From Candidatus Curtissbacteria bacterium (lineage in GTDB: Bacteria > Patescibacteriota > Microgenomatia > Curtissbacterales > GWA2-41-24), in the NCBI GenBank assembly GCA_016183325.1, contig JACPEV010000009.1, positions 1,303 through 65,302 on the forward strand: a stretch of 64,000 nucleotides of DNA. Direction: 5' to 3'. Shown in pieces: positions 1-64,000 of this stretch. The notes beneath the pieces were generated by a model. The model had not been told where the DNA came from. It made no database searches and saw nothing but the letters and a program-made list of their open reading frames with translations. A program made the translations under genes and the position numbers. Within the stretch, counting starts at the first letter, position 1; each line of letters opens with the position of its first letter.

Positions 1-1
1 T

Positions 2-199
2 CAATTCTACATTAGGACAACCGATGTTACGGGTGAAGCCACTCTCCCCGAAGGAACCGAAATGGTTATGCCCGGTGATAACATCAAAATGAAGGTAAAA
101 CTTATCGTTCCGGTTGCCATGGAAGAGGGCCTTAGATTTGCTATCCGCGAAGGCGGCCATACTGTCGGGGCCGGCGTGGTAAGCAAAATCATTGCCTAA
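2..199 (+). CDS. tuf: Elongation factor Tu, C-terminal part (5' end outside window)
   Basis: Frame 2 reads [11 protein letters not shown]...MVMPGDN...[18 protein letters not shown], stop at 197-199. Confidence 0.97.
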
Positions 200-207
200 C
201 GGCAGCT

Positions 208-273
208 AATCCCCCCCCGCCTCGCTCGACGCGAGTCGAGGCGGGCAAGATTTGATCAAGGGGGATTTTTTTT
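208..273 (+). terminator. Probable intrinsic terminator after tuf, with an extra GC hairpin in its loop
   Basis: AATCCCCC...GGGGGATT followed by a T run; inner hairpin CCCGCCTCG...CGAGGCGGG at 216-245. Confidence 0.55.
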
Positions 274-291
274 GATATAATAACAAAGTTC

Positions 292-527
292 TTGGAGGTC
301 CGACCTCCGAAAACAGAGACACGACTAAGTTTTTAGAGGTCGGACCTCTAAAAAAAATTAGTTCGAGCGTAGTTTACACTGAGCGAAACCCTGTACCGGA
401 CGGTACGGGGCGAAGTCTTAGGGGTCGAGAACAACTATATATGAAATCAACAAGTTTAAGCTTCAAGCCTAACCGCTTAAGATAAAAAACTTCTCGACTC
501 ACTCTGCCGACTGGCTGATTCGCTCGA
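292..527. repeat. Cluster of REP-like palindromes
   Basis: GGAGGTCCGACCTCC, TAGAGGTCGGACCTCTA, GTTCGAGC...GTCGAGAAC with nested hairpin CCCTGTACCGGACGGTACGGGG, TTCTCGAC...CGCTCGA. Confidence 0.7.
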
Positions 528-540
528 CCGTTTGCTAAAC

Positions 541-660
541 TGTCATTCTGGGGAGTTCTGCTACTGGCAGAACGACACCGGAATCGATTCTGGACAAGCC
601 CTTCGATTACACTCAGGACAATTCAAGGGCAATGAGCAAAGTCGAATTGCCAGAATGACA
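541..660. repeat. TGTCATTCTGG...CCAGAATGACA palindromic element, copy 1 (with nested inserts)
   Basis: 11-bp terminal inverted repeats; homologous to 4631-4701. Confidence 0.85.
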
Positions 661-700
661 AAAATAAAAAAGGAGCACTTGCCAGAAAGGAGTGACATAG

Positions 701-1060
701 ATGTTACAACAAGAAAGAGTCAGAAATCTTAGAGAGAACCTTGATCTTGCAAATATAGAAAATACAAGATTAAGAGAACAACTGAGATTAGCAGAAGAAA
801 TTGGTCAAGTTGAGCGTCGAGGTCTATCAATACCGGAATCTGATGCTATAGTGAATTGGATTCAAGAAAACGAAGCAAGGCGAGTAAGAGTCGAAGGCAT
901 ACTCGATAAGACTTACGTTTATGAGCTGCCCGACAACCAAAAAATAGCATTACATCAAACCGACGGAACACATTATTTTAGCGGGATTACTGCTACAGAA
1001 AAGAGTGTTCAAAGTTTAGAAGAACTTGGAGTTCTCGAAAAGAAAGCTACAAGAAGTTGA
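701..1060 (+). CDS. Orphan protein (119 aa) between tuf and rpsJ
   Basis: AAAGGAG SD upstream; coiled-coil-like N-terminus; no family recognised. Confidence 0.6.
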   Translation: MLQQERVRNLRENLDLANIENTRLREQLRLAEEIGQVERRGLSIPESDAIVNWIQENEARRVRVEGILDKTYVYELPDNQKIALHQTDGTHYFSGITATEKSVQSLEELGVLEKKATRS

Positions 1061-1201
1061 ACAAAAAACTAATAGCTAGTCGCCAATAGCCAATAGCTAA
1101 TTAAATAGCACATTAATAAACGGTTATCAGGTAATCGGGTAATCAGGATATTGGGAAAAATCCCGACAACCAGAAAACCTGATAGCCCGAAAACCTAAAT
1201 T

Positions 1202-1510
1202 ATGCCAAAAGGTAGAATTCGAGTCAGACTTAAAGCCTATGACGCACGAGTAATCGATGCGGCTTGTCGGGATATCATCAATACCGCACTTGGTACAGGC
1301 GCCAAAATCTCAGGCCCAATACCTTTGCCGACAAATATTCAAAGACTTACCGTTTTGACAAGCCCCCACACCGATAAAGACGCTCGTGAGCAATTTGAAA
1401 TGCGAGTTCACAAAAGATTAATCGATATTATTGAACCGACAAACAAAACCATTGACTCGCTGACTCATTTAGATTTACCAGCTGGAGTCGATATAGAACT
1501 TAAGATGTAA
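1202..1510 (+). CDS. rpsJ: 30S ribosomal protein S10
   Basis: [10 protein letters not shown]...GPIPLPT...[23 protein letters not shown]. Confidence 0.98.
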
Positions 1511-1718
1511 ATCCGAAATCCGAAGTACGAAATCATTGTATGAAGAAATTAGTTACTGGAAATTAGAAAATTGTAATGGAAAGTAGAAAATAGAAAATGG
1601 ATAATAAATTATAACTATTTTCCAATCTCAATCTGCCATTTCCAATTTCCAGTTTCTAGAAACTATTTTCTAGAATACAGAATTGTTTCGAATTTCGATA
1701 TTCGAATTTCGAATTTTC
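1509..1718. repeat. Nested long imperfect hairpin built from 7-nt tandem units
   Basis: (AAATCCG)n ... (TTTCGAA)n outer arms; (TAGAAAA)n ... (TTTCCAA)n inner arms. Confidence 0.7.
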
Positions 1719-1880
1719 AATAAATCTGGAGGTTGCAAAGCAAAATTTAATAACTAAATAGACCATTAACGATTAACAATAAACGATACACGTTAATTGG
1801 TGGGACGCCTGAAAACATCTAAGGAGCCCCGCCTTTTTGGTACGAAAACATAAGTTTATTAAGTAGTTTTAATAACGAGC

Positions 1881-2654
1881 ATGATAAATACATTGTTAGG
1901 TATCAAAAAAGAAATGTCGGCAAGATTCGATCGGTTTGGTCGACGACTGCCGGTGACAGAAATTTATGCCGAGCCCAACATAGTCGTTGTTCAAAAGGAT
2001 GGGAGAATCTTAATTGGAGCTGGGCAAAAAAAGAGAGCCAGAAAAACCGAGAATGCCTTTGTTCAGGCAGCCGGTTTTGCGCCAAGGCTGGTTAAAGAAG
2101 TAAAAGTTGATCAACAAGAAATCAAGCCGGGAACTAAAGTCGATGTATCCATATTTGGACCGGGAGACGAAGTCAAAATAACCGGAGTAACCAAGGGAAA
2201 GGGATTTACAGGCGTTGTCAAAAGATGGGGTTTTGCCGGAGGTCCGAAGACTCACGGACAAAGCGATCGTCATCGTGCACCAGGTTCAATCGGCCAAACC
2301 ACCACACCTGGCAGGGTTTATAAAGGCAAAAAGATGGCTGGCCATATGGGTGTAGCCAAATTAACAATTACGGGGCTTGAAGTCATAGAAGTGGATGCCA
2401 AAAGCAATCTACTTATTGTAAAAGGTTCGGTTCCTGGTGCCAGAAACGGTTATTTGGTAATCGAAAAAACGGGAAAAGTAAAGGGGTACACTCCGCCCCC
2501 TGAACCAAAAGAGGAGCCGGAAGAAGAAGTTAGATCAGAAAAGACTGCAACCGCTGAAAACGCTGAAAAGAACACTGAGAACACTGAAAATCCAGGAGGA
2601 TACCCCCGGAGTGAAGTCGAGGCGTTTCCTGGAAAACACCCCGGGGGTGAGTAA
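1881..2654 (+). CDS. rplC: 50S ribosomal protein L3 with repeat-derived C-terminal tail
   Basis: TKGKGFTGVVKRWGFAGGPKTHG...GRVYKGKKMAGHMG. Confidence 0.97.
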   Translation: MINTLLGIKKEMSARFDRFGRRLPVTEIYAEPNIVVVQKDGRILIGAGQKKRARKTENAFVQAAGFAPRLVKEVKVDQQEIKPGTKVDVSIFGPGDEVKITGVTKGKGFTGVVKRWGFAGGPKTHGQSDRHRAPGSIGQTTTPGRVYKGKKMAGHMGVAKLTITGLEVIEVDAKSNLLIVKGSVPGARNGYLVIEKTGKVKGYTPPPEPKEEPEEEVRSEKTATAENAEKNTENTENPGGYPRSEVEAFPGKHPGGE

Positions 2655-2662
2655 AGACCGCA

Positions 2663-3481
2663 ATGTCAAACAAAAAGCAAAAAAGATCCAAAATCGCTAA
2701 GACCCGTATCAAAACCGGATCTAAAACCATAGATAAAAAAAAGATCACAGAAGGCACTGAAAATAAATTGAAGGCACAGAAAAGAACGGCTAAAAAATCA
2801 GCGCCCTCAAATATCTCAGTACCTTCAGTGATCACAAAACAATCAGGACCCTCAAAACTTGCAATCAAATCAGTATCCGCTAAAGTCTTTAATATGCAGG
2901 GTAGGGGCCTAGGTGTCGTTGCCCTCCCTAAAGCAATTTTTGGACATTTGCCAAATCAAAATTTACTTGCTCAAGCCATCAGGGTCTATGTGGCCAACAG
3001 TCATCCGCACACGGCTCACACTAAAACTCGAGCGGAAGTCGCCGGCGGAGGCACCAAACCTTGGCGCCAAAAAGGCACTGGCAGGGCTCGAGCCGGATCA
3101 ATCCGTTCACCGCTTTGGGTTGGTGGAGGCACGACTTTTGGTCCAAGGACAAAAGATACCAAGCTTTCACTGCCTAAAAAAATGAAGCATAAAGCATTAA
3201 TTGACGCGCTATCTGCAAAAGCTAAAGCTGGCGACATCAAAGTGATTTCAAATATTGAAAAAGTAGAGCCAAAAACCAAAAAGATTGCCACACTCTTGAA
3301 AAAGTTAGATGTTGGTAAAAATACTCTTCTTATTGTTTCCGAAAGAACCAAGAACGTTCATTTAGCCACACGTAACATCCCAAATATTAAAGTAGACATA
3401 CCTTCAAACCTAAACGCCTACGAAGTTACTAAAAATAATGACTTGTTAATCTCAAAGGAATCCCTACCCAAATTTAAATGA
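2663..3481 (+). CDS. rplD: 50S ribosomal protein L4 with Lys-rich N-terminal extension
   Basis: [37 protein letters not shown]; true start uncertain. Confidence 0.95.
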
Positions 3482-3801
3482 AACCAACTGACCTAATTAA
3501 AACATCAATCCTTTCCGAAAAAGCTTACAAGCAGATGGAAAATGGTATCTATACATTCTTGGTTGATAAGAGGTCAACCAAGAATCAAATAGTCAAAGCC
3601 GTCGAAAATCAATTCGCCGTTAATGTCATTCGGGTTAACGTATCTAAAAAATCTTTCAAGATGAAAAGAATTGGCAGGACTCGAAAACAAGCAAAAGTAG
3701 GCGGCGGCAAAAAAGCCATTGTCTATCTTAAAGCAGGCCAAAATATCGCAATTCTAAGTCCATCTAAAAAAGAAACTAAAAGCATTAAAAAGGAGAAATA
3801 A
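3478..3801 (+). CDS. rplW: 50S ribosomal protein L23
   Basis: ILSEKA...YTFLVD...KKAIVYLK; operon position. Confidence 0.95.
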   Translation: MKPTDLIKTSILSEKAYKQMENGIYTFLVDKRSTKNQIVKAVENQFAVNVIRVNVSKKSFKMKRIGRTRKQAKVGGGKKAIVYLKAGQNIAILSPSKKETKSIKKEK

Positions 3802-4623
3802 ATGTTTAAAATTTCCAAACCCACAACTCCAGGACAAAGATTTAAATCGACTTTATCCTTCGACGAGATAACAAAAACCAAACCGGAAAAATCCTTAATC
3901 GCAAGGCTTAACAAGACAGCTGGTAGGTCGCTGGGAATTGTTACAGTCAGAGGAAAGGGGGGAGGTGCCAAACGAAATTTAAGATTTATAGATTTTAAAA
4001 GAGATAAAAGAGATGTCGTGGCAAAAGTAGCGGCGATTGAATACGATCCAAACAGATCTGCCAATATTGCTCTCCTTCACTATGTTGATGGAGAAAAAAG
4101 ATACATCCTATCCCCGGTTGGTCTTGCTGTTGGGCAGGAAGTTATCGCCAGCGAAAAAGCGCCAATTAAGACCGGTGATGCCCTGCCGCTTGGCAAAATG
4201 CCAGTTGGCACTGTCATTCATAATATTGAGCTTACGCCAGGTAGCGGTGGTCAAATTGTCAGATCTGCCGGCGTCGGTGCAATCGTTGCCGCCAGAGAAG
4301 GAGAATATGTCCACGTTAAACTTCCTTCAAAAGAGATTCGCAAGATTAGTGCTGCAAGTTTTGCCACAGTAGGTCAAGTTGGCAACGTTGATTGGAAAAA
4401 TATCAAAATCGGAAAAGCAGGAAGATCAAGACATATGGGTAAAAGGCCTAAAGTTCGAGGAGTTGCCATGGATCCAAGATCACATCCCCACGGTGGTGGA
4501 GAAGGCAGATCCGGCACGGGTATGCATCCCAAAACCAGAACAGGCAAACCTGCCATGGGCAAAAAAACCCGAAATCCCAACAAACCATCAAGTAGATTTA
4601 TTCTTGAGAGGAGAAAGAAATGA
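3802..4623 (+). CDS. rplB: 50S ribosomal protein L2
   Basis: [14 protein letters not shown]...[21 protein letters not shown]. Confidence 0.98.
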
Positions 4624-4630
4624 TTTTTAC

Positions 4631-4701
4631 TGTCATTCTGGGGAGTGAAACGACTCCAGAATCAAAATACGAAAAAAGATTCTGGTCAAGCCAGAATGAC
4701 A
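4631..4701. repeat. TGTCATTCTGG...CCAGAATGACA palindromic element, copy 2
   Basis: Same termini and core as 541-660. Confidence 0.85.
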
Positions 4702-4720
4702 ATAAACTAAAGGAGAAAAA

Positions 4721-5056
4721 ATGACAGCAGAGCATTTTAAGGACACTATTAATTACGACACTGTGAGGCTCAAAAATATAGACGCTGTGTATGAAAATAG
4801 TGCAGCTATTGCTCCGGAACGGACGATTTTAATTGCGACTGGGATTGATGGAGAAACAGATTATCAGTTTGAGAGATTAGCAAGGACTCACGAGGAGGCA
4901 CAAGAATATATTCAGAGTCAAAACGAGTCAGGCACAAGAATCATAGGTAGACCGGCCGACCCGTTAGCTGCTGAAGTTTGGAAGACAATTAGGTATTACG
5001 ACTTTGGTGTCGGAATTTGGAAGCAAATAGAAACATTAGAAAGGATGGATCAATGA
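4721..5056 (+). CDS. Orphan protein (111 aa) between rplB and rpsS
   Basis: AAAGGAG SD; stop overlaps the rpsS start (ATGA); no family recognised. Confidence 0.65.
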
Positions 5057-5337
5057 GTAGATCGAGTAAGAAAGGTCCTTATGTAGATGCAAAGTTACTC
5101 AAAAAGGTCTTGAGCCAGAAGGAGTCTGGCAAGAAGGAGCCGATTAAAACTTGGGCAAGAGCCAGCCAAATTCCTCCGGAATTTGTCAACCACACATTCT
5201 CGGTGCATAACGGTCGCGTATTTATAAACGTTTTTGTGTCAGAAGGTATGGTCGGCCACAGACTTGGCGAATTTGCTCCGACCCGAGTTTTTAGAGGTCA
5301 CGGAAAGATTACAGAGAAAGCAAGAGCAAAGAAGTGA
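5053..5337 (+). CDS. rpsS: 30S ribosomal protein S19
   Basis: [12 protein letters not shown]...IKTWAR...[13 protein letters not shown]; start corrected to 5053. Confidence 0.97.
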
Positions 5338-5400
5338 TTAATCAATTAGTTATGAGAAGTATAGAACTAAACTACTCATTACTAAACTGCTCATAACAAA

Positions 5401-5844
5401 ATGATAGTTACCGCTACAGCTAAAAATGTCAGATTATCGCCCGAAAAGGCTCGTCTCGTCGTGGCGCAAATAAAAAAAATGAAGCCTTCCTATGCGATTG
5501 CAATTTTAGATCATGTTCACAAATCTTCATCACCAATTCTAAAAAAGGTGATCAAATCTGCCATTGCCAATGCTAAGAATAATTTCAATTTGGATGAGAA
5601 AACACTTACCTTTAAAGAAATTTTAGTTGGAAAAGGCCCGGTTTTTAAAAGATATAGAGCCGTCGCCAGAGGTAGAGCCCATTCTATTTTAAAGCGAACA
5701 AGCAATATAAAAGTGGTTTTAGAAGGAGAAAAAACAAAAGAGGTATCAAAAGTATCACAGGTACCAGAAGTATCACAGGACAAATCAAATATACGAGAAC
5801 GTATTTTTGATAAATCGAAAAGTAAAGATCAAAAATCAAAATGA
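5401..5844 (+). CDS. rplV: 50S ribosomal protein L22 with repeat-derived C-terminal tail
   Basis: VRLSPEKARLV...KSAIANAKNN...ARGRAHSILKRTSNI. Confidence 0.96.
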   Translation: MIVTATAKNVRLSPEKARLVVAQIKKMKPSYAIAILDHVHKSSSPILKKVIKSAIANAKNNFNLDEKTLTFKEILVGKGPVFKRYRAVARGRAHSILKRTSNIKVVLEGEKTKEVSKVSQVPEVSQDKSNIRERIFDKSKSKDQKSK

Positions 5845-5943
5845 CAAACCTATATTTATTGTTAGACTCATCACTCATCACTTACTCGCCTCGCTTCGCT
5901 CGCGAAGCGGGTCACTCATCACTACCGACCGAAGGGAGGTCTT

Positions 5944-6582
5944 GTGGGCCAAAAAGTTAATCCTATTGGTTTTAGATTAGGCAATGTTTATACATGGAGC
6001 TCTCGTTGGTTTGCCAAAAAAGGAAACTTCAGCCAGTATCTTCTGGAAGATCAAAAAATTAGAAAGTTTATTATGGATCATTTAAAAGCTGCTGGTGTCT
6101 CAAAAGTCGAAATTGAGCGTTCTTTCGATAAAAGAACTATTATCATTCATGTTTCAAGGCCAGGAGTTGCCATCGGTCGAGGCGGTACTGGCCACGAGCA
6201 ACTAAAGCTTAGTCTTGTAAAAATATTTAAAATCTCAGACCCTAATAAACTGGAAATAAAGTTCGAAGAAATTAAAAGTCCGGATCTAGATGCTTACCTA
6301 GTTGCCACAAACGTCGCAGACCAACTCGCAAAAAGACTCCCTTTCAGAAGAGTCATGAATCAAGCTCTTGAAAGAGTAAAAAGGTCAGGCGCAAAAGGTG
6401 TCAGGATTTCTACGGCTGGAAGATTAGGAGGTTCTGAAATTGCCAGGCGCGAAACTTTAAAGGATGGATCAATTCCACTGCACACCCTAAGAGCTCAGAT
6501 CGATTTTGCCAAAGTCGATGCCAAAGTTCCAAGAGCCGGCATCATCGGTGTTAAGGTCTGGATTAATAAGGGAGAATCATGA
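5944..6582 (+). CDS. rpsC: 30S ribosomal protein S3
   Basis: MGQKVNPIGFRLG...GRLGGSEIAR...IPLHTLRA; GTG start. Confidence 0.98.
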   Translation: MGQKVNPIGFRLGNVYTWSSRWFAKKGNFSQYLLEDQKIRKFIMDHLKAAGVSKVEIERSFDKRTIIIHVSRPGVAIGRGGTGHEQLKLSLVKIFKISDPNKLEIKFEEIKSPDLDAYLVATNVADQLAKRLPFRRVMNQALERVKRSGAKGVRISTAGRLGGSEIARRETLKDGSIPLHTLRAQIDFAKVDAKVPRAGIIGVKVWINKGES

Positions 6583-6588
6583 TAAATC

Positions 6589-6648
6589 AAAAATCAAATA
6601 TACCAAAGCGTATTTTCGATAAATCGAAAAGCAAAAATCAAAATGACA
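6589..6648 (+). repeat. 60-bp dispersed repeat
   Basis: Identical to 14445-14504; diverged copy at 5782-5846. Confidence 0.9.
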
Positions 6649-6765
6649 TGTAAAAATTTAAAAACTATAAAATCCAAAATTGTAGCTTGCTTTGCAAGTA
6701 CAATTTTGTCCATTAAGGGAAAGGGAATATTAAGGGAAAACCGCTAGGTTTGCCCTTAAAGTTAT

Positions 6766-7173
6766 ATGTTAGCTCCCAAAAGAGCAAAATATAGAAAACA
6801 ATTTAGAGATAAAAGAAGGGGTATTGCTACTCGTCGCACAACTTTGGCTTTTGGAGCATATGGGCTTAAAAGTCTGGAAAGTGCATGGATAACCGCAAGG
6901 CAAATAGAAGCGGCCAGGCGAGCAATGACTCATTACACCAAAAGAGGCGGACGCATCTGGATAAGAATTTTTCCGGATAAACCCGTTACTAAAAAACCGG
7001 CAGAAACAAGAATGGGTTCCGGTAAAGGTGATGTCAATGAGTATGTTTCTGTAGTCAAACCTGGAATGGTGCTTTTTGAAATGGGTGCAATTGACAGCCA
7101 AACTGCCCAGGAAGCTTTAAAACTTGCCGCTTTTAAGTTACCGATCAAAACAAAAATAATAACCAGAATATAA
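6766..7173 (+). CDS. rplP: 50S ribosomal protein L16
   Basis: [10 protein letters not shown]...[24 protein letters not shown]. Confidence 0.98.
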
Positions 7174-7186
7174 ATTATTTGAAATT

Positions 7187-7402
7187 ATGAAAAAGAAAGA
7201 AAAAGAAGAACTAAAAGCTAAAAATACAAGTCAACTGAAAGAAATTCTAAAAGAAAAAGAAAAGGGGCTTATTGTTGATCAAATAGAGTTGAAAATGGGC
7301 AAAATTAAGAATGTTCATATTGTTCATAATAAGAAAAAGGATATTGCGACAGTTAAAACAATGCTAAAAGCCGCAATCTTTAAAGAACAACAAGAAAAAT
7401 AA
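7187..7402 (+). CDS. rpmC: 50S ribosomal protein L29
   Basis: Size, position and KKDIATVKT motif. Confidence 0.85.
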   Translation: MKKKEKEELKAKNTSQLKEILKEKEKGLIVDQIELKMGKIKNVHIVHNKKKDIATVKTMLKAAIFKEQQEK

Positions 7403-7408
7403 ATATCT

Positions 7409-7639
7409 ATGCCACAAATAAGGGTGGGAAAAGTTATTGGAACCAAAATGCAAAAAACAATAATTGTTGAAATTATGGGAGTGACAAAACACCCACTTTA
7501 TAAAAAACAAATTAAAAGGACTACCAGACTCAAAGTTCATGACGAATTGGGTGTTAAGGTAGGCCAAAAAGTAAAAATTCAAGAAACGAGACCAATTTCA
7601 AAAGATGTCCACTTTAAAACACTGGAGGTTGTGTCATAA
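7409..7639 (+). CDS. rpsQ: 30S ribosomal protein S17
   Basis: GKVIGTKMQKTI...HPLYKK...HDE...ETRPISK. Confidence 0.96.
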   Translation: MPQIRVGKVIGTKMQKTIIVEIMGVTKHPLYKKQIKRTTRLKVHDELGVKVGQKVKIQETRPISKDVHFKTLEVVS

Positions 7640-8008
7640 ATGCTTGCCAGAAGATCACATTTAACAGTTGCAGACAATAGTGGCGCCAAAAGCTTAGTCG
7701 TAATAGGTTCAGAAAAGGGCTCTGGTAAAAGATTTATTCGACTTGGTGAAATTGCAACTTGTGTAGTCAAAGGAGCAGCTCCATTAGGTCAGGTAAAAGA
7801 TCATCAGATTGTTAAGGCGACAATTGTCAGGACTAAAAAAGAAACTCGGCGAGCCGATGGGTCATATATCAGATTTTCAGACAATGCCGCAGTTGTTTGT
7901 GATGATAATGGTATTCCGGCAGGAACCAGGATTTTCGGTCCGGTTGCCCAGGAGCTTAAACAAAAAGGTTTTACAAAAATTATTTCAATGGCTAAGGAGG
8001 TTTACTGA
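7640..8008 (+). CDS. rplN: 50S ribosomal protein L14
   Basis: VADNSGAK...YIRFSDNAAV...GTRIFGPVA. Confidence 0.98.
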   Translation: MLARRSHLTVADNSGAKSLVVIGSEKGSGKRFIRLGEIATCVVKGAAPLGQVKDHQIVKATIVRTKKETRRADGSYIRFSDNAAVVCDDNGIPAGTRIFGPVAQELKQKGFTKIISMAKEVY

Positions 8009-8314
8009 ATGTTTAAGTTTAAAATTGGAGACGAGGTAGTTGTGACGGCCGGTCGTGATAAAGGCAAAAGCGGCAAAGTCGAAAAAGTTCTTCTTTTTGA
8101 AAATAAATTAATTATTGCCGGAGTCAATATTTATAAAAGACATCGCAAGGTCACAAGAACCCAAGCCGCGGGAATTTACGAGATCGCCAGACCCATATCT
8201 CTTGCCAAGGTTGCCCTCGTTTGTCCCAAATGCGGCAAAACGACCAGAGTAGGTTTTAAATCCGAAGGGAATAAGAAAAATAGGATCTGCAAAAAATGCA
8301 AAGGAGTAATATGA
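8009..8314 (+). CDS. rplX: 50S ribosomal protein L24
   Basis: KOW motif GDEVVVTAGRDKGKSG; CPKC...CKKC. Confidence 0.96.
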   Translation: MFKFKIGDEVVVTAGRDKGKSGKVEKVLLFENKLIIAGVNIYKRHRKVTRTQAAGIYEIARPISLAKVALVCPKCGKTTRVGFKSEGNKKNRICKKCKGVI

Positions 8315-8859
8315 CAAACATAATCTCGAAATATCAAGATGAGGTTTTAACCAAGTTAAAACAAGAATTCAATCTTAAAAATGACCTTTCTGTTCCAAGA
8401 CTTGCAAAAATTGTCATAAATTCGGGCGTAGCGGAGGGAATTACCAATAAAGAAGTCGTTGGCAAAGTTCAAGAACAACTAGAAAAAATTTCTGGCCAAA
8501 GACCTAAAATCACTCATGCCAAAAAAGCCATTTCTACTTTTAAATTAAAGAAAAACGACCCTATTGGTGTAATGGTAACTCTTCGAGGTACAAGAGCGTG
8601 GCATTTTCTCGAAAAGTTGATTAATATTGTCGTTCCAAGGATGCGTGATTTTCGAGGACTCGCTCAGGAAAACTTTGATAAGTTTGGTAACTATAGTTTG
8701 GGAATATCAGAACAAATCATTTTTCCAGAAATCGACTATAGCAAAATTGATAAGATTAGAGGTTTAGTAATTACGATCGTTTTCAAAAATAGTGACAAGC
8801 AAAAATCTCAAAGAGTCATGGAACTTTTAGGCGTACCTTTTAAAAAAGGAGATAATTAG
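8311..8859 (+). CDS. rplE: 50S ribosomal protein L5
   Basis: VPRLAKIVINSG...PRMRDFRG...EQIIFPEI; start set at 8311. Confidence 0.97.
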   Translation: MTNIISKYQDEVLTKLKQEFNLKNDLSVPRLAKIVINSGVAEGITNKEVVGKVQEQLEKISGQRPKITHAKKAISTFKLKKNDPIGVMVTLRGTRAWHFLEKLINIVVPRMRDFRGLAQENFDKFGNYSLGISEQIIFPEIDYSKIDKIRGLVITIVFKNSDKQKSQRVMELLGVPFKKGDN

Positions 8860-8891
8860 ATATAAAAATTTCTGCCCAGTAATCTAAGAAA

Positions 8892-9077
8892 ATGGCCAAA
8901 AAATCAAAAATTGTAAAAAATGATAAAAAACAAAAATATGAAGTCCGTCACAGAAATCGATGCCGACTCTGCGGTCGACCAAGAGGTTATTTGCGTAAAT
9001 TTGGGATTTGTCGATTGTGTTTCCGAGATTTAGCTCATCGTGGAGAAATTCCGGGAGTTAAAAAAGCATCATGGTAA
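8892..9077 (+). CDS. rpsN: 30S ribosomal protein S14, zinc-binding type
   Basis: [10 protein letters not shown]...GICRLCFR...GVKKASW. Confidence 0.97.
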
Positions 9078-9167
9078 TTAAAAAGATTACACAGATCTAT
9101 AGCGGATTACCACAGATTATCCGCGCAAATCCGCCATCAATCCGCGGTAATCATACAAAGGAGTCAA

Positions 9168-9542
9168 ATGGATCCAGTTGCTGACATGCTGACTATTATC
9201 AAAAATGGATATATGGCTAAAAAACCAGAAGTTTTTGTGACATATTCCAAGTTTAAACTTGCCATAGCAAGTATTTTGGAAAAAGAAGAATTTATTGGCA
9301 AGGTAGAAAAACAAGATGCCAAAATTAAAATTAGCCTCTTGTATCAAAATCAAAAACCCAAAGTTACACAGATCAAGAGAATTTCTAAATTGGGTCTTAG
9401 GATTTATACCAGAAGCAAAAACATAAAAAATATTAAAGGTGGAAAAGGTTTAGTCATTGTCTCAACATCCCAAGGCGTCATGAATGCAAAAGAAGCAAAA
9501 TCAAAAAATCTGGGAGGAGAGATCATCTGCCAATTATGGTAG
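9168..9542 (+). CDS. rpsH: 30S ribosomal protein S8
   Basis: MDPVADMLTIIKNG...STSQGVM...GGEII. Confidence 0.97.
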   Translation: MDPVADMLTIIKNGYMAKKPEVFVTYSKFKLAIASILEKEEFIGKVEKQDAKIKISLLYQNQKPKVTQIKRISKLGLRIYTRSKNIKNIKGGKGLVIVSTSQGVMNAKEAKSKNLGGEIICQLW

Positions 9543-9551
9543 AAAAGACGT

Positions 9552-10103
9552 ATGTCCAAAATCGGTAATCAACCTATTTTAATTCCTAAAGATGTAAAAG
9601 TGATCGTCAATGATTCACAGGTGAGTGTTAGCGGTCCCAAAGGTGATTTAACTTTTCACCTTCATAATCAGGTTTCAGTAAAAGTAGAAGATGACAAAAT
9701 GAAAATTATTAGAATATCTGAAAGTAAATTCGCAAAATCTCTTCACGGTTTAACCAGAAGTCTTATTGCCAATATGGTGAAGGGAGTAACTGAAGGTCAC
9801 CAAAAAACTTTAGAATTAGTTGGTGTTGGTTATAGAGCCGCCAAACAAGGTGAAAATTTAACTCTAAGCGTGGGTTATTCGCATCCTGTTGTTATAGAAC
9901 ACATCCCAGGAATTCAAATTGAAACAAAAGAAAATAAAATCACTGTTTCGGGAATTGATAAAGCTCTTGTTGGTGAAGTGGCTGCCAAAATTAGAAGAGT
10001 TAGACCGCCCGAGCCTTATAAAGGTAAAGGGATTAAATATGTTGAAGAAATTATTAAGCGTAAGGCTGGTAAAACTGTTAAAACTGCCCAGGGTGCAATA
10101 TGA
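9552..10103 (+). CDS. rplF: 50S ribosomal protein L6
   Basis: MSKIGNQPI...GVGYRA...RPPEPYKGKGIKY. Confidence 0.98.
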   Translation: MSKIGNQPILIPKDVKVIVNDSQVSVSGPKGDLTFHLHNQVSVKVEDDKMKIIRISESKFAKSLHGLTRSLIANMVKGVTEGHQKTLELVGVGYRAAKQGENLTLSVGYSHPVVIEHIPGIQIETKENKITVSGIDKALVGEVAAKIRRVRPPEPYKGKGIKYVEEIIKRKAGKTVKTAQGAI

Positions 10104-10456
10104 AAAACGTCAAACTATCTCATAGAAAAATAAGACACCAAAGACTGAGAAAAAAAATTACAGGGAACTCTCAAGTTCCCAGACTTGTAGTCTTTCGTTC
10201 TAATAAACATATTTACGCTCAAATTATCGATGATACCCAAGGGAAAACTTTAATTGCCACCACCGATCTTTCAAAGCCAAAAAAAGTGGGAAAAATCACC
10301 AAAATTGAGAAATCGTTTCAAGCAGGAGAAAATTTAGCTAAAGCTGCCATCAAAAAAAATATTAAAAAAGTTGTTTTTGACAGGGCCGGTTATCACTTTC
10401 ATGGTAGAGTTAAATCTCTGGCCGAAGGGGCCCGAAAAGGAGGACTGCTTTTTTAA
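10100..10456 (+). CDS. rplR: 50S ribosomal protein L18
   Basis: PRLVVFRSNKHIYAQIIDD...FDRAGYHFHGRVK. Confidence 0.97.
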   Translation: MKNVKLSHRKIRHQRLRKKITGNSQVPRLVVFRSNKHIYAQIIDDTQGKTLIATTDLSKPKKVGKITKIEKSFQAGENLAKAAIKKNIKKVVFDRAGYHFHGRVKSLAEGARKGGLLF

Positions 10457-10915
10457 ATGTACCAGCAAAATTTTCAATCATCACAAATTAAAGAATTTGA
10501 AGAAAAAGTCGTTCAGGTTAATCGTATTTCAAAAAAAACCACCGGGGGCAATAAATTTGGTTTTTCAACTATTGTAGTTGTCGGAGACAAAAAAGGAAGA
10601 GTTGGTGTTGGTTTAGGTAAAGCTCCCGATGTTGCTTCAGCCATTAGAAAAGGCGCCAGTTACGCCAAAAAGCATTTGATTACAGTTCCTATCGTCAAGG
10701 GCACTATCCCCTACGATATTTTAATCAAAAGAGGTGCCGCCAGAGTACTTTTAAAACCAGCAAGAGAAGGATCTGGAATTATTGCTGGTGGCGCTGTTCG
10801 GGCAGTTGTCGAAGCAGCTGGTATCAGAAACATTTCAAGTAAAGTCCTGGGAACCAAAAATCAAGCTTCAAATGTATATGCCACTCTAGAAGCATTAAGA
10901 AGTCTTAAAACATGA
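10457..10915 (+). CDS. rpsE: 30S ribosomal protein S5
   Basis: VNRISKKTTGG...GSGIIAGGAVRAV. Confidence 0.97.
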   Translation: MYQQNFQSSQIKEFEEKVVQVNRISKKTTGGNKFGFSTIVVVGDKKGRVGVGLGKAPDVASAIRKGASYAKKHLITVPIVKGTIPYDILIKRGAARVLLKPAREGSGIIAGGAVRAVVEAAGIRNISSKVLGTKNQASNVYATLEALRSLKT

Positions 10916-11364
10916 AACTTAACACTTTACCAAAAATAGTTGAAAGATCATCAAAAAGAGTCGGACGGGGTCCCGGATCAGGTAGAGGAAAAACTTCTGG
11001 TCGCGGTACCAAGGGCCAAAATGCCAGAAACAAACTGCCGATCACCCATGCACACTTTGAGGGAGGTCAAAGACCCCTGTTTAAAAGACTTCCTTATAAA
11101 AGAGGTAAAGGTAATCCCAAAATTTCTAAAAAGCCAATTATTGTCAATTTAGAAGTACTCAATCTTCTACCCAAAACTATTTCCAATATTGATCTCGATA
11201 CTCTTGCCAAATTTGGCATTGTTAAAGCCCAGGACGCCAAAAGTTACGGAGTCAAGATTTTAGGCGATGGCAATTTACAAAGACCCATGGTTATAAATCT
11301 TCCAACTTCCAAAAGTGCTGCTCAAAAAATCGCCAAATCCGGCGGCAAGGTAATTAAGTCATGA
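10912..11364 (+). CDS. rplO: 50S ribosomal protein L15
   Basis: [21 protein letters not shown]...FEGGQRPL. Confidence 0.97.
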
Positions 11365-12644
11365 ACAGTTATCTACAAATATTACTCAAAGTTTTTAAAG
11401 TTAAAGACTTAAGAAGGAAAATTCTTTTCAGTGCTCTTATCTTTCTAGTTTTTAGAATTTTTGCTCATGTGCCTGTTCCAGGTGTGGATCTCGAATCTTT
11501 AAGAAGGTTATTTCAAGAAAGCCAACTTTTGTCTCTACTGGATCTCTTTTCGGGCGGTACTCTCGCAAACTTTTCAGTTATGTCACTGGGACTTAACCCC
11601 TATATTAATGCCAGCATTATTATGCAACTGCTGCAATTAGTTTTTCCCAAACTGGAGGAGTTAGCCAAAGAAGGAGAATCCGGTCGCGAAAAAATCAATC
11701 AATATACTCGTTACTTAACTGTACCTTTAACTGTTATCCAAGCTTTTGGAATGTACATATTACTTCAAAATTCCCAAATTATTAATCAAGTTACTCCCAT
11801 AACTCTTATTTCCATTGTTATGTCTATGACAGCGGGCACTATACTCCTGATGTGGTTAGGTGAACTTATTTCCGAAAAAGGCATCGGTAATGGCATTTCC
11901 ATGGTAATCTTTGCGGGTATAGTCGGCAGGCTCCCCGTAGGGCTGGCCCAGACAGTTTCAATTCTAGACCCTTCGCAAATTAGAAATATTCTAATTTTTA
12001 TCGCTATGGCCCTGATTGTAATTGTTTCAATTGTCACTGTTACAGAAGCAAGACGTCCAATTCAGATTCAATACGCCAGACGGGGGGAAAACCCAACCGG
12101 CCCTACAAGCTATATTCCATTGCGAGTTAATCAGGCCGGAGTAATTCCTATCATTTTTGCAGTTTCGCTAATCCTTCTTCCCACAACTTTTGCTAGATTT
12201 TTTGAAACTTCTCCAAATGTTGCCATTGCCAATATTGCCCAAAATGTTCAAAGAATCTTTAATCCTGAAGGAATTTTGTACAACTTAAATTACTTTTTGT
12301 TAGTAGTTGCCTTTACTTACTTTTACACCACAGTCGCTTTTAATACCAAACAATTATCCGAGATGCTCATGAAACAAGGGGGTTTTATTTCAGGTATAAG
12401 ACCGGGATCACCGACTAAATCTTTTCTGGATTATGTCTCTCTTAGAGTGACCTTATTTGGCGCAATTTTTTTGGGATTAATTGCCATACTGCCCTCTATT
12501 GGCCAAAGCCTAACCGGAGTAACCACTCTTTTAATTGGCGGTACAGGTCTTTTGATCGTGGTTTCAGTCGTACTTGAGACGACTAAACAAATTGAATCTC
12601 ACCTAGTTATGAAAGACTACGATACCTTTTTGAGAAAAAGATAA
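11361..12644 (+). CDS. secY: Preprotein translocase SecY
   Basis: [37 protein letters not shown]; multiple TM segments. Confidence 0.98.
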
Positions 12645-12647
12645 ATT

Positions 12648-13211
12648 ATGAAGTTAATATTTTTAGGCAGTCAAGGTTCCGGCAAGTCTACACAGGCAAA
12701 AATGCTTGCCCAGAAACTGGGCATACCCGCCATCGAAATGGGCCAGCTTTTACGAGAAAAGGCCAAGAAAAATGATATAGAAGCAGGAGAAATTAGGCAA
12801 GCTATTCAGACGGGTAATCTCGTCCCAGACGTCATTACTGTAAGAACTTTACAGGAAAGAATTTCACGCCCCGATTGCCAAAGCGGCTATGTTCTGGATG
12901 GTTACCCTAGAAACTATGCTCAGCTCGAAGGCTTAGATGACGACATAGATGTTGTTTTCGATATCAAAGTCTCCGATCAAGAAGGGATTAAAAGACTAAT
13001 CGATCGTTCTCGACATGACGACAGTCTAGAAGTTATTACCAGAAGGTTAGCCATTTTTCATAAAGAAACTGAACCGTTACTAGCTTACTTTAGAAATAAA
13101 GGGATTCTTGAAGAGGTAGATGGCGCAAGAAGTATCGAAGAAATTCACCAGGATGTTGTTAAAAGAATCGAAAAATATAAAACAAAGGACCATGCAAACA
13201 GTAAAATCTAA
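12648..13211 (+). CDS. adk: Adenylate kinase (short LID type)
   Basis: GSQGSGKSTQA P-loop; LDGYPR. Confidence 0.95.
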   Translation: MKLIFLGSQGSGKSTQAKMLAQKLGIPAIEMGQLLREKAKKNDIEAGEIRQAIQTGNLVPDVITVRTLQERISRPDCQSGYVLDGYPRNYAQLEGLDDDIDVVFDIKVSDQEGIKRLIDRSRHDDSLEVITRRLAIFHKETEPLLAYFRNKGILEEVDGARSIEEIHQDVVKRIEKYKTKDHANSKI

Positions 13212-13941
13212 AAAGGAGATTGAACTGATGAAAATTTCTGGAAAAATCTGCGCAGAAGCTTTAAAAAAGGTAATCGAGAATATTAAAGTAGGAGTTAGCG
13301 GTAAATATTTAGATGAAATTGCCGCCTACGAAATTAAAAAAAGAAAAGCCAGCCCGTCTTTTGTAACTGTGGGCGATTATAAGTGGACAATTTGCACAAC
13401 TATTAATAATCAAGTAGTTCATGGGATACCAAGCGACAGAATTTTAAAAAACGCTGATATTTTGGGAATTGATATCGGAGCGATCTATAAAGGTTATCAC
13501 AGTGATATGGCCATCTCGCTTGGCGTGGGTCAAATTACAGAAAGTGCCAAGCGATTTTTAGAGGTAGGGCAACAGACTTTAAAAGCCGCCATCAAACAAG
13601 CCAGAGTCGGTCAAAAAATTGGCGATATTTCCCAGACTATCCAGCATGGTGTTGAGGCCGTCGGCTATTCAGTCGTTAAAAGCCTAACGGGTCACGGAAT
13701 CGGCCGTCAGCTTCATGAAGATCCAATGGTCCCATGTTTTGGCAAAAAAAATACCGGTCAAAAAATCCTAGAAAATATGGTATTGGCAATCGAGGTCATT
13801 TACGCACAAGGTTCGGGAGAGGTTAAATTGGAAAAAGATGGATGGACCATCTCCACAGTTGATGGGTCACTCGGAGGACTATTTGAACAGACCGTCGCTG
13901 TCACTAAAAACGGCCCTATAGTCTTGACGCCCTACCTATGA
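13192..13941 (+). CDS. map: Methionine aminopeptidase type I
   Basis: VVHGIP, DIGAIYKGYHSD, GHGIGRQLHEDP; start set at 13192. Confidence 0.96.
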   Translation: MQTVKSKKEIELMKISGKICAEALKKVIENIKVGVSGKYLDEIAAYEIKKRKASPSFVTVGDYKWTICTTINNQVVHGIPSDRILKNADILGIDIGAIYKGYHSDMAISLGVGQITESAKRFLEVGQQTLKAAIKQARVGQKIGDISQTIQHGVEAVGYSVVKSLTGHGIGRQLHEDPMVPCFGKKNTGQKILENMVLAIEVIYAQGSGEVKLEKDGWTISTVDGSLGGLFEQTVAVTKNGPIVLTPYL

Positions 13942-14076
13942 GCCTGTTACAATATTCGAATGTTTACGAATGAGAATAATCCGAATAAATCCGAATATTC
14001 AGTTACGAGTTTGAAATTGTACCCCATTGTCACATTAGGATAAATTCGGACTATTACTATTCGGATATATTAGAAT

Positions 14077-14319
14077 ATGTTAAAACCCGGCGTAATTGAA
14101 GTTGAAGGTGAAGTCACAGAGGCCCTGCCAAATACAATGTTTCGAGTGGCCGTAGCACCCGGTCAGCTCCCAAGTATTGAAGAGCAAAAAATTGTTCTAT
14201 GTCACCTCTCTGGTAAAATGCGCATTAACTATGTCCGCATATTGCCCGGAGACAAAGTCAGAGTTGAAATGACACCTTACGATTTAACCAAAGGAAGGAT
14301 AACCTTTAGATATAGATGA
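14077..14319 (+). CDS. infA: Translation initiation factor IF-1
   Basis: [10 protein letters not shown]...HLSGKMR...[18 protein letters not shown]. Confidence 0.97.
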
Positions 14320-14320
14320 T

Positions 14321-14434
14321 ATGAAAGTACAAGCTTCAATAAAGAAACGTTGCATAAACTGCAAAATTATAAAAAGAAAGGGGAGACTGTACGTTATTTG
14401 TACCAATCCCCGTCATAAACAACGACAAGGATGA
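14321..14434 (+). CDS. rpmJ: 50S ribosomal protein L36 (not in ORF track)
   Basis: Translates [37 protein letters not shown]. Confidence 0.97.
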
Positions 14435-14444
14435 TAGTTAATTT

Positions 14445-14504
14445 AAAAATCAAATATACCAAAGCGTATTTTCGATAAATCGAAAAGCAAAAATCAAAAT
14501 GACA
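14445..14504 (+). repeat. 60-bp dispersed repeat
   Basis: Identical to 6589-6648. Confidence 0.9.
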
Positions 14505-14565
14505 AGCAAAAACTTTCCATTTTCCATTTTCAATTTTCCATTAACTGCGACTGAAAGGAGCTATT

Positions 14566-14988
14566 GTGGCTAGAATCGCAGGAGTAGATTTGCCAAACGA
14601 AAAAAGAATTGAAGCCGCCTTGCCCTATATTTTTGGTATTGGCCCGACGCTGGCCAAAAAAATAATCGTTGATGCCAATATCGATCCTAATAAAAGAACT
14701 AAAAATTTATCAGAAGAAGAACTCGGCAAACTTCAGAGGAAAGTTGAAGAATACAGGGTAGAAGGGGATTTAAGACGCGAAATTCAGGGAAATATTAAAA
14801 GATTGCAAGAAATTGGGTCTTATAGAGGCATAAGACACGCCAAAAACCTGCCCGCCCGCGGCCAAAGAACAAGGACAAATGCCAGAACCAAAAGAGGCAA
14901 AAGAATAACTATCGGTACCATTAGAAAAGACGTTGTTCAAAAGACAGAAACTACACCAGCCAGAGAGCCAGCAGGGGAGAAAAAGTAG
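14566..14988 (+). CDS. rpsM: 30S ribosomal protein S13
   Basis: [10 protein letters not shown]...YRGIRH...[11 protein letters not shown]. Confidence 0.98.
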
Positions 14989-15384
14989 ATGGCAAAAAAT
15001 ACCAAAAAGCCTAAGAAAAATACTGAAGAAAAGGTAATCTCAGGTCGTGGACGGGCCTATGTTACCGCAACTTTTAACAACACACTTGTAACCATAACTG
15101 ACACAATTGGCAACACTCTCGTATGGGGATCAGCTGGCGCCGCCGGATTTAAGGGTGCCAGAAAATCGACCCCTTACGCCGCTACAACTGCTGTCGAGCA
15201 AGTAGCCAGACGTGCAAAACAAAAAGGTATAGAAAGTATAGAGGTCTACATAAAAGGTCCAGGACCGGGAAGGGACGGAGCAATTCGTGCGTTTAAGTCA
15301 GCAGGAATCGATATTGCAATGATTGCCGACGTCACGCCAATTCCTCACAATGGTCCGAGAGCCAGTAAAAGGAGACGCGTATAA
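14989..15384 (+). CDS. rpsK: 30S ribosomal protein S11
   Basis: ATFNNT...[13 protein letters not shown]...DVTPIPHNG. Confidence 0.98.
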
Positions 15385-15992
15385 TGGCACGTTATACAGG
15401 ACCAAAACATAAACTCTGTCGAGCAGAAGGTGTTGCACTTTGTGGATCACCTAAATGTCCTGTCATTAGAAAAAACGCTGGACCACCGGGACAACATGGT
15501 CAAAAGGGTCGAAGAAAACCTTCAGAATATAGAGTCCAACTTAGAGAAAAGCAAAAGGTTAAAAGGATGTACGGAGTTTTAGAAAGACAATTTAAAAAAT
15601 ATTACACAAATGCTGCTGCAAGTTCGAAAGCCACGGGCGAAGCCCTTCTGGCAATTTTAGAAACTAGACTTGATAATGTTATCTATAAATTAAATTTAGC
15701 CAAAAGCCTTTCACAAGCAAGACAATTAGTTTCTCATGGCCATGTATTTGTCAATAATAAAAAAGTGACTATTCCTTCTTATAATGTTAAAATTGGCGAT
15801 ATTATTTCGCTGTCGGCAAAAGCTTCAAACTTTGATTTCATCCAAAAATTACAAGAAGAGACAAAAAACGAAAAATTACCTGTTTGGCTGGCTAAAAAAG
15901 CAACTGTAGGCAAAATTGTAAGTTCGCCAAAACGTGAAGATTTAACTACCGATGTCAACGAGAAACTAATCGTGGAATACTATTCTAGATAA
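15384..15992 (+). CDS. rpsD: 30S ribosomal protein S4
   Basis: QLREKQK...LETRLDNV...ARQLVSHGH...LIVEYYSR. Confidence 0.98.
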   Translation: MARYTGPKHKLCRAEGVALCGSPKCPVIRKNAGPPGQHGQKGRRKPSEYRVQLREKQKVKRMYGVLERQFKKYYTNAAASSKATGEALLAILETRLDNVIYKLNLAKSLSQARQLVSHGHVFVNNKKVTIPSYNVKIGDIISLSAKASNFDFIQKLQEETKNEKLPVWLAKKATVGKIVSSPKREDLTTDVNEKLIVEYYSR

Positions 15993-16068
15993 TATGGAAA
16001 AAAATAAGGAAGAGGAATACTAAGGGGAAACCGAAAGTGTCCCCTTAGATTTAAAGGAGGTGAAATAA

Positions 16069-16989
16069 ATGCTCGATTTATCACAAGTTGAAGTCGAAAC
16101 AGAAAAAGAAACTGCTGATTTTGGTAGATTTGTAATCAAGCCACTAGATCAAGGCTATGGCCATACCATTGGCAATACTTTACGACGGGTTCTTTTGACA
16201 TCAATTCCGGGGGCAGCTATTACTCAAGTTAAAATTGCTCAAGTTCGACACCAGTTCTCATCTGTCCCAGGTATGTCCGAAGATGTAGTTGAGTTGATTT
16301 TGAATCTCAAAAAAATTAGATTAAAAATTTCAAGCGACAAACCAGTTAAATTGCTCTTAGATCAAAAAGGCCCAAAAATTGTTTTAGCAAAAGACATAGA
16401 GAAAGCAGCAGGGGTTGAAATCGTCAATGATGATCTTGTTTTAGCTCACCTTTCGGACGCGAAATCTAAATTAAGCGCCCGACTAGTTGCCGAAAATGGC
16501 ACTGGTTACTCGCTGGCAGATGAAAGAAAAACTGGCGAAATAGGTGTTATTCCAATTGATGCAAATTTTTCATCGGTTGTTCGAGTTAACTACAAAGTAG
16601 AAGCGACACGCGTCGGTAGATTGACGAGTTATGACAAATTAACGATTGAAATCACTACTGATAAAACGATTAAATCATCAGAAGCCCTAAAAAAAGCGGC
16701 TAAAATTTTAGTCGATCATTTTATGACAGTCTATCAACCGCAAACTGGTGGTGTTAAAAAGACTAAAGTTGACCAAAGTCCGCCAAGCGAGGATGTCCTT
16801 AAAACTTCTCTGGAAGAATTAGATTTACCGGTACGCCTTACTAACAGTCTCAAATCTGGGAAAATTGAAACTATCGGGGATTTTTTACAAAAAGACAGAA
16901 AAGACCTTCTAAAGATGAAGAATATGGGACCAAAATCAGTAAGCCTAGTTGAAGAGAAGCTTTTAGAAAAGGGGATTAAAATAAAGTGA
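16069..16989 (+). CDS. rpoA: RNA polymerase alpha subunit
   Basis: PLDQGYGHTIGNTLRRVLL; IDANFS; alpha-CTD LEELDL. Confidence 0.98.
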   Translation: MLDLSQVEVETEKETADFGRFVIKPLDQGYGHTIGNTLRRVLLTSIPGAAITQVKIAQVRHQFSSVPGMSEDVVELILNLKKIRLKISSDKPVKLLLDQKGPKIVLAKDIEKAAGVEIVNDDLVLAHLSDAKSKLSARLVAENGTGYSLADERKTGEIGVIPIDANFSSVVRVNYKVEATRVGRLTSYDKLTIEITTDKTIKSSEALKKAAKILVDHFMTVYQPQTGGVKKTKVDQSPPSEDVLKTSLEELDLPVRLTNSLKSGKIETIGDFLQKDRKDLLKMKNMGPKSVSLVEEKLLEKGIKIK

Positions 16990-17480
16990 AACACAAAGTA
17001 TCAGGCCAAAAACTAGGGCGCGACACCAGCGGTAGAAAAGCCTTGTTAAGAAATTTGGCAAGTGAACTTGTTGCAAAAGGCGCAATTATTACAACCTTAG
17101 CAAAGGCTAAATTTGCGCGCCCTTACATAGAAAAACTTGTAACTTCAGCAAAGATTAATCGGCTCACGAAACACAGAAGTCTCGAATCGCGACTTACACA
17201 CCAAGCATTTATTAGACTCCAAAGTGAAATTGGCCCCGGTTTTAGAAGTAGGGCTGGAGGTTACACCAGAATTATAAAATTAGGCATCAGAAAAGGTGAC
17301 GCTGCTCCGCTTGCAAGACTGGAGTTTCTGCAATGGGAAAAGACCCCAACCGCTAAAGTGCAAAAGTCACCAAGAAAAACCATCAATCGGCGTAAATCCG
17401 CTATAAACTTGTCCCGAGCGCCACTAGTGAGCGAAGTCGAACTGAAGTCGAGGAATCAGCGCTCATCTGCGAAATTATGA
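16986..17480 (+). CDS. rplQ: 50S ribosomal protein L17 with C-terminal extension
   Basis: KLGRD...RKALLRNL...GGYTRIIKLGIRKGDAAP. Confidence 0.96.
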   Translation: MKHKVSGQKLGRDTSGRKALLRNLASELVAKGAIITTLAKAKFARPYIEKLVTSAKINRLTKHRSLESRLTHQAFIRLQSEIGPGFRSRAGGYTRIIKLGIRKGDAAPLARLEFLQWEKTPTAKVQKSPRKTINRRKSAINLSRAPLVSEVELKSRNQRSSAKL

Positions 17481-17974
17481 AAAACGTTAAACCAAAAGAT
17501 ATAAAGCGAAATTGGCATTTACTTGATGCCAAAAATAAGATTTTAGGCAGACTTGCCTCAGAAATCTCTCTAATTTTAATGGGTAAAAACAAAAGTTATT
17601 ACACACCATATTTAGACACAGGAGACTATGTAGTTGTCATCAATGCAAAAGAAATTGTATTTTCTGGAAAAAAAGAAAGACAAAAACAATATTGGCATCA
17701 TAGCCAATATCCAGGAGGGATGCATGTAAAATCAGTTTCAGTCCTGAGAAATAAAAAACCAGAAGAGCTAATAAGACACGCAGTTGGCGGTATGATTCCA
17801 AAAACCAAACTTGGCAAAGATATGATGAAAAAACTTTTTATTTTTTCAAATAGTAATCATCCATATCAAGACAAATTTGCAACCACTGAAAAACCAGATG
17901 AACACCCCGGGGGTGAGTCAGGATCAAAGATGCATGCTAAATCGGGACCACCCCCAGCGGTTGCAATAAAATGA
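17477..17974 (+). CDS. rplM: 50S ribosomal protein L13 with C-terminal extension
   Basis: WHLLDA...LGRLAS...YTPYLDTGDYVVVINA...GMIPK. Confidence 0.97.
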   Translation: MKNVKPKDIKRNWHLLDAKNKILGRLASEISLILMGKNKSYYTPYLDTGDYVVVINAKEIVFSGKKERQKQYWHHSQYPGGMHVKSVSVLRNKKPEELIRHAVGGMIPKTKLGKDMMKKLFIFSNSNHPYQDKFATTEKPDEHPGGESGSKMHAKSGPPPAVAIK

Positions 17975-18438
17975 AACCAGAATCCAAAAACTCTTCGAGT
18001 CTGAGCCTCGGAGTCGAAGACCTCAGAGCCGGAGGCCAGAAATCAAAAACCAGCTATATCAGTGCTCATGGGAACAGGAAACAGGCAGTTGCCAGGATTA
18101 GGTTGTTTAAAGGAAAAGGCGAGACCGTTGTCAATGAAAAACCTATCGAAACATATTTCCCACAAGAAGTTGATAAAATTGTCTGGCAAAAACCCTTTTT
18201 AGTAACTAAATCGCAAGGCCAATACTATGCCACCATTAAAGTTAGTGGCTCTGGCAAAAGGAGTCAACTAGATGCCATTGCCCTTGGTATTTCAAGAGCT
18301 CTTGTCATGCAGGAAGAAAGTTTTCGCCCAATTCTTAGAAAAGCTGGTCTTCTAACTCGCGATTCCAGAAAAAAAGAACGCCGCAAATACGGAAGAGCAC
18401 AGAAGGCACGTAAAGGGAAACAAAGCCCCAAACGATAA
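17971..18438 (+). CDS. rpsI: 30S ribosomal protein S9 with N-terminal extension
   Basis: GNRKQAVAR...LLTRDSRKKERRKYG...QSPKR. Confidence 0.96.
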   Translation: MKPESKNSSSLSLGVEDLRAGGQKSKTSYISAHGNRKQAVARIRLFKGKGETVVNEKPIETYFPQEVDKIVWQKPFLVTKSQGQYYATIKVSGSGKRSQLDAIALGISRALVMQEESFRPILRKAGLLTRDSRKKERRKYGRAQKARKGKQSPKR

Positions 18439-18500
18439 TCTTCCGGCAATTCTCCTGATAATATTATTTAATTATTAATCGTGTGCAAGTATAATTATCT

Positions 18501-19430
18501 ATGTTGAAAGAGCCCATCCTAAAAGTTGAAAATTTGGTCAAACTTTTTGGCACGTTTCAAGCTCTCGATAGTATTTCTTTTTCCATTCCAAGAGGAAAAA
18601 TCATCGGACTTCTGGGACCAAACGGCGCGGGTAAAACCACTACAATTAATATACTTCTTGGAATTACATTGCAAAACAGCGGTTCTATTAAATATTTTGG
18701 CAAAAATTTTTCCGAAAATAGACAATTTTGCCTGCAAAAAATAAATTTCACGTCTTCGTTTAATACTCTTCAAAGCAGGATTTCTGTCCGGGAAAATTTA
18801 ATAGTTTTTGCTCATTTATACGAAGTTACAAATCCCGAAAAGAAAATAAAGGAACTCACAAGCTATTTTGAAATCGAAGATTTAATCAATCAAAAATTCA
18901 ATGATTTATCAGCAGGTCAAAAAACGCGAGTTAACATAACCAAAGCACTCATCAACGATCCGGAAATTATCTTGATGGACGAACCAACAGCTTCACTCGA
19001 CCCGGATATTGCAGATAAAACCTTGTCCCTCATCGAAGATTTAAAAAAAGATAAAAAACTCTCCATACTTTACACAAGTCATAACATGAGCGAGGTTACC
19101 AGAATTTGTGATCAAGTAATTTTTCTCGACAGAGGTAAAATTGTTGCTCAAGACACACCGTTAGGACTAACGAAACGTATCCAAAAATCCCAATTAAGAT
19201 TAACTTTCGATGGCAATAAAAATAAACTTGAGAAATATTTAAATTCCCAAAAACTTCATTTTTCATTCGCAAAAAATAATGTCGTCGTCGTAAATACTCC
19301 AGAAAAACAAATTCCAAAAATAATATTTGGAATCGCAAACGAAGGAATCTGGATTACCGATATAGAAATTAAAAAACCTACACTGGAAGATTTCTTTTTG
19401 CAAATGGCCAGAGGTAAAAATGTCGACTGA
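18501..19430 (+). CDS. ABC-2 type exporter ATP-binding protein
   Basis: GPNGAGKTT, LSAGQ, MDEPT. Confidence 0.93.
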   Translation: MLKEPILKVENLVKLFGTFQALDSISFSIPRGKIIGLLGPNGAGKTTTINILLGITLQNSGSIKYFGKNFSENRQFCLQKINFTSSFNTLQSRISVRENLIVFAHLYEVTNPEKKIKELTSYFEIEDLINQKFNDLSAGQKTRVNITKALINDPEIILMDEPTASLDPDIADKTLSLIEDLKKDKKLSILYTSHNMSEVTRICDQVIFLDRGKIVAQDTPLGLTKRIQKSQLRLTFDGNKNKLEKYLNSQKLHFSFAKNNVVVVNTPEKQIPKIIFGIANEGIWITDIEIKKPTLEDFFLQMARGKNVD

Positions 19431-20208
19431 TCGCATAAAAGCTATTCTTCTATCGGAGTTTTTTATAACAAAAAGATCCCTTGAGGTAATTATGGATCTA
19501 TTCTTCTTCTCGCTGATGGCCACAATCGTTTTCGGTTTCGTCTCGGTTTTCTTAGCAAGTTCCATCGACTCTACTGCTGCTCATTACCTTTTTCTCGGCA
19601 TAATACTTATGGAAGTTATTCGCGTTACCCAATACTCGATTTCGGTTTCAGCCCTTTGGGAAGTTTGGTCGAGAAATCTCAGCAATGTATTCATCACCCC
19701 TTTATCGCTCAAAGAATACCTTTTCGCTCTTTTTTTGTCCGGTGCTGCTAAATCACTTTTAACATTTACAGCAATCTCATTAATATCAACGCTCATTTTT
19801 AAGTTCAATATCTTCTCAGCATGTTTTCATAATCTTGCATTATATTTTGTAAATCTAACTATTTTTTCTTGGTCGATAGGCTTGTTCATTTTAGGTTTTA
19901 TTTTCCGTTTTGGAACCAGAATTCAAGCTCTTGCCTGGGGATTGATTTTTTTAGTTCAGCCCTTAACCGCCGCGTTTTTTCCAGTCAATATTTTACCGAG
20001 TCCACTACAAGTAATTGCTTACTCACTTCCGCCAACTTACATCTTCGAAGCTGCTCGGGGAAATTTGGAAAATCCTTCAGTTAATTGGAATTTAATAGGA
20101 ATGGCAGCAGCACTTAATATTTTCTATTTTGCCCTCGCCCTTTGGTTTTTCAACATTATGTTTAAAAAATCAAAACAAACCGGCCAATTCGCAAAACTAG
20201 AAGGGTAG
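19420..20208 (+). CDS. ABC-2 type permease
   Basis: About 6 TM segments, FFPVNILP motif, coupled to the ATPase. Confidence 0.88.
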   Translation: MSTDRIKAILLSEFFITKRSLEVIMDLFFFSLMATIVFGFVSVFLASSIDSTAAHYLFLGIILMEVIRVTQYSISVSALWEVWSRNLSNVFITPLSLKEYLFALFLSGAAKSLLTFTAISLISTLIFKFNIFSACFHNLALYFVNLTIFSWSIGLFILGFIFRFGTRIQALAWGLIFLVQPLTAAFFPVNILPSPLQVIAYSLPPTYIFEAARGNLENPSVNWNLIGMAAALNIFYFALALWFFNIMFKKSKQTGQFAKLEG

Positions 20209-20379
20209 CAAATCGACAATATTGGACGCTTATCCTGAGAAAATCGAAGGGAACTTCGAACAATTTTGTCTCAAATTACAGTTAGTGTCAAAGATTTTGA
20301 TTTTCTTTCGAGAAGCTGCCTAAAAGATTAATAACAGTTTTCTATATCCTTTTATCTATTAAAAATAATTTTGTCTTTT

Positions 20380-20661
20380 TTATACTTCTGTTATTTTACC
20401 CCTTTGTCTCAATATTTGTAGATATTCATTATTAGAAAGATCACATCTTTTGTAATCATTTAATCGTGTAATGCTTAAACCTAGTTGTTTTGCTATGAGT
20501 GGTATATCTTTATCCTTTATTCCTGAATGGGAGCGTTTGGTTTTAAGTATGTATTTATTTCGATAAAAAATGTGATAAAAATAATGGTCGTTAGTATCTT
20601 CTTCTACTGTAAAAACTTCTTTTAGTTTAGTAATTATCTGATTAAAATCATGGATTCTCAT
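20380..20661 (-). CDS. Putative HicA-like toxin
   Basis: Small basic protein, DHYFY...TKRSHS...IAKQLGLS pattern resembles HicA fold. Confidence 0.5.
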   Translation of the reverse strand: MRIHDFNQIITKLKEVFTVEEDTNDHYFYHIFYRNKYILKTKRSHSGIKDKDIPLIAKQLGLSITRLNDYKRCDLSNNEYLQILRQRGKITEV

Positions 20662-21044
20662 TACCTTACGTTTTCAAGATAGTCTCTTAAAAATTCCCAA
20701 TACTTCACAGCAGAAGGTCCAAGACGATTTTCACCCACATCTTTTAACTTTTTATACAATAAAGCAATTTGCAACTTAATATTAGCGAGTGCTTTTTCCA
20801 AATCTTTGTCTCTTGCCCATAATTCAAGCTCATTTTGTTCAACATAATAATCTTCTCCGTCGAAATTTACGTTGAAATATATGGGTTTATGTAAAAGTAA
20901 GTTGGAGTCCAGACTATAGATAGAATTAATACCTGCGATTGCTATGTCTGGGGCAATAAATTTAGGCGTACTATTAGATAAAGTTCCGACGCTGTAAATC
21001 CACTGACTGAACTCGTCGGATTTTTTAGTATAATTTATGTCCAT
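20661..21044 (-). CDS. Putative HicB-like antitoxin
   Basis: YYVEQNELELWARDKDLEKALANIK resembles the HicB partial RNase H fold; translationally coupled. Confidence 0.5.
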   Translation of the reverse strand: MDINYTKKSDEFSQWIYSVGTLSNSTPKFIAPDIAIAGINSIYSLDSNLLLHKPIYFNVNFDGEDYYVEQNELELWARDKDLEKALANIKLQIALLYKKLKDVGENRLGPSAVKYWEFLRDYLENVR

Positions 21045-21046
21045 GG

Positions 21047-21334
21047 TTATTTATCCTCCTTTTTTTCCAGCTGGCTCCTAAGAGCTTCTAGAAATGCTTT
21101 TGCGATTTCTAAAGGTAAAACTATCTCTGACAACACTGGAATTCTTGTTTCTTTCTCTTTTTTTATTTTTTCTAATTCCCCTGGGTTAGCTGGTGGTTTT
21201 AGATCACAAAATTTTATAGATACATCTAAACCAGTTTTTGTTACCTCAACGTAGTTTGAATAAATACGCTGACTTCCGTCTGGGCGGTAAGCGATAATTT
21301 TTAATGGTACAGGCTGTTCATTTTTATTGGCCAT
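21047..21334 (-). CDS. DUF3467-like small protein
   Basis: IYSNYVEV...DVSIKFC...IVLPLEIAKAFLEAL; GGAG SD. Confidence 0.55.
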   Translation of the reverse strand: MANKNEQPVPLKIIAYRPDGSQRIYSNYVEVTKTGLDVSIKFCDLKPPANPGELEKIKKEKETRIPVLSEIVLPLEIAKAFLEALRSQLEKKEDK

Positions 21335-21492
21335 ATCTCCCTTTTAGTCTGACCGAAAGATACCACAGTTGCAACAACTACTTCAAGAAGGGATCATTTT
21401 AACAACTCACATCCACTTCCGATGTGAACCAGCTTTGCACATCGGCAATTAATTACGAATCCAAAGTCGACAATACTGCACGAACTTCGAAT

Positions 21493-21612
21493 TTAAATAA
21501 TTGGTCGACCGAATTTTATTAAATTTTCTTTCTTTTCTCTTCGCCATTTTTTGATTTGAGCTTCCCTTTGTCTTGCTTTTTTCAGTGTAGGATATTCTTT
21601 ATATACGAGTCC
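21493..21612 (-). pseudogene. C-terminal remnant of a small GIY-YIG (UPF0213-like) nuclease
   Basis: LVYKEYPTLKKARQREAQIKKWRREKKENLI; GIY-YIG N-terminus absent. Confidence 0.7.
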
Positions 21613-21617
21613 AAAAG

Positions 21618-21674
21618 TCGGAGAGGCGGGACTCGAACCCGCGACCCCCAGACCCCCAGCCTGGTGTGCTAGCC
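21618..21674 (-). pseudogene. 3' portion of a tRNA-Pro(GGG); 5' acceptor strand absent
   Basis: Revcomp GGCTAGCACA-CCAGG-CTGGGGG-TCTGG-GGGTC-GCGGG-TTCGAGT-CCCGC-CTCTCCGA. Confidence 0.75.
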
Positions 21675-21744
21675 TCAGCCAAAGGCTGATCGTCCTCTGG
21701 ACAAAACTGTCAGCCAAAGGCTGATCGTCCTCTGGACGAAACTG
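21675..21744. repeat. 35-bp tandem duplication of a double-hairpin unit
   Basis: TCAGCCAAAGGCTGATCGTCCTCTGGAC(A/G)AAACTG x2. Confidence 0.9.
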
Positions 21745-21769
21745 GAAACAACAAATCTTGCTAAATATG

Positions 21770-21843
21770 TCGGGGTACTCGGTTCCGCCCCGAGGACCTC
21801 ACGCACCCCATGCGTGCGCTCTGCCTATCTGAGCTATACCCCG
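21770..21843 (-). tRNA. tRNA-Pro(GGG) with atypical T-loop
   Basis: Cloverleaf: CGGGGTA/TACCCCG acceptor, CACGC-ATGGGGT-GCGTG anticodon arm, CTCGG-GGCGGAA-CCGAG T arm. Confidence 0.85.
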
Positions 21844-21984
21844 AACAGAATGAGGGGTATATCAGACGTAGTGCTGATTTACCCCGTCTTGGTAAAGAGG
21901 ATTATATTTTATCACTAAACGTTTGACAATAAAATCTGCCCCATTTCATAATTAAAATAATAACTCATGTTACGCAAACTTCCT

Positions 21985-22083
21985 TGTCATTCCCATGAAA
22001 ATGGGAATCTATATGCATAAAGAGTCGGGATTCCCGCTCTGGAATTAATAAATTCCGAGTCGTAGACTTACGCGGGAATGACA
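21985..22083. repeat. RPE/dRS3-like palindromic element
   Basis: TGTCATTCCC...GGGAATGACA termini; contains ATTCCC-N8-GGGAAT. Confidence 0.75.
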
Positions 22084-22266
22084 ATGCGTAAGGTGAGATA
22101 ATAACTATGACGATACGAATCATCGTAGTTAAAGTTCGGCTGACCTTACCCCACTTTGGTAACAGATGATGATAGTCTTCAGATAAAAAGGGCAAAGTTC
22201 GGTACTTGTATTTTTAGCTAATCTATAGTAAAACTAGTCTGAATTCACACTGCCCAGATCTTGTCA

Positions 22267-23337
22267 ATGACAGTCTCCGATGCCAAAAAGCAAGCCATTT
22301 TAACTGCCATTTCCCAAATCGAAAAAGCCTACGGAAAGGGTTCCATCATGAAGATGGGCGAACATATTGGCAAATTAGATGTCGAAGTTTTGAGTACCGG
22401 TGTCTTACCGGTTGATTTGGCTCTGGGAGTTGGCGGTCTGCCAAGGGGCCGAATTATTGAAATATTCGGACCGGAAGCATCCGGTAAAACCACTTTAACA
22501 CTCTCGCTAATTGCTCAAGCGCAAAAAAACGGAGGTACCGCAGCTTTAATCGATGCCGAACACGCCCTCGACCCTCTTTGGGCTCAAAAGGTTGGCGTAA
22601 ACCTTGATGATCTTTTGATTTCTCAGCCGGATACTGGTGAACAGGCACTGGAAATCGCCGAAACCTTAATTCGCTCGGGTGCGGTAGATGCTATAGTAGT
22701 TGATTCTGTTGCGGCCCTAGTTCCCAGGGCAGAAATTGAAGGCGAGATGGGTGATTCCATGATGGGTGTTCAGGCAAGGTTAATGTCTCAAGCTCTAAGA
22801 AAATTAACAGGGGCAATTTCCAAATCCAAAACAGTTGCCATCTTCACCAATCAACTAAGAGAAAAAATAGGAGTTATGTTTGGTAATCCTGAAACTACTC
22901 CGGGTGGCCGTGCTCTTAAGTTTTACTCATCTGTCCGGCTCGACACCAGGAAGATCGAGAACATAAAAGAAGGAGATCGCGTAATCGGGTCACGTCATCG
23001 TGTCAAGGTCGTCAAGAATAAAGTCGCACCCCCATTTAGAATAGCTGAATTTGATATCACAGGCGAGGAAGGAATCTCCAGAGAAGGTGGTCTTCTGGAC
23101 GTTGCATTAGAACTTGGTTTAGTTACAAAATCTGGAGCGTTCTTCAGGTGGAACTCAAAACTCATTGGCCAGGGGAGAGAAAGCGCAAAGGCTTATTTTA
23201 CAGAACACAAAAAAGAGGCTCAAAGTCTTGAAAAAGAAATCTGGGCCAAGGTTAAAAAAGGTCTTCCCCAAAAACCTGTTGTGACAAATTCAGAATCCGA
23301 AGACGAGGGAATCCTGGAAGAGATAGTTGCTGCCTAA
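22267..23337 (+). CDS. recA: Recombinase A
   Basis: [35 protein letters not shown]. Confidence 0.99.
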
Positions 23338-24001
23338 AGTGCCGCAAATTACTGCAATCGAACCTCAGAAATCGTCTAAAAGACGAAAAAGCCGCTTCAA
23401 CATTTACCTCGACGGTAATTTCGCCTTCGCCGTTGATGAAAACACTCTCGTCAAAAATAACCTTCGGATTAATCAGCAAATCACGCAAGAGCAAGTCGAA
23501 AAGTTACTAAAAGAGACTGTTCTTTCCAAATTCCAAGATTTAGCTCTCAGGTTTTTATCATACCGCCAAAGGAGCGAGAAAGAAGTCAGAGATTATCTCA
23601 CGAACAAAATCGCCAAAAAGGAAAATATTAAATATCAGGAAGCTAAAGAAAGCCCCTTAATAGAAAAAATCATCTCCAAGTTAAGAAGATACAATTATCT
23701 CAATGATCGCCAGTTTGCCAAATGGTGGATTGCCGCGAGAAAATTTCGTCCAAAAGGATTAAATTTAATCAAGCTTGAACTTATCAAAAAAGGTATTGAC
23801 AAGGATATAATAGAAGAAGTTCTAAGTGGCTCAGGCAGTCAACTCGAACTGGCCCAAATTGCCCTCACAAAAAAAATCAAAAAATTCCAAAAATTACCAC
23901 CTATCGAGTTGAAAAAGAGAGTCTATCAGTACTTATCAAATCGAGGTTTTGATTACGACACTATTAGGCAGGTGTTTGCACATTTAGTCAAAAAGTTGTA
24001 G
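23327..24001 (+). CDS. recX: Regulatory protein RecX
   Basis: [30 protein letters not shown]; follows recA. Confidence 0.93.
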
Positions 24002-24151
24002 AATTTAGTGTAGGAAAACTGAAGATTAAGAAGTAAGTTTTTAAAGATGACATATTTAGTCACAACCGAGTCTGGCTCGGTCGCAACTTTCTTCAAAAAC
24101 TTGATTCAAGCCTAATTTAGGCTTTTTCTTCTTGCGGTTTTCCAAATACAA

Positions 24152-25687
24152 ATGGCTATAATGGACGTTTTTAAAGACCAGTCAAATAAAAGACGGGGTC
24201 AAAGGAACCAAAGTTCAAATCAAGACTTTTCAAACAGGTCAAAGAAAGTCGTGGTTTCCGTGGGCAGACAAAATCCAAGACCCCAGCCACCGCAAGATTA
24301 TCAATCTTCACGGGAAATTATCCAGGATGCCCGTGATGAAGCGTTCAGGATTAAAAAAGCCGTCGAGGAGGAAGCTGCCAAAATCCGCCAAGAATCTTTG
24401 GAACTGGAAAAGAGAATTGCTCAAAAAGAAGAAACAATTTACTCAAAACTTTCACAACTTGAGAACAGTGAAAAAGAAATAGAGAGATATAAACAAGCCC
24501 TCACAAAAAAAGAACAAGAAATTGAAACACTTCGGGATAATCTCATTAAGGAATTAGAGAAAGTTGGTTCTCTGACGCGAGAGGAAGCGAAAAAACTGAT
24601 TTTAGAAAATCTGGAAAGTCATCTCAAGGATGATGTTGCCAAAAAAATAAAAGAGGCAGAAGAGGAAATCAAAGCAACAAGTCAACAAAAAGCTAAAGAC
24701 ATCATCGCCAACGCCATGATTGCAGGAGCAACAGATTGGGTTGCCGAGTACACTGTTTCAACAGTTAAGTTGGAATCGGATGAAATGAAAGGCCGCATAA
24801 TTGGAAAAGAGGGCCGTAATATTCGAGCGTTTGAGTTGGCAACCGGTGTTGATGTTGAACTCGATAGCGAAATCCCCAACGAAGTTAGGCTTTCTTCTTT
24901 TGATCCTATAAGACGCGAAGTTGCCAGGATTGCCCTTGAGATGCTGGTCAAAGATGCCCGTATTCAACCAACCAGAATCGAACAGCTGGTTCAAAAAGCA
25001 AAACAGATGGTTCAGAGTGATATGTCCGAAGCCGGTCGTCGGGCTGCCCAGAGCTTGGGACTCTACAATTTACCCCAGGAAGCCTTAGATACTTTAGGTC
25101 GCCTTAAATTCCGCTATTCTTATGGCCAAAATCAACTGATCGCTGCAGTCGAAACAGGTAGTATCGCCAAAAAACTTGCAGAGGAGTTAGGGGCTAAAAT
25201 GATAGTTTGTGCTACAGGTGGCCTATTCCATGATATCGGCAAGACTCAAGTTGACAAAGAAGGTACGCATGTTGAGTTGGGAGTTGAACTTGCCAAAAAA
25301 TGGAATTTCCCGAAAGCAATTATCGACTGTATCGCTCAGCACCACGAAGACGAACCATTCACCAGCATCGAATCGATTGTTGTACACTTATCAGATGCGG
25401 TTTCCGGCGCAAGACCAGGTGCTCGCCATGAACCGGTGGAAGAGTATATTAAAAGACTGGGAAACATTGAAAAAGTCGCCACAAGTTTTTCCGGTGTTGA
25501 AAAAGCATACGCAATTCAAGCGGGGAGAGAAATTAGGGTAATTGTCAAGCCTGACATCATTGATGATTCTAGCATTGTTAAGCTTGCTCACGATATTAGA
25601 GAAAAATTGGAAAAAGAATTAACTTATCCCGGCCAAATTATGGTCACGGTTATTCGCGAAACCCGGGCAGTCGATATTGCCAAATGA
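24152..25687 (+). CDS. rny: Ribonuclease Y
   Basis: MKGRIIGKEGRNIR (KH), HDIGK (HD), YAIQAGREIRV. Confidence 0.96.
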   Translation: MAIMDVFKDQSNKRRGQRNQSSNQDFSNRSKKVVVSVGRQNPRPQPPQDYQSSREIIQDARDEAFRIKKAVEEEAAKIRQESLELEKRIAQKEETIYSKLSQLENSEKEIERYKQALTKKEQEIETLRDNLIKELEKVGSLTREEAKKLILENLESHLKDDVAKKIKEAEEEIKATSQQKAKDIIANAMIAGATDWVAEYTVSTVKLESDEMKGRIIGKEGRNIRAFELATGVDVELDSEIPNEVRLSSFDPIRREVARIALEMLVKDARIQPTRIEQLVQKAKQMVQSDMSEAGRRAAQSLGLYNLPQEALDTLGRLKFRYSYGQNQLIAAVETGSIAKKLAEELGAKMIVCATGGLFHDIGKTQVDKEGTHVELGVELAKKWNFPKAIIDCIAQHHEDEPFTSIESIVVHLSDAVSGARPGARHEPVEEYIKRLGNIEKVATSFSGVEKAYAIQAGREIRVIVKPDIIDDSSIVKLAHDIREKLEKELTYPGQIMVTVIRETRAVDIAK

Positions 25688-25787
25688 ATCGCATTTGACA
25701 AAATCAATCTTTAGATTATAATAACAATCAATAATTCTTATTCGGATACATTGGGATTATTAATAATTCGGATAAATTCGTATTTAA

Positions 25788-26060
25788 ATGACCAAAAACG
25801 AACTCATCGAAAAAGTAGCCAAAAAAGTGGGTCTCACTAAAAAGGCCGCATTTGAAGCTGTTAACGCAGTGTTTGGCAATATCAAAGAAGGACTCGCCAA
25901 AGGTGACAAAATTGTCATTTCCGGGTTCGGAACATTCAAAGTGAGATCCAGAGCAACACGAACAGGAAGGAATCCGCAAACCGGCTCATCAATCAAAATT
26001 GCCGGCCACAAACTCCCAGGCTTCACCGCCGGCAAAACCCTTAAGAGATTAATCAAGTAA
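25788..26060 (+). CDS. hup: HU DNA-binding protein
   Basis: MTKNELI...GFGTF...GRNPQTG...FTAGK. Confidence 0.97.
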   Translation: MTKNELIEKVAKKVGLTKKAAFEAVNAVFGNIKEGLAKGDKIVISGFGTFKVRSRATRTGRNPQTGSSIKIAGHKLPGFTAGKTLKRLIK

Positions 26061-26075
26061 ACTATTTGAGGAATT

Positions 26076-26381
26076 TTAGGCCGCCTTTTTACCAAGGCGT
26101 TCTTGACGAAGCGCAAAGGCTAAAGCTGAATGTTCTGGAGTCAATTTTGTAACTGCCGGTTTATCCGAAAGTCCCGTTGACGATGGTGAACCTGTTCTGA
26201 TTGAGGTGACCTGCGGTGTCAGTATATCATCCTCCGGGACATCTACGATCCGACCGTCAGTTGCCTCAATTTCTTGCCTAATTGCCCTAATCTGTCCTGC
26301 AATATAAGCATCAGAACTTGGTGGTTCTGTTGTCTGACCACCAAGGATTCTCTCTTTGTTATTTACGTCGTGTTCAGGCAT
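26076..26381 (-). CDS. Hypothetical protein
   Basis: Fills the intergenic gap, convergent with HU; no family recognised. Confidence 0.5.
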   Translation of the reverse strand: MPEHDVNNKERILGGQTTEPPSSDAYIAGQIRAIRQEIEATDGRIVDVPEDDILTPQVTSIRTGSPSSTGLSDKPAVTKLTPEHSALAFALRQERLGKKAA

Positions 26382-26465
26382 ATTTCAGTTCTCTTTTTAT
26401 ATGCCGCACTATACAACTTTTGGGTCCCAAAGTCAACGAAAAATTTTATGCTAGAATTAAACAAC

Positions 26466-27446
26466 ATGGCCGTTATTGAGGTTAAAAATTTAACAAAAAT
26501 TTTTACCGTTTATCAAAAAGAACCAGGAATCTTGGGAACTTTCAAATCACTTTTTGGGCGCAAATACGAAGAGATCAAGGCAGTTGACAACATCTCTTTT
26601 TCGATCGAAGAAGGCGAACTGGTCGGTTTTATTGGTCCCAACGGCGCCGGCAAAACCACTACTCTCAAATGTCTCTCAGGCCTTCTTTATCCGACAGGCG
26701 GTGTTATCAACGTTTTGGGTTTCCAACCTTGGCGAAGAAAAGCTGATTTTCTCAAAAAAATCGCCTTTGTCATGGGACAGAAAAACCAGCTTTGGTGGGA
26801 TCTGCCCCCAATGGAAACTTTTGTTCTCAATAAAGAGATTTATGGACTGTCTGACGAAAAGTTTAAAAAAGTTCTGGGCGATCTGGTAGACCTTCTTGAC
26901 CTTTCTGACTTACTGAAAGTTCCGGTCAAAAAACTTTCGCTTGGTCAGCGCATGAAATGCGAACTGATTGCATCACTGCTTCATTCCCCTCAAGTGCTCT
27001 ATCTTGACGAACCCACAATAGGTTTAGATGTAGTTATGCAGAAAAAACTTCGCGATTTCATACGTGATTATAACCACAAGTATAAGGCAACCATAATGTT
27101 AACCAGCCATTATATGGCAGATGTCGAAGCGCTTGCCAGGCGAGTGATCATCATCAATCGCGGCAGGATCCTATTTGACGGCGATCTTACATCTCTTATC
27201 AAAAAACATGCACCTTATAAGCTCATAACTTTGGTTCTCAAAGAGCAAGTTGCCCGTCAGAAGTTTGAGAAACTAGGAAAAATTAAGAAATTTTCCTATC
27301 CAGAAGTTGTCCTCAAGGTCGAAAGTCATCTGTCCAATAAAATCGCAGCTAAAATCTTAGAGAATTTTCCAGTCGATGATTTAAATATTGAAGATGCCGA
27401 CATCGAAGAAGTTATTAGAGAAATCTTCCAATCTCAAAATGAATAA
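26466..27446 (+). CDS. ABC transporter ATP-binding protein
   Basis: GPNGAGKTT, GQKNQLWWDLP, LSLGQRMK, LDEPTIGLD; start set at 26466. Confidence 0.94.
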   Translation: MAVIEVKNLTKIFTVYQKEPGILGTFKSLFGRKYEEIKAVDNISFSIEEGELVGFIGPNGAGKTTTLKCLSGLLYPTGGVINVLGFQPWRRKADFLKKIAFVMGQKNQLWWDLPPMETFVLNKEIYGLSDEKFKKVLGDLVDLLDLSDLLKVPVKKLSLGQRMKCELIASLLHSPQVLYLDEPTIGLDVVMQKKLRDFIRDYNHKYKATIMLTSHYMADVEALARRVIIINRGRILFDGDLTSLIKKHAPYKLITLVLKEQVARQKFEKLGKIKKFSYPEVVLKVESHLSNKIAAKILENFPVDDLNIEDADIEEVIREIFQSQNE

Positions 27447-28233
27447 ATATTTTCAAGTTGCCAAAAATACTTGGGATGAAACAGTCAGTTACCGACTGAA
27501 TTTTGTGATGTGGCGCATTCGAGTTGTTTTACAAATAATCACCCTCTACTTTTTATGGCTTTCAATTTTACCAAAAGATACGACTTTTCTTGGTTACAAT
27601 CAGTCTCTTATGCTTACCTATATTCTTGGGACATCGCTTTTGGCAGCTTTTGTTCTTTCTTCAAGAAGCTACAGCGTCGGTGACGAAATCAATCAAGGCA
27701 ATCTCTCCAACTTTCTAATTAAACCCATTAATTATTTTCTTTATCATTTCGCCAGGGACGTCGGTGACAAATCCATGAACATTGTTTTTTCAATTTTCGA
27801 ACTTACAATTTTATTTCTTCTGCTGCGCCCACCCATTTTTATCCAAACCGATCCATTCTTTCTATTTTTGTTTCTGATATCAGCCATTTTGGCCTTACTT
27901 TTATATTTTTTCTTTAATTTTTTACTTGGTCTTGTCGGTTTCTGGAGCCCAGAAGTTTGGGCGCCAAGATTTATTTTCTTTATTGTTATTACCTTTTTTG
28001 CCGGGGGTCTTTTTCCACTAGATATTCTTCCAAAATCAGTATTTACTGTTTTTCAACTTTTGCCATTTCCTTATCTTCTATACTTTCCACTCAAAATTTA
28101 TTTAGGACAACTGCCACTTTTTGAAATTTTTAAAGGCCTGACAGTTTCGTTTATCTGGTTAATTTTAATGTATTTGTTAGTTAAATTTATCTGGAATGTA
28201 GGTCTTAAACTTTACACCGCTCAAGGACGATAA
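27439..28233 (+). CDS. ABC-2 family permease
   Basis: TM-rich; GNLSNFLIKP, GGLFPLDILP. Confidence 0.88.
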   Translation: MNKYFQVAKNTWDETVSYRLNFVMWRIRVVLQIITLYFLWLSILPKDTTFLGYNQSLMLTYILGTSLLAAFVLSSRSYSVGDEINQGNLSNFLIKPINYFLYHFARDVGDKSMNIVFSIFELTILFLLLRPPIFIQTDPFFLFLFLISAILALLLYFFFNFLLGLVGFWSPEVWAPRFIFFIVITFFAGGLFPLDILPKSVFTVFQLLPFPYLLYFPLKIYLGQLPLFEIFKGLTVSFIWLILMYLLVKFIWNVGLKLYTAQGR

Positions 28234-28274
28234 GAGGCGACACTACTGTCATCCTGAGCGAAGCGAAGGATCTC

Positions 28275-29060
28275 ATGTTAAAAAAATATTTCAAAATCTG
28301 GCTTTTGATGACAACTTGCGTTTCACAAATCGCTTTCCTTTCACGCTTTGGTGCAGTCTTGTTTATTATTGGCAAATTCCTACGCTTCGGATTCTTTTTA
28401 CTTTTTCTAATTATTCTAGAGACGCAAACCAAGGGCATCGAAGGTTATAATCTTTGGCAAGTGATATTTTTCTTTGCAACCTTCAATCTCATCGACACCC
28501 TACCTCAGCTATTCTTTCGTGAAGTTTATCGCTTTAGATCTTATGTTGTCTCGGGTCAATTTGATTTCTTTTTGACCAAACCGCTCTCACCACTTTTTAG
28601 ATCACTTCTTGGGGGAAGCGATATTTTAGATCTTTCGATGATTTTTATTGCAGTCGGTTTTATTGCACTCTCTGCCACTCGACTTGAGGGTATTACTGGT
28701 CTATCCATAATTTCTTATCTACTTTTGATTGCCAACGCTTTAGTAATTGCCATGGCACTGCACATTCTGGTTATCTCAGTTGGTGTTTTAACGACCGAAG
28801 TTGACAACACCATTATGCTTTATCGGGATATCACCCAAATGGGCCGCATTCCTGTGGATGTTTACCGCGAACCGCTAAGCTTCCTAATCACCTTTGTTAT
28901 ACCTGTCGGAGTTATGGCGACCTTCCCGGCCAAAGCTTTAATGGGACTGTTGACCTTGCAGTTTATGATGATTTCTTTTTTAATCAGCGGAATTTTACTG
29001 GCAGCAAGCCTTGCTTTTTGGAAGTTTTCCCTCAAAAACTACTCGTCGATATCTACTTAA
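28275..29060 (+). CDS. ABC-2 family permease
   Basis: TM-rich; GQFDFFLTKP, RIPVDVY. Confidence 0.88.
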   Translation: MLKKYFKIWLLMTTCVSQIAFLSRFGAVLFIIGKFLRFGFFLLFLIILETQTKGIEGYNLWQVIFFFATFNLIDTLPQLFFREVYRFRSYVVSGQFDFFLTKPLSPLFRSLLGGSDILDLSMIFIAVGFIALSATRLEGITGLSIISYLLLIANALVIAMALHILVISVGVLTTEVDNTIMLYRDITQMGRIPVDVYREPLSFLITFVIPVGVMATFPAKALMGLLTLQFMMISFLISGILLAASLAFWKFSLKNYSSIST

Positions 29061-29078
29061 TTAAGCCCTCAAATTTAG

Positions 29079-29192
29079 GTAACTGTTCACCGTTACTGAC
29101 ACAACGCATATTGTTCGAGGCTGAAAGCCGAGAACTAAACTTCTCGCTCACGCTCGAAGAGTAATAACGTGTCAGCGATTGTGAACTCTTAC
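29079..29192. mobile_element. 114-bp MITE, copy 1
   Basis: Imperfect ~24-bp TIRs GTAACTGTTCAC.../...GTGAACTCTTAC; flanked by 8-bp duplication AAATTTAG; identical to 55393-55506. Confidence 0.9.
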
Positions 29193-29232
29193 AAATTTAG
29201 TTATGGATAGAATCCGTGTTAAGATTATTGAT

Positions 29233-29604
29233 ATGGGACATAGAGATAGTTTCTTTAAGCATCAGATAGTCAGTTTTTCTTATGCTATCGAAGGAATCAT
29301 TTATAGCTTTAAAAAAGGTACTCATTTTAAAATCCAGACTCTGGCCGCAGTTGCGGCCGTAATTGCCGCAGTCATTTATAAAATTAGCTATATTGAATGG
29401 TTGACTATCATCCTTATCTCGTCAGCCATTCTGGCTGCCGAAGCGATCAACACGGGCATTGAAGAAACTGGCGATGTTTTGCATCCCGAACATCATCCTC
29501 GCGTCAAATTGGCCAAACACTGCGCCGCCGGCGGTGTCCTCATCCTATCCATCGCAGCAGTCATTATCGGAGCAATTATTTTCCTCCCAAAAATCTTCGT
29601 CTAA
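29233..29604 (+). CDS. dgkA: Diacylglycerol/undecaprenol kinase family protein
   Basis: SFSYAIEGI...AEAINTGIE...LAKHCAAGGV; 3 TM segments. Confidence 0.88.
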   Translation: MGHRDSFFKHQIVSFSYAIEGIIYSFKKGTHFKIQTLAAVAAVIAAVIYKISYIEWLTIILISSAILAAEAINTGIEETGDVLHPEHHPRVKLAKHCAAGGVLILSIAAVIIGAIIFLPKIFV

Positions 29605-29706
29605 AACCCCACACCAAAAACACGCAATTGCGTAAAAATGGTACGGATCGAAATTGTTATTTTGTGATAAAATTTCTTATCAATTTAACAATGTAACAAT
29701 TTAGCA

Positions 29707-30882
29707 ATGAAAAATACTTTTTTCATCAAAACCTTTGGTTGTCAGCAAAATTTAGCCGATTCCCAGCGGATTGCAAGCTACTATCTTGCTCGCGGTTACC
29801 GTCAGACCAACACTATGGAGTCGGCAAGTGAAATTGTTATCAACACGTGCATGATTCGTCAAACCGCAGAGGACAAAGTTACGGGTCTTGTTAAAAATAT
29901 CTTAAAACAATCAGCTCTCCGAGCCAGAGGCTCTCTGAGCCGGAGGCCCAAAATTGTCATCACGGGCTGCATGGTGGGCATGGCTGTTCGCGACGAAACT
30001 GGCAAGTATTTAAAAGCCCTAAGAAAAAGAATGCCTGAAGTCGACGAGTTTTTACCCCTTGAGGAAGTTGGTTTCGATTATCCTGCCCTAAGAAATGATG
30101 TTACACATAGCTGGGTCCCGATCTCAAACGGTTGCAACAATTTCTGCACCTTTTGTGTCGTGCCCTTCACACGTGGTCGGGAAGTATCCCGTCCATTTGA
30201 GGACATAATCTCAGAAATCAAAGAATTAGCCAGCATTGGCTGCAGGGAAGTTACCTTACTCGGTCAAAACGTCAATTCCTATGGAGCCGACTTAGTAAAA
30301 AACTCAAAAGGCTACAAATTGCCAAATGGTAGGCTAGTCAAACCGGTAATGGTCAAACACTTGGGTCGTTATCGTATTCCGACGTTGTTTCCATATCTTT
30401 TGGAAGAAGTTTGCAAAATCAAAGGCATTAAGATCGTTAAGTTTATTTCCTCAAACCCTTGGGATTTTTCAGACGAACTAATTGATGTAATCACCAAAAA
30501 TAAAAAAATCGACAGAAATTTACACTTAGCAGTTCAGTCAGGAGATGACGGAGTTCTTAAAAGAATGAATAGATGGTACACGAGAGAAGAATATATTAAT
30601 CTGGTTAAAAAAATTAAATCAAAAATCAAAGGTGCTCAAATATCAACAGATATTATTGTTGGCTTTCCAGGCGAGACGGAAGACCAATTTAAAAATATTA
30701 TCAAACTCGCCAAAGAAGCAAACTTTGCCTATGCTTATGTCTCCAAATATTCCCAACGTCCCAATACTGCTGCAACCAAAGCTTTTCCGGATGATATTCC
30801 CCATACTGAAAAAGAACGTCGCTTCCACATTGTTGATCAGCTCATCAACCACAAGGGCAATCCCCGCTCAGCAGTTCACTGA
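29707..30882 (+). CDS. miaB: tRNA methylthiotransferase MiaB-like (no TRAM domain)
   Basis: TFGCQQN, NTC, TGC; radical SAM GCNNFCTFC; GQNVNSY; TDIIVGFPGET. Confidence 0.92.
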   Translation: MKNTFFIKTFGCQQNLADSQRIASYYLARGYRQTNTMESASEIVINTCMIRQTAEDKVTGLVKNILKQSALRARGSLSRRPKIVITGCMVGMAVRDETGKYLKALRKRMPEVDEFLPLEEVGFDYPALRNDVTHSWVPISNGCNNFCTFCVVPFTRGREVSRPFEDIISEIKELASIGCREVTLLGQNVNSYGADLVKNSKGYKLPNGRLVKPVMVKHLGRYRIPTLFPYLLEEVCKIKGIKIVKFISSNPWDFSDELIDVITKNKKIDRNLHLAVQSGDDGVLKRMNRWYTREEYINLVKKIKSKIKGAQISTDIIVGFPGETEDQFKNIIKLAKEANFAYAYVSKYSQRPNTAATKAFPDDIPHTEKERRFHIVDQLINHKGNPRSAVH

Positions 30883-30967
30883 ATTCGAATGTATCCGAAT
30901 GTAATTACTCCGAATGAATCCTAATATTCGGATAAATTAGGATTATTTAAATTCGGATGTATTCGGA

Positions 30968-32305
30968 TCATCTCCACGTCGGAAGCCACATATATTTATC
31001 TATCGCAGCTACTTCAATCGGCCAACCAGAGGAAATTGGATAAAAATAGAAGAAAACAACAGCCACCAGAATTAAAAATATCAACACCAAATATTTCGCT
31101 CTACTTTTGTAAATTTGAAAAAGTGCCACTCCTAAAGCTATCGCCAAAAATGGAAGAGATGGAAGATAGTGGTGTAAAAAAAGTATCCTTGGGGTAAAAA
31201 CGAATGGTAGCCAAAAGATAAAGTATCCCAGAAGTATCAGTAAATATTTCTTTTCTCTTTCCGCAATCAACCGCCCTACAATATAAGAAATAGCCACTAA
31301 TCCTGCCCAAAAAATTAAAGGATTTCCAAGCGCATAAATATAACCGGCTTTTTCTCCCGCTTCGCCGCGAGGCGAGCGAGGCGAGCCGTATTGCTCGTAA
31401 GAAAAATACACGGGGCGTATATCAAGCGCCCAAGGGCAAAAAGTTTTTGGGCCACTGAGCCCTTTGGGAGCACAAAAAATCGGTGTCGTTGCGTACGAAT
31501 GCTCAAGATCTCCTCGACTTTGATACCACCAAATTTGTTGGTGCAAGTTATAAAATTGTTTAAAAGTGTAACCTTGAAGCCAAAATTGGCTGTAAGACAG
31601 AAGGTAAATCACTCCCGGGATAATAAATAAACTCAAAATTTTAGGGCTCACTAGCTTCTGCTTGAAATCATCCCAGAAGATATAAATAAAAAGAGCCAAT
31701 ATTGCCCAGAAACCTGTCCATTTAGTTGCAATCGAAAAACCTAAAAATAGACTCGTTAAAAATAAGAGAACTGATCTTTTCTTAACACCTCCGAGGTGGC
31801 TGAAGGACTCCTCGGAGGTGGACCTTACATAAAGAGCAGCAAAAATAAACGACATTAATACAAAAAATGTCACAAAAACGTCATTCATCGTAATGCGGCT
31901 CATGACAAATGTTAAATTTTCAAACGCTATAACAGTGGCAGCAAAAATCGCAACCACCGGCCCAAATAACAAATTAGCAAGAACAAAAGTTGCGCCAATT
32001 ATGCCTGTGCCAAAAATAGCACTTGGCAACCTCCACCCAAATGGCACGTCACCGAAAATCTTGATCGACCCCGCCTGAATCAACTTTGCCAGCGGTGGAT
32101 GCAGCCAATCATAAGCGGTTCCCTCTTTAGGTGCTGGAGAAAAAGGATCATAAGGCGCCGGATTATTGTCAGCGTAAGCTTTCGCCGTCACCGCATGATA
32201 AACTTCGTCAAAGTAGTAGTGACTGGGCTCTGTCAATCGGAATAAACGGATCGCCAAGGAAAAAACTGTCAAAAATATAAGAAGAACAAAAATTATTCTA
32301 TTCAT
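30968..32305 (-). CDS. Protein O-mannosyltransferase (PMT/GT39) family
   Basis: YFDEVYH, HPPLAK, FGWR, TKW, GNPLIFW, FLHHYLP. Confidence 0.88.
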   Translation of the reverse strand: MNRIIFVLLIFLTVFSLAIRLFRLTEPSHYYFDEVYHAVTAKAYADNNPAPYDPFSPAPKEGTAYDWLHPPLAKLIQAGSIKIFGDVPFGWRLPSAIFGTGIIGATFVLANLLFGPVVAIFAATVIAFENLTFVMSRITMNDVFVTFFVLMSFIFAALYVRSTSEESFSHLGGVKKRSVLLFLTSLFLGFSIATKWTGFWAILALFIYIFWDDFKQKLVSPKILSLFIIPGVIYLLSYSQFWLQGYTFKQFYNLHQQIWWYQSRGDLEHSYATTPIFCAPKGLSGPKTFCPWALDIRPVYFSYEQYGSPRSPRGEAGEKAGYIYALGNPLIFWAGLVAISYIVGRLIAEREKKYLLILLGYFIFWLPFVFTPRILFLHHYLPSLPFLAIALGVALFQIYKSRAKYLVLIFLILVAVVFFYFYPISSGWPIEVAAIDKYMWLPTWR

Positions 32306-32312
32306 CTTAAAT

Positions 32313-34010
32313 TTAAAAATTTGGTCTCAATCTCAATATTAATAAAATCATTAAAACAATTAAAGAAGCAATACTGATACTATTACCAATATTTCGAATA
32401 GGAGTATTTTTAAAAATCAATTTTATGTTATGGGTCCCTTTTTCGATGTAAAAATTGATCAACCCATGTTTATCTTTAGATAAGGGGGTTTCTTTATTGT
32501 CGATATATAGCTTCCAACCAGGGAAATAAAAAGTATTAGCTCGAATTTGTGCAGTTTGAAAACTAGTGATGTTTGCTGAATATAAAAGGTTATCTTTTCG
32601 TATGTTAGTAATGCTGCTTGATAAACTATCATCTTCAAAAAATGGATGAGTCCATGCAGGGCCACGATTTTCAATAAGTTTAAGTAGCTGATAGTAAGAT
32701 TGTCTAGGCGGCCCAAATTCAGTTTCTGGGAATAGTCCAGAATTAGTCTTAATCATAGTTATATAATCTACGTCTGTAAAAGAAAAACGTGTTGTTATTA
32801 CTTTTGAATACGGCCAATATAAAAATAAAGATAACACAATTATTACAAACGAAAACATTAATTGAAACTTCTTAATTATGACCACAATTATTGAAACTAG
32901 AGCGGCAACTGCAAATGTGGCAATTTCGAGAAACCTCCAAGGGAAGATAATAAATTTCAAGAAAGAAAAGACTTCATAAATTGAAGAGGAGGCCTTCGTT
33001 ATAAAATAAATAGAGGCCATGAAAATAATTAATAAGAAAATCCCCAGGGAGATTAAATGATTCGTGGGCTTACTTCTGATTTTAGATTTATTTATAACTA
33101 ATAAAAAAATGAACACAATTGGTATTACTATATGAACAAGACCTAACTGAAAAGACATAGAATTTTCTTGATTTGATGGAACAGCAAAATGATATTGCCA
33201 CTTCGAATAAATAATTGATTTCAGTGAAGGATAACCATTATCGAAATGATAAGCATTAGAAATATTTGTAAATTTGTTTTCTAAAATTGCCGGTATCCAG
33301 AAAAAAGCAGCCAAACCAAGTCCAAGTACAAAAACATAAATACTATTTATAAAAAACTTTAAATTAGCCTTAAGTCTTAGTTGCAAATAAAACGCGTAAA
33401 TAAAATATAAACCAGCCCCGATTAAAGACATGATATTATGGTTAAGAATAAACAGCATCCAAACTACACTGGTCCATAATGGAAATGTCTTTTGTTTCGA
33501 ATTATAAGCACAAGTTATCAAATAAAATAAGATTGGGAAAAAAAGAAAAGAAGTCGTCTCGCCAAGAGCCCCTCTTATAAAAATATCGGTAAATTGGTAG
33601 GGGGCCCATAAATATAATGTACTTCCAACTAAGGCAGCGAGGTCATTCTTCAAAAGTTTTTTAAGAAATAATAAAGAGAATATTCCTGAGAGTATATATC
33701 CAATACCAAATACCCCCTTAATGCTTGATTGATATGAAAAACCTAAAGAATGAAGAAGACTCCCTACATAATAGGGAAGGTTATAATTTAAAATAAATAC
33801 AGGTGATCCATAACCAGCCATCCATGTTGGAAGCCACCTTACAGGAAACTGCCCATCTCTAAGTGCTTCATTAAAATGGGCAAGCCGCATAATATGGGTA
33901 AATCCATCATGAGTATCAAAAAAACCAGGAAGAAAAAGTTCACGGATACCAATCAATGAAACTATTACTATTATTAAAAGTGGAACTAATATTCCTTGTG
34001 TGTTTTTCAC
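32313..34010 (-). CDS. GT-C fold membrane glycosyltransferase-like (YfhO / PTPS-related membrane family)
   Basis: THDG...H, GYGSPVF..NYNLPYY, RGALGE, FPWRF, FYFPGW. Confidence 0.75.
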   Translation of the reverse strand: MKNTQGILVPLLIIVIVSLIGIRELFLPGFFDTHDGFTHIMRLAHFNEALRDGQFPVRWLPTWMAGYGSPVFILNYNLPYYVGSLLHSLGFSYQSSIKGVFGIGYILSGIFSLLFLKKLLKNDLAALVGSTLYLWAPYQFTDIFIRGALGETTSFLFFPILFYLITCAYNSKQKTFPLWTSVVWMLFILNHNIMSLIGAGLYFIYAFYLQLRLKANLKFFINSIYVFVLGLGLAAFFWIPAILENKFTNISNAYHFDNGYPSLKSIIYSKWQYHFAVPSNQENSMSFQLGLVHIVIPIVFIFLLVINKSKIRSKPTNHLISLGIFLLIIFMASIYFITKASSSIYEVFSFLKFIIFPWRFLEIATFAVAALVSIIVVIIKKFQLMFSFVIIVLSLFLYWPYSKVITTRFSFTDVDYITMIKTNSGLFPETEFGPPRQSYYQLLKLIENRGPAWTHPFFEDDSLSSSITNIRKDNLLYSANITSFQTAQIRANTFYFPGWKLYIDNKETPLSKDKHGLINFYIEKGTHNIKLIFKNTPIRNIGNSISIASLIVLMILLILRLRPNF

Positions 34011-34149
34011 AATAGAATTGATATAAATTTTCTCTAAATCAGTTTATCAGGATGGCTTATCTAGATCAAAAAACAGTTGTTATACTCTTAAAAAAAATGG
34101 TTAAAGTTGCTGTTAACTTCGATGGTTTAGCCCAACCATTTAATTTATA

Positions 34150-36078
34150 ATGGATTTAATGCTATTAACTATTTTAGTGATTATAATTACGGTTTTTTTT
34201 GGATATGCTATTTTAAGTCTTTTCGCAACGCAATTGAGATTCAACGAAAAAATAGCTTCTAGTTTTATAATTGGAATCTCGTTATATTCATTATTAACCT
34301 TTTTGATTGCGAATGTCTTTAAGTTAAGTTTTTTAACTATTTTTTTCTCTACAACAATTGTTGTCTTATTTGCGGTAGTAATTTTGGTAAAAAGAAAATC
34401 CTATTATTTCAAAGATTTTTTAACATCTCATGAGCAAATAAAAAATTTTTTGAAAAACAAGTATTTACTATTCACTTTTATTTTTTTCACCATTCTTTTT
34501 TCTAAAATTTTTTACCAAACTTTCGTTCCTGAAAAAGCCGGCTTTTATGCAGGTTCACTAGGATTTTGGGGTGATGGCGCTTTGCATCTCACATTGATTA
34601 ACTCCTTTTTTAAAGGAGATAATTTTTGGCCCCAACAACCACTTTTTGCAGGTGTTAAATTAAGCTATCCGTTTTTACCGGACTTCACCAGTAGTATTTT
34701 CCTAAAGTTGGGAAGTTCAGTGCGCACTGCTATAGCACTTCCTTCTGTACTATTACTTTCCGCATCAATCTTGCTTCTCTACTCGATTTTCCATCAAATA
34801 ACTAAATCTAAGCTTGCCGCTTCTCTAGCAATCTTCATAATATTTTTCCTTGGCGGTTTAGGTTTTATCTACTTCTTCGAGGATTTGGTCAGGACCAATT
34901 TCGCATTTTCTACATTTGCATATCCTCCAAGAGAATACACATCGATGGGAAACGAGAAAGGTATCCACTACATTAATCTAATTACATCTCCTATAGTTTC
35001 TCAAAGAGCCTTTTTATTTGGTTTTCCTCTGATTTTGGTAATTTATATGGTCTTAAGAGAGGCTTTGGAAAAGTTAGACGTAAAACAATTTATTTTCGCT
35101 GGTCTATTAGTAGGTGTTCTGCCATTTATACACAGTCACACTCTTCTGACCTTGGGAATTGCGTTGCCTGTATTTGCTTTAGTTAACCTAATTAATAGGC
35201 CAAAGTCCGAAATAAAAAAGCTCTTTTTATTGTGGACCATTTTTGGAATAATCGCTGCTGCTCTAATTGTCCCACAACTTTTATTGTTTTTTCCCCGGGA
35301 CATCTCGGTTAACACTCTGCGGTTTCAATTTGGCTGGATGGCTCATGTTAAAAATGACAATATTTTTTGGTTTTGGATCAAAAATACTGGCCTTTTAATA
35401 CCTTTAATTATATTGTCTCCAATAGTTTTAGGAAAACAGAAATTTATCAAACTCTTTAAGTTTTATTTGCCATTTTTGGGAATTTTCATTGTTGCAAATT
35501 TTATTATATTCCAACCCTTAGAATACGATAACAGTAAAGTTTTTAACTATTGGTATATTTTTTCCGCACCGCTTGCTGCAACAGTAATTATAAACTTTTT
35601 AAAGAGGAATTCACTGTTTAAAATTATTGGGGTGGTTCTTTTTATCGTCCTTATCTTATCAGGTTTTTTAGATGTTTGGCGCTTGAATAATTATCAAGAG
35701 AACAGAATTCTAATGTTTGATAATGAAAGTATTAAACTTGCTGATTTTGTTTCTATTCATACTGAACCAAGATCAATTTTTGTTACGGCCATTCAACACA
35801 ATCATTCTGTCTTAGCTCTTGCAGGAAGAAGGGTTTTAGTTGGTTACACTGGATGGTTGTGGACTTACAGTATTAACTATGGTCCACGTGAGCAAGATGT
35901 CAGAATGATCTATCAAGGGGGCAATCTATCCCAAAACTTACTTAATAAATATAGCGTTAATTATCTTGTTATCGGGCCAGTAGAGAGTTCGCAGTTTCAA
36001 ATAAATGAACAATTTTTCGAGCAAAATTTCGCCCGTATTTACTCAACGCCTGCGTATCGAGTTTATAAAATATCATGA
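34150..36078 (+). CDS. GT-C-like polytopic membrane protein, paralogue A
   Basis: WGDGALH, P.FAG..LSYPF, QRAF, FW.KNTG, DN.K, LAGRR...GY.G.LW. Confidence 0.7.
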   Translation: MDLMLLTILVIIITVFFGYAILSLFATQLRFNEKIASSFIIGISLYSLLTFLIANVFKLSFLTIFFSTTIVVLFAVVILVKRKSYYFKDFLTSHEQIKNFLKNKYLLFTFIFFTILFSKIFYQTFVPEKAGFYAGSLGFWGDGALHLTLINSFFKGDNFWPQQPLFAGVKLSYPFLPDFTSSIFLKLGSSVRTAIALPSVLLLSASILLLYSIFHQITKSKLAASLAIFIIFFLGGLGFIYFFEDLVRTNFAFSTFAYPPREYTSMGNEKGIHYINLITSPIVSQRAFLFGFPLILVIYMVLREALEKLDVKQFIFAGLLVGVLPFIHSHTLLTLGIALPVFALVNLINRPKSEIKKLFLLWTIFGIIAAALIVPQLLLFFPRDISVNTLRFQFGWMAHVKNDNIFWFWIKNTGLLIPLIILSPIVLGKQKFIKLFKFYLPFLGIFIVANFIIFQPLEYDNSKVFNYWYIFSAPLAATVIINFLKRNSLFKIIGVVLFIVLILSGFLDVWRLNNYQENRILMFDNESIKLADFVSIHTEPRSIFVTAIQHNHSVLALAGRRVLVGYTGWLWTYSINYGPREQDVRMIYQGGNLSQNLLNKYSVNYLVIGPVESSQFQINEQFFEQNFARIYSTPAYRVYKIS

Positions 36079-36100
36079 GAATTAAAACTTTATCTTTTTA

Positions 36101-37463
36101 ATGCGTACAACTTTATTCACCATTTTGCTGTTGTTGATTACAATTTTAGGTTTAATTCTACGATTTTTAGATTATGACAAATTCCCTCCATTTGATGCCA
36201 CTAAGGATGAATTCTTTTATTCTTGGGCAGGGATGTCTTTAATTCAAACGGGTACTCCAAAATCTTGGTCAATATTTAACGCATATCCAGATGGAGAACT
36301 TGTTTATAAATGGGGTACATGGTATAGGTTAGTTTCTCCTTGGTTAGATAAACCTCCGTTATATTCTTTAATTACTGGTTCATGGGTTTTATTAAATGGT
36401 GCAAGAGATCTATTCGATGTACGTCTATCCATCTTGAGAGTTATCCTTATTTTTTAAAGTTTTTTCACTATTTTCTTAACCGGTATATTAGCTAAAAAAA
36501 TTTTCTCGCCAACAGTCGGAATTCTTGCCTCATTGCTATATGCATTCACTCCGACCATAGTAATATCTAATCGTCTTTCACTTACTGAAAACTTACTAAC
36601 ACCGCTCTCTCTTCTTACTCTTTGGTTTTTCTCCCAAAATCAACAGGGGATATGGTCAAAAATCAAACCTTGGGTCGTCGGATTGACTTGCGGCTTGGCT
36701 CTCATCTCCAAAAATATCGCCATCACCTTGCCAGCTGTCTTAATCTGGTTGCTTTTCGAGAAAAAACAATGGCGTAATTTATTAATCATTGCTGCATTTT
36801 CTTTATTCTTTGCCTTAATCCATCCCCTTATCGGTCTTTATTACAATTGGGATCTTTATCTTGCAGTCTTGGCCGATTATGGAAAGGCCCACAGTCTGGG
36901 ATTACCCAAGCTAGTTACTACTCTCTTCAGATTCCCCGTCATTGGCCATAAAGAAGCCATTTTCCTAGATGGATCCATACTCGCAGGCTATATTCTTTTT
37001 TTTCAGTTCGCCGTTTTGGCTAAAAGGCAAATTAGAAGATATGAATCTTAAACTACTGTTAGCTTTTCCCTTTGCTACTCTGGTTCTCCTTTCAGAATTA
37101 GAAGGCGGAAAGACCTTTTTCGGTTGGCACCTATTTCCTCTATTTCCGTTTCTCTCGATACTTCTGGCCAAAGCCTTTTACGATCTCTGGCAAAATCCCA
37201 ATTTATTAAAATCATTGTTTTTCTATCTAATTCTCGGCTCATCAACGGTCCGCTTTTTTCTACTCTTGACACTCCAATCTCAAAAATCATGGCAATGGAT
37301 TTTAGGGACGTTGTTGGTAATTTTAATTGTTGGATTTTTCCCGAAAACTGCCTATCGACGAATTGTCTTACTGGCTTACTTTATGGTGTTTTTCGTTGTC
37401 AATGTTTTAGTAGTCATCAATCTAAACCAAATTTATCCCAGCTATCCGCAACCCTTAGAGTAA
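36101..37463 (+). pseudogene. ArnT/PMT_2-like glycosyltransferase interrupted by an in-frame stop and a frameshift
   Basis: DEFFY, DKPPLY, SRL-like NRLSLTEN; TAA at 36455-36457 in frame with ORF 36533; frame change in T8 at 36996-37003. Confidence 0.75.
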
Positions 37464-39251
37464 GAGAACTAAGTATTTCTGATTCTGGTAGACTTTTTTG
37501 AACTGTTGTGGAGCTTCGAAGTTATATTTATCGACGGGAATTACTATGTATTTAACAGGTACCTCCAAATTACCAATCTGCGAAAAATTACCAGCTAAAA
37601 TTTGATTAACTTCTTGTTCCCGCTTACCATAATCAATTCCATGAACCCAAAGATGTCCGGGATAACCGATGTAAACTAAACGTCCAGCCAATCCAGAAAT
37701 TGGGTTGACAGGAGTTGGTTCAACTATAAACACGTCACGAGTATTGGTGTTTGATTTTGCCCAATTGGCAAGATCAATATCCCAATTGTCATAAAGTACG
37801 TATCTATTTTTTAATTGCAATTCTAAAGATAAAGATCCGCTGGCGATAGAGATCAGGATAATTACTCCGGCAGTGACCTTTGCGACTAGTCCCTTTTGGG
37901 CAAGTTTTGCAAGCAAAAATCCAGTCAAAATCACAAAAAACAAGAAAGACCACGATAAAAGCTTTATATTATCCCAATCCCAAGGCTGAAAAATCACCAA
38001 ATTGGCGATTATAAAAACCACAAAAGCAGGAATAAAGAATATTTTTTGATCACGCTTTACAAACCAAAACCCCAGTATTGCCAAAGGAATTGTCAAAAAC
38101 GTATTTTTAAGCCAAAAGACTAGAATATTTTCATCCCCATTTTGCCAACCCAGACTTGTATGCAAGAATTGACTAACTTGATGATTTGTAAAAAACAAAA
38201 ATAAAAAGGGGACCATCGTCGCAACAGCCACCAAACCCATTGAAGAAAAATCAACAAATGCTTTTTTGAAATTTTGTCGCATTGACCAGACAGCAAAGAT
38301 TGCACTAACAATTGAGAAGAAAATAAAAGAGTGTGTATGCCAGAAAGGCAAAGATCCCAAAATCAGACCGTTAATCAACAAAAGCTTTCTATCCTTTGGC
38401 CCGAAATATTCCATGAAATTTGAAAACATCAAAAGCCCTAAGAAAAGCCCCGGCAAAAAACTTCTCTCAGACAATACAAGTCCTGTCAAGATATTGCGAA
38501 AGTATAAATTATATTGGGCATTATCAGTATAATCTTTTGTCAAAAATTGCCAAAAGCCTCCACCTTGAGTACCCCATTCATTTAAAAAGAAAATTACGCC
38601 AACACCCCAACCCAAAAATAAAATCAAAAGTGAGATCACAAAACCTATATCCGAAGTAAATTTTCTACAAATCTGATAGAAGAGAACCAAAAATCCTATC
38701 AAAAACAAAATCTGTGGTAAGGAAAATGCTAAATTGAAATTTAAACCGGCGATTTTTAGTGTTGACGAAAGTAAATCATTGGCAAATGGATAAACTAAAA
38801 TGCGGCCTGCAAAAAGAGGATTCTGGATTGGAAACTCACCGGTTGTCAGTCGTGAAGTATAGGCGGCATGCAGAGCCGAGTCTCCATACATCCCACCGCC
38901 ACCAGTTTTTAATCCAACGCTTGTTGCAGCCAGGGTTTGGGTCAGCCAAATATAAGCCAATAACATCGTTGTAACTGCGGTGACTGCCAAAAATACTGGC
39001 GAAATTTCGCCAAAATCGTTCTTCGGTTTAAACTTCACAAAAATTGTCAATGCCAAGATTCCTGCCACAATCAGTGCTACAATAACCCCATTGAATAAAC
39101 CTAGAAAAAAAGAAAAAAGCAGCGCAAGCTCGCCAAAAACAAAAAGACCTAAAGCCGGTGCCACCAATAACCTGTATGGCCAGCCAAAATTTTTAGGCAA
39201 AATAGGGACAAATCCTATCCCCAAGGCCGCAATAGCCAAAAGCAAAAGCAT
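37455..39251 (-). CDS. GT-C-like polytopic membrane protein, paralogue B
   Basis: YGDSALH, QNPLFAG, ERSF, FWLKNT, WDNIK, LAGR...GYPGHLW. Confidence 0.7.
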   Translation of the reverse strand: MLLLLAIAALGIGFVPILPKNFGWPYRLLVAPALGLFVFGELALLFSFFLGLFNGVIVALIVAGILALTIFVKFKPKNDFGEISPVFLAVTAVTTMLLAYIWLTQTLAATSVGLKTGGGGMYGDSALHAAYTSRLTTGEFPIQNPLFAGRILVYPFANDLLSSTLKIAGLNFNLAFSLPQILFLIGFLVLFYQICRKFTSDIGFVISLLILFLGWGVGVIFFLNEWGTQGGGFWQFLTKDYTDNAQYNLYFRNILTGLVLSERSFLPGLFLGLLMFSNFMEYFGPKDRKLLLINGLILGSLPFWHTHSFIFFSIVSAIFAVWSMRQNFKKAFVDFSSMGLVAVATMVPFLFLFFTNHQVSQFLHTSLGWQNGDENILVFWLKNTFLTIPLAILGFWFVKRDQKIFFIPAFVVFIIANLVIFQPWDWDNIKLLSWSFLFFVILTGFLLAKLAQKGLVAKVTAGVIILISIASGSLSLELQLKNRYVLYDNWDIDLANWAKSNTNTRDVFIVEPTPVNPISGLAGRLVYIGYPGHLWVHGIDYGKREQEVNQILAGNFSQIGNLEVPVKYIVIPVDKYNFEAPQQFKKVYQNQKYLVLLL

Positions 39252-39293
39252 GATATTAGTATATTTAGTATATAGAGTACAATACTTGCAGTC

Positions 39294-41201
39294 ATGGGCT
39301 CAATTTTTTTGCTTCTCTCCTCATTTATCTCTGGCCTGGCAACTTTAGAATTAACCCAGATTGTTTTGCCTTGGCCAGTGCGTGCTGTTTTTGCCACCGT
39401 TTTAGGTCTTATTATTAATACTTTAGCCATCTTTTTAGTTTCTCTATTTGTAAAATTTAATCTGATCAGTGTCCTGGTAACAATCTTTTTAATTTCTTTG
39501 CCTTCATTAATTTATTTAATTAAAAAATCTTCGTTTCAAAATATTATTGAAGATAATCTGGATATTAAAAAGAATTGGCAGATAATTTTAGGATTTTCGA
39601 TCATTACAATTTTTTTAATTTTAATTTTTAGCAAATCTATTTTCGTCAATTCCAGTGGCATCATCGCAGGCAACCGTCTCGTTTGGACCGATTGGCCAGT
39701 CCACATAGCCATCATTACATCGTTTGTGAAAGGTGATAATTTCCCGCCCCAGAACCCATTATATGCAGGCCAACTTATCTCCTATCCTTTCCTCTCAAAT
39801 TTTCTCTCAAGTGTCTTGCAGATTTTAGGCGCTAGCCTAAAAACCTCTCTGGTTCTTCCGGGCATACTTCTTGGACTGTCGGCAATAACAACCGTCTATT
39901 TTTTGGGGATTCTCTTAACAGCCCAAAAACAGATGGCCATCACAGGACTTTTGATCGGCGTTTTTTGGGGAGGATTGGGATTTTTATATTACGCTGTCGA
40001 CCTGCTTTCATCACCCAATTTTATTGAAACACTCAAGTTTCCTCCAATAGAGTACACTTTTTATCATCTCAAAAATTTATGGTTTTTCTCATTTTTGTAC
40101 TCTGAACTTTTACCTCAAAGGGCTTTCCTCTTTGGCCTGCCAATGTTTTTTATGGCACTGATACTCTTGATTCTTGGATTATCCCACCATAAAAAGACCT
40201 ATTTACTAGTCGCTGGTTATTTGGTTGGCATCATGCCCTTTTTCCATATGCATTCTTATCTTAGCTTCTTACTTTTCAGTGTTATTTTTATTCCGCTTGC
40301 GCAAGTTACCAGTTTAAAAAAAAATGGCCAAACTTCGACCAAAAGACAACTAATCTATGTCATTATTTATTTTGCCCTGCCCATCATTGGTCTTGGTTTA
40401 ATTCAACTCCCGTTTTTGCTTTCAATTAATTTAAATCAAACTTTTGGTTTTAACTGGGGCTGGATGAAAGAGCAAGAAAACTTTTTTTTATTTTGGTTTA
40501 AAAATACCGGATTCTTCTGGCCTCTATGGCTCTTTGCAATTTTCAAAACCAAATTAAATCAACTTGTCAAAAATGTGGCCATTGCCTCAGCAATTTTATT
40601 TATACTACCTAATATTTTTCGCTTTGCTCCCTGGCCCTATGACAATCTAAAAATTATGACTTATTGGTATTTAATCGGCGCTTTTTTAGTTGCCATTGCC
40701 CTAGTAGAAATCTACAAAAAAGGTCTTTCGGGGAAAATTTTGGCCATCGCTCTTTTTATTTCTCTGACTGCATCAGGAGCAATCGAGGTTTTTCGAATTT
40801 TCAATACCCCAAAAACTCAAATTCCTCTTTGGTCCTCAAAGGACATCGAACTTTCAAACTCTATCATTAAAAATACCGAAGCAGAGTCAGTAATCTTAAC
40901 CGCCGCCGTCCACGATCATCCCGTAACTGCCCTTGCTGGCAGAAAAATCATCATTGGTTTTCCCGGCAACGCCTGGTCATGGGGACTTGCCGATTGGTCA
41001 CAAAGAGAAGCAGATGTTAGAACCATCCTCAAGGGTGATGCCATTTATGCTCCTTATCTTCTTGCCAAATATAAAGTCAACTATGTCCTGATCAGTCCTC
41101 GAGAAAGATATTTTGAACCGGGTTTAAATGAACAGTACTTTCAAGAGAAATTTACCTTTGTCATTGGCGATTCTGATTACAAATTGTTTAAAGTCCCATG
41201 A
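39294..41201 (+). CDS. GT-C-like polytopic membrane protein, paralogue C
   Basis: WTDWPVH, QNPLYAG, QRAF, FWFKNTG, YDNLK, LAGRK...GFPGNAW. Confidence 0.7.
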   Translation: MGSIFLLLSSFISGLATLELTQIVLPWPVRAVFATVLGLIINTLAIFLVSLFVKFNLISVLVTIFLISLPSLIYLIKKSSFQNIIEDNLDIKKNWQIILGFSIITIFLILIFSKSIFVNSSGIIAGNRLVWTDWPVHIAIITSFVKGDNFPPQNPLYAGQLISYPFLSNFLSSVLQILGASLKTSLVLPGILLGLSAITTVYFLGILLTAQKQMAITGLLIGVFWGGLGFLYYAVDLLSSPNFIETLKFPPIEYTFYHLKNLWFFSFLYSELLPQRAFLFGLPMFFMALILLILGLSHHKKTYLLVAGYLVGIMPFFHMHSYLSFLLFSVIFIPLAQVTSLKKNGQTSTKRQLIYVIIYFALPIIGLGLIQLPFLLSINLNQTFGFNWGWMKEQENFFLFWFKNTGFFWPLWLFAIFKTKLNQLVKNVAIASAILFILPNIFRFAPWPYDNLKIMTYWYLIGAFLVAIALVEIYKKGLSGKILAIALFISLTASGAIEVFRIFNTPKTQIPLWSSKDIELSNSIIKNTEAESVILTAAVHDHPVTALAGRKIIIGFPGNAWSWGLADWSQREADVRTILKGDAIYAPYLLAKYKVNYVLISPRERYFEPGLNEQYFQEKFTFVIGDSDYKLFKVP

Positions 41202-42271
41202 AAAGAGTGCTTGTAATTTATGGCCCTACCGCAACCGGCAAGACTGATCTGGCTATTTCTTTAGCCAAAAAATTTAATGGAGAAATAATTTCTGCAGATT
41301 CTAGACAAGTCTATAGAGGTTTGGATATTGGCACAGGCAAAGTATCAATTCAAAAGTTAAGCGATCCAGCAATTCAGAAGTTCGAAAGCTTCTGGGTTGT
41401 AGATGGTGTCAGAATTCACGGTTTCGATCTGGTAGGATCACCCGTTCACGAACCCGGCTTGCAGAATTATTCCAAGCCGGGTTCGGAAGCTTTGGTTCGA
41501 TTTTCCGCCGCTGATTTCTTAAAATTTGCATCTACTACGATGATTCGAATCATTGAACAAAACAAATTACCTATTGTAGTAGGCGGGACGGGATTTTATA
41601 TTAAGACTTTAACTAGCGGTGTTGATACAATCGGAATTCCGGCAAATCCCGTACTACGTCGACAACTTGCTGATTTGTCAGTTGGCGAGCTTTATCAAAA
41701 ATTCGAATCGATCGATCCAAATCGCGCCAGATCAATGAACAGATCGGATCGTGCTAACCCTCGCCGGCTGATTCGTGCCATTGAAATCGCAATTCATAAG
41801 TCGTTCACCTCCGAGGAGTCCCCTTCGACTACTTCGACTACGCTCAGTACAAGTTCACTCAGGGCAAGCGAGCCCACCTCGGAGGTGAACACGAGCTACC
41901 AACTACCCGCTACCAGCTACTTACTCCTCGGTCTAACCGCCCCCAACAATTTCCTCTACCAGCGAGCCGATTGGTGGCTCGATCAGCAGCTTGCCCATGG
42001 CATGATCGAAGAAGTCCAAAAATTACTCGATCACAAAATTAACCCAATTTGGCTTGATAGCTTAGGACTTGAATATCGCTGGCTTTCTCGATACTTACTG
42101 AGGAAGATAAGTTTTAAAGAAGCTGTCGCCAGACTTAAAGGCGACACTCACAGTTTTATCAGACGCCAAAAAACCTGGTTTAGAAAGTTTAAAAACATCC
42201 AACTTTTTGATATCTCAAAAGACAATTGGCAAAAAGAGTTAGAAAAGAAACTTCAGCTTTGGTATCATTAA
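41198..42271 (+). CDS. miaA: tRNA dimethylallyltransferase with two in-frame palindromic insertions
   Basis: GPTATGKT, SADSRQVYRGLDIGTGK, VGGTGFY, RRLIRAIEI, RRQKTWF. Confidence 0.96.
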   Translation: MKRVLVIYGPTATGKTDLAISLAKKFNGEIISADSRQVYRGLDIGTGKVSIQKLSDPAIQKFESFWVVDGVRIHGFDLVGSPVHEPGLQNYSKPGSEALVRFSAADFLKFASTTMIRIIEQNKLPIVVGGTGFYIKTLTSGVDTIGIPANPVLRRQLADLSVGELYQKFESIDPNRARSMNRSDRANPRRLIRAIEIAIHKSFTSEESPSTTSTTLSTSSLRASEPTSEVNTSYQLPATSYLLLGLTAPNNFLYQRADWWLDQQLAHGMIEEVQKLLDHKINPIWLDSLGLEYRWLSRYLLRKISFKEAVARLKGDTHSFIRRQKTWFRKFKNIQLFDISKDNWQKELEKKLQLWYH

Positions 42272-42275
42272 GCTG

Positions 42276-43307
42276 ATGGCCGAAGACCAATCGCCTACCA
42301 GAATCGAAATTTCCTATAAAACTATTGTTTTTACCGTCGCCGTTCTTATCGGTCTATGGTTTTTGATCCAAATCCGCGATATTATCATTCTTATTTTTCT
42401 TTCGATTATCTTGCTTTCCGCTCTTTTAAAGCCAGTTGATTGGCTGAACGCAAAAGGTATTCCGAGAGTTCTATCAGCAATATTAGTTTACATCGTTTTA
42501 ATTGCTCTTTTATCATTCACTATCGGTATTATCTTCCCCCCACTTATTGACCAGACTTCAGAATTCGTATCAAAACTCCCTACAATTGCGCTTGCCATCA
42601 ATGATTTTCTAATTTTCAACAAGATCCCCGTGGAAGATATTTCTCGGGTTCTCGTTAATCAAATAAACGTAATCACCGGCAATGTTCTTGCCATATCATC
42701 TGCCATATTCGGAAGCATATTTTTACTTTTAACACTTTTTGTATTCACCTTTTACCTACTTTTGGAATGGAAAAATTTCGTAAGACTTATTGCGTCTCCT
42801 TTTTCTGGCAAACAAGAAAAAGTCGTTTCAAGTATCATTACCAAGGTTGAAAACGGTCTAGGAAGATGGTTGAGAGGTCAACTCTCCCTGTCTTTGATTA
42901 TAGGGATCCTCACTTACATTGGTCTGAGAATTTTAGGTATTCCATACGCTCTCCCACTTGCGCTGATTGCTGGAATTTTAGAAATTATCCCGATTATCGG
43001 TCCGATTATCTCCGCGATACCAGCAGTCTTAGTCGGATTGACTATTTCACCATTCTTAGCCCTTGCTGCGGCTGCACTTTTTTTTATAATTCAACAACTG
43101 GAAAATAATCTGATTGTTCCGATGGTTATGTCAAAAGTTGTCGGTATTCAACCACCGGTTGTCATTATTGCTCTTTTAATAGGTTCCAAACTTGCTGGGG
43201 TTGGAGGAGCCTTTTTGGCAGTCCCAATAATCGTCACAGTTAAAATAGTCGTAAATGAAATTTTGGGCCAGGATCAAAAACTAGAAGACGATCTTAAAGA
43301 AGATTAG
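42276..43307 (+). CDS. AI-2E family transporter
   Basis: WLRGQL, IPIIGP, QQLENNLIVP, GAFLAVP. Confidence 0.92.
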   Translation: MAEDQSPTRIEISYKTIVFTVAVLIGLWFLIQIRDIIILIFLSIILLSALLKPVDWLNAKGIPRVLSAILVYIVLIALLSFTIGIIFPPLIDQTSEFVSKLPTIALAINDFLIFNKIPVEDISRVLVNQINVITGNVLAISSAIFGSIFLLLTLFVFTFYLLLEWKNFVRLIASPFSGKQEKVVSSIITKVENGLGRWLRGQLSLSLIIGILTYIGLRILGIPYALPLALIAGILEIIPIIGPIISAIPAVLVGLTISPFLALAAAALFFIIQQLENNLIVPMVMSKVVGIQPPVVIIALLIGSKLAGVGGAFLAVPIIVTVKIVVNEILGQDQKLEDDLKED

Positions 43308-43360
43308 AAACAGCTTCTCGCCAATTTTGAAAAATTACCCATTTCTGGTAAAATATATGT

Positions 43361-43768
43361 TGCTTTTGGGAAGAAGAACGATCGCCCCGTACCATACGGT
43401 ACGGGGAGGAAAGTCCAGACAGCAGGAAGCAAAGGATCCCGCGTAAGCGGGGACTAGAAATAGCTGGTGTCTTGGCTCTTTACCCGCATGCGGAGCCAAG
43501 AACAGGTCTTGAGTTTACAAGACTTGAGAGCAACAGAGACGAGCGGGAGTGAAACGGGCAATCCTACTTGCTGCAACCCAGATTTGAACCGATCTAGCCA
43601 TAGGCTGGTCAGTCTTTGGCTAATGACCATGCTTCCGGGAGGTTCAGAGTAGGGGCATCCTGTTAAAAACCAGGACGAAGTGGCTAATTCGTCATTTCGA
43701 GATAGATGATCGTAAAAACCAAGTCTGACTTGGTAAAACAGAATCTGGCTTACATCTTCCCAAAAGCA
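43361..43768 (+). ncRNA. rnpB: RNase P RNA
   Basis: GAGGAAAGTCC, GCAACAGAGAC, GTGAAACGGGCAATCC, GCAA, AGATAGATGATCG, ACAGAATCTGGCTTA; P1 TGCTTTTGGGAAGA/TCTTCCCAAAAGCA. Confidence 0.95.
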
Positions 43769-43815
43769 TTTTTAAAGAATTTGACTAATTTTGTCAAAGG
43801 TGTAATCATATTTGT

Positions 43816-44016
43816 ATGGCCAAGAAATCTGCTCTCAAGGCCGCAAAAAGTAATCCTCTTTCCCAATTCTTAATTGCCGCAACAGTTGTTATAGTTCTTA
43901 TAGCTTCATACGAAGCCGCCACCCAAAATGATTTCACGAAAATTGCTCCAACTCAACTTTTCTTGATTGCCGGCGTTTTAGGTGTCTTGGGTCTTTATCT
44001 TAAAGACGAAAAGTAA
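43816..44016 (+). CDS. Small 2-TM hypothetical protein
   Basis: Two hydrophobic helices; TTGACT promoter-like box upstream. Confidence 0.6.
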   Translation: MAKKSALKAAKSNPLSQFLIAATVVIVLIASYEAATQNDFTKIAPTQLFLIAGVLGVLGLYLKDEK

Positions 44017-44080
44017 AACCTAATTTGACGGAATTGACACTTTAACCATAATCAAGTATATTAACTTCAGCTATACGTAT

Positions 44081-44263
44081 ATGAGTGGCCCAGAAGGCAG
44101 CAACCAAACCCAATTCGAAATTGGCCCAACTCCAGTTCTACCCCGAAAAATATCTTCGGTCCCAAGAGGATTCGTGTTTGTCAATACCTTTTTATCTCCT
44201 GATATGGAAACTCCACGTCCACCACCCGATGCTGTTGAAGCAATAGAAAAACGTTTAAGTTAA
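44081..44263 (+). CDS. Small Pro-rich hypothetical protein
   Basis: ATG ORF after a TTGACA-N17-TATATT promoter-like site; ends 3 nt before purN. Confidence 0.4.
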   Translation: MSGPEGSNQTQFEIGPTPVLPRKISSVPRGFVFVNTFLSPDMETPRPPPDAVEAIEKRLS

Positions 44264-44266
44264 CTC

Positions 44267-44959
44267 TTGCGCGTGGTAAAAATTCCGATTGCTATTATGA
44301 TTGGAGCCGGTTCAAAGTTGCCTGCTCTCATCAAAGCGGCCAAAAGCCCCCAAAGCAGATTTTATATTAGCTTAGTAGTCAGCCACAGGAGTTTTTCTCC
44401 TGGAATCAAATACGCTCTTTTCAAAAAGATTCCGGCAATCTATTTTAAACTTCCAGATTATAGAAAAAGATTGTTTAATGGCTCAAAAAAAGCCAGAGCC
44501 GATTATATGAAGCGCCTCGGCTGGTTTATCTCCCAGCGAGAATATTTTCCCAAATTACTCGTCTTTGCCGGTTGGGATTTAGTCATGGATAAAAATTTCT
44601 TTAGTTTTTTCAAAGCGAAATTCGGCAATGGCTATGCTGCAATCAATCTTCATCCCGCCCTCCTGCCGCAAGAAAATGAAGGCGCCAAGATTAAACTTCC
44701 AGACGGTTCTTTCACCCCGATAATCAAAGGCGAACAACAAGAAGTTTTAAAAACAGTCATTGCCAAAAAACTTACTTATTTTGGCCCAACCGTTCATTTC
44801 ATGGTTCCGGTACAGTTCGACACCGGCGAGGTTATAAAAAGGGCATTTATTAAAATCGCAAGTGGCCAATCCCCCGAATCTTTGCGCAAAAAACTGATGC
44901 CGCAAGAAGACAGAATTTTAACAGAATCGATAAACGAAGTCATATCTAAATATTTGTAA
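44267..44959 (+). CDS. purN: Phosphoribosylglycinamide formyltransferase (divergent)
   Basis: GAGSKL, LVFAGW, INLHPALLP, GPTVHF...DTGEVI. Confidence 0.85.
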   Translation: MRVVKIPIAIMIGAGSKLPALIKAAKSPQSRFYISLVVSHRSFSPGIKYALFKKIPAIYFKLPDYRKRLFNGSKKARADYMKRLGWFISQREYFPKLLVFAGWDLVMDKNFFSFFKAKFGNGYAAINLHPALLPQENEGAKIKLPDGSFTPIIKGEQQEVLKTVIAKKLTYFGPTVHFMVPVQFDTGEVIKRAFIKIASGQSPESLRKKLMPQEDRILTESINEVISKYL

Positions 44960-44969
44960 ATCATAAACT

Positions 44970-46289
44970 ATGAACACTAAAGCGACTGTTTTAATTGTAG
45001 ACGGAGGAGGACGCGGCTCAGTTCTTGTTTATAAATATGCAAGAAGTCCACATGTTGGCAAAATCATAGCAGTTCCCGGCAACGATCTTATGGTAGAACT
45101 TACCCCAAAACCCGTGCAGATTTTTAAGGATATCAAAACTACCGATTTAAAAGAAATAATAAGAATTTGTCAACAGCACCACGTAGATTTAATTGATATC
45201 GCCCAGGATGATGCAATCGCCCAAGGTCTTACTGATGTTTTAAAAAAAGAAAATTTTAAAGTGCTTGGGCCCACCCGAGCGGCTGGCCAAATCGAGTGGG
45301 ATAAAGCTTGGGCGCGAAATTTTATGGTAGATTTTAATATCCCCTCACCCAAATTTAAAGTTTGTTTCACAGAACAGGAAGGAATTGATTTTATAAAATC
45401 TCAAAAAGAAAGCCAGTGGTTTATTAAAGCATCAGGCTTAGTTGCTGGCAAAGGTGCCCTTTATGCCAGGAATAATCAAGAAGCCCAAGAAAATATCACC
45501 AAGATGAAAACTTTTGGCATAAAAGGCCAAACTTATTTGATAGAAAAATGCCTTTACGGAGAAGAATTCTCCTCATTTGCCTTAGTCGATGGCCAAGACT
45601 TCCAAATTTTAGGTCACGCACAAGATCACAAAACGGTTTTTAACAATAATCTGGGTCCAAATACTGGTGGCATGGGTTGCTCCTCACCACCAATGGCCAT
45701 AACTAATAAAATAGCAGAACAAATAAAAATTATTTTTAAAAAAACATTAAAAGGACTAGCACTATTAAAAAGGCCATATCGGGGAATTCTCTATTTGGGT
45801 GGCATTATAGATAAAAACGGCAAAGTTTATGTTATTGAATTTAATGCCAGGTGGGGGGATCCTGAAGCTCAAGTAGTTCTGCCTCAAATTAAAAACGATT
45901 TTTACGAAATTGCCAAAGCGACCATTGAAAAGAAATTTTCCAAAATAAAATTAAAAAGAGATAAACTTTATCGGATAGCTGTCACGGCCGCGGCATCGGG
46001 TTACCCAATTGACTCCAGTCAAGCGCAAAATAAGCAAATTTTTGGTTTAGAAAAAATTTTCAAAAATAAAGATATTCAGATTTTCGGCGCCGGGATAAGG
46101 AAAATCAAGAAAAAATATTATGTAGCGGGCGGACGCCTTTTAACCATAGTCGCCAAAGCGCCCAATGTTGCACTGGCACGTCAAAAAGCCTACAATGCTC
46201 TTTCTCTTATTTTTATTGAAAGCAATAACCTTCACTATAGAACAGACATTGGTTATCGTGATTTAGAAAGACTTTACGAGGGATCGTAA
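44970..46289 (+). CDS. purD: Phosphoribosylamine-glycine ligase
   Basis: KASGLVAGKG, QDHK...GPNTGGMG, EFNARWGDPE, HYRTDIG. Confidence 0.96.
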   Translation: MNTKATVLIVDGGGRGSVLVYKYARSPHVGKIIAVPGNDLMVELTPKPVQIFKDIKTTDLKEIIRICQQHHVDLIDIAQDDAIAQGLTDVLKKENFKVLGPTRAAGQIEWDKAWARNFMVDFNIPSPKFKVCFTEQEGIDFIKSQKESQWFIKASGLVAGKGALYARNNQEAQENITKMKTFGIKGQTYLIEKCLYGEEFSSFALVDGQDFQILGHAQDHKTVFNNNLGPNTGGMGCSSPPMAITNKIAEQIKIIFKKTLKGLALLKRPYRGILYLGGIIDKNGKVYVIEFNARWGDPEAQVVLPQIKNDFYEIAKATIEKKFSKIKLKRDKLYRIAVTAAASGYPIDSSQAQNKQIFGLEKIFKNKDIQIFGAGIRKIKKKYYVAGGRLLTIVAKAPNVALARQKAYNALSLIFIESNNLHYRTDIGYRDLERLYEGS

Positions 46290-46292
46290 ATT

Positions 46293-49202
46293 ATGATTCA
46301 CCAAATAAGTATTACCGCAAAAAGCAAGAAAGATCCTCTAGGGCAGGATTTACTCGCCGAGATTAAAAGAACACTGGGGATTAACAATATTAAAAACATA
46401 AGAACAGCCAAAATTTACAGACTTCAAGGTGTAAGCTTAAAAAAAGCCCAAGAATTTACCCAAAAAGTTTTATTCGAGCCGATTGATCAAGTAATGTCTT
46501 TTGACAAACCATTATTCAATGATGCTGGTCAAAAAATTGAGGTCGCCTACAAACTTGGGGTTATGAATCCTGAAGTTGGATCGCTACTTAAGTCGGCAAT
46601 TGACCTTGGTATCAATCTGGAAGCGGCGGACGCTTCTCGTCAGTACGCTTTTTATGGAGGTCTGACAAAGGAACAACTTGCAGAGATTGCCGTCAGACTT
46701 TTAGTTAACAAAACTGTTGAGCAAATCATCGAAAAACCTCCGAAAAATCTTATTATCACTGGCAAGGTCCAAAAAACAGAAAAAATTCTGATCAGAAATA
46801 TGAACGATAGTCAACTAGTAAAGCTTTCAAAAGACAAGCTATTTCTCAACTTAGAAGAAATGAAAGTAATACAAAATTATTTTAAAAAAATAAAAAGGGA
46901 TCCTACCGATTGTGAAATTGAAGTTCTTGCCCAAACATGGAGCGAACATTGTGTGCATAAAACTTTCAAAGCCAAACTCATTGTCGATGGCAAAGTCAAA
47001 AAACCGTTAATTGAGAGGATTAAGGCAACTATCAAAAACAACCCCAAAATTGTAGTCTCCGCTTTTGTCGACAATGCCGGTGTCATCGATTTTTATGACG
47101 GTTTTGCCATAAACGGCAAAGTCGAAACTCACAATTCTCCATCAGCAATCGAACCTTATGGTGGGGCAATGACCGGTTCCGGAGGTGTTTTTCGCGACAT
47201 CCTTGGGACTGGGCAAGGAGCAAAAGTTGTCGCATCAACCGACATTTTTTGTTTTGCGCCTCCCAATACGTCTTCAAAATTAATTCCCCCGGGCTGTCTT
47301 CCTCCGGACTATCTTTTAAGAAAGGTTGTTGCCGGCGTTCGAGATTACGGGAATAGAGTTGGCATTCCCACCAACAACGGGTCAGTCCATTTTCATCAAG
47401 ATTTTCGTGCCAAGCCCACAGTTGCCGCAGGCGCTTACGGCATTGTTCCCAAAAAACAAGCAAAAAAACAATGGCCCAAAAAGGGTGATCTTATTTTGAC
47501 TATTGGAGGCCGAACTGGTCGTGATGGTATCCATGGCGCTACTTTTTCTTCAGGCGAAATGACCGACCGCACAATTTCAGTTTCCGGCTCGGCAGTTCAG
47601 ATCGGCAACGCTATTGAAGAAAAAAGAATGATCGATGCCATCCTGACACTTCGTCAAAATGGTTTAGTCAGAACATTAACCGACTGCGGCGCCGGCGGTT
47701 ACTCATCGGCAGTTGGCGAAATGGGCCAAAAAATTGGCGCCCGAGTTTATCTTGAAAAAGTTCTTCTCAAATATACTGGTCTTGCTCCTTGGGAAATATT
47801 TCTTTCCGAATCGCAAGAGCGCATGGTACTTTGTGTTTCGCCCCGTCAGATTAAAAAAGTTAAAGAAATTTGCCAACTTTACAACGTCGAAGTAACCGCA
47901 ATCGGCAAGTTTGACGGTTCAAAAAGGCTTAAGGTTCTTTATAAAGATCAAGTAGTTTGCGATCTTGCGATGAAATTTTTACATGAAGGTCTTCCTCAAA
48001 GAAAAATGATAGGAACGACCGCAAAAAAACAAATCAAAGAAAAATTACCGGCAAAAAATATCGACCTTGAAAATATCTGGCAAAAGATCATGTCTCATGG
48101 CAATGTTTGCTCAAAAGAGCCAATAGTAAGAATGTATGATCATACAGTCCAAGGCACAAGCTCCCTGCCACCTCTTTGCGGGGTCAATCAGGATGCTCCA
48201 AATGACGGAGCAGTTATTCGCCCTATTTTAAAAAAACCATATGGCCTGGTTATAACTCACGGATTGAATCCCTCCCTGAATAAAATCGATCCTTATAAAG
48301 GCAGTATTTGGGCGATACTTGAAGCGGTATCAAACTATGTTGCAGTCGGTGGCAATTTAAAGGACGCTGCCTTAATAGACAATTTTATCTGGTCATTTCC
48401 AGACGAAAAAAGTCTTGCCGATTTGGACAAATCGGTTGATGCTTGTATCAAAATGGCCAAAATTTTAAAAATGCCTTTCGTTTCCGGCAAAGACAGTCTT
48501 TCATCAACGTACAGATTTAGAGATGGCCGAATTTTAAAAATTCCACCTGTTCTTTTAATTTCCGTTTTTGGAAAAATTCCTGATGTCAACAAAACCGTCA
48601 GCTCTGACTTTAAGAAAATTGGATCTACAATAGTTTTAGTTGGCAAACCGGATATCAATAACCTTGGTGGCACAGTTTACTTTGATCTAACAGACTCAAC
48701 GAGTCCCAATGTTTCAAGTCCTGATCTTCAACCTACAACAAAAGTTCTTTCGACAATCACTTCAGTGATTCGAAACGGTGAAGTAATGTCTGTCCATGAT
48801 ATTTCTGAAGGAGGACTTGCAGGATCACTCGCCGAAATGTGCTTTGGGGGTGATTGTGGAGCTAAGATCGATTTAGCTAACATTAAAAATTATCAAAAAA
48901 TTCGCTATAGCAAAAAAATGGAAAATAGTGTCAATGTAACCGACACCCCCGGGGTGGGCAAAACAAGACCGGACTTTATTTTATTTAATGAAACCCCAGG
49001 AACCTTTTTGGTAGAAGTGGCAAATCCCCAACTTGCTCAAAAACTTTTTGCCAAAGTCCCTCACTATATTCTTGGACAGACCATAGCAGATCAATCAATT
49101 ATCGTCGCGCAGGGATCTAAAAAAATTGTCAGAATTGATGTCGGTAAACTTAAACAATCGTGGCAAAAGCCAATGAAAGAAATATTTCATTATGAAGCCT
49201 AA
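46293..49202 (+). CDS. purL: FGAM synthase PurL with N-terminal PurS-like region
   Basis: WSEHCVHKTF, ETHNSPSAIEP, TGRDGIHGA, SESQERM, SGKDS, HDISEGG. Confidence 0.96.
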   Translation: MIHQISITAKSKKDPLGQDLLAEIKRTLGINNIKNIRTAKIYRLQGVSLKKAQEFTQKVLFEPIDQVMSFDKPLFNDAGQKIEVAYKLGVMNPEVGSLLKSAIDLGINLEAADASRQYAFYGGLTKEQLAEIAVRLLVNKTVEQIIEKPPKNLIITGKVQKTEKILIRNMNDSQLVKLSKDKLFLNLEEMKVIQNYFKKIKRDPTDCEIEVLAQTWSEHCVHKTFKAKLIVDGKVKKPLIERIKATIKNNPKIVVSAFVDNAGVIDFYDGFAINGKVETHNSPSAIEPYGGAMTGSGGVFRDILGTGQGAKVVASTDIFCFAPPNTSSKLIPPGCLPPDYLLRKVVAGVRDYGNRVGIPTNNGSVHFHQDFRAKPTVAAGAYGIVPKKQAKKQWPKKGDLILTIGGRTGRDGIHGATFSSGEMTDRTISVSGSAVQIGNAIEEKRMIDAILTLRQNGLVRTLTDCGAGGYSSAVGEMGQKIGARVYLEKVLLKYTGLAPWEIFLSESQERMVLCVSPRQIKKVKEICQLYNVEVTAIGKFDGSKRLKVLYKDQVVCDLAMKFLHEGLPQRKMIGTTAKKQIKEKLPAKNIDLENIWQKIMSHGNVCSKEPIVRMYDHTVQGTSSLPPLCGVNQDAPNDGAVIRPILKKPYGLVITHGLNPSLNKIDPYKGSIWAILEAVSNYVAVGGNLKDAALIDNFIWSFPDEKSLADLDKSVDACIKMAKILKMPFVSGKDSLSSTYRFRDGRILKIPPVLLISVFGKIPDVNKTVSSDFKKIGSTIVLVGKPDINNLGGTVYFDLTDSTSPNVSSPDLQPTTKVLSTITSVIRNGEVMSVHDISEGGLAGSLAEMCFGGDCGAKIDLANIKNYQKIRYSKKMENSVNVTDTPGVGKTRPDFILFNETPGTFLVEVANPQLAQKLFAKVPHYILGQTIADQSIIVAQGSKKIVRIDVGKLKQSWQKPMKEIFHYEA

Positions 49203-50016
49203 AGTTTGTATTTTAAGAACCGACGGTACCAATTGCGATGAAGAGCTCTTTTATGCCTTTGAGAAATTTGGCGCCGCTCCCCAGTATGTCCACGTCAATC
49301 AGCTAAGAGCTAAAAGCAAAAAGCTAAAGGCATTCCAGATTCTGGCCCTTCCCGGCGGTTTTTCTTATGGAGATGATGTCGCCTCCGGCAAAATTCTGGC
49401 TGTTGAGTTGATTTCATACCTCAAAGATCAACTTCAGGAATTTATCAGCAAAAATGGACTTGTGATCGGCATTTGTAATGGTTTTCAAACACTCGTGCGA
49501 ACTGGCCTTTTGCCATTTGGCCATTTAGGCAAGATGGAGGCAACTCTTGCCCAAAACGAAAGCGGTCATTTTGAATGTCGCTGGATCAGATTAAAAATCG
49601 AAAAAAGCCGCTGCCCCTTTTTAAATCTCTATCTCAAACCGGGTTTGCCTACGTATTCCAAACCCGGTTTGGATAATGGTTTGGAAAATGGCGTCTTTGA
49701 ATTGGCCGTTAATCATGGTGAAGGTCGCTTTTTCGCCAACAATGAAACAATTGCAACAATGGAACAATCAAATCTCGTTGTGTTTCGCTACGTTGATGGA
49801 AAAGGTAAACCAACTGGGCATTATCCCGAGAATCCCAATGGTTCAATCAACGCTATCGCTGGAGTCTGTGATCCAACCGGTAGAATCTTAGGCTTGATGC
49901 CCCATCCCGAAAAATTCGTCGACATTACTCAATACCCAAACTGGCGCCGGGGAAAAGTGACCGAACCCCATGGAGCCTTTATCTTTAAACAACTGATAAG
50001 ATTTGCCACTGTCTGA
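49192..50016 (+). CDS. purQ: FGAM synthase glutaminase subunit
   Basis: GTNCD, PGGFSYGD, GICNGFQ, HGEGR, MPHPE. Confidence 0.96.
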   Translation: MKPKVCILRTDGTNCDEELFYAFEKFGAAPQYVHVNQLRAKSKKLKAFQILALPGGFSYGDDVASGKILAVELISYLKDQLQEFISKNGLVIGICNGFQTLVRTGLLPFGHLGKMEATLAQNESGHFECRWIRLKIEKSRCPFLNLYLKPGLPTYSKPGLDNGLENGVFELAVNHGEGRFFANNETIATMEQSNLVVFRYVDGKGKPTGHYPENPNGSINAIAGVCDPTGRILGLMPHPEKFVDITQYPNWRRGKVTEPHGAFIFKQLIRFATV

Positions 50017-50044
50017 TACTATGATTTAAATCATTAGAACAAAC

Positions 50045-51145
50045 ATGAATAAGAAAATCACTTATTCCCAAGTTGGCGATGATTACGACACCAAAGATCC
50101 CATCAAAAAAATGGCCCAATTTTTCGCCCGCCAAACCATTATTAAAGATAAATCAGGATTTGTAGAACTGTCCAGCACTCGTGGAGAGTCGGCATTCGTT
50201 TGGCAGCAAGATGGTGTTTTTATGGCTTCCGTTGTTGAAGGCCTTGGTACCAAAAATCTCGTTGCCGACGACATGCGAAAAATCACAGGTAAAACTTACT
50301 ACGATGTCATCGGTCATGATACCGTCGCCACCATCATCAATGATTTGATTACCGTCGGTGCCAAACCTCGCGTTATCCATGCTTATTGGGCAATTGAGGA
50401 TAACAGTTGGCTCCAAGATCACCAGCGTATGACGGATTTTATTACCGGTTGGCGAGATGCTTGCAAAATTTCAATGGCCACATGGGGAGGAGGAGAAACA
50501 CCAACATTAAAAGGGGTTATAGAAAAAGACACAGTGGATCTTGGGGGATCAGCTATTGGAGTAATAGAAGACAAAAAAAGATTGATTACAGATAAAAAAC
50601 TAAAAGCGGGGGATAGAATAGTATTTCTTAAAAGTAACGGTATCAATTGCAACGGCCTATCTCTTGCCCGCGCCGTTGCCAAAAAGTTTCCGAAAGGTTA
50701 CGCCACAAAAATGTCCGATGGTCAGGTGTACGGAGAGGCACTTCTTACCAAAACCAATATCTACGCCAAACTAATTCAAGATTTACTAAATGCCGGCATT
50801 GATATCCATTATATTTCCAACATCACAGGTCACGGACTTAGAAAAATTATGAGGGCAAGAAGCAATTTTACTTATGTAATCGAGAAACTTTTTGAGCCCC
50901 AAGAAGTTTTCCTTTTTACCCAAAAACATGCCAACTTAACGGACGACGAAATATATCAAACACTCAACATGGGTCAGGATTATGCAATATTTCTTTCCCC
51001 AAAAGATATTAAAAAAGCACAGGAAATTATCGCTAAAAATAAATCCCAAAGTCTCGACGCAGGTTATGTTAAAGTCGGTCCCCGCCAAGTCAAAATCCTT
51101 CAAAAAAACATCACCTACAAATCAGAAACCTTAGATTTACGATAA
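50045..51145 (+). CDS. purM: AIR synthase
   Basis: EGLGTK, GGETP, SNGINCNGLSL, ITGHG, TLNMG. Confidence 0.92.
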   Translation: MNKKITYSQVGDDYDTKDPIKKMAQFFARQTIIKDKSGFVELSSTRGESAFVWQQDGVFMASVVEGLGTKNLVADDMRKITGKTYYDVIGHDTVATIINDLITVGAKPRVIHAYWAIEDNSWLQDHQRMTDFITGWRDACKISMATWGGGETPTLKGVIEKDTVDLGGSAIGVIEDKKRLITDKKLKAGDRIVFLKSNGINCNGLSLARAVAKKFPKGYATKMSDGQVYGEALLTKTNIYAKLIQDLLNAGIDIHYISNITGHGLRKIMRARSNFTYVIEKLFEPQEVFLFTQKHANLTDDEIYQTLNMGQDYAIFLSPKDIKKAQEIIAKNKSQSLDAGYVKVGPRQVKILQKNITYKSETLDLR

Positions 51146-51162
51146 TGTGCTAAAGTACACCT

Positions 51163-51444
51163 ATGAAGAGCAAGCTGGCTAAAAAACAAAGAGAAAAAAT
51201 CATGAAACAATTTGGGGGTAGGATGCCCACCAAAGAAGAGATTTTCGAAAAGATCAAAGCCTCACAAGAGAGAATGATGCAAGCATTAGCGGGAGCTGCA
51301 AGAACCGCTCCCGACGATCCCGAGACAAGAAAACAGCTTTTAGAAGTTATCGAAAGAGCCTCAAAACTCAGGGGCAAAATCTATGAGCAAGTTTTAAAAG
51401 AAAAACCACCAAAAATCCGCGAAAACCCCGACGAATCAAACTAA
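51163..51444 (+). CDS. Hypothetical helical protein
   Basis: ATG ORF 17 nt after purM; charged, helical composition. Confidence 0.55.
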   Translation: MKSKLAKKQREKIMKQFGGRMPTKEEIFEKIKASQERMMQALAGAARTAPDDPETRKQLLEVIERASKLRGKIYEQVLKEKPPKIRENPDESN

Positions 51445-51504
51445 ATTTTATTCAGACTTCTATACCTAATCAAGGATAGCTTATTGTAAATCTGAAACTT
51501 ATGA

Positions 51505-51540
51505 ACCATCACACTCGATGACATATCACAGAGCGTGATG
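51505..51540. repeat. 36-bp palindromic repeat, left copy (possible operator)
   Basis: ACCATCACACTCGATGACATATCACAGAGCGTGATG, directly before TATAAT. Confidence 0.8.
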
Positions 51541-51564
51541 TTATAATCCGATCTGCAGAACATT

Positions 51565-52140
51565 ATGAAAGTAGATCCAAAACGAAAAGAAGTTTTAACA
51601 ATGTTAGGTCTTGGTGTATTTCTTTCCGTAAGCATTATCTTCCCGGGACTACCGTTAATAACTAAAAAAATTCTCGACATCGCGCAAGAAGAAGAAATAA
51701 GGAAAAAGCAAAAAGATTGGGATAAATTCAACTTATGGCGCCTTCGGCAGTTAATAAAAAGGATGCAGGATTCAAAATATATTGAAATCAAAGAAGAAAA
51801 TGGAATTCCAATTATCAAAATAACACAAAAAGGTAAAAACAAGCTCTTGAGTTATGATTTGGAAAAGTTAAAGCTCAATGAAACTAAATGGGATGGTAGA
51901 TGGAGACTGATTATATATGACGTTCAAAAATCAAAAAGGGCAAACAGTGAAACATTCAGAAGAGCATTGTTGAGGTTGAACTTACTAAAATTACAAAAAA
52001 GCGTCTACTTGACACCATTTAAATGCGAGGACGAAATTGAATATCTCAGATTACTTTTTGATATAGGTAAAGAAGTACAAATTTTGACTGTAGGAAGCTT
52101 GGAAAACGAATCTGCCTACAGACGCTACTTCGGAATCTAA
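51565..52140 (+). CDS. PaaX-like wHTH plus Cas2-like domain protein
   Basis: wHTH ending ITQKGK, then WDGRWRLIIYDV...FRRAL...LQKSVYLTP. Confidence 0.85.
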   Translation: MKVDPKRKEVLTMLGLGVFLSVSIIFPGLPLITKKILDIAQEEEIRKKQKDWDKFNLWRLRQLIKRMQDSKYIEIKEENGIPIIKITQKGKNKLLSYDLEKLKLNETKWDGRWRLIIYDVQKSKRANSETFRRALLRLNLLKLQKSVYLTPFKCEDEIEYLRLLFDIGKEVQILTVGSLENESAYRRYFGI

Positions 52141-52141
52141 C

Positions 52142-52177
52142 ACCATCACACTCCGTGATATGTCACAATACGTGATG
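52142..52177. repeat. 36-bp palindromic repeat, right copy
   Basis: ACCATCACACTCCGTGATATGTCACAATACGTGATG; 29/36 identical to the left copy; 1 nt after the stop. Confidence 0.8.
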
Positions 52178-52240
52178 GTATTGTGATTGACGTTTTTCGG
52201 CAATGACGCCCTAGAAGTCACAAGGAAAGTAAATTAAACC

Positions 52241-52702
52241 TTAGTTGTTATTTACCAAACACTTTTCAAACCTTATTTTCTCATCAGCCGTCAATACAGA
52301 AGTATTTTCGGCAACAATCAAATTCTTAATGGAAGTATCTGAGAGCGCATTTTTGACACAGGCAATATTAACTCTTCCCACTCTCGGAATATTTGCTTCA
52401 GTCGGCTGCTGTTTTTCAGCCTGTTGTTGTTCTTGTGCTTGTGGTTGTTGAACTTGTCCATCTTTGATTTGTCCAGTTCCAGCCCCATTTGCACCTAAAA
52501 CTTTGTTAAAAGTGCCGTTTCTAAAGTTTTGAATAACAAAGATGGAAAGTGATCCTCCTAAAAAGATCCAAATTGCCATCGATAAAACCATCATCAAAAC
52601 AAATATTCTCCTGAAAAATGGAAGCAGATTTAGTCTAAAAGAAGTTTTAGATATCGCCTTTAATCTTTTTTGAAATTTTTTTAACAATTTCTCTGCCTTC
52701 AT
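52241..52702 (-). CDS. Single-TM hypothetical protein, paralogue of 54446-54853
   Basis: TM, Q-rich linker, 2-Cys domain. Confidence 0.7.
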   Translation of the reverse strand: MKAEKLLKKFQKRLKAISKTSFRLNLLPFFRRIFVLMMVLSMAIWIFLGGSLSIFVIQNFRNGTFNKVLGANGAGTGQIKDGQVQQPQAQEQQQAEKQQPTEANIPRVGRVNIACVKNALSDTSIKNLIVAENTSVLTADEKIRFEKCLVNNN

Positions 52703-52867
52703 AAAACTCGGGCAGAAGAAAATCTAGGAGTTGCAACACTCTATCAGAAACTATTTCATTCGTCAAATATGCTTGTTTTCCTGATATTTTCAAGAATATT
52801 AGGATAAAATTTATTATGGACAATTAGCCTGAAAGTCACACAGATGATTTAAAGAAAAAGTGCCAAG

Positions 52868-53167
52868 CTAAGTCAAATGGAATGTGAACTGTTGATAAAA
52901 ATCTATCCTTTCATTTTCAACACTATCCGTCTTTCTGTGCATCACATGGACAATCTCGAGATCATTCGGGTTTATTATCAAATCAGCTTCCTCTTTAGCC
53001 TCCCGGCAGATTGCAACGGTTGCCGATTCATCACCATTTAGATGTCCGGAAACCAAAGTATAATTGCCGTCCTCCCATCCCGTATTAAAACGTCTGAGCA
53101 AAAGTATCTTATTATTCCGGGCTAAGATTAAAAATACTGCAGGAATTAATTTAAATCTACTAGGCAT
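52868..53167 (-). pseudogene. NUDIX hydrolase, C-terminally truncated
   Basis: Nudix box GHLNGDESATVAICREAKEEADL; ends shortly after RIDF at 99 aa. Confidence 0.7.
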
Positions 53168-53292
53168 ATAAATGCGGTCGTAATACTTTATAAAGGGAAT
53201 AAGGCATCACTGCCATTTATTAGTTCTTTATAAATATTATCGTTCAGGTCAACCTAAAAAGGAGCACAACCACAGTTCTTATTTATTCAGAA

Positions 53293-53655
53293 TTATATCT
53301 TAATCGCTTTGCCAACAAAATCATCAGGATCTTTACCGGAAATAAAATTTGTGACAAGTTTATCTATTTCCTCATTCGATAATTGAGATTCAATTCCTAA
53401 AATACCTGGTTTTCCTATTTTCACCAATTTCTTAAAATCTTTAAGATTAACCGTCAGGACGAATCTGTTTTCCTCTATTGCTTTCTGGTAAATTTCTTTG
53501 TCCTCAGCTTGAATTGGTAAGTGGCAATCATGAACAGAATGAGAAACGTTTGCCTTTTTTGAAAGTTTTGGAAATTGCCCAGGTTTTGCAAAAGCCGAAT
53601 CTAATAGAATTCTGAATTTTCTTGGGTGCCTTTTGGGGGTTTTATTTCTGCGCAA
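53293..53655 (-). CDS. DUF5615-like PIN domain toxin
   Basis: RILLDS...DKEIYQKAIEENRFVLTVNLKDF...GIL; downstream of DUF433. Confidence 0.8.
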   Translation of the reverse strand: MRRNKTPKRHPRKFRILLDSAFAKPGQFPKLSKKANVSHSVHDCHLPIQAEDKEIYQKAIEENRFVLTVNLKDFKKLVKIGKPGILGIESQLSNEEIDKLVTNFISGKDPDDFVGKAIKI

Positions 53656-53851
53656 GTTGCTTTTGGTAATAAGTAAAGATCGTCAGCAAATCTTTTTTAG
53701 TTAGATCGAGATATGGGTAGTCTTCCTTGAAGTCTTTTATTTTGTATCCCTGAACATAAAGCGCCACAATACGCGCAATAGGAATCCTTGTCCCCTTAAT
53801 TACCGGTTGTCCTCCTAAAATTCTTGGATTAGTCTGAATAATGTCTGGCAT
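53642..53851 (-). CDS. DUF433 antitoxin
   Basis: NPRILGGQPVIKGTRIPI...DYPYL; start set at 53851. Confidence 0.88.
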   Translation of the reverse strand: MPDIIQTNPRILGGQPVIKGTRIPIARIVALYVQGYKIKDFKEDYPYLDLTKKDLLTIFTYYQKQLAQK

Positions 53852-54046
53852 AGTAATATTATACACGCAACTTGCAACCATCTGCTGGCCGACTTTTTCG
53901 GATTTTTCTAAAGCTGATAATTTTTGTCTTCTGAGGCAGCCGTTATCAGTTCTCTGGTTTTGGCTACCCGGCTCAGTGGGCAATTGTCAAAAATAAAAGA
54001 GAAATATATCAGATTGTTCTGAAAACAAAGCTGATATAATTAACCC

Positions 54047-54460
54047 ATGGCAAATTCGCAAAAACCAAACGTCGAAGAGCTCAAGAACAAGCTCACGCCC
54101 GAGCAATATAACATTTGTTTCTTAAAAGGCACGGAGCCTCCGTTTAGCGGAAAGTACACTGACAACTTTGACAAAGGCATATATCACTGCGTCGTTTGCG
54201 ACACGCCGCTTTTCTACTCGACTGCCAAATTCCACTCCGATTCCGGCTGGCCAAGCTTTGATCGACCCATCGACAAAAAAAACATTAAATACGAAAAAGA
54301 CTCAAGTCTTGGCATGGAAAGGACCGAAATTATCTGCAAAACTTGTGGCGCACATTTGGGCCATGTTTTTGACGATGGCCCAACCGCAACGAAAAAAAGA
54401 TATTGCATCAATTCCCTGGCACTGGACTTTAGAGAAGAAAATTTATTAGCTAGAGGGTGA
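54047..54460 (+). CDS. msrB: Peptide methionine sulfoxide reductase MsrB
   Basis: GTEPPFSG, CVVC, SGWPSF, CKTCGAHLGHVFDDGP, RYCINS. Confidence 0.97.
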   Translation: MANSQKPNVEELKNKLTPEQYNICFLKGTEPPFSGKYTDNFDKGIYHCVVCDTPLFYSTAKFHSDSGWPSFDRPIDKKNIKYEKDSSLGMERTEIICKTCGAHLGHVFDDGPTATKKRYCINSLALDFREENLLARG

Positions 54461-54853
54461 AGGGCTTGCGGCTTTTTCCAAGATACAAGGCTCAAGCTTT
54501 GCTTTTTCCTCGTCAGTCAAAGAATTCGTGCTACCCTCTTGAACCATTTTTTGTATCGAATCGGAACTCAAAGCGCTTTGAACACAATCAACTTTTACCT
54601 TGCCAATTCCCGACAAATTTACCTCAGATGGCACTTGTTGTGAGACCGCTTGTTGTTGGGGACCAGTTGAGTTGAAAATTTCTTGATATGCGCCCTGGCG
54701 CAAATTTGCATAGATAGAAAGCAAAACGAAAATGCCAACGACGATCCAGATTAAATGAAATATCAATGACAAAAATCTATCGACTGCCCAAAGTAACGGT
54801 TTTTTATGCGGCGCTGGTTCTGACACAATTTCTTTAACTGTATTTCTTGCCAT
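54446..54853 (-). CDS. Single-TM hypothetical protein, paralogue of 52241-52702
   Basis: TM, Q-rich linker, 2-Cys domain. Confidence 0.7.
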   Translation of the reverse strand: MARNTVKEIVSEPAPHKKPLLWAVDRFLSLIFHLIWIVVGIFVLLSIYANLRQGAYQEIFNSTGPQQQAVSQQVPSEVNLSGIGKVKVDCVQSALSSDSIQKMVQEGSTNSLTDEEKAKLEPCILEKAASPSPSS

Positions 54854-54910
54854 ATTCCTGAAAGCCTAAACTATTAAAGAATTAAAATCAAGTCCCAAAT
54901 TTCCAGAAAT

Positions 54911-55348
54911 TTACAAAATATAGGGGATGAATTTTTTGGTTTTATTTTTATAATCCGCATATTCCGGATGCTTGGCGATCAACATTACCTCTTCCATGTC
55001 TGCCTTTAGATTTAAAACATAAATCAAAAATAACCAGATCAAAAACGATTCTAATCTCAACTGAGAAAGCACCAATCCCAGCCCCATCACAACCATCCCC
55101 GTATACATTGGATGACGCACGTATCTATACAAACCCTTTTGTTGGAAAGTTCGGCCTTCTCTCGGTTCCGGGTAAGGAGAATATGACTTAATACCGATAT
55201 TAAAAAATCCGGCCACTAAAATCCCGGCTCCCAAACCAAAAATCAAAGACAGTACTAGATCTTTGGCAATATTGCCTAAATCTCCCAGAAAGAAAAGCAA
55301 CCCCAAAAATATTACCTGAAGATAGATAATCCAACGATTATCGTGCAT
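54911..55348 (-). CDS. Isoprenylcysteine carboxyl methyltransferase / PEMT family
   Basis: GLYRYVRHPMY, EE...YADYK..TKKFIP. Confidence 0.9.
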   Translation of the reverse strand: MHDNRWIIYLQVIFLGLLFFLGDLGNIAKDLVLSLIFGLGAGILVAGFFNIGIKSYSPYPEPREGRTFQQKGLYRYVRHPMYTGMVVMGLGLVLSQLRLESFLIWLFLIYVLNLKADMEEVMLIAKHPEYADYKNKTKKFIPYIL

Positions 55349-55392
55349 TTGTCTCCTAGAAAAACAATATCACAGGAATTTGCCCATAACAA

Positions 55393-55506
55393 GTAACTGT
55401 TCACCGTTACTGACACAACGCATATTGTTCGAGGCTGAAAGCCGAGAACTAAACTTCTCGCTCACGCTCGAAGAGTAATAACGTGTCAGCGATTGTGAAC
55501 TCTTAC
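55393..55506. mobile_element. 114-bp MITE, copy 2
   Basis: Identical to 29079-29192; flanked by 8-bp duplication CATAACAA. Confidence 0.9.
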
Positions 55507-55557
55507 CATAACAACTCAAACTTTGCAATTTGGCGAAAATGTGTTTAAAATACGTCA

Positions 55558-56571
55558 ATGGCGGGCCGTTTAAGCTACAAAATAGCAACATTAGGTTCGC
55601 ACTCCGCGCTCCAAATCTTAAAAGGCGCCAAGGATGAGGGGTTCCAAACTCTCCTTGTCGCGACTCCAGGCCGTCTTTCTCTCTATAAACGCTTCAAATT
55701 TATAGACAAAATTATTCAGATCTCCTCTTATTCAGATTTCCCAAAAATCGAAAAACAACTCATTGCCGAAAACGCGGTCATTGTTCCACACGGCTCATTT
55801 GTTGCATATTTAGGCATCGATGAAAATAAAAAAATAAATGTTCCCTATTTTGGTAATAAAGCTGTTTTGGATTGGGAATCGGACAGACTTAAACAACGCT
55901 ATTGGTTAGAAAGTGCCAATGTCCCCGTTCCCCGAAGATTTACTCACCCCAGCGATATAGATGTTCCTGTCTTGGTTAAGTCTTACGGCGCTGCCGGTGG
56001 CCATGGTTATTTTTTCGCCAAAAATAAAGGAGAGTTTAAACAAAAAATCAAAAGTTTTAAAGCCAAAAATTACATCATTCAGGAATATGTCATTGGTGTT
56101 TCAGCTTACATCCATTACTTTTACTCTCCACTAACACAAAAACTTGAAATTCTCTCAATCGATAGGCGTTATGAAACCAATGTCGACTCTCTCGGCAGGA
56201 TTCCTTCTCACAATCAGCAAGGGCTTGGCATTGAACCTTCTTTTGTAGTTGTCGGCAATAGCCCGCTGGTTCTGCGCGAATCACTTTTGGTTGATGCTTT
56301 TGAAATGGGTGAGCGTACGATTGCTGCCTCCAAAAAATTAATGAAAGGTGGACTTTGGGGACCGTTTTGTCTTGAGGCCATAATTACCCCAGCTCAAGAA
56401 TTTTTCGTCATCGAAATTTCCTGCCGCATTGTTGCCGGCACAAACTTATTCATCAACGGTTCACCATACTCCTCACTATACTGGGACAAAGAAGTTTCCA
56501 CCGGTCGAAGAATCGCTATGGAAATTAAAGATGCGATAAAGAAACGGTTACTGAGTAAAATTTTAAATTAG
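55558..56571 (+). CDS. purP: Archaeal-type FAICAR synthetase PurP (ATP-grasp)
   Basis: IATLGSHSALQILKGAKDEGF, VPHGSFVAY, DRRYETNVD, LRESLL, GPFCLE, RIVAGTN. Confidence 0.9.
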   Translation: MAGRLSYKIATLGSHSALQILKGAKDEGFQTLLVATPGRLSLYKRFKFIDKIIQISSYSDFPKIEKQLIAENAVIVPHGSFVAYLGIDENKKINVPYFGNKAVLDWESDRLKQRYWLESANVPVPRRFTHPSDIDVPVLVKSYGAAGGHGYFFAKNKGEFKQKIKSFKAKNYIIQEYVIGVSAYIHYFYSPLTQKLEILSIDRRYETNVDSLGRIPSHNQQGLGIEPSFVVVGNSPLVLRESLLVDAFEMGERTIAASKKLMKGGLWGPFCLEAIITPAQEFFVIEISCRIVAGTNLFINGSPYSSLYWDKEVSTGRRIAMEIKDAIKKRLLSKILN

Positions 56572-56646
56572 CGGTAAGTTCTCACTGGCGTTCGAACAAT
56601 AACCTGCTAGTTATTCTTCGAAAGAGAGAAGTTACACAACAAATCT

Positions 56647-57927
56647 ATGGCCAGTAAAAGTTTGAAAAATTGGCAGGGCATAGCTTGTGTCATCGGTTTA
56701 GATTTTGGTGATTCAGGTAAAGGTCGGCTTATTGACGATCTTGCCCAAAATGCCCATATTGTTGCCAGATTTAACGGTGGGTCAAACGCCGGCCATACCG
56801 TAAGAAATCAATTTGGCGCGTTCGCCCTGCACATGATTCCTTCAGGAATCTTTAACCAGAAAGCGACTTGCATCATTGGCAGGGGAGTCGCAGTCGATCT
56901 TGAATCTCTCATTGACGATGAATTTCAACAGTTGAAAAAAGTGGGCGTTTCCTGGAAAAATTTAATCATTGACGATCAGGCAACTTTAACTATGCCCTGG
57001 CATAAGCTAAAGGATGGAATTCGCGAAAATTACCGAAAAACAAAAATCGGAACGGTTGGTAAGGGCATTGGACCAACTTATGCCGATAGAGTCGAAAGAT
57101 CAGGATTGCGAGTTTACGATTTGATTGCCAAAGATTTCAGAGAAAAACTGGCAGATGAGTTATCGTTTCAAAATAAATTTTTTAACTTAAAATTAAAATT
57201 TGAAAATATATTTAGTCAGTACGCAAAATATGCCACCATCATCAAATCCCATGTAGCAACTACTATTCCCGTCATTAAGAAAGCTAAAAAAGATGGCAAA
57301 AATATTTTATTTGAAGGAGCCCAAGGGTACTTTTTAGACATTGATTCGGGTACTTATCCGTATGTTACATCATCTAGTACCGGGGTTTTAGGCATTTGGC
57401 GATCTTTTGATATTCACCCCTTCGACATCAATCAAGTCGTAGGAATTACCAAAGCTTATTTGACAAGAGTAGGAGCAGGCCCGATGCCCACAAAAATCAA
57501 CTCTCACGAGAAAGAAACCATCATCGAAAAAGGCACGGAATTTGGAACAACCTCCGGCAGGGTAAGGGATCCGGGCTGGTTGGATTTGGTATTAATAAAG
57601 CATGCAGTCGCCGCCAATAAAGTAAACAGTCTTGCCCTAACGAAACTAGATATTTTATCCGGCTTTAAGAATATAAAAATTTGCATCGGCTACAAAATTG
57701 CAAGTCAAGTTGCCAATTATGTATCAGGCGATGCAACTTCACTTGAAAAGTGCCAGCCCCAATATGAAGTGCTTCCAGGATGGCGCCAAGATATTTCAAA
57801 AGCTAGAAATTTTAAAGACCTTCCAAAAAATGCCAAGAACTATATAAAATTTATTGAAAAATTTACGCAAGTACCGGTCAATATTATTGGAGTCGGGCCA
57901 GAAAGGGAGCAAGCAATTTATGTCTAA
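56647..57927 (+). CDS. purA: Adenylosuccinate synthetase
   Basis: GDSGKG, GGSNAGHT, GIGPTY, EGAQG, GTYPYVTSS, EFGTTSGR. Confidence 0.97.
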   Translation: MASKSLKNWQGIACVIGLDFGDSGKGRLIDDLAQNAHIVARFNGGSNAGHTVRNQFGAFALHMIPSGIFNQKATCIIGRGVAVDLESLIDDEFQQLKKVGVSWKNLIIDDQATLTMPWHKLKDGIRENYRKTKIGTVGKGIGPTYADRVERSGLRVYDLIAKDFREKLADELSFQNKFFNLKLKFENIFSQYAKYATIIKSHVATTIPVIKKAKKDGKNILFEGAQGYFLDIDSGTYPYVTSSSTGVLGIWRSFDIHPFDINQVVGITKAYLTRVGAGPMPTKINSHEKETIIEKGTEFGTTSGRVRDPGWLDLVLIKHAVAANKVNSLALTKLDILSGFKNIKICIGYKIASQVANYVSGDATSLEKCQPQYEVLPGWRQDISKARNFKDLPKNAKNYIKFIEKFTQVPVNIIGVGPEREQAIYV

Positions 57928-59194
57928 AATGTACAAAACGCAAAATTATTCTTCGAGCGAATCCGCCAACTGGCGGAGAAGTCGAGAAACTACCTCTGAA
58001 AATATAATAAATTTTAAGGTAAGTTCTCGACCTGCCCCGTACCGTATGGTAACGGGGCAAGCTCGAACAATAACGGTAGCTGTTTTGGGGAGCCACTCTG
58101 CTCTAGATGTCTGCCGAGGTGCCAAGGACGAGGGTTTAAAGACTTTAGTCATCGCAGAATATGGGCGCGACAAAACTTACGCAGAGTATTTTAAAACTAG
58201 AAGTCCTTCGACAAGCTCAGGACGATCTTCGATCGGTTGCGTTGATGAAGTTTTGTATGTTGATAAATTTAAAGATATTCTTTTGCCAAAAATTCAGAAG
58301 ATCTTAAAATCAAAAAATAGCATTTTCATCCCCCATCGTTCCTTTGAAGTCTATATCAACGATTATGACGCCATCGAAAACGACTTTAAAATTCCCATAT
58401 TTGGAAATCGTAAACTTCTGAGAATAGAAGAAAGGTCCGAAAAACCAAATCAATATGACCTTTTGAAACAAACCGGTATTAAGTACCCAAAAACATTTAA
58501 AGATCCAAAAGATATTGATACTATTGTTATTGTTAAAGTAAACGAAAAAGAAAGAAAGTACGAAAGAGCCTTTTTCCTTGCAAGCACTCGCAAGCAGTAT
58601 CAGTCCGAGTCAGAAAGGTTAATTAAAGCAGGAGTTATTACTAAAAAAGATCTGAATGCCGCAATAATTGAAGAATTTATTTTAGGAGTCCAAGTTAATT
58701 TCAACTTCTTCTATTCTCCAATTAGTCGTCGACTCGAATTAGTTGGAACAGATACCAGAAGACAAACTGATATAGAAGGAATTTTAAGATTGCCTGTTGA
58801 CAGACAAAAGGAAATTCTTGAAATGAAGACTAGAGCTGGAAATAAAAAAATCAATCCTCAGTGGGAAGAAGCGGGGCACATTGCTGTCACTACTTTGGAA
58901 TCCTTACTTGAGCCTGCTTTCGAAATCGGAGAAAAGTTTATCAAAGCGGCCCGACAGATGGTTCCACCCGGCGTCATCGGTCCATTCAGTCTGCAATCAG
59001 TCATCACTCCCGGCCCGCCTAAAAAGGAAATTGTTGTTTTTGATGTTTCTCCAAGAGTGCCCGGCTCCCCAGGTATATCAAGCACTCCCTACAGCGCTTA
59101 TTTGTGGGGTCAATCCGTCAGCATGGGTCGTCGAGTTGCCATGGAAATTAAAAATGCAATCTTTAGAAAAAAACTGAATAAAATATTGACTTAA
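57920..59194 (+). CDS. Second PurP-like ATP-grasp paralogue with palindromic insertions
   Basis: VLGSHSALDVCRGAKDEG, IPHRSF, ERAFF, GTDTRRQT, GPFSLQ, DVSPRVPGSPG; start uncertain. Confidence 0.85.
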   Translation: MSKMYKTQNYSSSESANWRRSRETTSENIINFKVSSRPAPYRMVTGQARTITVAVLGSHSALDVCRGAKDEGLKTLVIAEYGRDKTYAEYFKTRSPSTSSGRSSIGCVDEVLYVDKFKDILLPKIQKILKSKNSIFIPHRSFEVYINDYDAIENDFKIPIFGNRKLLRIEERSEKPNQYDLLKQTGIKYPKTFKDPKDIDTIVIVKVNEKERKYERAFFLASTRKQYQSESERLIKAGVITKKDLNAAIIEEFILGVQVNFNFFYSPISRRLELVGTDTRRQTDIEGILRLPVDRQKEILEMKTRAGNKKINPQWEEAGHIAVTTLESLLEPAFEIGEKFIKAARQMVPPGVIGPFSLQSVITPGPPKKEIVVFDVSPRVPGSPGISSTPYSAYLWGQSVSMGRRVAMEIKNAIFRKKLNKILT

Positions 59195-59247
59195 AATATC
59201 ACATTTTTCGCCATGGCGGTTTTTATGATGAAATTATATTTAAATTT

Positions 59248-60642
59248 ATGAATCAAAAGATCAATTTTGGAACTTACCAATCACCATTTTCCTGGCGTTA
59301 TGGTTCAGATGAGATGCGATCACTATTCTCCGAGGTAAATCGCCGCAAAACTTGGCGCAAAGTCTGGGTAGCTCTCGCCCGCGCCCAATCAAAATTTGGT
59401 CTAGTTACAGGCCGCCAACTCCAAGATCTTATCAAAAACCAGAACAATATAGACATTCAAAAGGCACACGAGATAGAAGCAAGAATCAAGCACGATCTAA
59501 TGGCAGAAATTAAAACCTATGCCGCTCAATCTGGTGCAGCCGGAGCCAAGATTCATCTCGGCGCCACCTCTGCCGATATTGAAGATAATGCCGATGTTAT
59601 TAATTTCCGAATATCGCTGGCAATTATAGAAAAAAAATTAAAAGATTTACTTCGCGAATTTTCCCAAAAAATTGACGAAAATAAAAACCTTGTTTGCATG
59701 GCCTATACTCATTTGCAGCCAGCCGAACCGACCACTCTGGGATACCGTTTTTGTCTTTATGCTCAAGATCTGCTTTTAGATCTGAAATTATTGTCGTATA
59801 TCAGAAGTCAAATGAAAGGTAAAGGCATCAAAGGCGCGGTTGGAACATCTGCAAGTTACGTTTCTCTACTGGGTCAAAAAGCCAAAGACATGGAAAGAAT
59901 GGTCCTCAAAGAATTGCAAATAGAAGCTTTTGATGTTACCGGCCAGGTTTACCCAAGAAAAATCGACTACCTAATTTTAACGGCTCTTGCCAGCATTGCA
60001 CAAAGTCTTTATAAATTTGCTTTTGACCTTCGAATCATGCAATCCCCGGGTTTTGGCGAGCTCCAAGAACCATTTGGGGCTAGTCAAGTCGGTTCTTCTG
60101 CCATGCCGCATAAAAGAAATCCCCAAACTTCAGAGCGAATTTGTTCAATTAGCCGTTTCGTCAATTCATTAACTCATGTTGCTTGGGAGAACGCCGCCAA
60201 CTCGCTACTTGAAAGGACCTTAGATGATTCAGCCAGTCGCAGAATTATTATTCCACAGGCATTTTTGGCAACTGATGAAATTCTGGCTCATATGATTTTA
60301 ATTGTTAGAGATCTAAAAATTAACAAAAGAAACGTTCAAAGAAACTTGGAAATCTATGGACCTTTCGCTGGCAGCGAAAATATTATGATGCAATCAGTTA
60401 AAAACGGAGCCGATCGGCAAGAAATCCACGAAGCAATTCGACAAGTTTCCATGAAAGCTTGGGAAAAAGTAGGAGAAGGACACGCTAACCCCTTGGTAGA
60501 CTTGCTTAAACGCAATAAAATGATAACTAAATTTGTTAATCCCGACCAAATTGCCCAACTTATTAATCCTGCCAAACATATTGGATTTGCTAAAGATAAG
60601 TGCCTCTCATTTCTTAAGGAACTAAATAAACAATTACTATGA
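59248..60642 (+). CDS. purB: Adenylosuccinate lyase
   Basis: HDLMAE, IHLGATS, YTHLQPAEPTT, GSSAMPHKRNP. Confidence 0.96.
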   Translation: MNQKINFGTYQSPFSWRYGSDEMRSLFSEVNRRKTWRKVWVALARAQSKFGLVTGRQLQDLIKNQNNIDIQKAHEIEARIKHDLMAEIKTYAAQSGAAGAKIHLGATSADIEDNADVINFRISLAIIEKKLKDLLREFSQKIDENKNLVCMAYTHLQPAEPTTLGYRFCLYAQDLLLDLKLLSYIRSQMKGKGIKGAVGTSASYVSLLGQKAKDMERMVLKELQIEAFDVTGQVYPRKIDYLILTALASIAQSLYKFAFDLRIMQSPGFGELQEPFGASQVGSSAMPHKRNPQTSERICSISRFVNSLTHVAWENAANSLLERTLDDSASRRIIIPQAFLATDEILAHMILIVRDLKINKRNVQRNLEIYGPFAGSENIMMQSVKNGADRQEIHEAIRQVSMKAWEKVGEGHANPLVDLLKRNKMITKFVNPDQIAQLINPAKHIGFAKDKCLSFLKELNKQLL

Positions 60643-61187
60643 AAAAACTTGTCGGTATTTTAATGGGTTCTGATACAGATCTAGAGGTCGTCTCCGAAGC
60701 AGCTAAAATTTTGGATGAGTTACAGATATCGTACGAAATATCCGTGCTCTCAACCCACCGAGCCCCAGAAGAAACGGCAAAGTATGCTAAACTTGCCAAG
60801 GGAAAAGGTCTTAAAGTATTAATTGCAGCAGCAGGCGGAGCAGCCGCGCTACCCGGATCTGTAGCTTCTCAAACTACTCTTCCTGTAATCGGTATCCCCA
60901 TAAAAGCCAAATCTCTGGATGGTATTGATTCCCTTCTTTCTATTTCTCAAATGCCCCCCGGCGTCCCAGTTGCTACAGTTGGTGTAAATGCGGCTAAAAA
61001 TGCCGGCATCTTAGCTGCCCAGATTTTGGCACTTTCCGATACTAAAATCGCCGGAAAAGTCGAAGATTATAAAGAAAAGTTGAGACACGAAGTACTTTCG
61101 AAAAATTCCAAGATTCAAAAACTCGGCTGGGATAAATATCTGAAAGATAAAACTGCAACCACTGAAGGTACTGAAAATAGAACATGA
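60639..61187 (+). CDS. purE: N5-CAIR mutase / AIR carboxylase
   Basis: MGSDTD, STHRAP, LPVIGIP, QMPPGVPVATV. Confidence 0.96.
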   Translation: MKKLVGILMGSDTDLEVVSEAAKILDELQISYEISVLSTHRAPEETAKYAKLAKGKGLKVLIAAAGGAAALPGSVASQTTLPVIGIPIKAKSLDGIDSLLSISQMPPGVPVATVGVNAAKNAGILAAQILALSDTKIAGKVEDYKEKLRHEVLSKNSKIQKLGWDKYLKDKTATTEGTENRT

Positions 61188-61257
61188 GATCACTGAGGCT
61201 AATAAAACATTCAGTGTTTCCAGTGGTTGCTTAAGTTCAGTGTTATCAGTGGTTACA

Positions 61258-62229
61258 ATGATAGACAAAAAAACTATTTTAGAAAATATTCCCGAAGCAA
61301 TAGACAAAATCGCTTATCCAAAACTCGGCAGGCGAAACAGCGGAAAAGTCCGCGATTGGTACATTAGAAATAACCTTCGCATCCTGATTACCACAGATCG
61401 CGTTTCTGCTTTCGATAAAGTTGTAGGAACAGTTCCTTTCCGTGGCGCTGTCTTAAATAAGCTTTCCCAATTTTGGTTTGAAAAAACCAGAGATATTGTT
61501 GCCAATCATATGATTGGTATAACCGACCCGAATGTCATGCTCGTTTCCGAATGCCAAGCATTGCCAGTGGAAGTAATTGTTAGGGGACATATCACGGGTG
61601 TTACGCAAACCTCAATCTGGAAAATGTATTCGGAAGGTCAAAGAATTATCTATGGCATTAAATTTCCAGAAGGTCTTGTTAAAAATCAAAAGCTAAAAAA
61701 ACCTGTTATTACTCCAACAACAAGAGCGACTGGTCCTGGCGGACATGATGAACCAATTACCGCAGCCGAAATCATCAAGAAAAAACTTGTACCTCCAAAT
61801 ATTTGGAGACAGATCGAAAAAGTTGCCCGCGATCTTTTCGAAAGAGGAACCAAGATTTGTCAAAAAGGCGGCTTTATTTTAGCGGATACTAAGTATGAAT
61901 TTGGTCTCTCCAAAAATGGCAAACTTACTTTGATAGACGAAATTCATACTCCTGATAGCAGCCGGCTTTGGCTGAAAAAAACCTACAGAGAAAGATTCAA
62001 AAAAGGCCAAGAAGTTGAAAACTACGATAAGGAAATTATGCGCATTTGGTTTAAAGAACGAGGATATAGTGGAAAGGGTAAAGCGCCGGAAATACCCGAC
62101 AGTCTCAAGGTCCAAATTGCCACCCGCTATATGGAGGTTTATGAAAAGATAACTGGAGAAAAATTTATAATTGATTTGAAAGTTCCACCAAAAGAAAGAA
62201 TTTTAGAAAATCTTTCGATGCTCATATAA
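61258..62229 (+). CDS. purC: SAICAR synthetase
   Basis: SGKVRD, TDRVSAFD, PVEVIVRG, ADTKYEFG, DEIHTPDSSR; start set at 61258. Confidence 0.96.
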   Translation: MIDKKTILENIPEAIDKIAYPKLGRRNSGKVRDWYIRNNLRILITTDRVSAFDKVVGTVPFRGAVLNKLSQFWFEKTRDIVANHMIGITDPNVMLVSECQALPVEVIVRGHITGVTQTSIWKMYSEGQRIIYGIKFPEGLVKNQKLKKPVITPTTRATGPGGHDEPITAAEIIKKKLVPPNIWRQIEKVARDLFERGTKICQKGGFILADTKYEFGLSKNGKLTLIDEIHTPDSSRLWLKKTYRERFKKGQEVENYDKEIMRIWFKERGYSGKGKAPEIPDSLKVQIATRYMEVYEKITGEKFIIDLKVPPKERILENLSMLI

Positions 62230-63819
62230 ATGATTATAGTCGTTAACTTTGGTGGTCAATTTGCTCACCTGATCGCAAGAAGAATCAGAAATTTGGGTGT
62301 CAAAAGTGAATTAGTTCCACCTGATATTTCTCCAAAAAATCTTATTAAACTTTCTCCGCAGGCAGTTATTTTTTCTGGCAGTCCTTCTTCTGTTTACGAA
62401 AATAACGCTCCCAAAATAAGTCCCCAAATTTACAATTTAAATTTACCAATTCTAGGAATCTGTTACGGTCAGCAATTAATAGCCCATCAACTTGGAGGCA
62501 AAGTTTCATCACATGATGCTAAACAATTCGGAAAAGAAATATTAAAAATAAAAAAGTCATCGCTCTTTTCAGGTCTTTCCTCACCTCAAACAGTTTGGTT
62601 TTCCCATGGAGATCAGGTGGATAAACTATCACCAGGTTTTGAAACAATTGCCTCTACAACAAATGCCAAAATTGCCGCCATGCAAAATTCAGCAAAAAAT
62701 ATTTACGGCATCCAATTTCATGCCGAAGTTGTCCATACTCCAAATGGCCAAAAAATCCTTGAAAATTTTCTTTTTAAAATAGCCAAGGCCAAAAAAGATT
62801 GGAAGCTAGACTTTGTCAAAGAAAATTTAATCAAAAATCTCAAAAAAGAAATATCCAATCAAAAAGTCTTAATGGCGATTTCTGGAGGAGTTGATTCTCT
62901 TGTTGCGGCATCGATTTTAACAGAAGCGATTGGTAAAAATTTACTGCTTGTATTTATCGATACAGGACTATTAAGAAAATACGATATCCCTGATCTGAAG
63001 GCTACAGTAAAAACACAAAAATTTAATAATTTAAAAATTGTAGACGCGCAAGAAAGGTTTCTTAGTGCATTAAAGGGAATTACCGATCCAGAAAAAAAAC
63101 GCCAGGTTATCGCCAGGATCTATTTTGAAGTTCTCACAGAAGAAGCTAAAAAGTTAGGGAATCTTAATTTTCTTGCCCAAGGCACCATCTATCCCGATAG
63201 AATCGAATCGGGAAAGCCCTCAAAACATGCCGATAAAATCAAAAGCCATCACAACGTCACATTGCCGCAAGGTTTAAAACTAAAAATAATAGAACCACTC
63301 GCCGAATTTTATAAAGATGAAGTTAGAAAAATCGGCAAACTTTTAAATATCCCAAGCGGATTTCTAGATCGCCATCCCTTTCCCGGCCCTGGTCTGGCAA
63401 TTAGAATTTTGGGAGAAGTAACAGAGGAGAGATTGAAAATATTAAGGGAAGCAGATGAGATTTTTATCAGCGAATTAAAAAGATATGAACAAGGTGCATA
63501 TAATAAGGAAGTTTCACTTCGGTCAACTTCCTTGCGGTCCTCCCGAGTCGGACTCGGTGCGGGCCTAAAGGTAGGACAAGCGTTTGCCGCTCTTTTCCCG
63601 GTAAAGTCAGTGGGAGTAATGGGCGATAGCAGAACTTATTCTTATATAATTTCTCTAAGAGCCGTCGACACAGTCGATTTCATGACCGCAGACTGGTCTA
63701 AGTTACCAAACGAATTGTTAGAAAAAGTATCTACGAGAATCGTCAATGAAGTTCGAGGAGTCAACCGCGTCGTTTATGACATCACCCAAAAACCCCCGGC
63801 AACCATAGAGTATGAGTAA
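62230..63819 (+). CDS. guaA: GMP synthase (glutamine-hydrolysing)
   Basis: GICYGQQ, SHGD, SGGVDS, QGTIYPD, IKSHHNV, HPFPGPGL, KPPATIE. Confidence 0.98.
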   Translation: MIIVVNFGGQFAHLIARRIRNLGVKSELVPPDISPKNLIKLSPQAVIFSGSPSSVYENNAPKISPQIYNLNLPILGICYGQQLIAHQLGGKVSSHDAKQFGKEILKIKKSSLFSGLSSPQTVWFSHGDQVDKLSPGFETIASTTNAKIAAMQNSAKNIYGIQFHAEVVHTPNGQKILENFLFKIAKAKKDWKLDFVKENLIKNLKKEISNQKVLMAISGGVDSLVAASILTEAIGKNLLLVFIDTGLLRKYDIPDLKATVKTQKFNNLKIVDAQERFLSALKGITDPEKKRQVIARIYFEVLTEEAKKLGNLNFLAQGTIYPDRIESGKPSKHADKIKSHHNVTLPQGLKLKIIEPLAEFYKDEVRKIGKLLNIPSGFLDRHPFPGPGLAIRILGEVTEERLKILREADEIFISELKRYEQGAYNKEVSLRSTSLRSSRVGLGAGLKVGQAFAALFPVKSVGVMGDSRTYSYIISLRAVDTVDFMTADWSKLPNELLEKVSTRIVNEVRGVNRVVYDITQKPPATIEYE

Positions 63820-63822
63820 GTC

Positions 63823-63848
63823 TTGACAATAAGTAACTTATAAGTTAC
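63823..63848 (+). promoter_or_regulatory. Promoter -35 box with palindromic operator
   Basis: TTGACA followed by perfect palindrome GTAACTTATAAGTTAC just upstream of the ATG. Confidence 0.6.
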
Positions 63849-63851
63849 CAT

Positions 63852-64000
63852 ATGAAAAAGAATATATTTTTAGATAAAAATGCCGAAAAGGAACTAAGAG
63901 AATTTGATGAGGAAGTACAGTTGGAGTTTGAAGCGTATTTTAAAATATTGGAAATAGAGGGTAAACTGGATTTTCCCTCAGCTAGAAAAGTTACTAAAGA
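63852..64000 (+). CDS. RelE/ParE-like toxin, N-terminal part (runs out of window)
   Basis: MKKNIFLDKNAEKELREFDEEVQLEF...GKLDFPQARKV. Confidence 0.55.
   Translation, partial: MKKNIFLDKNAEKELREFDEEVQLEFEAYFKILEIEGKLDFPSARKVTK

Follow-up and report, generated by a model that had tools for sequence, protein, structure and literature searches.

Hairpin repeats lie in frame within core genes of a Candidatus Curtissbacteria bacterium, and some of their families flank Y1 transposase and GIY-YIG genes

Genes for core proteins of this Candidatus Curtissbacteria genome (G000; assembly GCA_016183325.1), which belongs to a tiny groundwater bacterium, carry copies of dispersed hairpin repeats in frame. 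The repeats match the ends of Y1 (HUH) and small GIY-YIG genes, and it is likely that such enzymes spread them and that copies within genes are kept only if they are a multiple of three in length, free of stops, and placed in a loop or at a terminus. The window, a 64,000-nucleotide stretch of contig JACPEV010000009.1, had been described from its letters alone as holding several unrelated short families in permissive loops. That reading is supported here, as the inserts are in frame and the families are far more numerous than chance allows.

Hairpin families and their host genes

Six hairpin families account for 155 loci in G000, of which 91 lie within coding sequence, in 79 of 1,210 genes called (a simple ORF caller was used, and coding shares are approximate). 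Thus about 6.5% of called genes carry inserts, a lower bound drawn from six families. Family A is the largest, with 46 exact copies and 78 when one mismatch is allowed; a variant of it has 17 exact copies and 32 at one mismatch. The two seeds of family B have 14 and 33 copies, and families C, D and E have 9, 12 and 18. In three codon-shuffled versions of the genome the corresponding counts are 0.0-0.3, so the suspicion that the motifs might be no commoner than chance can be set aside. Repeats of the type found at Y1 gene ends are thought to be intergenic, but here they lie mostly within genes (43 of 63 family A loci, as well as the 91 of 155 across the six families).

Element cores measure 13-17 bp and doublets 35-45 bp, whole elements span 13-90 bp, and they are read in two frames and on both strands. 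Family A forms 39 adjacent inverted pairs with a variable spacer (spacing 21-69 nt). Judged by eye, its flanks vary and no conserved 5' tetranucleotide tag is present; family B has a preferred tail of 4-5 nt, found only in 13 short copies. Rfam returned no match in the window at the gathering score. A point against the hairpin reading is that, in the syntenic region, only 21 of 74 insert calls (a few neighbouring sites counted twice) outdid codon shuffles in folding at z <= -2; among controls, 9 of 180 did.

The hosts of in-gene copies include nine tRNA synthetases, TopA, RF1, LepA and DnaK. All 30 host genes tested match named protein families, and 77 of the 79 have no close paralogue. Open frames in such single-copy housekeeping genes suggest that the inserts are translated.

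Separately assembled contigs of three runs, which may be the source samples, span the inserts without difference. The exception is the second MiaA site, where two contigs overlap. This agreement makes misassembly unlikely. That the inserts are assembly artefacts, or chance palindromes in naturally variable loops, is largely refuted and exceedingly improbable: shuffled controls are near zero, contigs assembled separately agree, and the same families occur in frame in other genomes. Repeats do break contigs, as C9 and C28 both start within family A copies, and two ribosomal cases discussed below (L17 and L22) are not family inserts.

Inserts, reading frame and reuse of loops

Hairpins are present within open frames at all eleven core coordinates where they had been reported, and alignment to orthologues from the same family or class reveals true in-frame inserts in MiaA, PurQ, PurL, GuaA, MiaB, a PMT-like glycosyltransferase and a PurP-like protein. 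The preliminary description had noted that orthologues of distant relatives with the same peptides would count against insertion; most relatives are empty, and some inserts are common to close relatives. In miaA (plus strand), the first site (41449..41487) is a family D doublet of about 17 extra residues that is missing in 26 of 29 relatives. The second (41803..41890) is a family A doublet in which two family B hairpins are nested. It exceeds by 48 nt the plain doublet that G022 has at this site, and it sits in a loop that varies in all relatives. Near-identical copies of this compound element are found at C4:91390, C4:119932 and C6:2515. In an AlphaFold model of MiaA built with a 28-sequence alignment (mean pLDDT 84.5; a single-sequence model reached 40.7), the inserts form the only segments with pLDDT below 50 (residues 84-90, 94-97 and 208-232) and occupy loops.

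The other plus-strand inserts follow the same pattern. In purQ, a family D doublet (49635..49673) is missing in 25 of 28 relatives; G014 has it too, and G011 and G046 carry another element there. A single family A variant palindrome (48944..48956) lies within a purL loop of 23 additional residues, which is short in 12 of the 16 relatives covering it and holds other or related elements in 4 (2 further rows do not cover the loop). The guaA insertion (63509..63571; 63 nt, 21 residues) has two hairpins and a 4-nt direct repeat at its borders (63505-63508 and 63568-63571), and is missing in all 10 relatives; its left hairpin has no blastn match elsewhere in the genome. The miaB insert (29911..29948, 8 residues) is family F-like with a weak family link and no blastn match elsewhere in G000, and 1 of 13 relatives also has a long insert. 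In one contig of run X5 (depth 3.3), two of the three differences fall within the MiaB insert, a signal too weak to use. The purP-like gene holds three elements: a half element of family K, with a small hairpin nested in it, that follows the ancestral start without breaking the frame (57946..57987); a second family K half with a nested family E hairpin (58023..58071), which has an alternative ATG at 58046 and is identical at 55 of 58 nt to an in-frame GluRS insert; and a 21-nt family B hairpin in a loop (58203..58223), present in 4 of 12 relatives and missing in 8. On the minus strand, the PMT-like gene has a family A doublet (31786..31820) missing in 10 of 12 relatives, with a decayed copy in G012, and a family C insert of 10 residues (31356..31385) missing in all 12, with 8 blastn matches elsewhere in G000. 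Insert peptides are rich in Ser, Gly and Pro and poor in Ile, Leu and Phe. Among the 4 relatives compared for trigger factor and the 5 for RF1, none showed a shorter, empty allele.

The tails of five ribosomal proteins had also been listed as cases, and three of these hold family copies (all on the plus strand): L3, with a degenerate family A variant doublet in its C-terminal tail (2601..2649); L13, with a family A variant palindrome in its C-terminal extension (17903..17915); and S9, with a family F element at its N-terminus (17995..18037) that matches an atpB insert at 44 of 45 nt. The L17 tail (17405..17460) has a weak hairpin with a weak fold, no match elsewhere in G000 and unconfirmed family membership, and the end of L22 (5774..5850) is a different repeat, a 77-nt three-copy element that overlaps the stop and is otherwise intergenic. 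The extensions of L3, L17, L22 and S9 are long and variable in all 13-14 relatives and so were not created by the elements. The L13 tail is lacking in 10 of 14 relatives. Between genes, a family C hairpin lies at 216..245 (plus strand).

Reading frame is strongly constrained. Of 34 coding pairs of family A, 30 are spaced by a multiple of three; so are 4 of 5 intergenic pairs, and part of this bias may therefore be intrinsic. The three frames are used 50, 29 and 1 times, and the unused frame holds a stop in 25 of 43 loci. Nested additions in family K tips have many lengths between genes that are not multiples of three, and lengths of 9, 27 and 27 nt in genes, so it is likely that selection filters frame. 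These statistics, in a genome that is 83-86% coding, suggest that insertion itself would not be frame-aware, with purifying selection acting as the filter.

The hairpins might instead be kept for a function in host DNA or mRNA, or be removed from the message so that the peptides are missing from the proteins. Stems in shared inserts are better conserved than synonymous sites, and a family E-like hairpin near the 5' end of RNase P RNA (43385..43406, plus strand) forms a helix of that RNA. However, the frame is strictly kept and the stop-bearing frame avoided, which is to be expected only of inserts that are read, and each insert is lacking in most relatives, leaving this explanation very improbable.

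Elements nest in each other's hairpin tips, and the same protein loops are occupied by different elements in different genomes. It is conceivable that occupied sites are actively rewritten, with a nick at the hairpin followed by conversion from a master copy or from a related species' DNA, a miniature homing process with site choice partly directed. The first PMT insert is identical at 36 of 36 nt between G000 and G003, two non-sister genomes whose synonymous sites are saturated; its third positions are identical at 12 of 12, and the gene's fourfold sites are only 29% identical (P 0.0001). The RF1 insert matches at 51 of 54 nt in the same genome pair (counted by eye). In recF, one scaffold holds family A in G000 and family D in G014. 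Of 23 relatives, 10 have the lepA loop filled, with several different elements among them. Yet the signal is weaker in other shared inserts (P 0.015 to 0.65), the G012 copy at the PMT site has decayed, and reuse of loops is expected from filtering alone, because few loops tolerate inserts. We regard active rewriting as decidedly unlikely.

Candidate partner genes

The preliminary description had proposed looking for Y1 genes flanked by the same hairpins, and one such gene exists. G000 has six Y1 genes, of which one (C14:55621-56292) is flanked by the family D palindrome of the MiaA and PurQ inserts; 3 of the 12 family D copies lie at this gene, with 0.07 expected. The Y1 proteins exceed the Pfam cut-off for Y1_Tnp and show the HUH motif in alignment. 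Their only NCBIfam family match is the REP-associated transposase model NF047646, at 50.7-69.4 bits, below its cut-off of 80. A PDB search with a family A Y1 protein gave no significant match.

Family A has no flanked Y1 gene in G000 (0 of 102 copies near its six Y1 genes), and tblastn found no seventh intact Y1 gene in the assembly, which is 95% complete. The family A 13-mer does flank Y1 genes in three other genomes (G016, G014 and G093). Across the class, an A-like palindrome stands on both sides of 12 of 29 related Y1 genes (30 were known and 29 taken in), versus 0 of 400 control genes. A matching 13-bp palindrome is found on both sides of 25 of 68 Y1 genes; the motif rule for Y1 missed five loci of relatives and one of G000, the latter added by coordinates, and two further loci are not Y1 ORFs by the rule. 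The two family A Y1 genes are sisters on a FastTree tree (support 0.86). Away from Y1 genes, 10 of 40 copies of Y1-flank cores in relatives occur in genomes owning a matching Y1 gene, among them the lepA inserts of G005, G043 and G016, with 3.0 expected (permutation P 0.003, a figure inflated by kinship). For the other 30, the genome that holds them showed no matching Y1 gene.

Among the 14 small GIY-YIG genes of G000, one is flanked by family K, the family at the PurP-like N-terminus. This family (57 copies) flanks, in inverted orientation, 2 of the 3 genes of one GIY-YIG clade, including the one in G000. No one-to-one partner was found for families B, C, E and F. Family B is enriched about eightfold near GIY-YIG genes and never stands on both sides in 74 genes of relatives; C, E and F have few matches nearby. 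Strict seeds gave no link for these four families in 35 genes, and a profile search of 87 GIY-YIG genes recovered only the K link plus weak B and E signals. Other candidate partners were rejected: DUF559 nucleases are absent from G000, and four-helix-bundle and PaaX-like genes have at most one nearby match to families A-F, as by chance.

The Y1 and GIY-YIG candidates lie outside the window, in keeping with the first impression that it contains no mobilising enzyme, but one palindrome-gene-palindrome cassette lies inside it. This is a PaaX/Cas2-like cassette (51505..52181, plus strand) whose gene (51565-52140) is bracketed by its own palindromes of 36-40 bp. It is ruled out as the source of coding inserts, as its palindromes are not found within genes (0 of 12 copies wholly in coding sequence).

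Alternatively, the palindromes might serve the Y1 and nuclease genes as operator-like binding sites and have spread by template switching, slippage and short-homology gene conversion without catalysis by those enzymes. At the G016 Y1 gene, the copy on the upstream side overlaps promoter-like spacing (by eye), and PaaX-like genes are likewise bracketed by private palindromes. Nested copies often duplicate the 4-5-nt loop of the hairpin that holds them, and unoccupied miaA and guaA sites have a few bases in common with the end of the element. We consider this unlikely. None of the 12 palindromes of PaaX type, which belong to a gene lacking both Y1 and GIY-YIG domains, lies wholly within coding sequence, whereas one Y1-type palindrome has 46 exact copies, and Y1 proteins of the same class cut and transfer REP DNA in vitro (PMC3333891).

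A miniature inverted-repeat element (MITE) is also present in the window (29079..29192; 114 nt), carrying family K hairpins and an 8-bp target duplication, with an identical copy at 55393-55506; all copies are intergenic. Intergenic elements of 114-124 nt have terminal inverted repeats and an 8-bp target duplication in 9 of 12 copies, and a MITE that adds a net 122 nt lies between genes in every copy, in line with the frame filter. Families A, B and D differ from MITEs of DDE transposases in having no fixed-length target duplication. The 114-nt MITE and an IS1595-family gene of G000 have no more than their terminal 4 nt in common, so the gene is at most a candidate partner.

Spread by Y1 and GIY-YIG enzymes remains our preferred reading. 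By analogy with REP/RAYT and Ssn systems, an enzyme would bind its own hairpin in single-stranded DNA and nick it, and strand transfer or repair would leave a single copy or an inverted doublet elsewhere. A colonised loop could then take further insertions, nested in the tip of the first hairpin or, in other lineages, from other families. The elements have presumably been mobile. No empty/filled polymorphism was seen among the listed contigs of runs X1, X2, X4, X5 and X6, so any present-day mobility is putative.

Known systems and implications

These repeats resemble REP/REPIN-RAYT systems in being short palindromes, far above chance, mostly as inverted doublets with a variable spacer, with a single Y1 gene flanked on both sides and several repeat types per genome, each with its own gene (PMC3333891; bioRxiv 10.1101/2021.07.10.451892). 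REPINs are described there as almost exclusively extragenic; here most family A loci are in genes. Further differences are the sizes of the cores (13-17 bp) and doublets (35-45 bp), the lack of a conserved tetranucleotide tag in family A, and Y1 proteins that fall below the NCBIfam cut-off. Closer in position are the intragenic GTAG- and CGTC-tagged REPs and TIRtrons of Di Nocera 2013 (PMC3733652), where single and dimeric copies in ORFs encode 20-30 residues, often in repair or tRNA-related genes, and Y1 genes are flanked by untagged inverted repeats. Those REPs are mostly intergenic, and the passages of PMC3733652 drawn on here include no Patescibacteria and describe neither tip nesting nor reuse of a loop by several families, save in Xanthomonas recB.

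Rickettsia palindromic elements (RPE) likewise lie in frame within unrelated housekeeping genes, in a genome that is reduced and host-dependent, and nearly half of their copies are in ORFs (PMC10969869). As described there, they are about 150 bp long with a conserved peptide; the present elements are 13-90 bp, use two frames and both strands, and have candidate enzymes. In the Ssn/SRM system (NTS repeats), a hairpin repeat scattered over the genome stands on each side of a small single-domain GIY-YIG gene (Chenal 2025, PMC11893778). Of the families here, K fits this layout, and B, C, E and F do not, and on the tree the family K partner clade stands apart from the G000 GIY-YIG genes with tagged inverted repeats. 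In that account Ssn is not shown to move its repeats, and its main text has no mention of Patescibacteria or CPR. Our literature search found no paper on such inserts in Patescibacteria; the supplements of PMC11893778 and PMC3733652 could list relevant genomes. The system appears to work like REPIN/RAYT combined with Rickettsia RPE, yet it is not extragenic.

Several consequences follow. Coding palindromes of the RPE type gain candidate enzymes and substrates open to in vitro tests; the Rickettsia case as presented in PMC10969869 lacks these. The families are a counter-example to REPINs being extragenic. The inserts provide a natural map of insertion tolerance in essential proteins, and they introduce false signal into phylogenies, profiles and gene-start calls of Patescibacteria. 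A bolder proposal, possible although we doubt it, is that in Patescibacteria of this class Y1 and mini GIY-YIG enzymes are several parallel hairpin-writing systems with products of 20-60 nt, with coding DNA as the main niche, targeting of hairpin tips, and homing-like, core-swapping rewriting of occupied loops. If this were true, protein loops would be grown and refreshed by site-directed mobile DNA.

Hairpin inserts in the genes of the window

The preliminary description placed hairpins within the open frames of core genes, among them miaA (41449-41485 and 41803-41890), purQ (49635-49671) and guaA (about 63505-63557), and they are present there. Alignment with orthologues from up to 29 relatives bears out the proposal that these sites are insertions: the first MiaA insert is absent from 26 of 29 relatives, the PurQ insert from 25 of 28 and the GuaA insert from all ten. 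The first insert in the PMT-like glycosyltransferase is missing from 10 of 12 relatives, the second from all 12, and the PurP-like loop insert from 8 of 12. In DNA alignment the guaA insertion is exact, 63 nt with a 4-nt direct repeat. It falls between residues 419 and 447, a stretch that takes up four residues in the nearest solved structure. The second MiaA insert is an inverted pair (doublet) of family A hairpins with two nested family B units, and relative G022 has the plain doublet. Both MiaA inserts are the only low-confidence segments of the MiaA model, and insert peptides are linker-like. Separately assembled contigs match the window at the inserts, though the same runs may be the window's source. 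Gene names were checked for MiaA, MiaB, GuaA, PurQ, PurL and the PurP-like and PMT-like proteins.

Window motifs represent family A (31786-31798, with a variant at 48944-48956), B (58203-58223), C (31356-31387 and 216-245), D (49657-49673), E (43385-43406), F (17996-18037) and K (58023-58071). Inserts had also been proposed in the tails of what we take to be ribosomal proteins L3, L13, L17, L22 and S9. Copies of the families are indeed present in L3, L13 and S9; the end of L22 is a different repeat, and the L17 case is unconfirmed. The extensions of L3, L17, L22 and S9 are variable in all relatives, L13 being the exception.

The ribosomal protein cluster also holds three copies of a 77-nt repeat directly at gene ends (5774-5850, 6583-6659, 14439-14515) and orphan open reading frames at 701-1060 and 4721-5056, with no NCBIfam match. 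Two archaeal-type PurP-like genes lie in the purine cluster (55558-56571 and 57920-59194).

Genome-wide distribution and reading frame

The study genome (1.21 Mb, 95% complete; the window is 1303-65302 of its contig C18) is present in groundwater metagenomes. Motif counts across it are far above codon-shuffled controls (0.0-0.3), as the preliminary description would have it. Merging six families gave 155 loci, 91 of them inside 79 of the 1,210 called genes, and 77 of these hosts have no close paralogue. Nine aminoacyl-tRNA synthetase subunits are hosts, as are TopA, RF1, LepA, DnaK, DnaJ, GrpE, DnaG, RecF, TsaD, GatB, S1 and AtpB; all 30 host genes scanned match named families. Of 63 family A loci, 43 lie in coding sequence, fewer than its 0.825 share of the genome would predict (P 0.007). 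Families B (14 of 35 B-only loci in coding sequence) and E (5 of 19) favour intergenic DNA more than A does, and K is mostly intergenic.

Family A copies are filtered by frame. The spacing of A pairs is a multiple of three in 30 of 34 coding and 4 of 5 non-coding cases, and the three reading frames are used 50, 29 and 1 times; the avoided frame contains a stop at 25 of 43 loci.

All the relatives examined carry their own inserts (74 calls, some of them double counts, at 29 sites in 45 families). With the same double counts, 21 of the 74 calls fold at z ≤ -2 relative to codon shuffles, versus 9 of 180 controls. Outside the study genome, the compound of A and B matches in 21 of 200 genomes from the class.

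Loop reuse, nesting and other repeats

The same loops are filled repeatedly. In lepA, 11 of 23 relatives have an empty loop, 2 have a loop longer by two residues, and 10 carry an insert there, drawn from several different elements; loops of recF, topA, tsaD, RF1 and purL show this pattern as well. Family K has enlarged tips in 19 of 61 matches, containing B, C, E and other hairpins, and several repeat the host loop on either side. Additions nested in K tips have many lengths between genes and measure 9, 27 and 27 nt within them.

One PMT insert shows no difference across 36 nt between the study genome and G003, a relative that is not its sister (24 proteins), while fourfold sites are 29% identical. 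The RF1 insert is similarly near-identical; other shared inserts are less extreme than the PMT case. The PMT and RF1 identity could be due to repeated insertion, to conversion or to selection acting at the DNA level.

In five relatives (L313, L315, L332, L333, L334), topA carries a longer structured element of about 100 nt, in frame, in the loop where the study genome has a family A doublet. The RNase P RNA (43366-43767) falls below the Rfam gathering score (78 bits) and has several expanded regions; its first variable helix is a family E-like hairpin.

A 114-nt MITE is identical at 29079-29192 and 55393-55506. The genome has eight copies, every one intergenic and five with a perfect 8-bp target duplication, a net gain of 122 nt; it looks recently active. 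There are four relatives of 123-124 nt. The MITE carries family K hairpins, and the copy at C12:5481 lies within a family B hairpin. An intact IS1595-family transposase gene (L291:1432-2220, contig C4) adjoins dnaJ, and only the last 4 nt of its ends are common with the MITE. Degenerate short tandem repeats lie between genes (1118-1156, 1550-1658, 13954-14055, 25739-25761, 30883-30968), and 7-mer repeats are among the genome's commonest words.

Candidate partner genes and mode of spread

Above the cut-off, the study genome encodes six Y1 (HUH) transposases, 14 small and one long GIY-YIG nuclease, nine PaaX-like and 14 four-helix-bundle proteins. A search for Y1 genes flanked by the insert hairpins had been suggested, and family D surrounds the Y1 gene on contig C14. 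None of the six Y1 genes here has family A nearby. The family does flank Y1 genes elsewhere: those of G016 and G014, a sister pair on the tree, and one in G093. An A-like palindrome stands on both sides of 12 of 29 related Y1 genes, versus 0 of 400 control genes. In relatives, 10 of 40 copies of Y1-flanking cores that lie away from Y1 genes are in a genome owning a Y1 gene with that core, more than the 3.0 expected, with a P of 0.003 that kinship inflates. Family K brackets genes of a single GIY-YIG clade, one of them in the study genome (C4:68807), and E lies upstream of two sister GIY-YIG genes. Family B is about eightfold enriched near GIY-YIG genes, a figure confounded because both are intergenic. 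C and F had no partner in the GIY-YIG flank survey.

Some mini GIY-YIG genes are found within tRNA genes or next to them (C20:29464, C20:79022, C11:11957, C23:12007, C1:2533), some with a partial tRNA duplication and small hairpin. In G016 (L235, C41:25450-26450), a 16S rRNA gene looks split near its 5' end by a GIY-YIG gene, judging the flanks by eye. A PaaX/Cas2-like gene (51505-52181) lies between two private palindromes, and each of nine paralogues has its own pair.

The repeat-gene-repeat layouts match those of REPtrons and TIRtrons (PMC3333891; PMC3733652) and NTS-ssnA-NTS (PMC11893778). The inserts work in the manner of REPIN/RAYT (PMC3333891; bioRxiv 10.1101/2021.07.10.451892); we do not class them there, because tests for extragenic position and the tag were negative. 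Likewise they work like the Rickettsia RPE (PMC10969869), and are not classed with it because the length test was negative. REPINs are described as almost exclusively extragenic, unlike family A, which is mostly in coding sequence; intragenic REPs are already known (PMC3733652). Our literature search found no publication on such a hairpin system in Patescibacteria, on a coding majority of copies, or on tip nesting across families or loop reuse at such scale.

The data display the layouts and the filters directly; from them we infer that the enzymes act, that the system may be currently active and that the inserts may be translated. The single-strand nicking enzymes would be of two kinds: Y1 transposases would serve families A and D, and mini GIY-YIG nucleases family K, perhaps also B and E. 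It is quite likely that these enzymes spread their own end hairpins, and that selection then retains the copies that lie in frame within tolerant loops.
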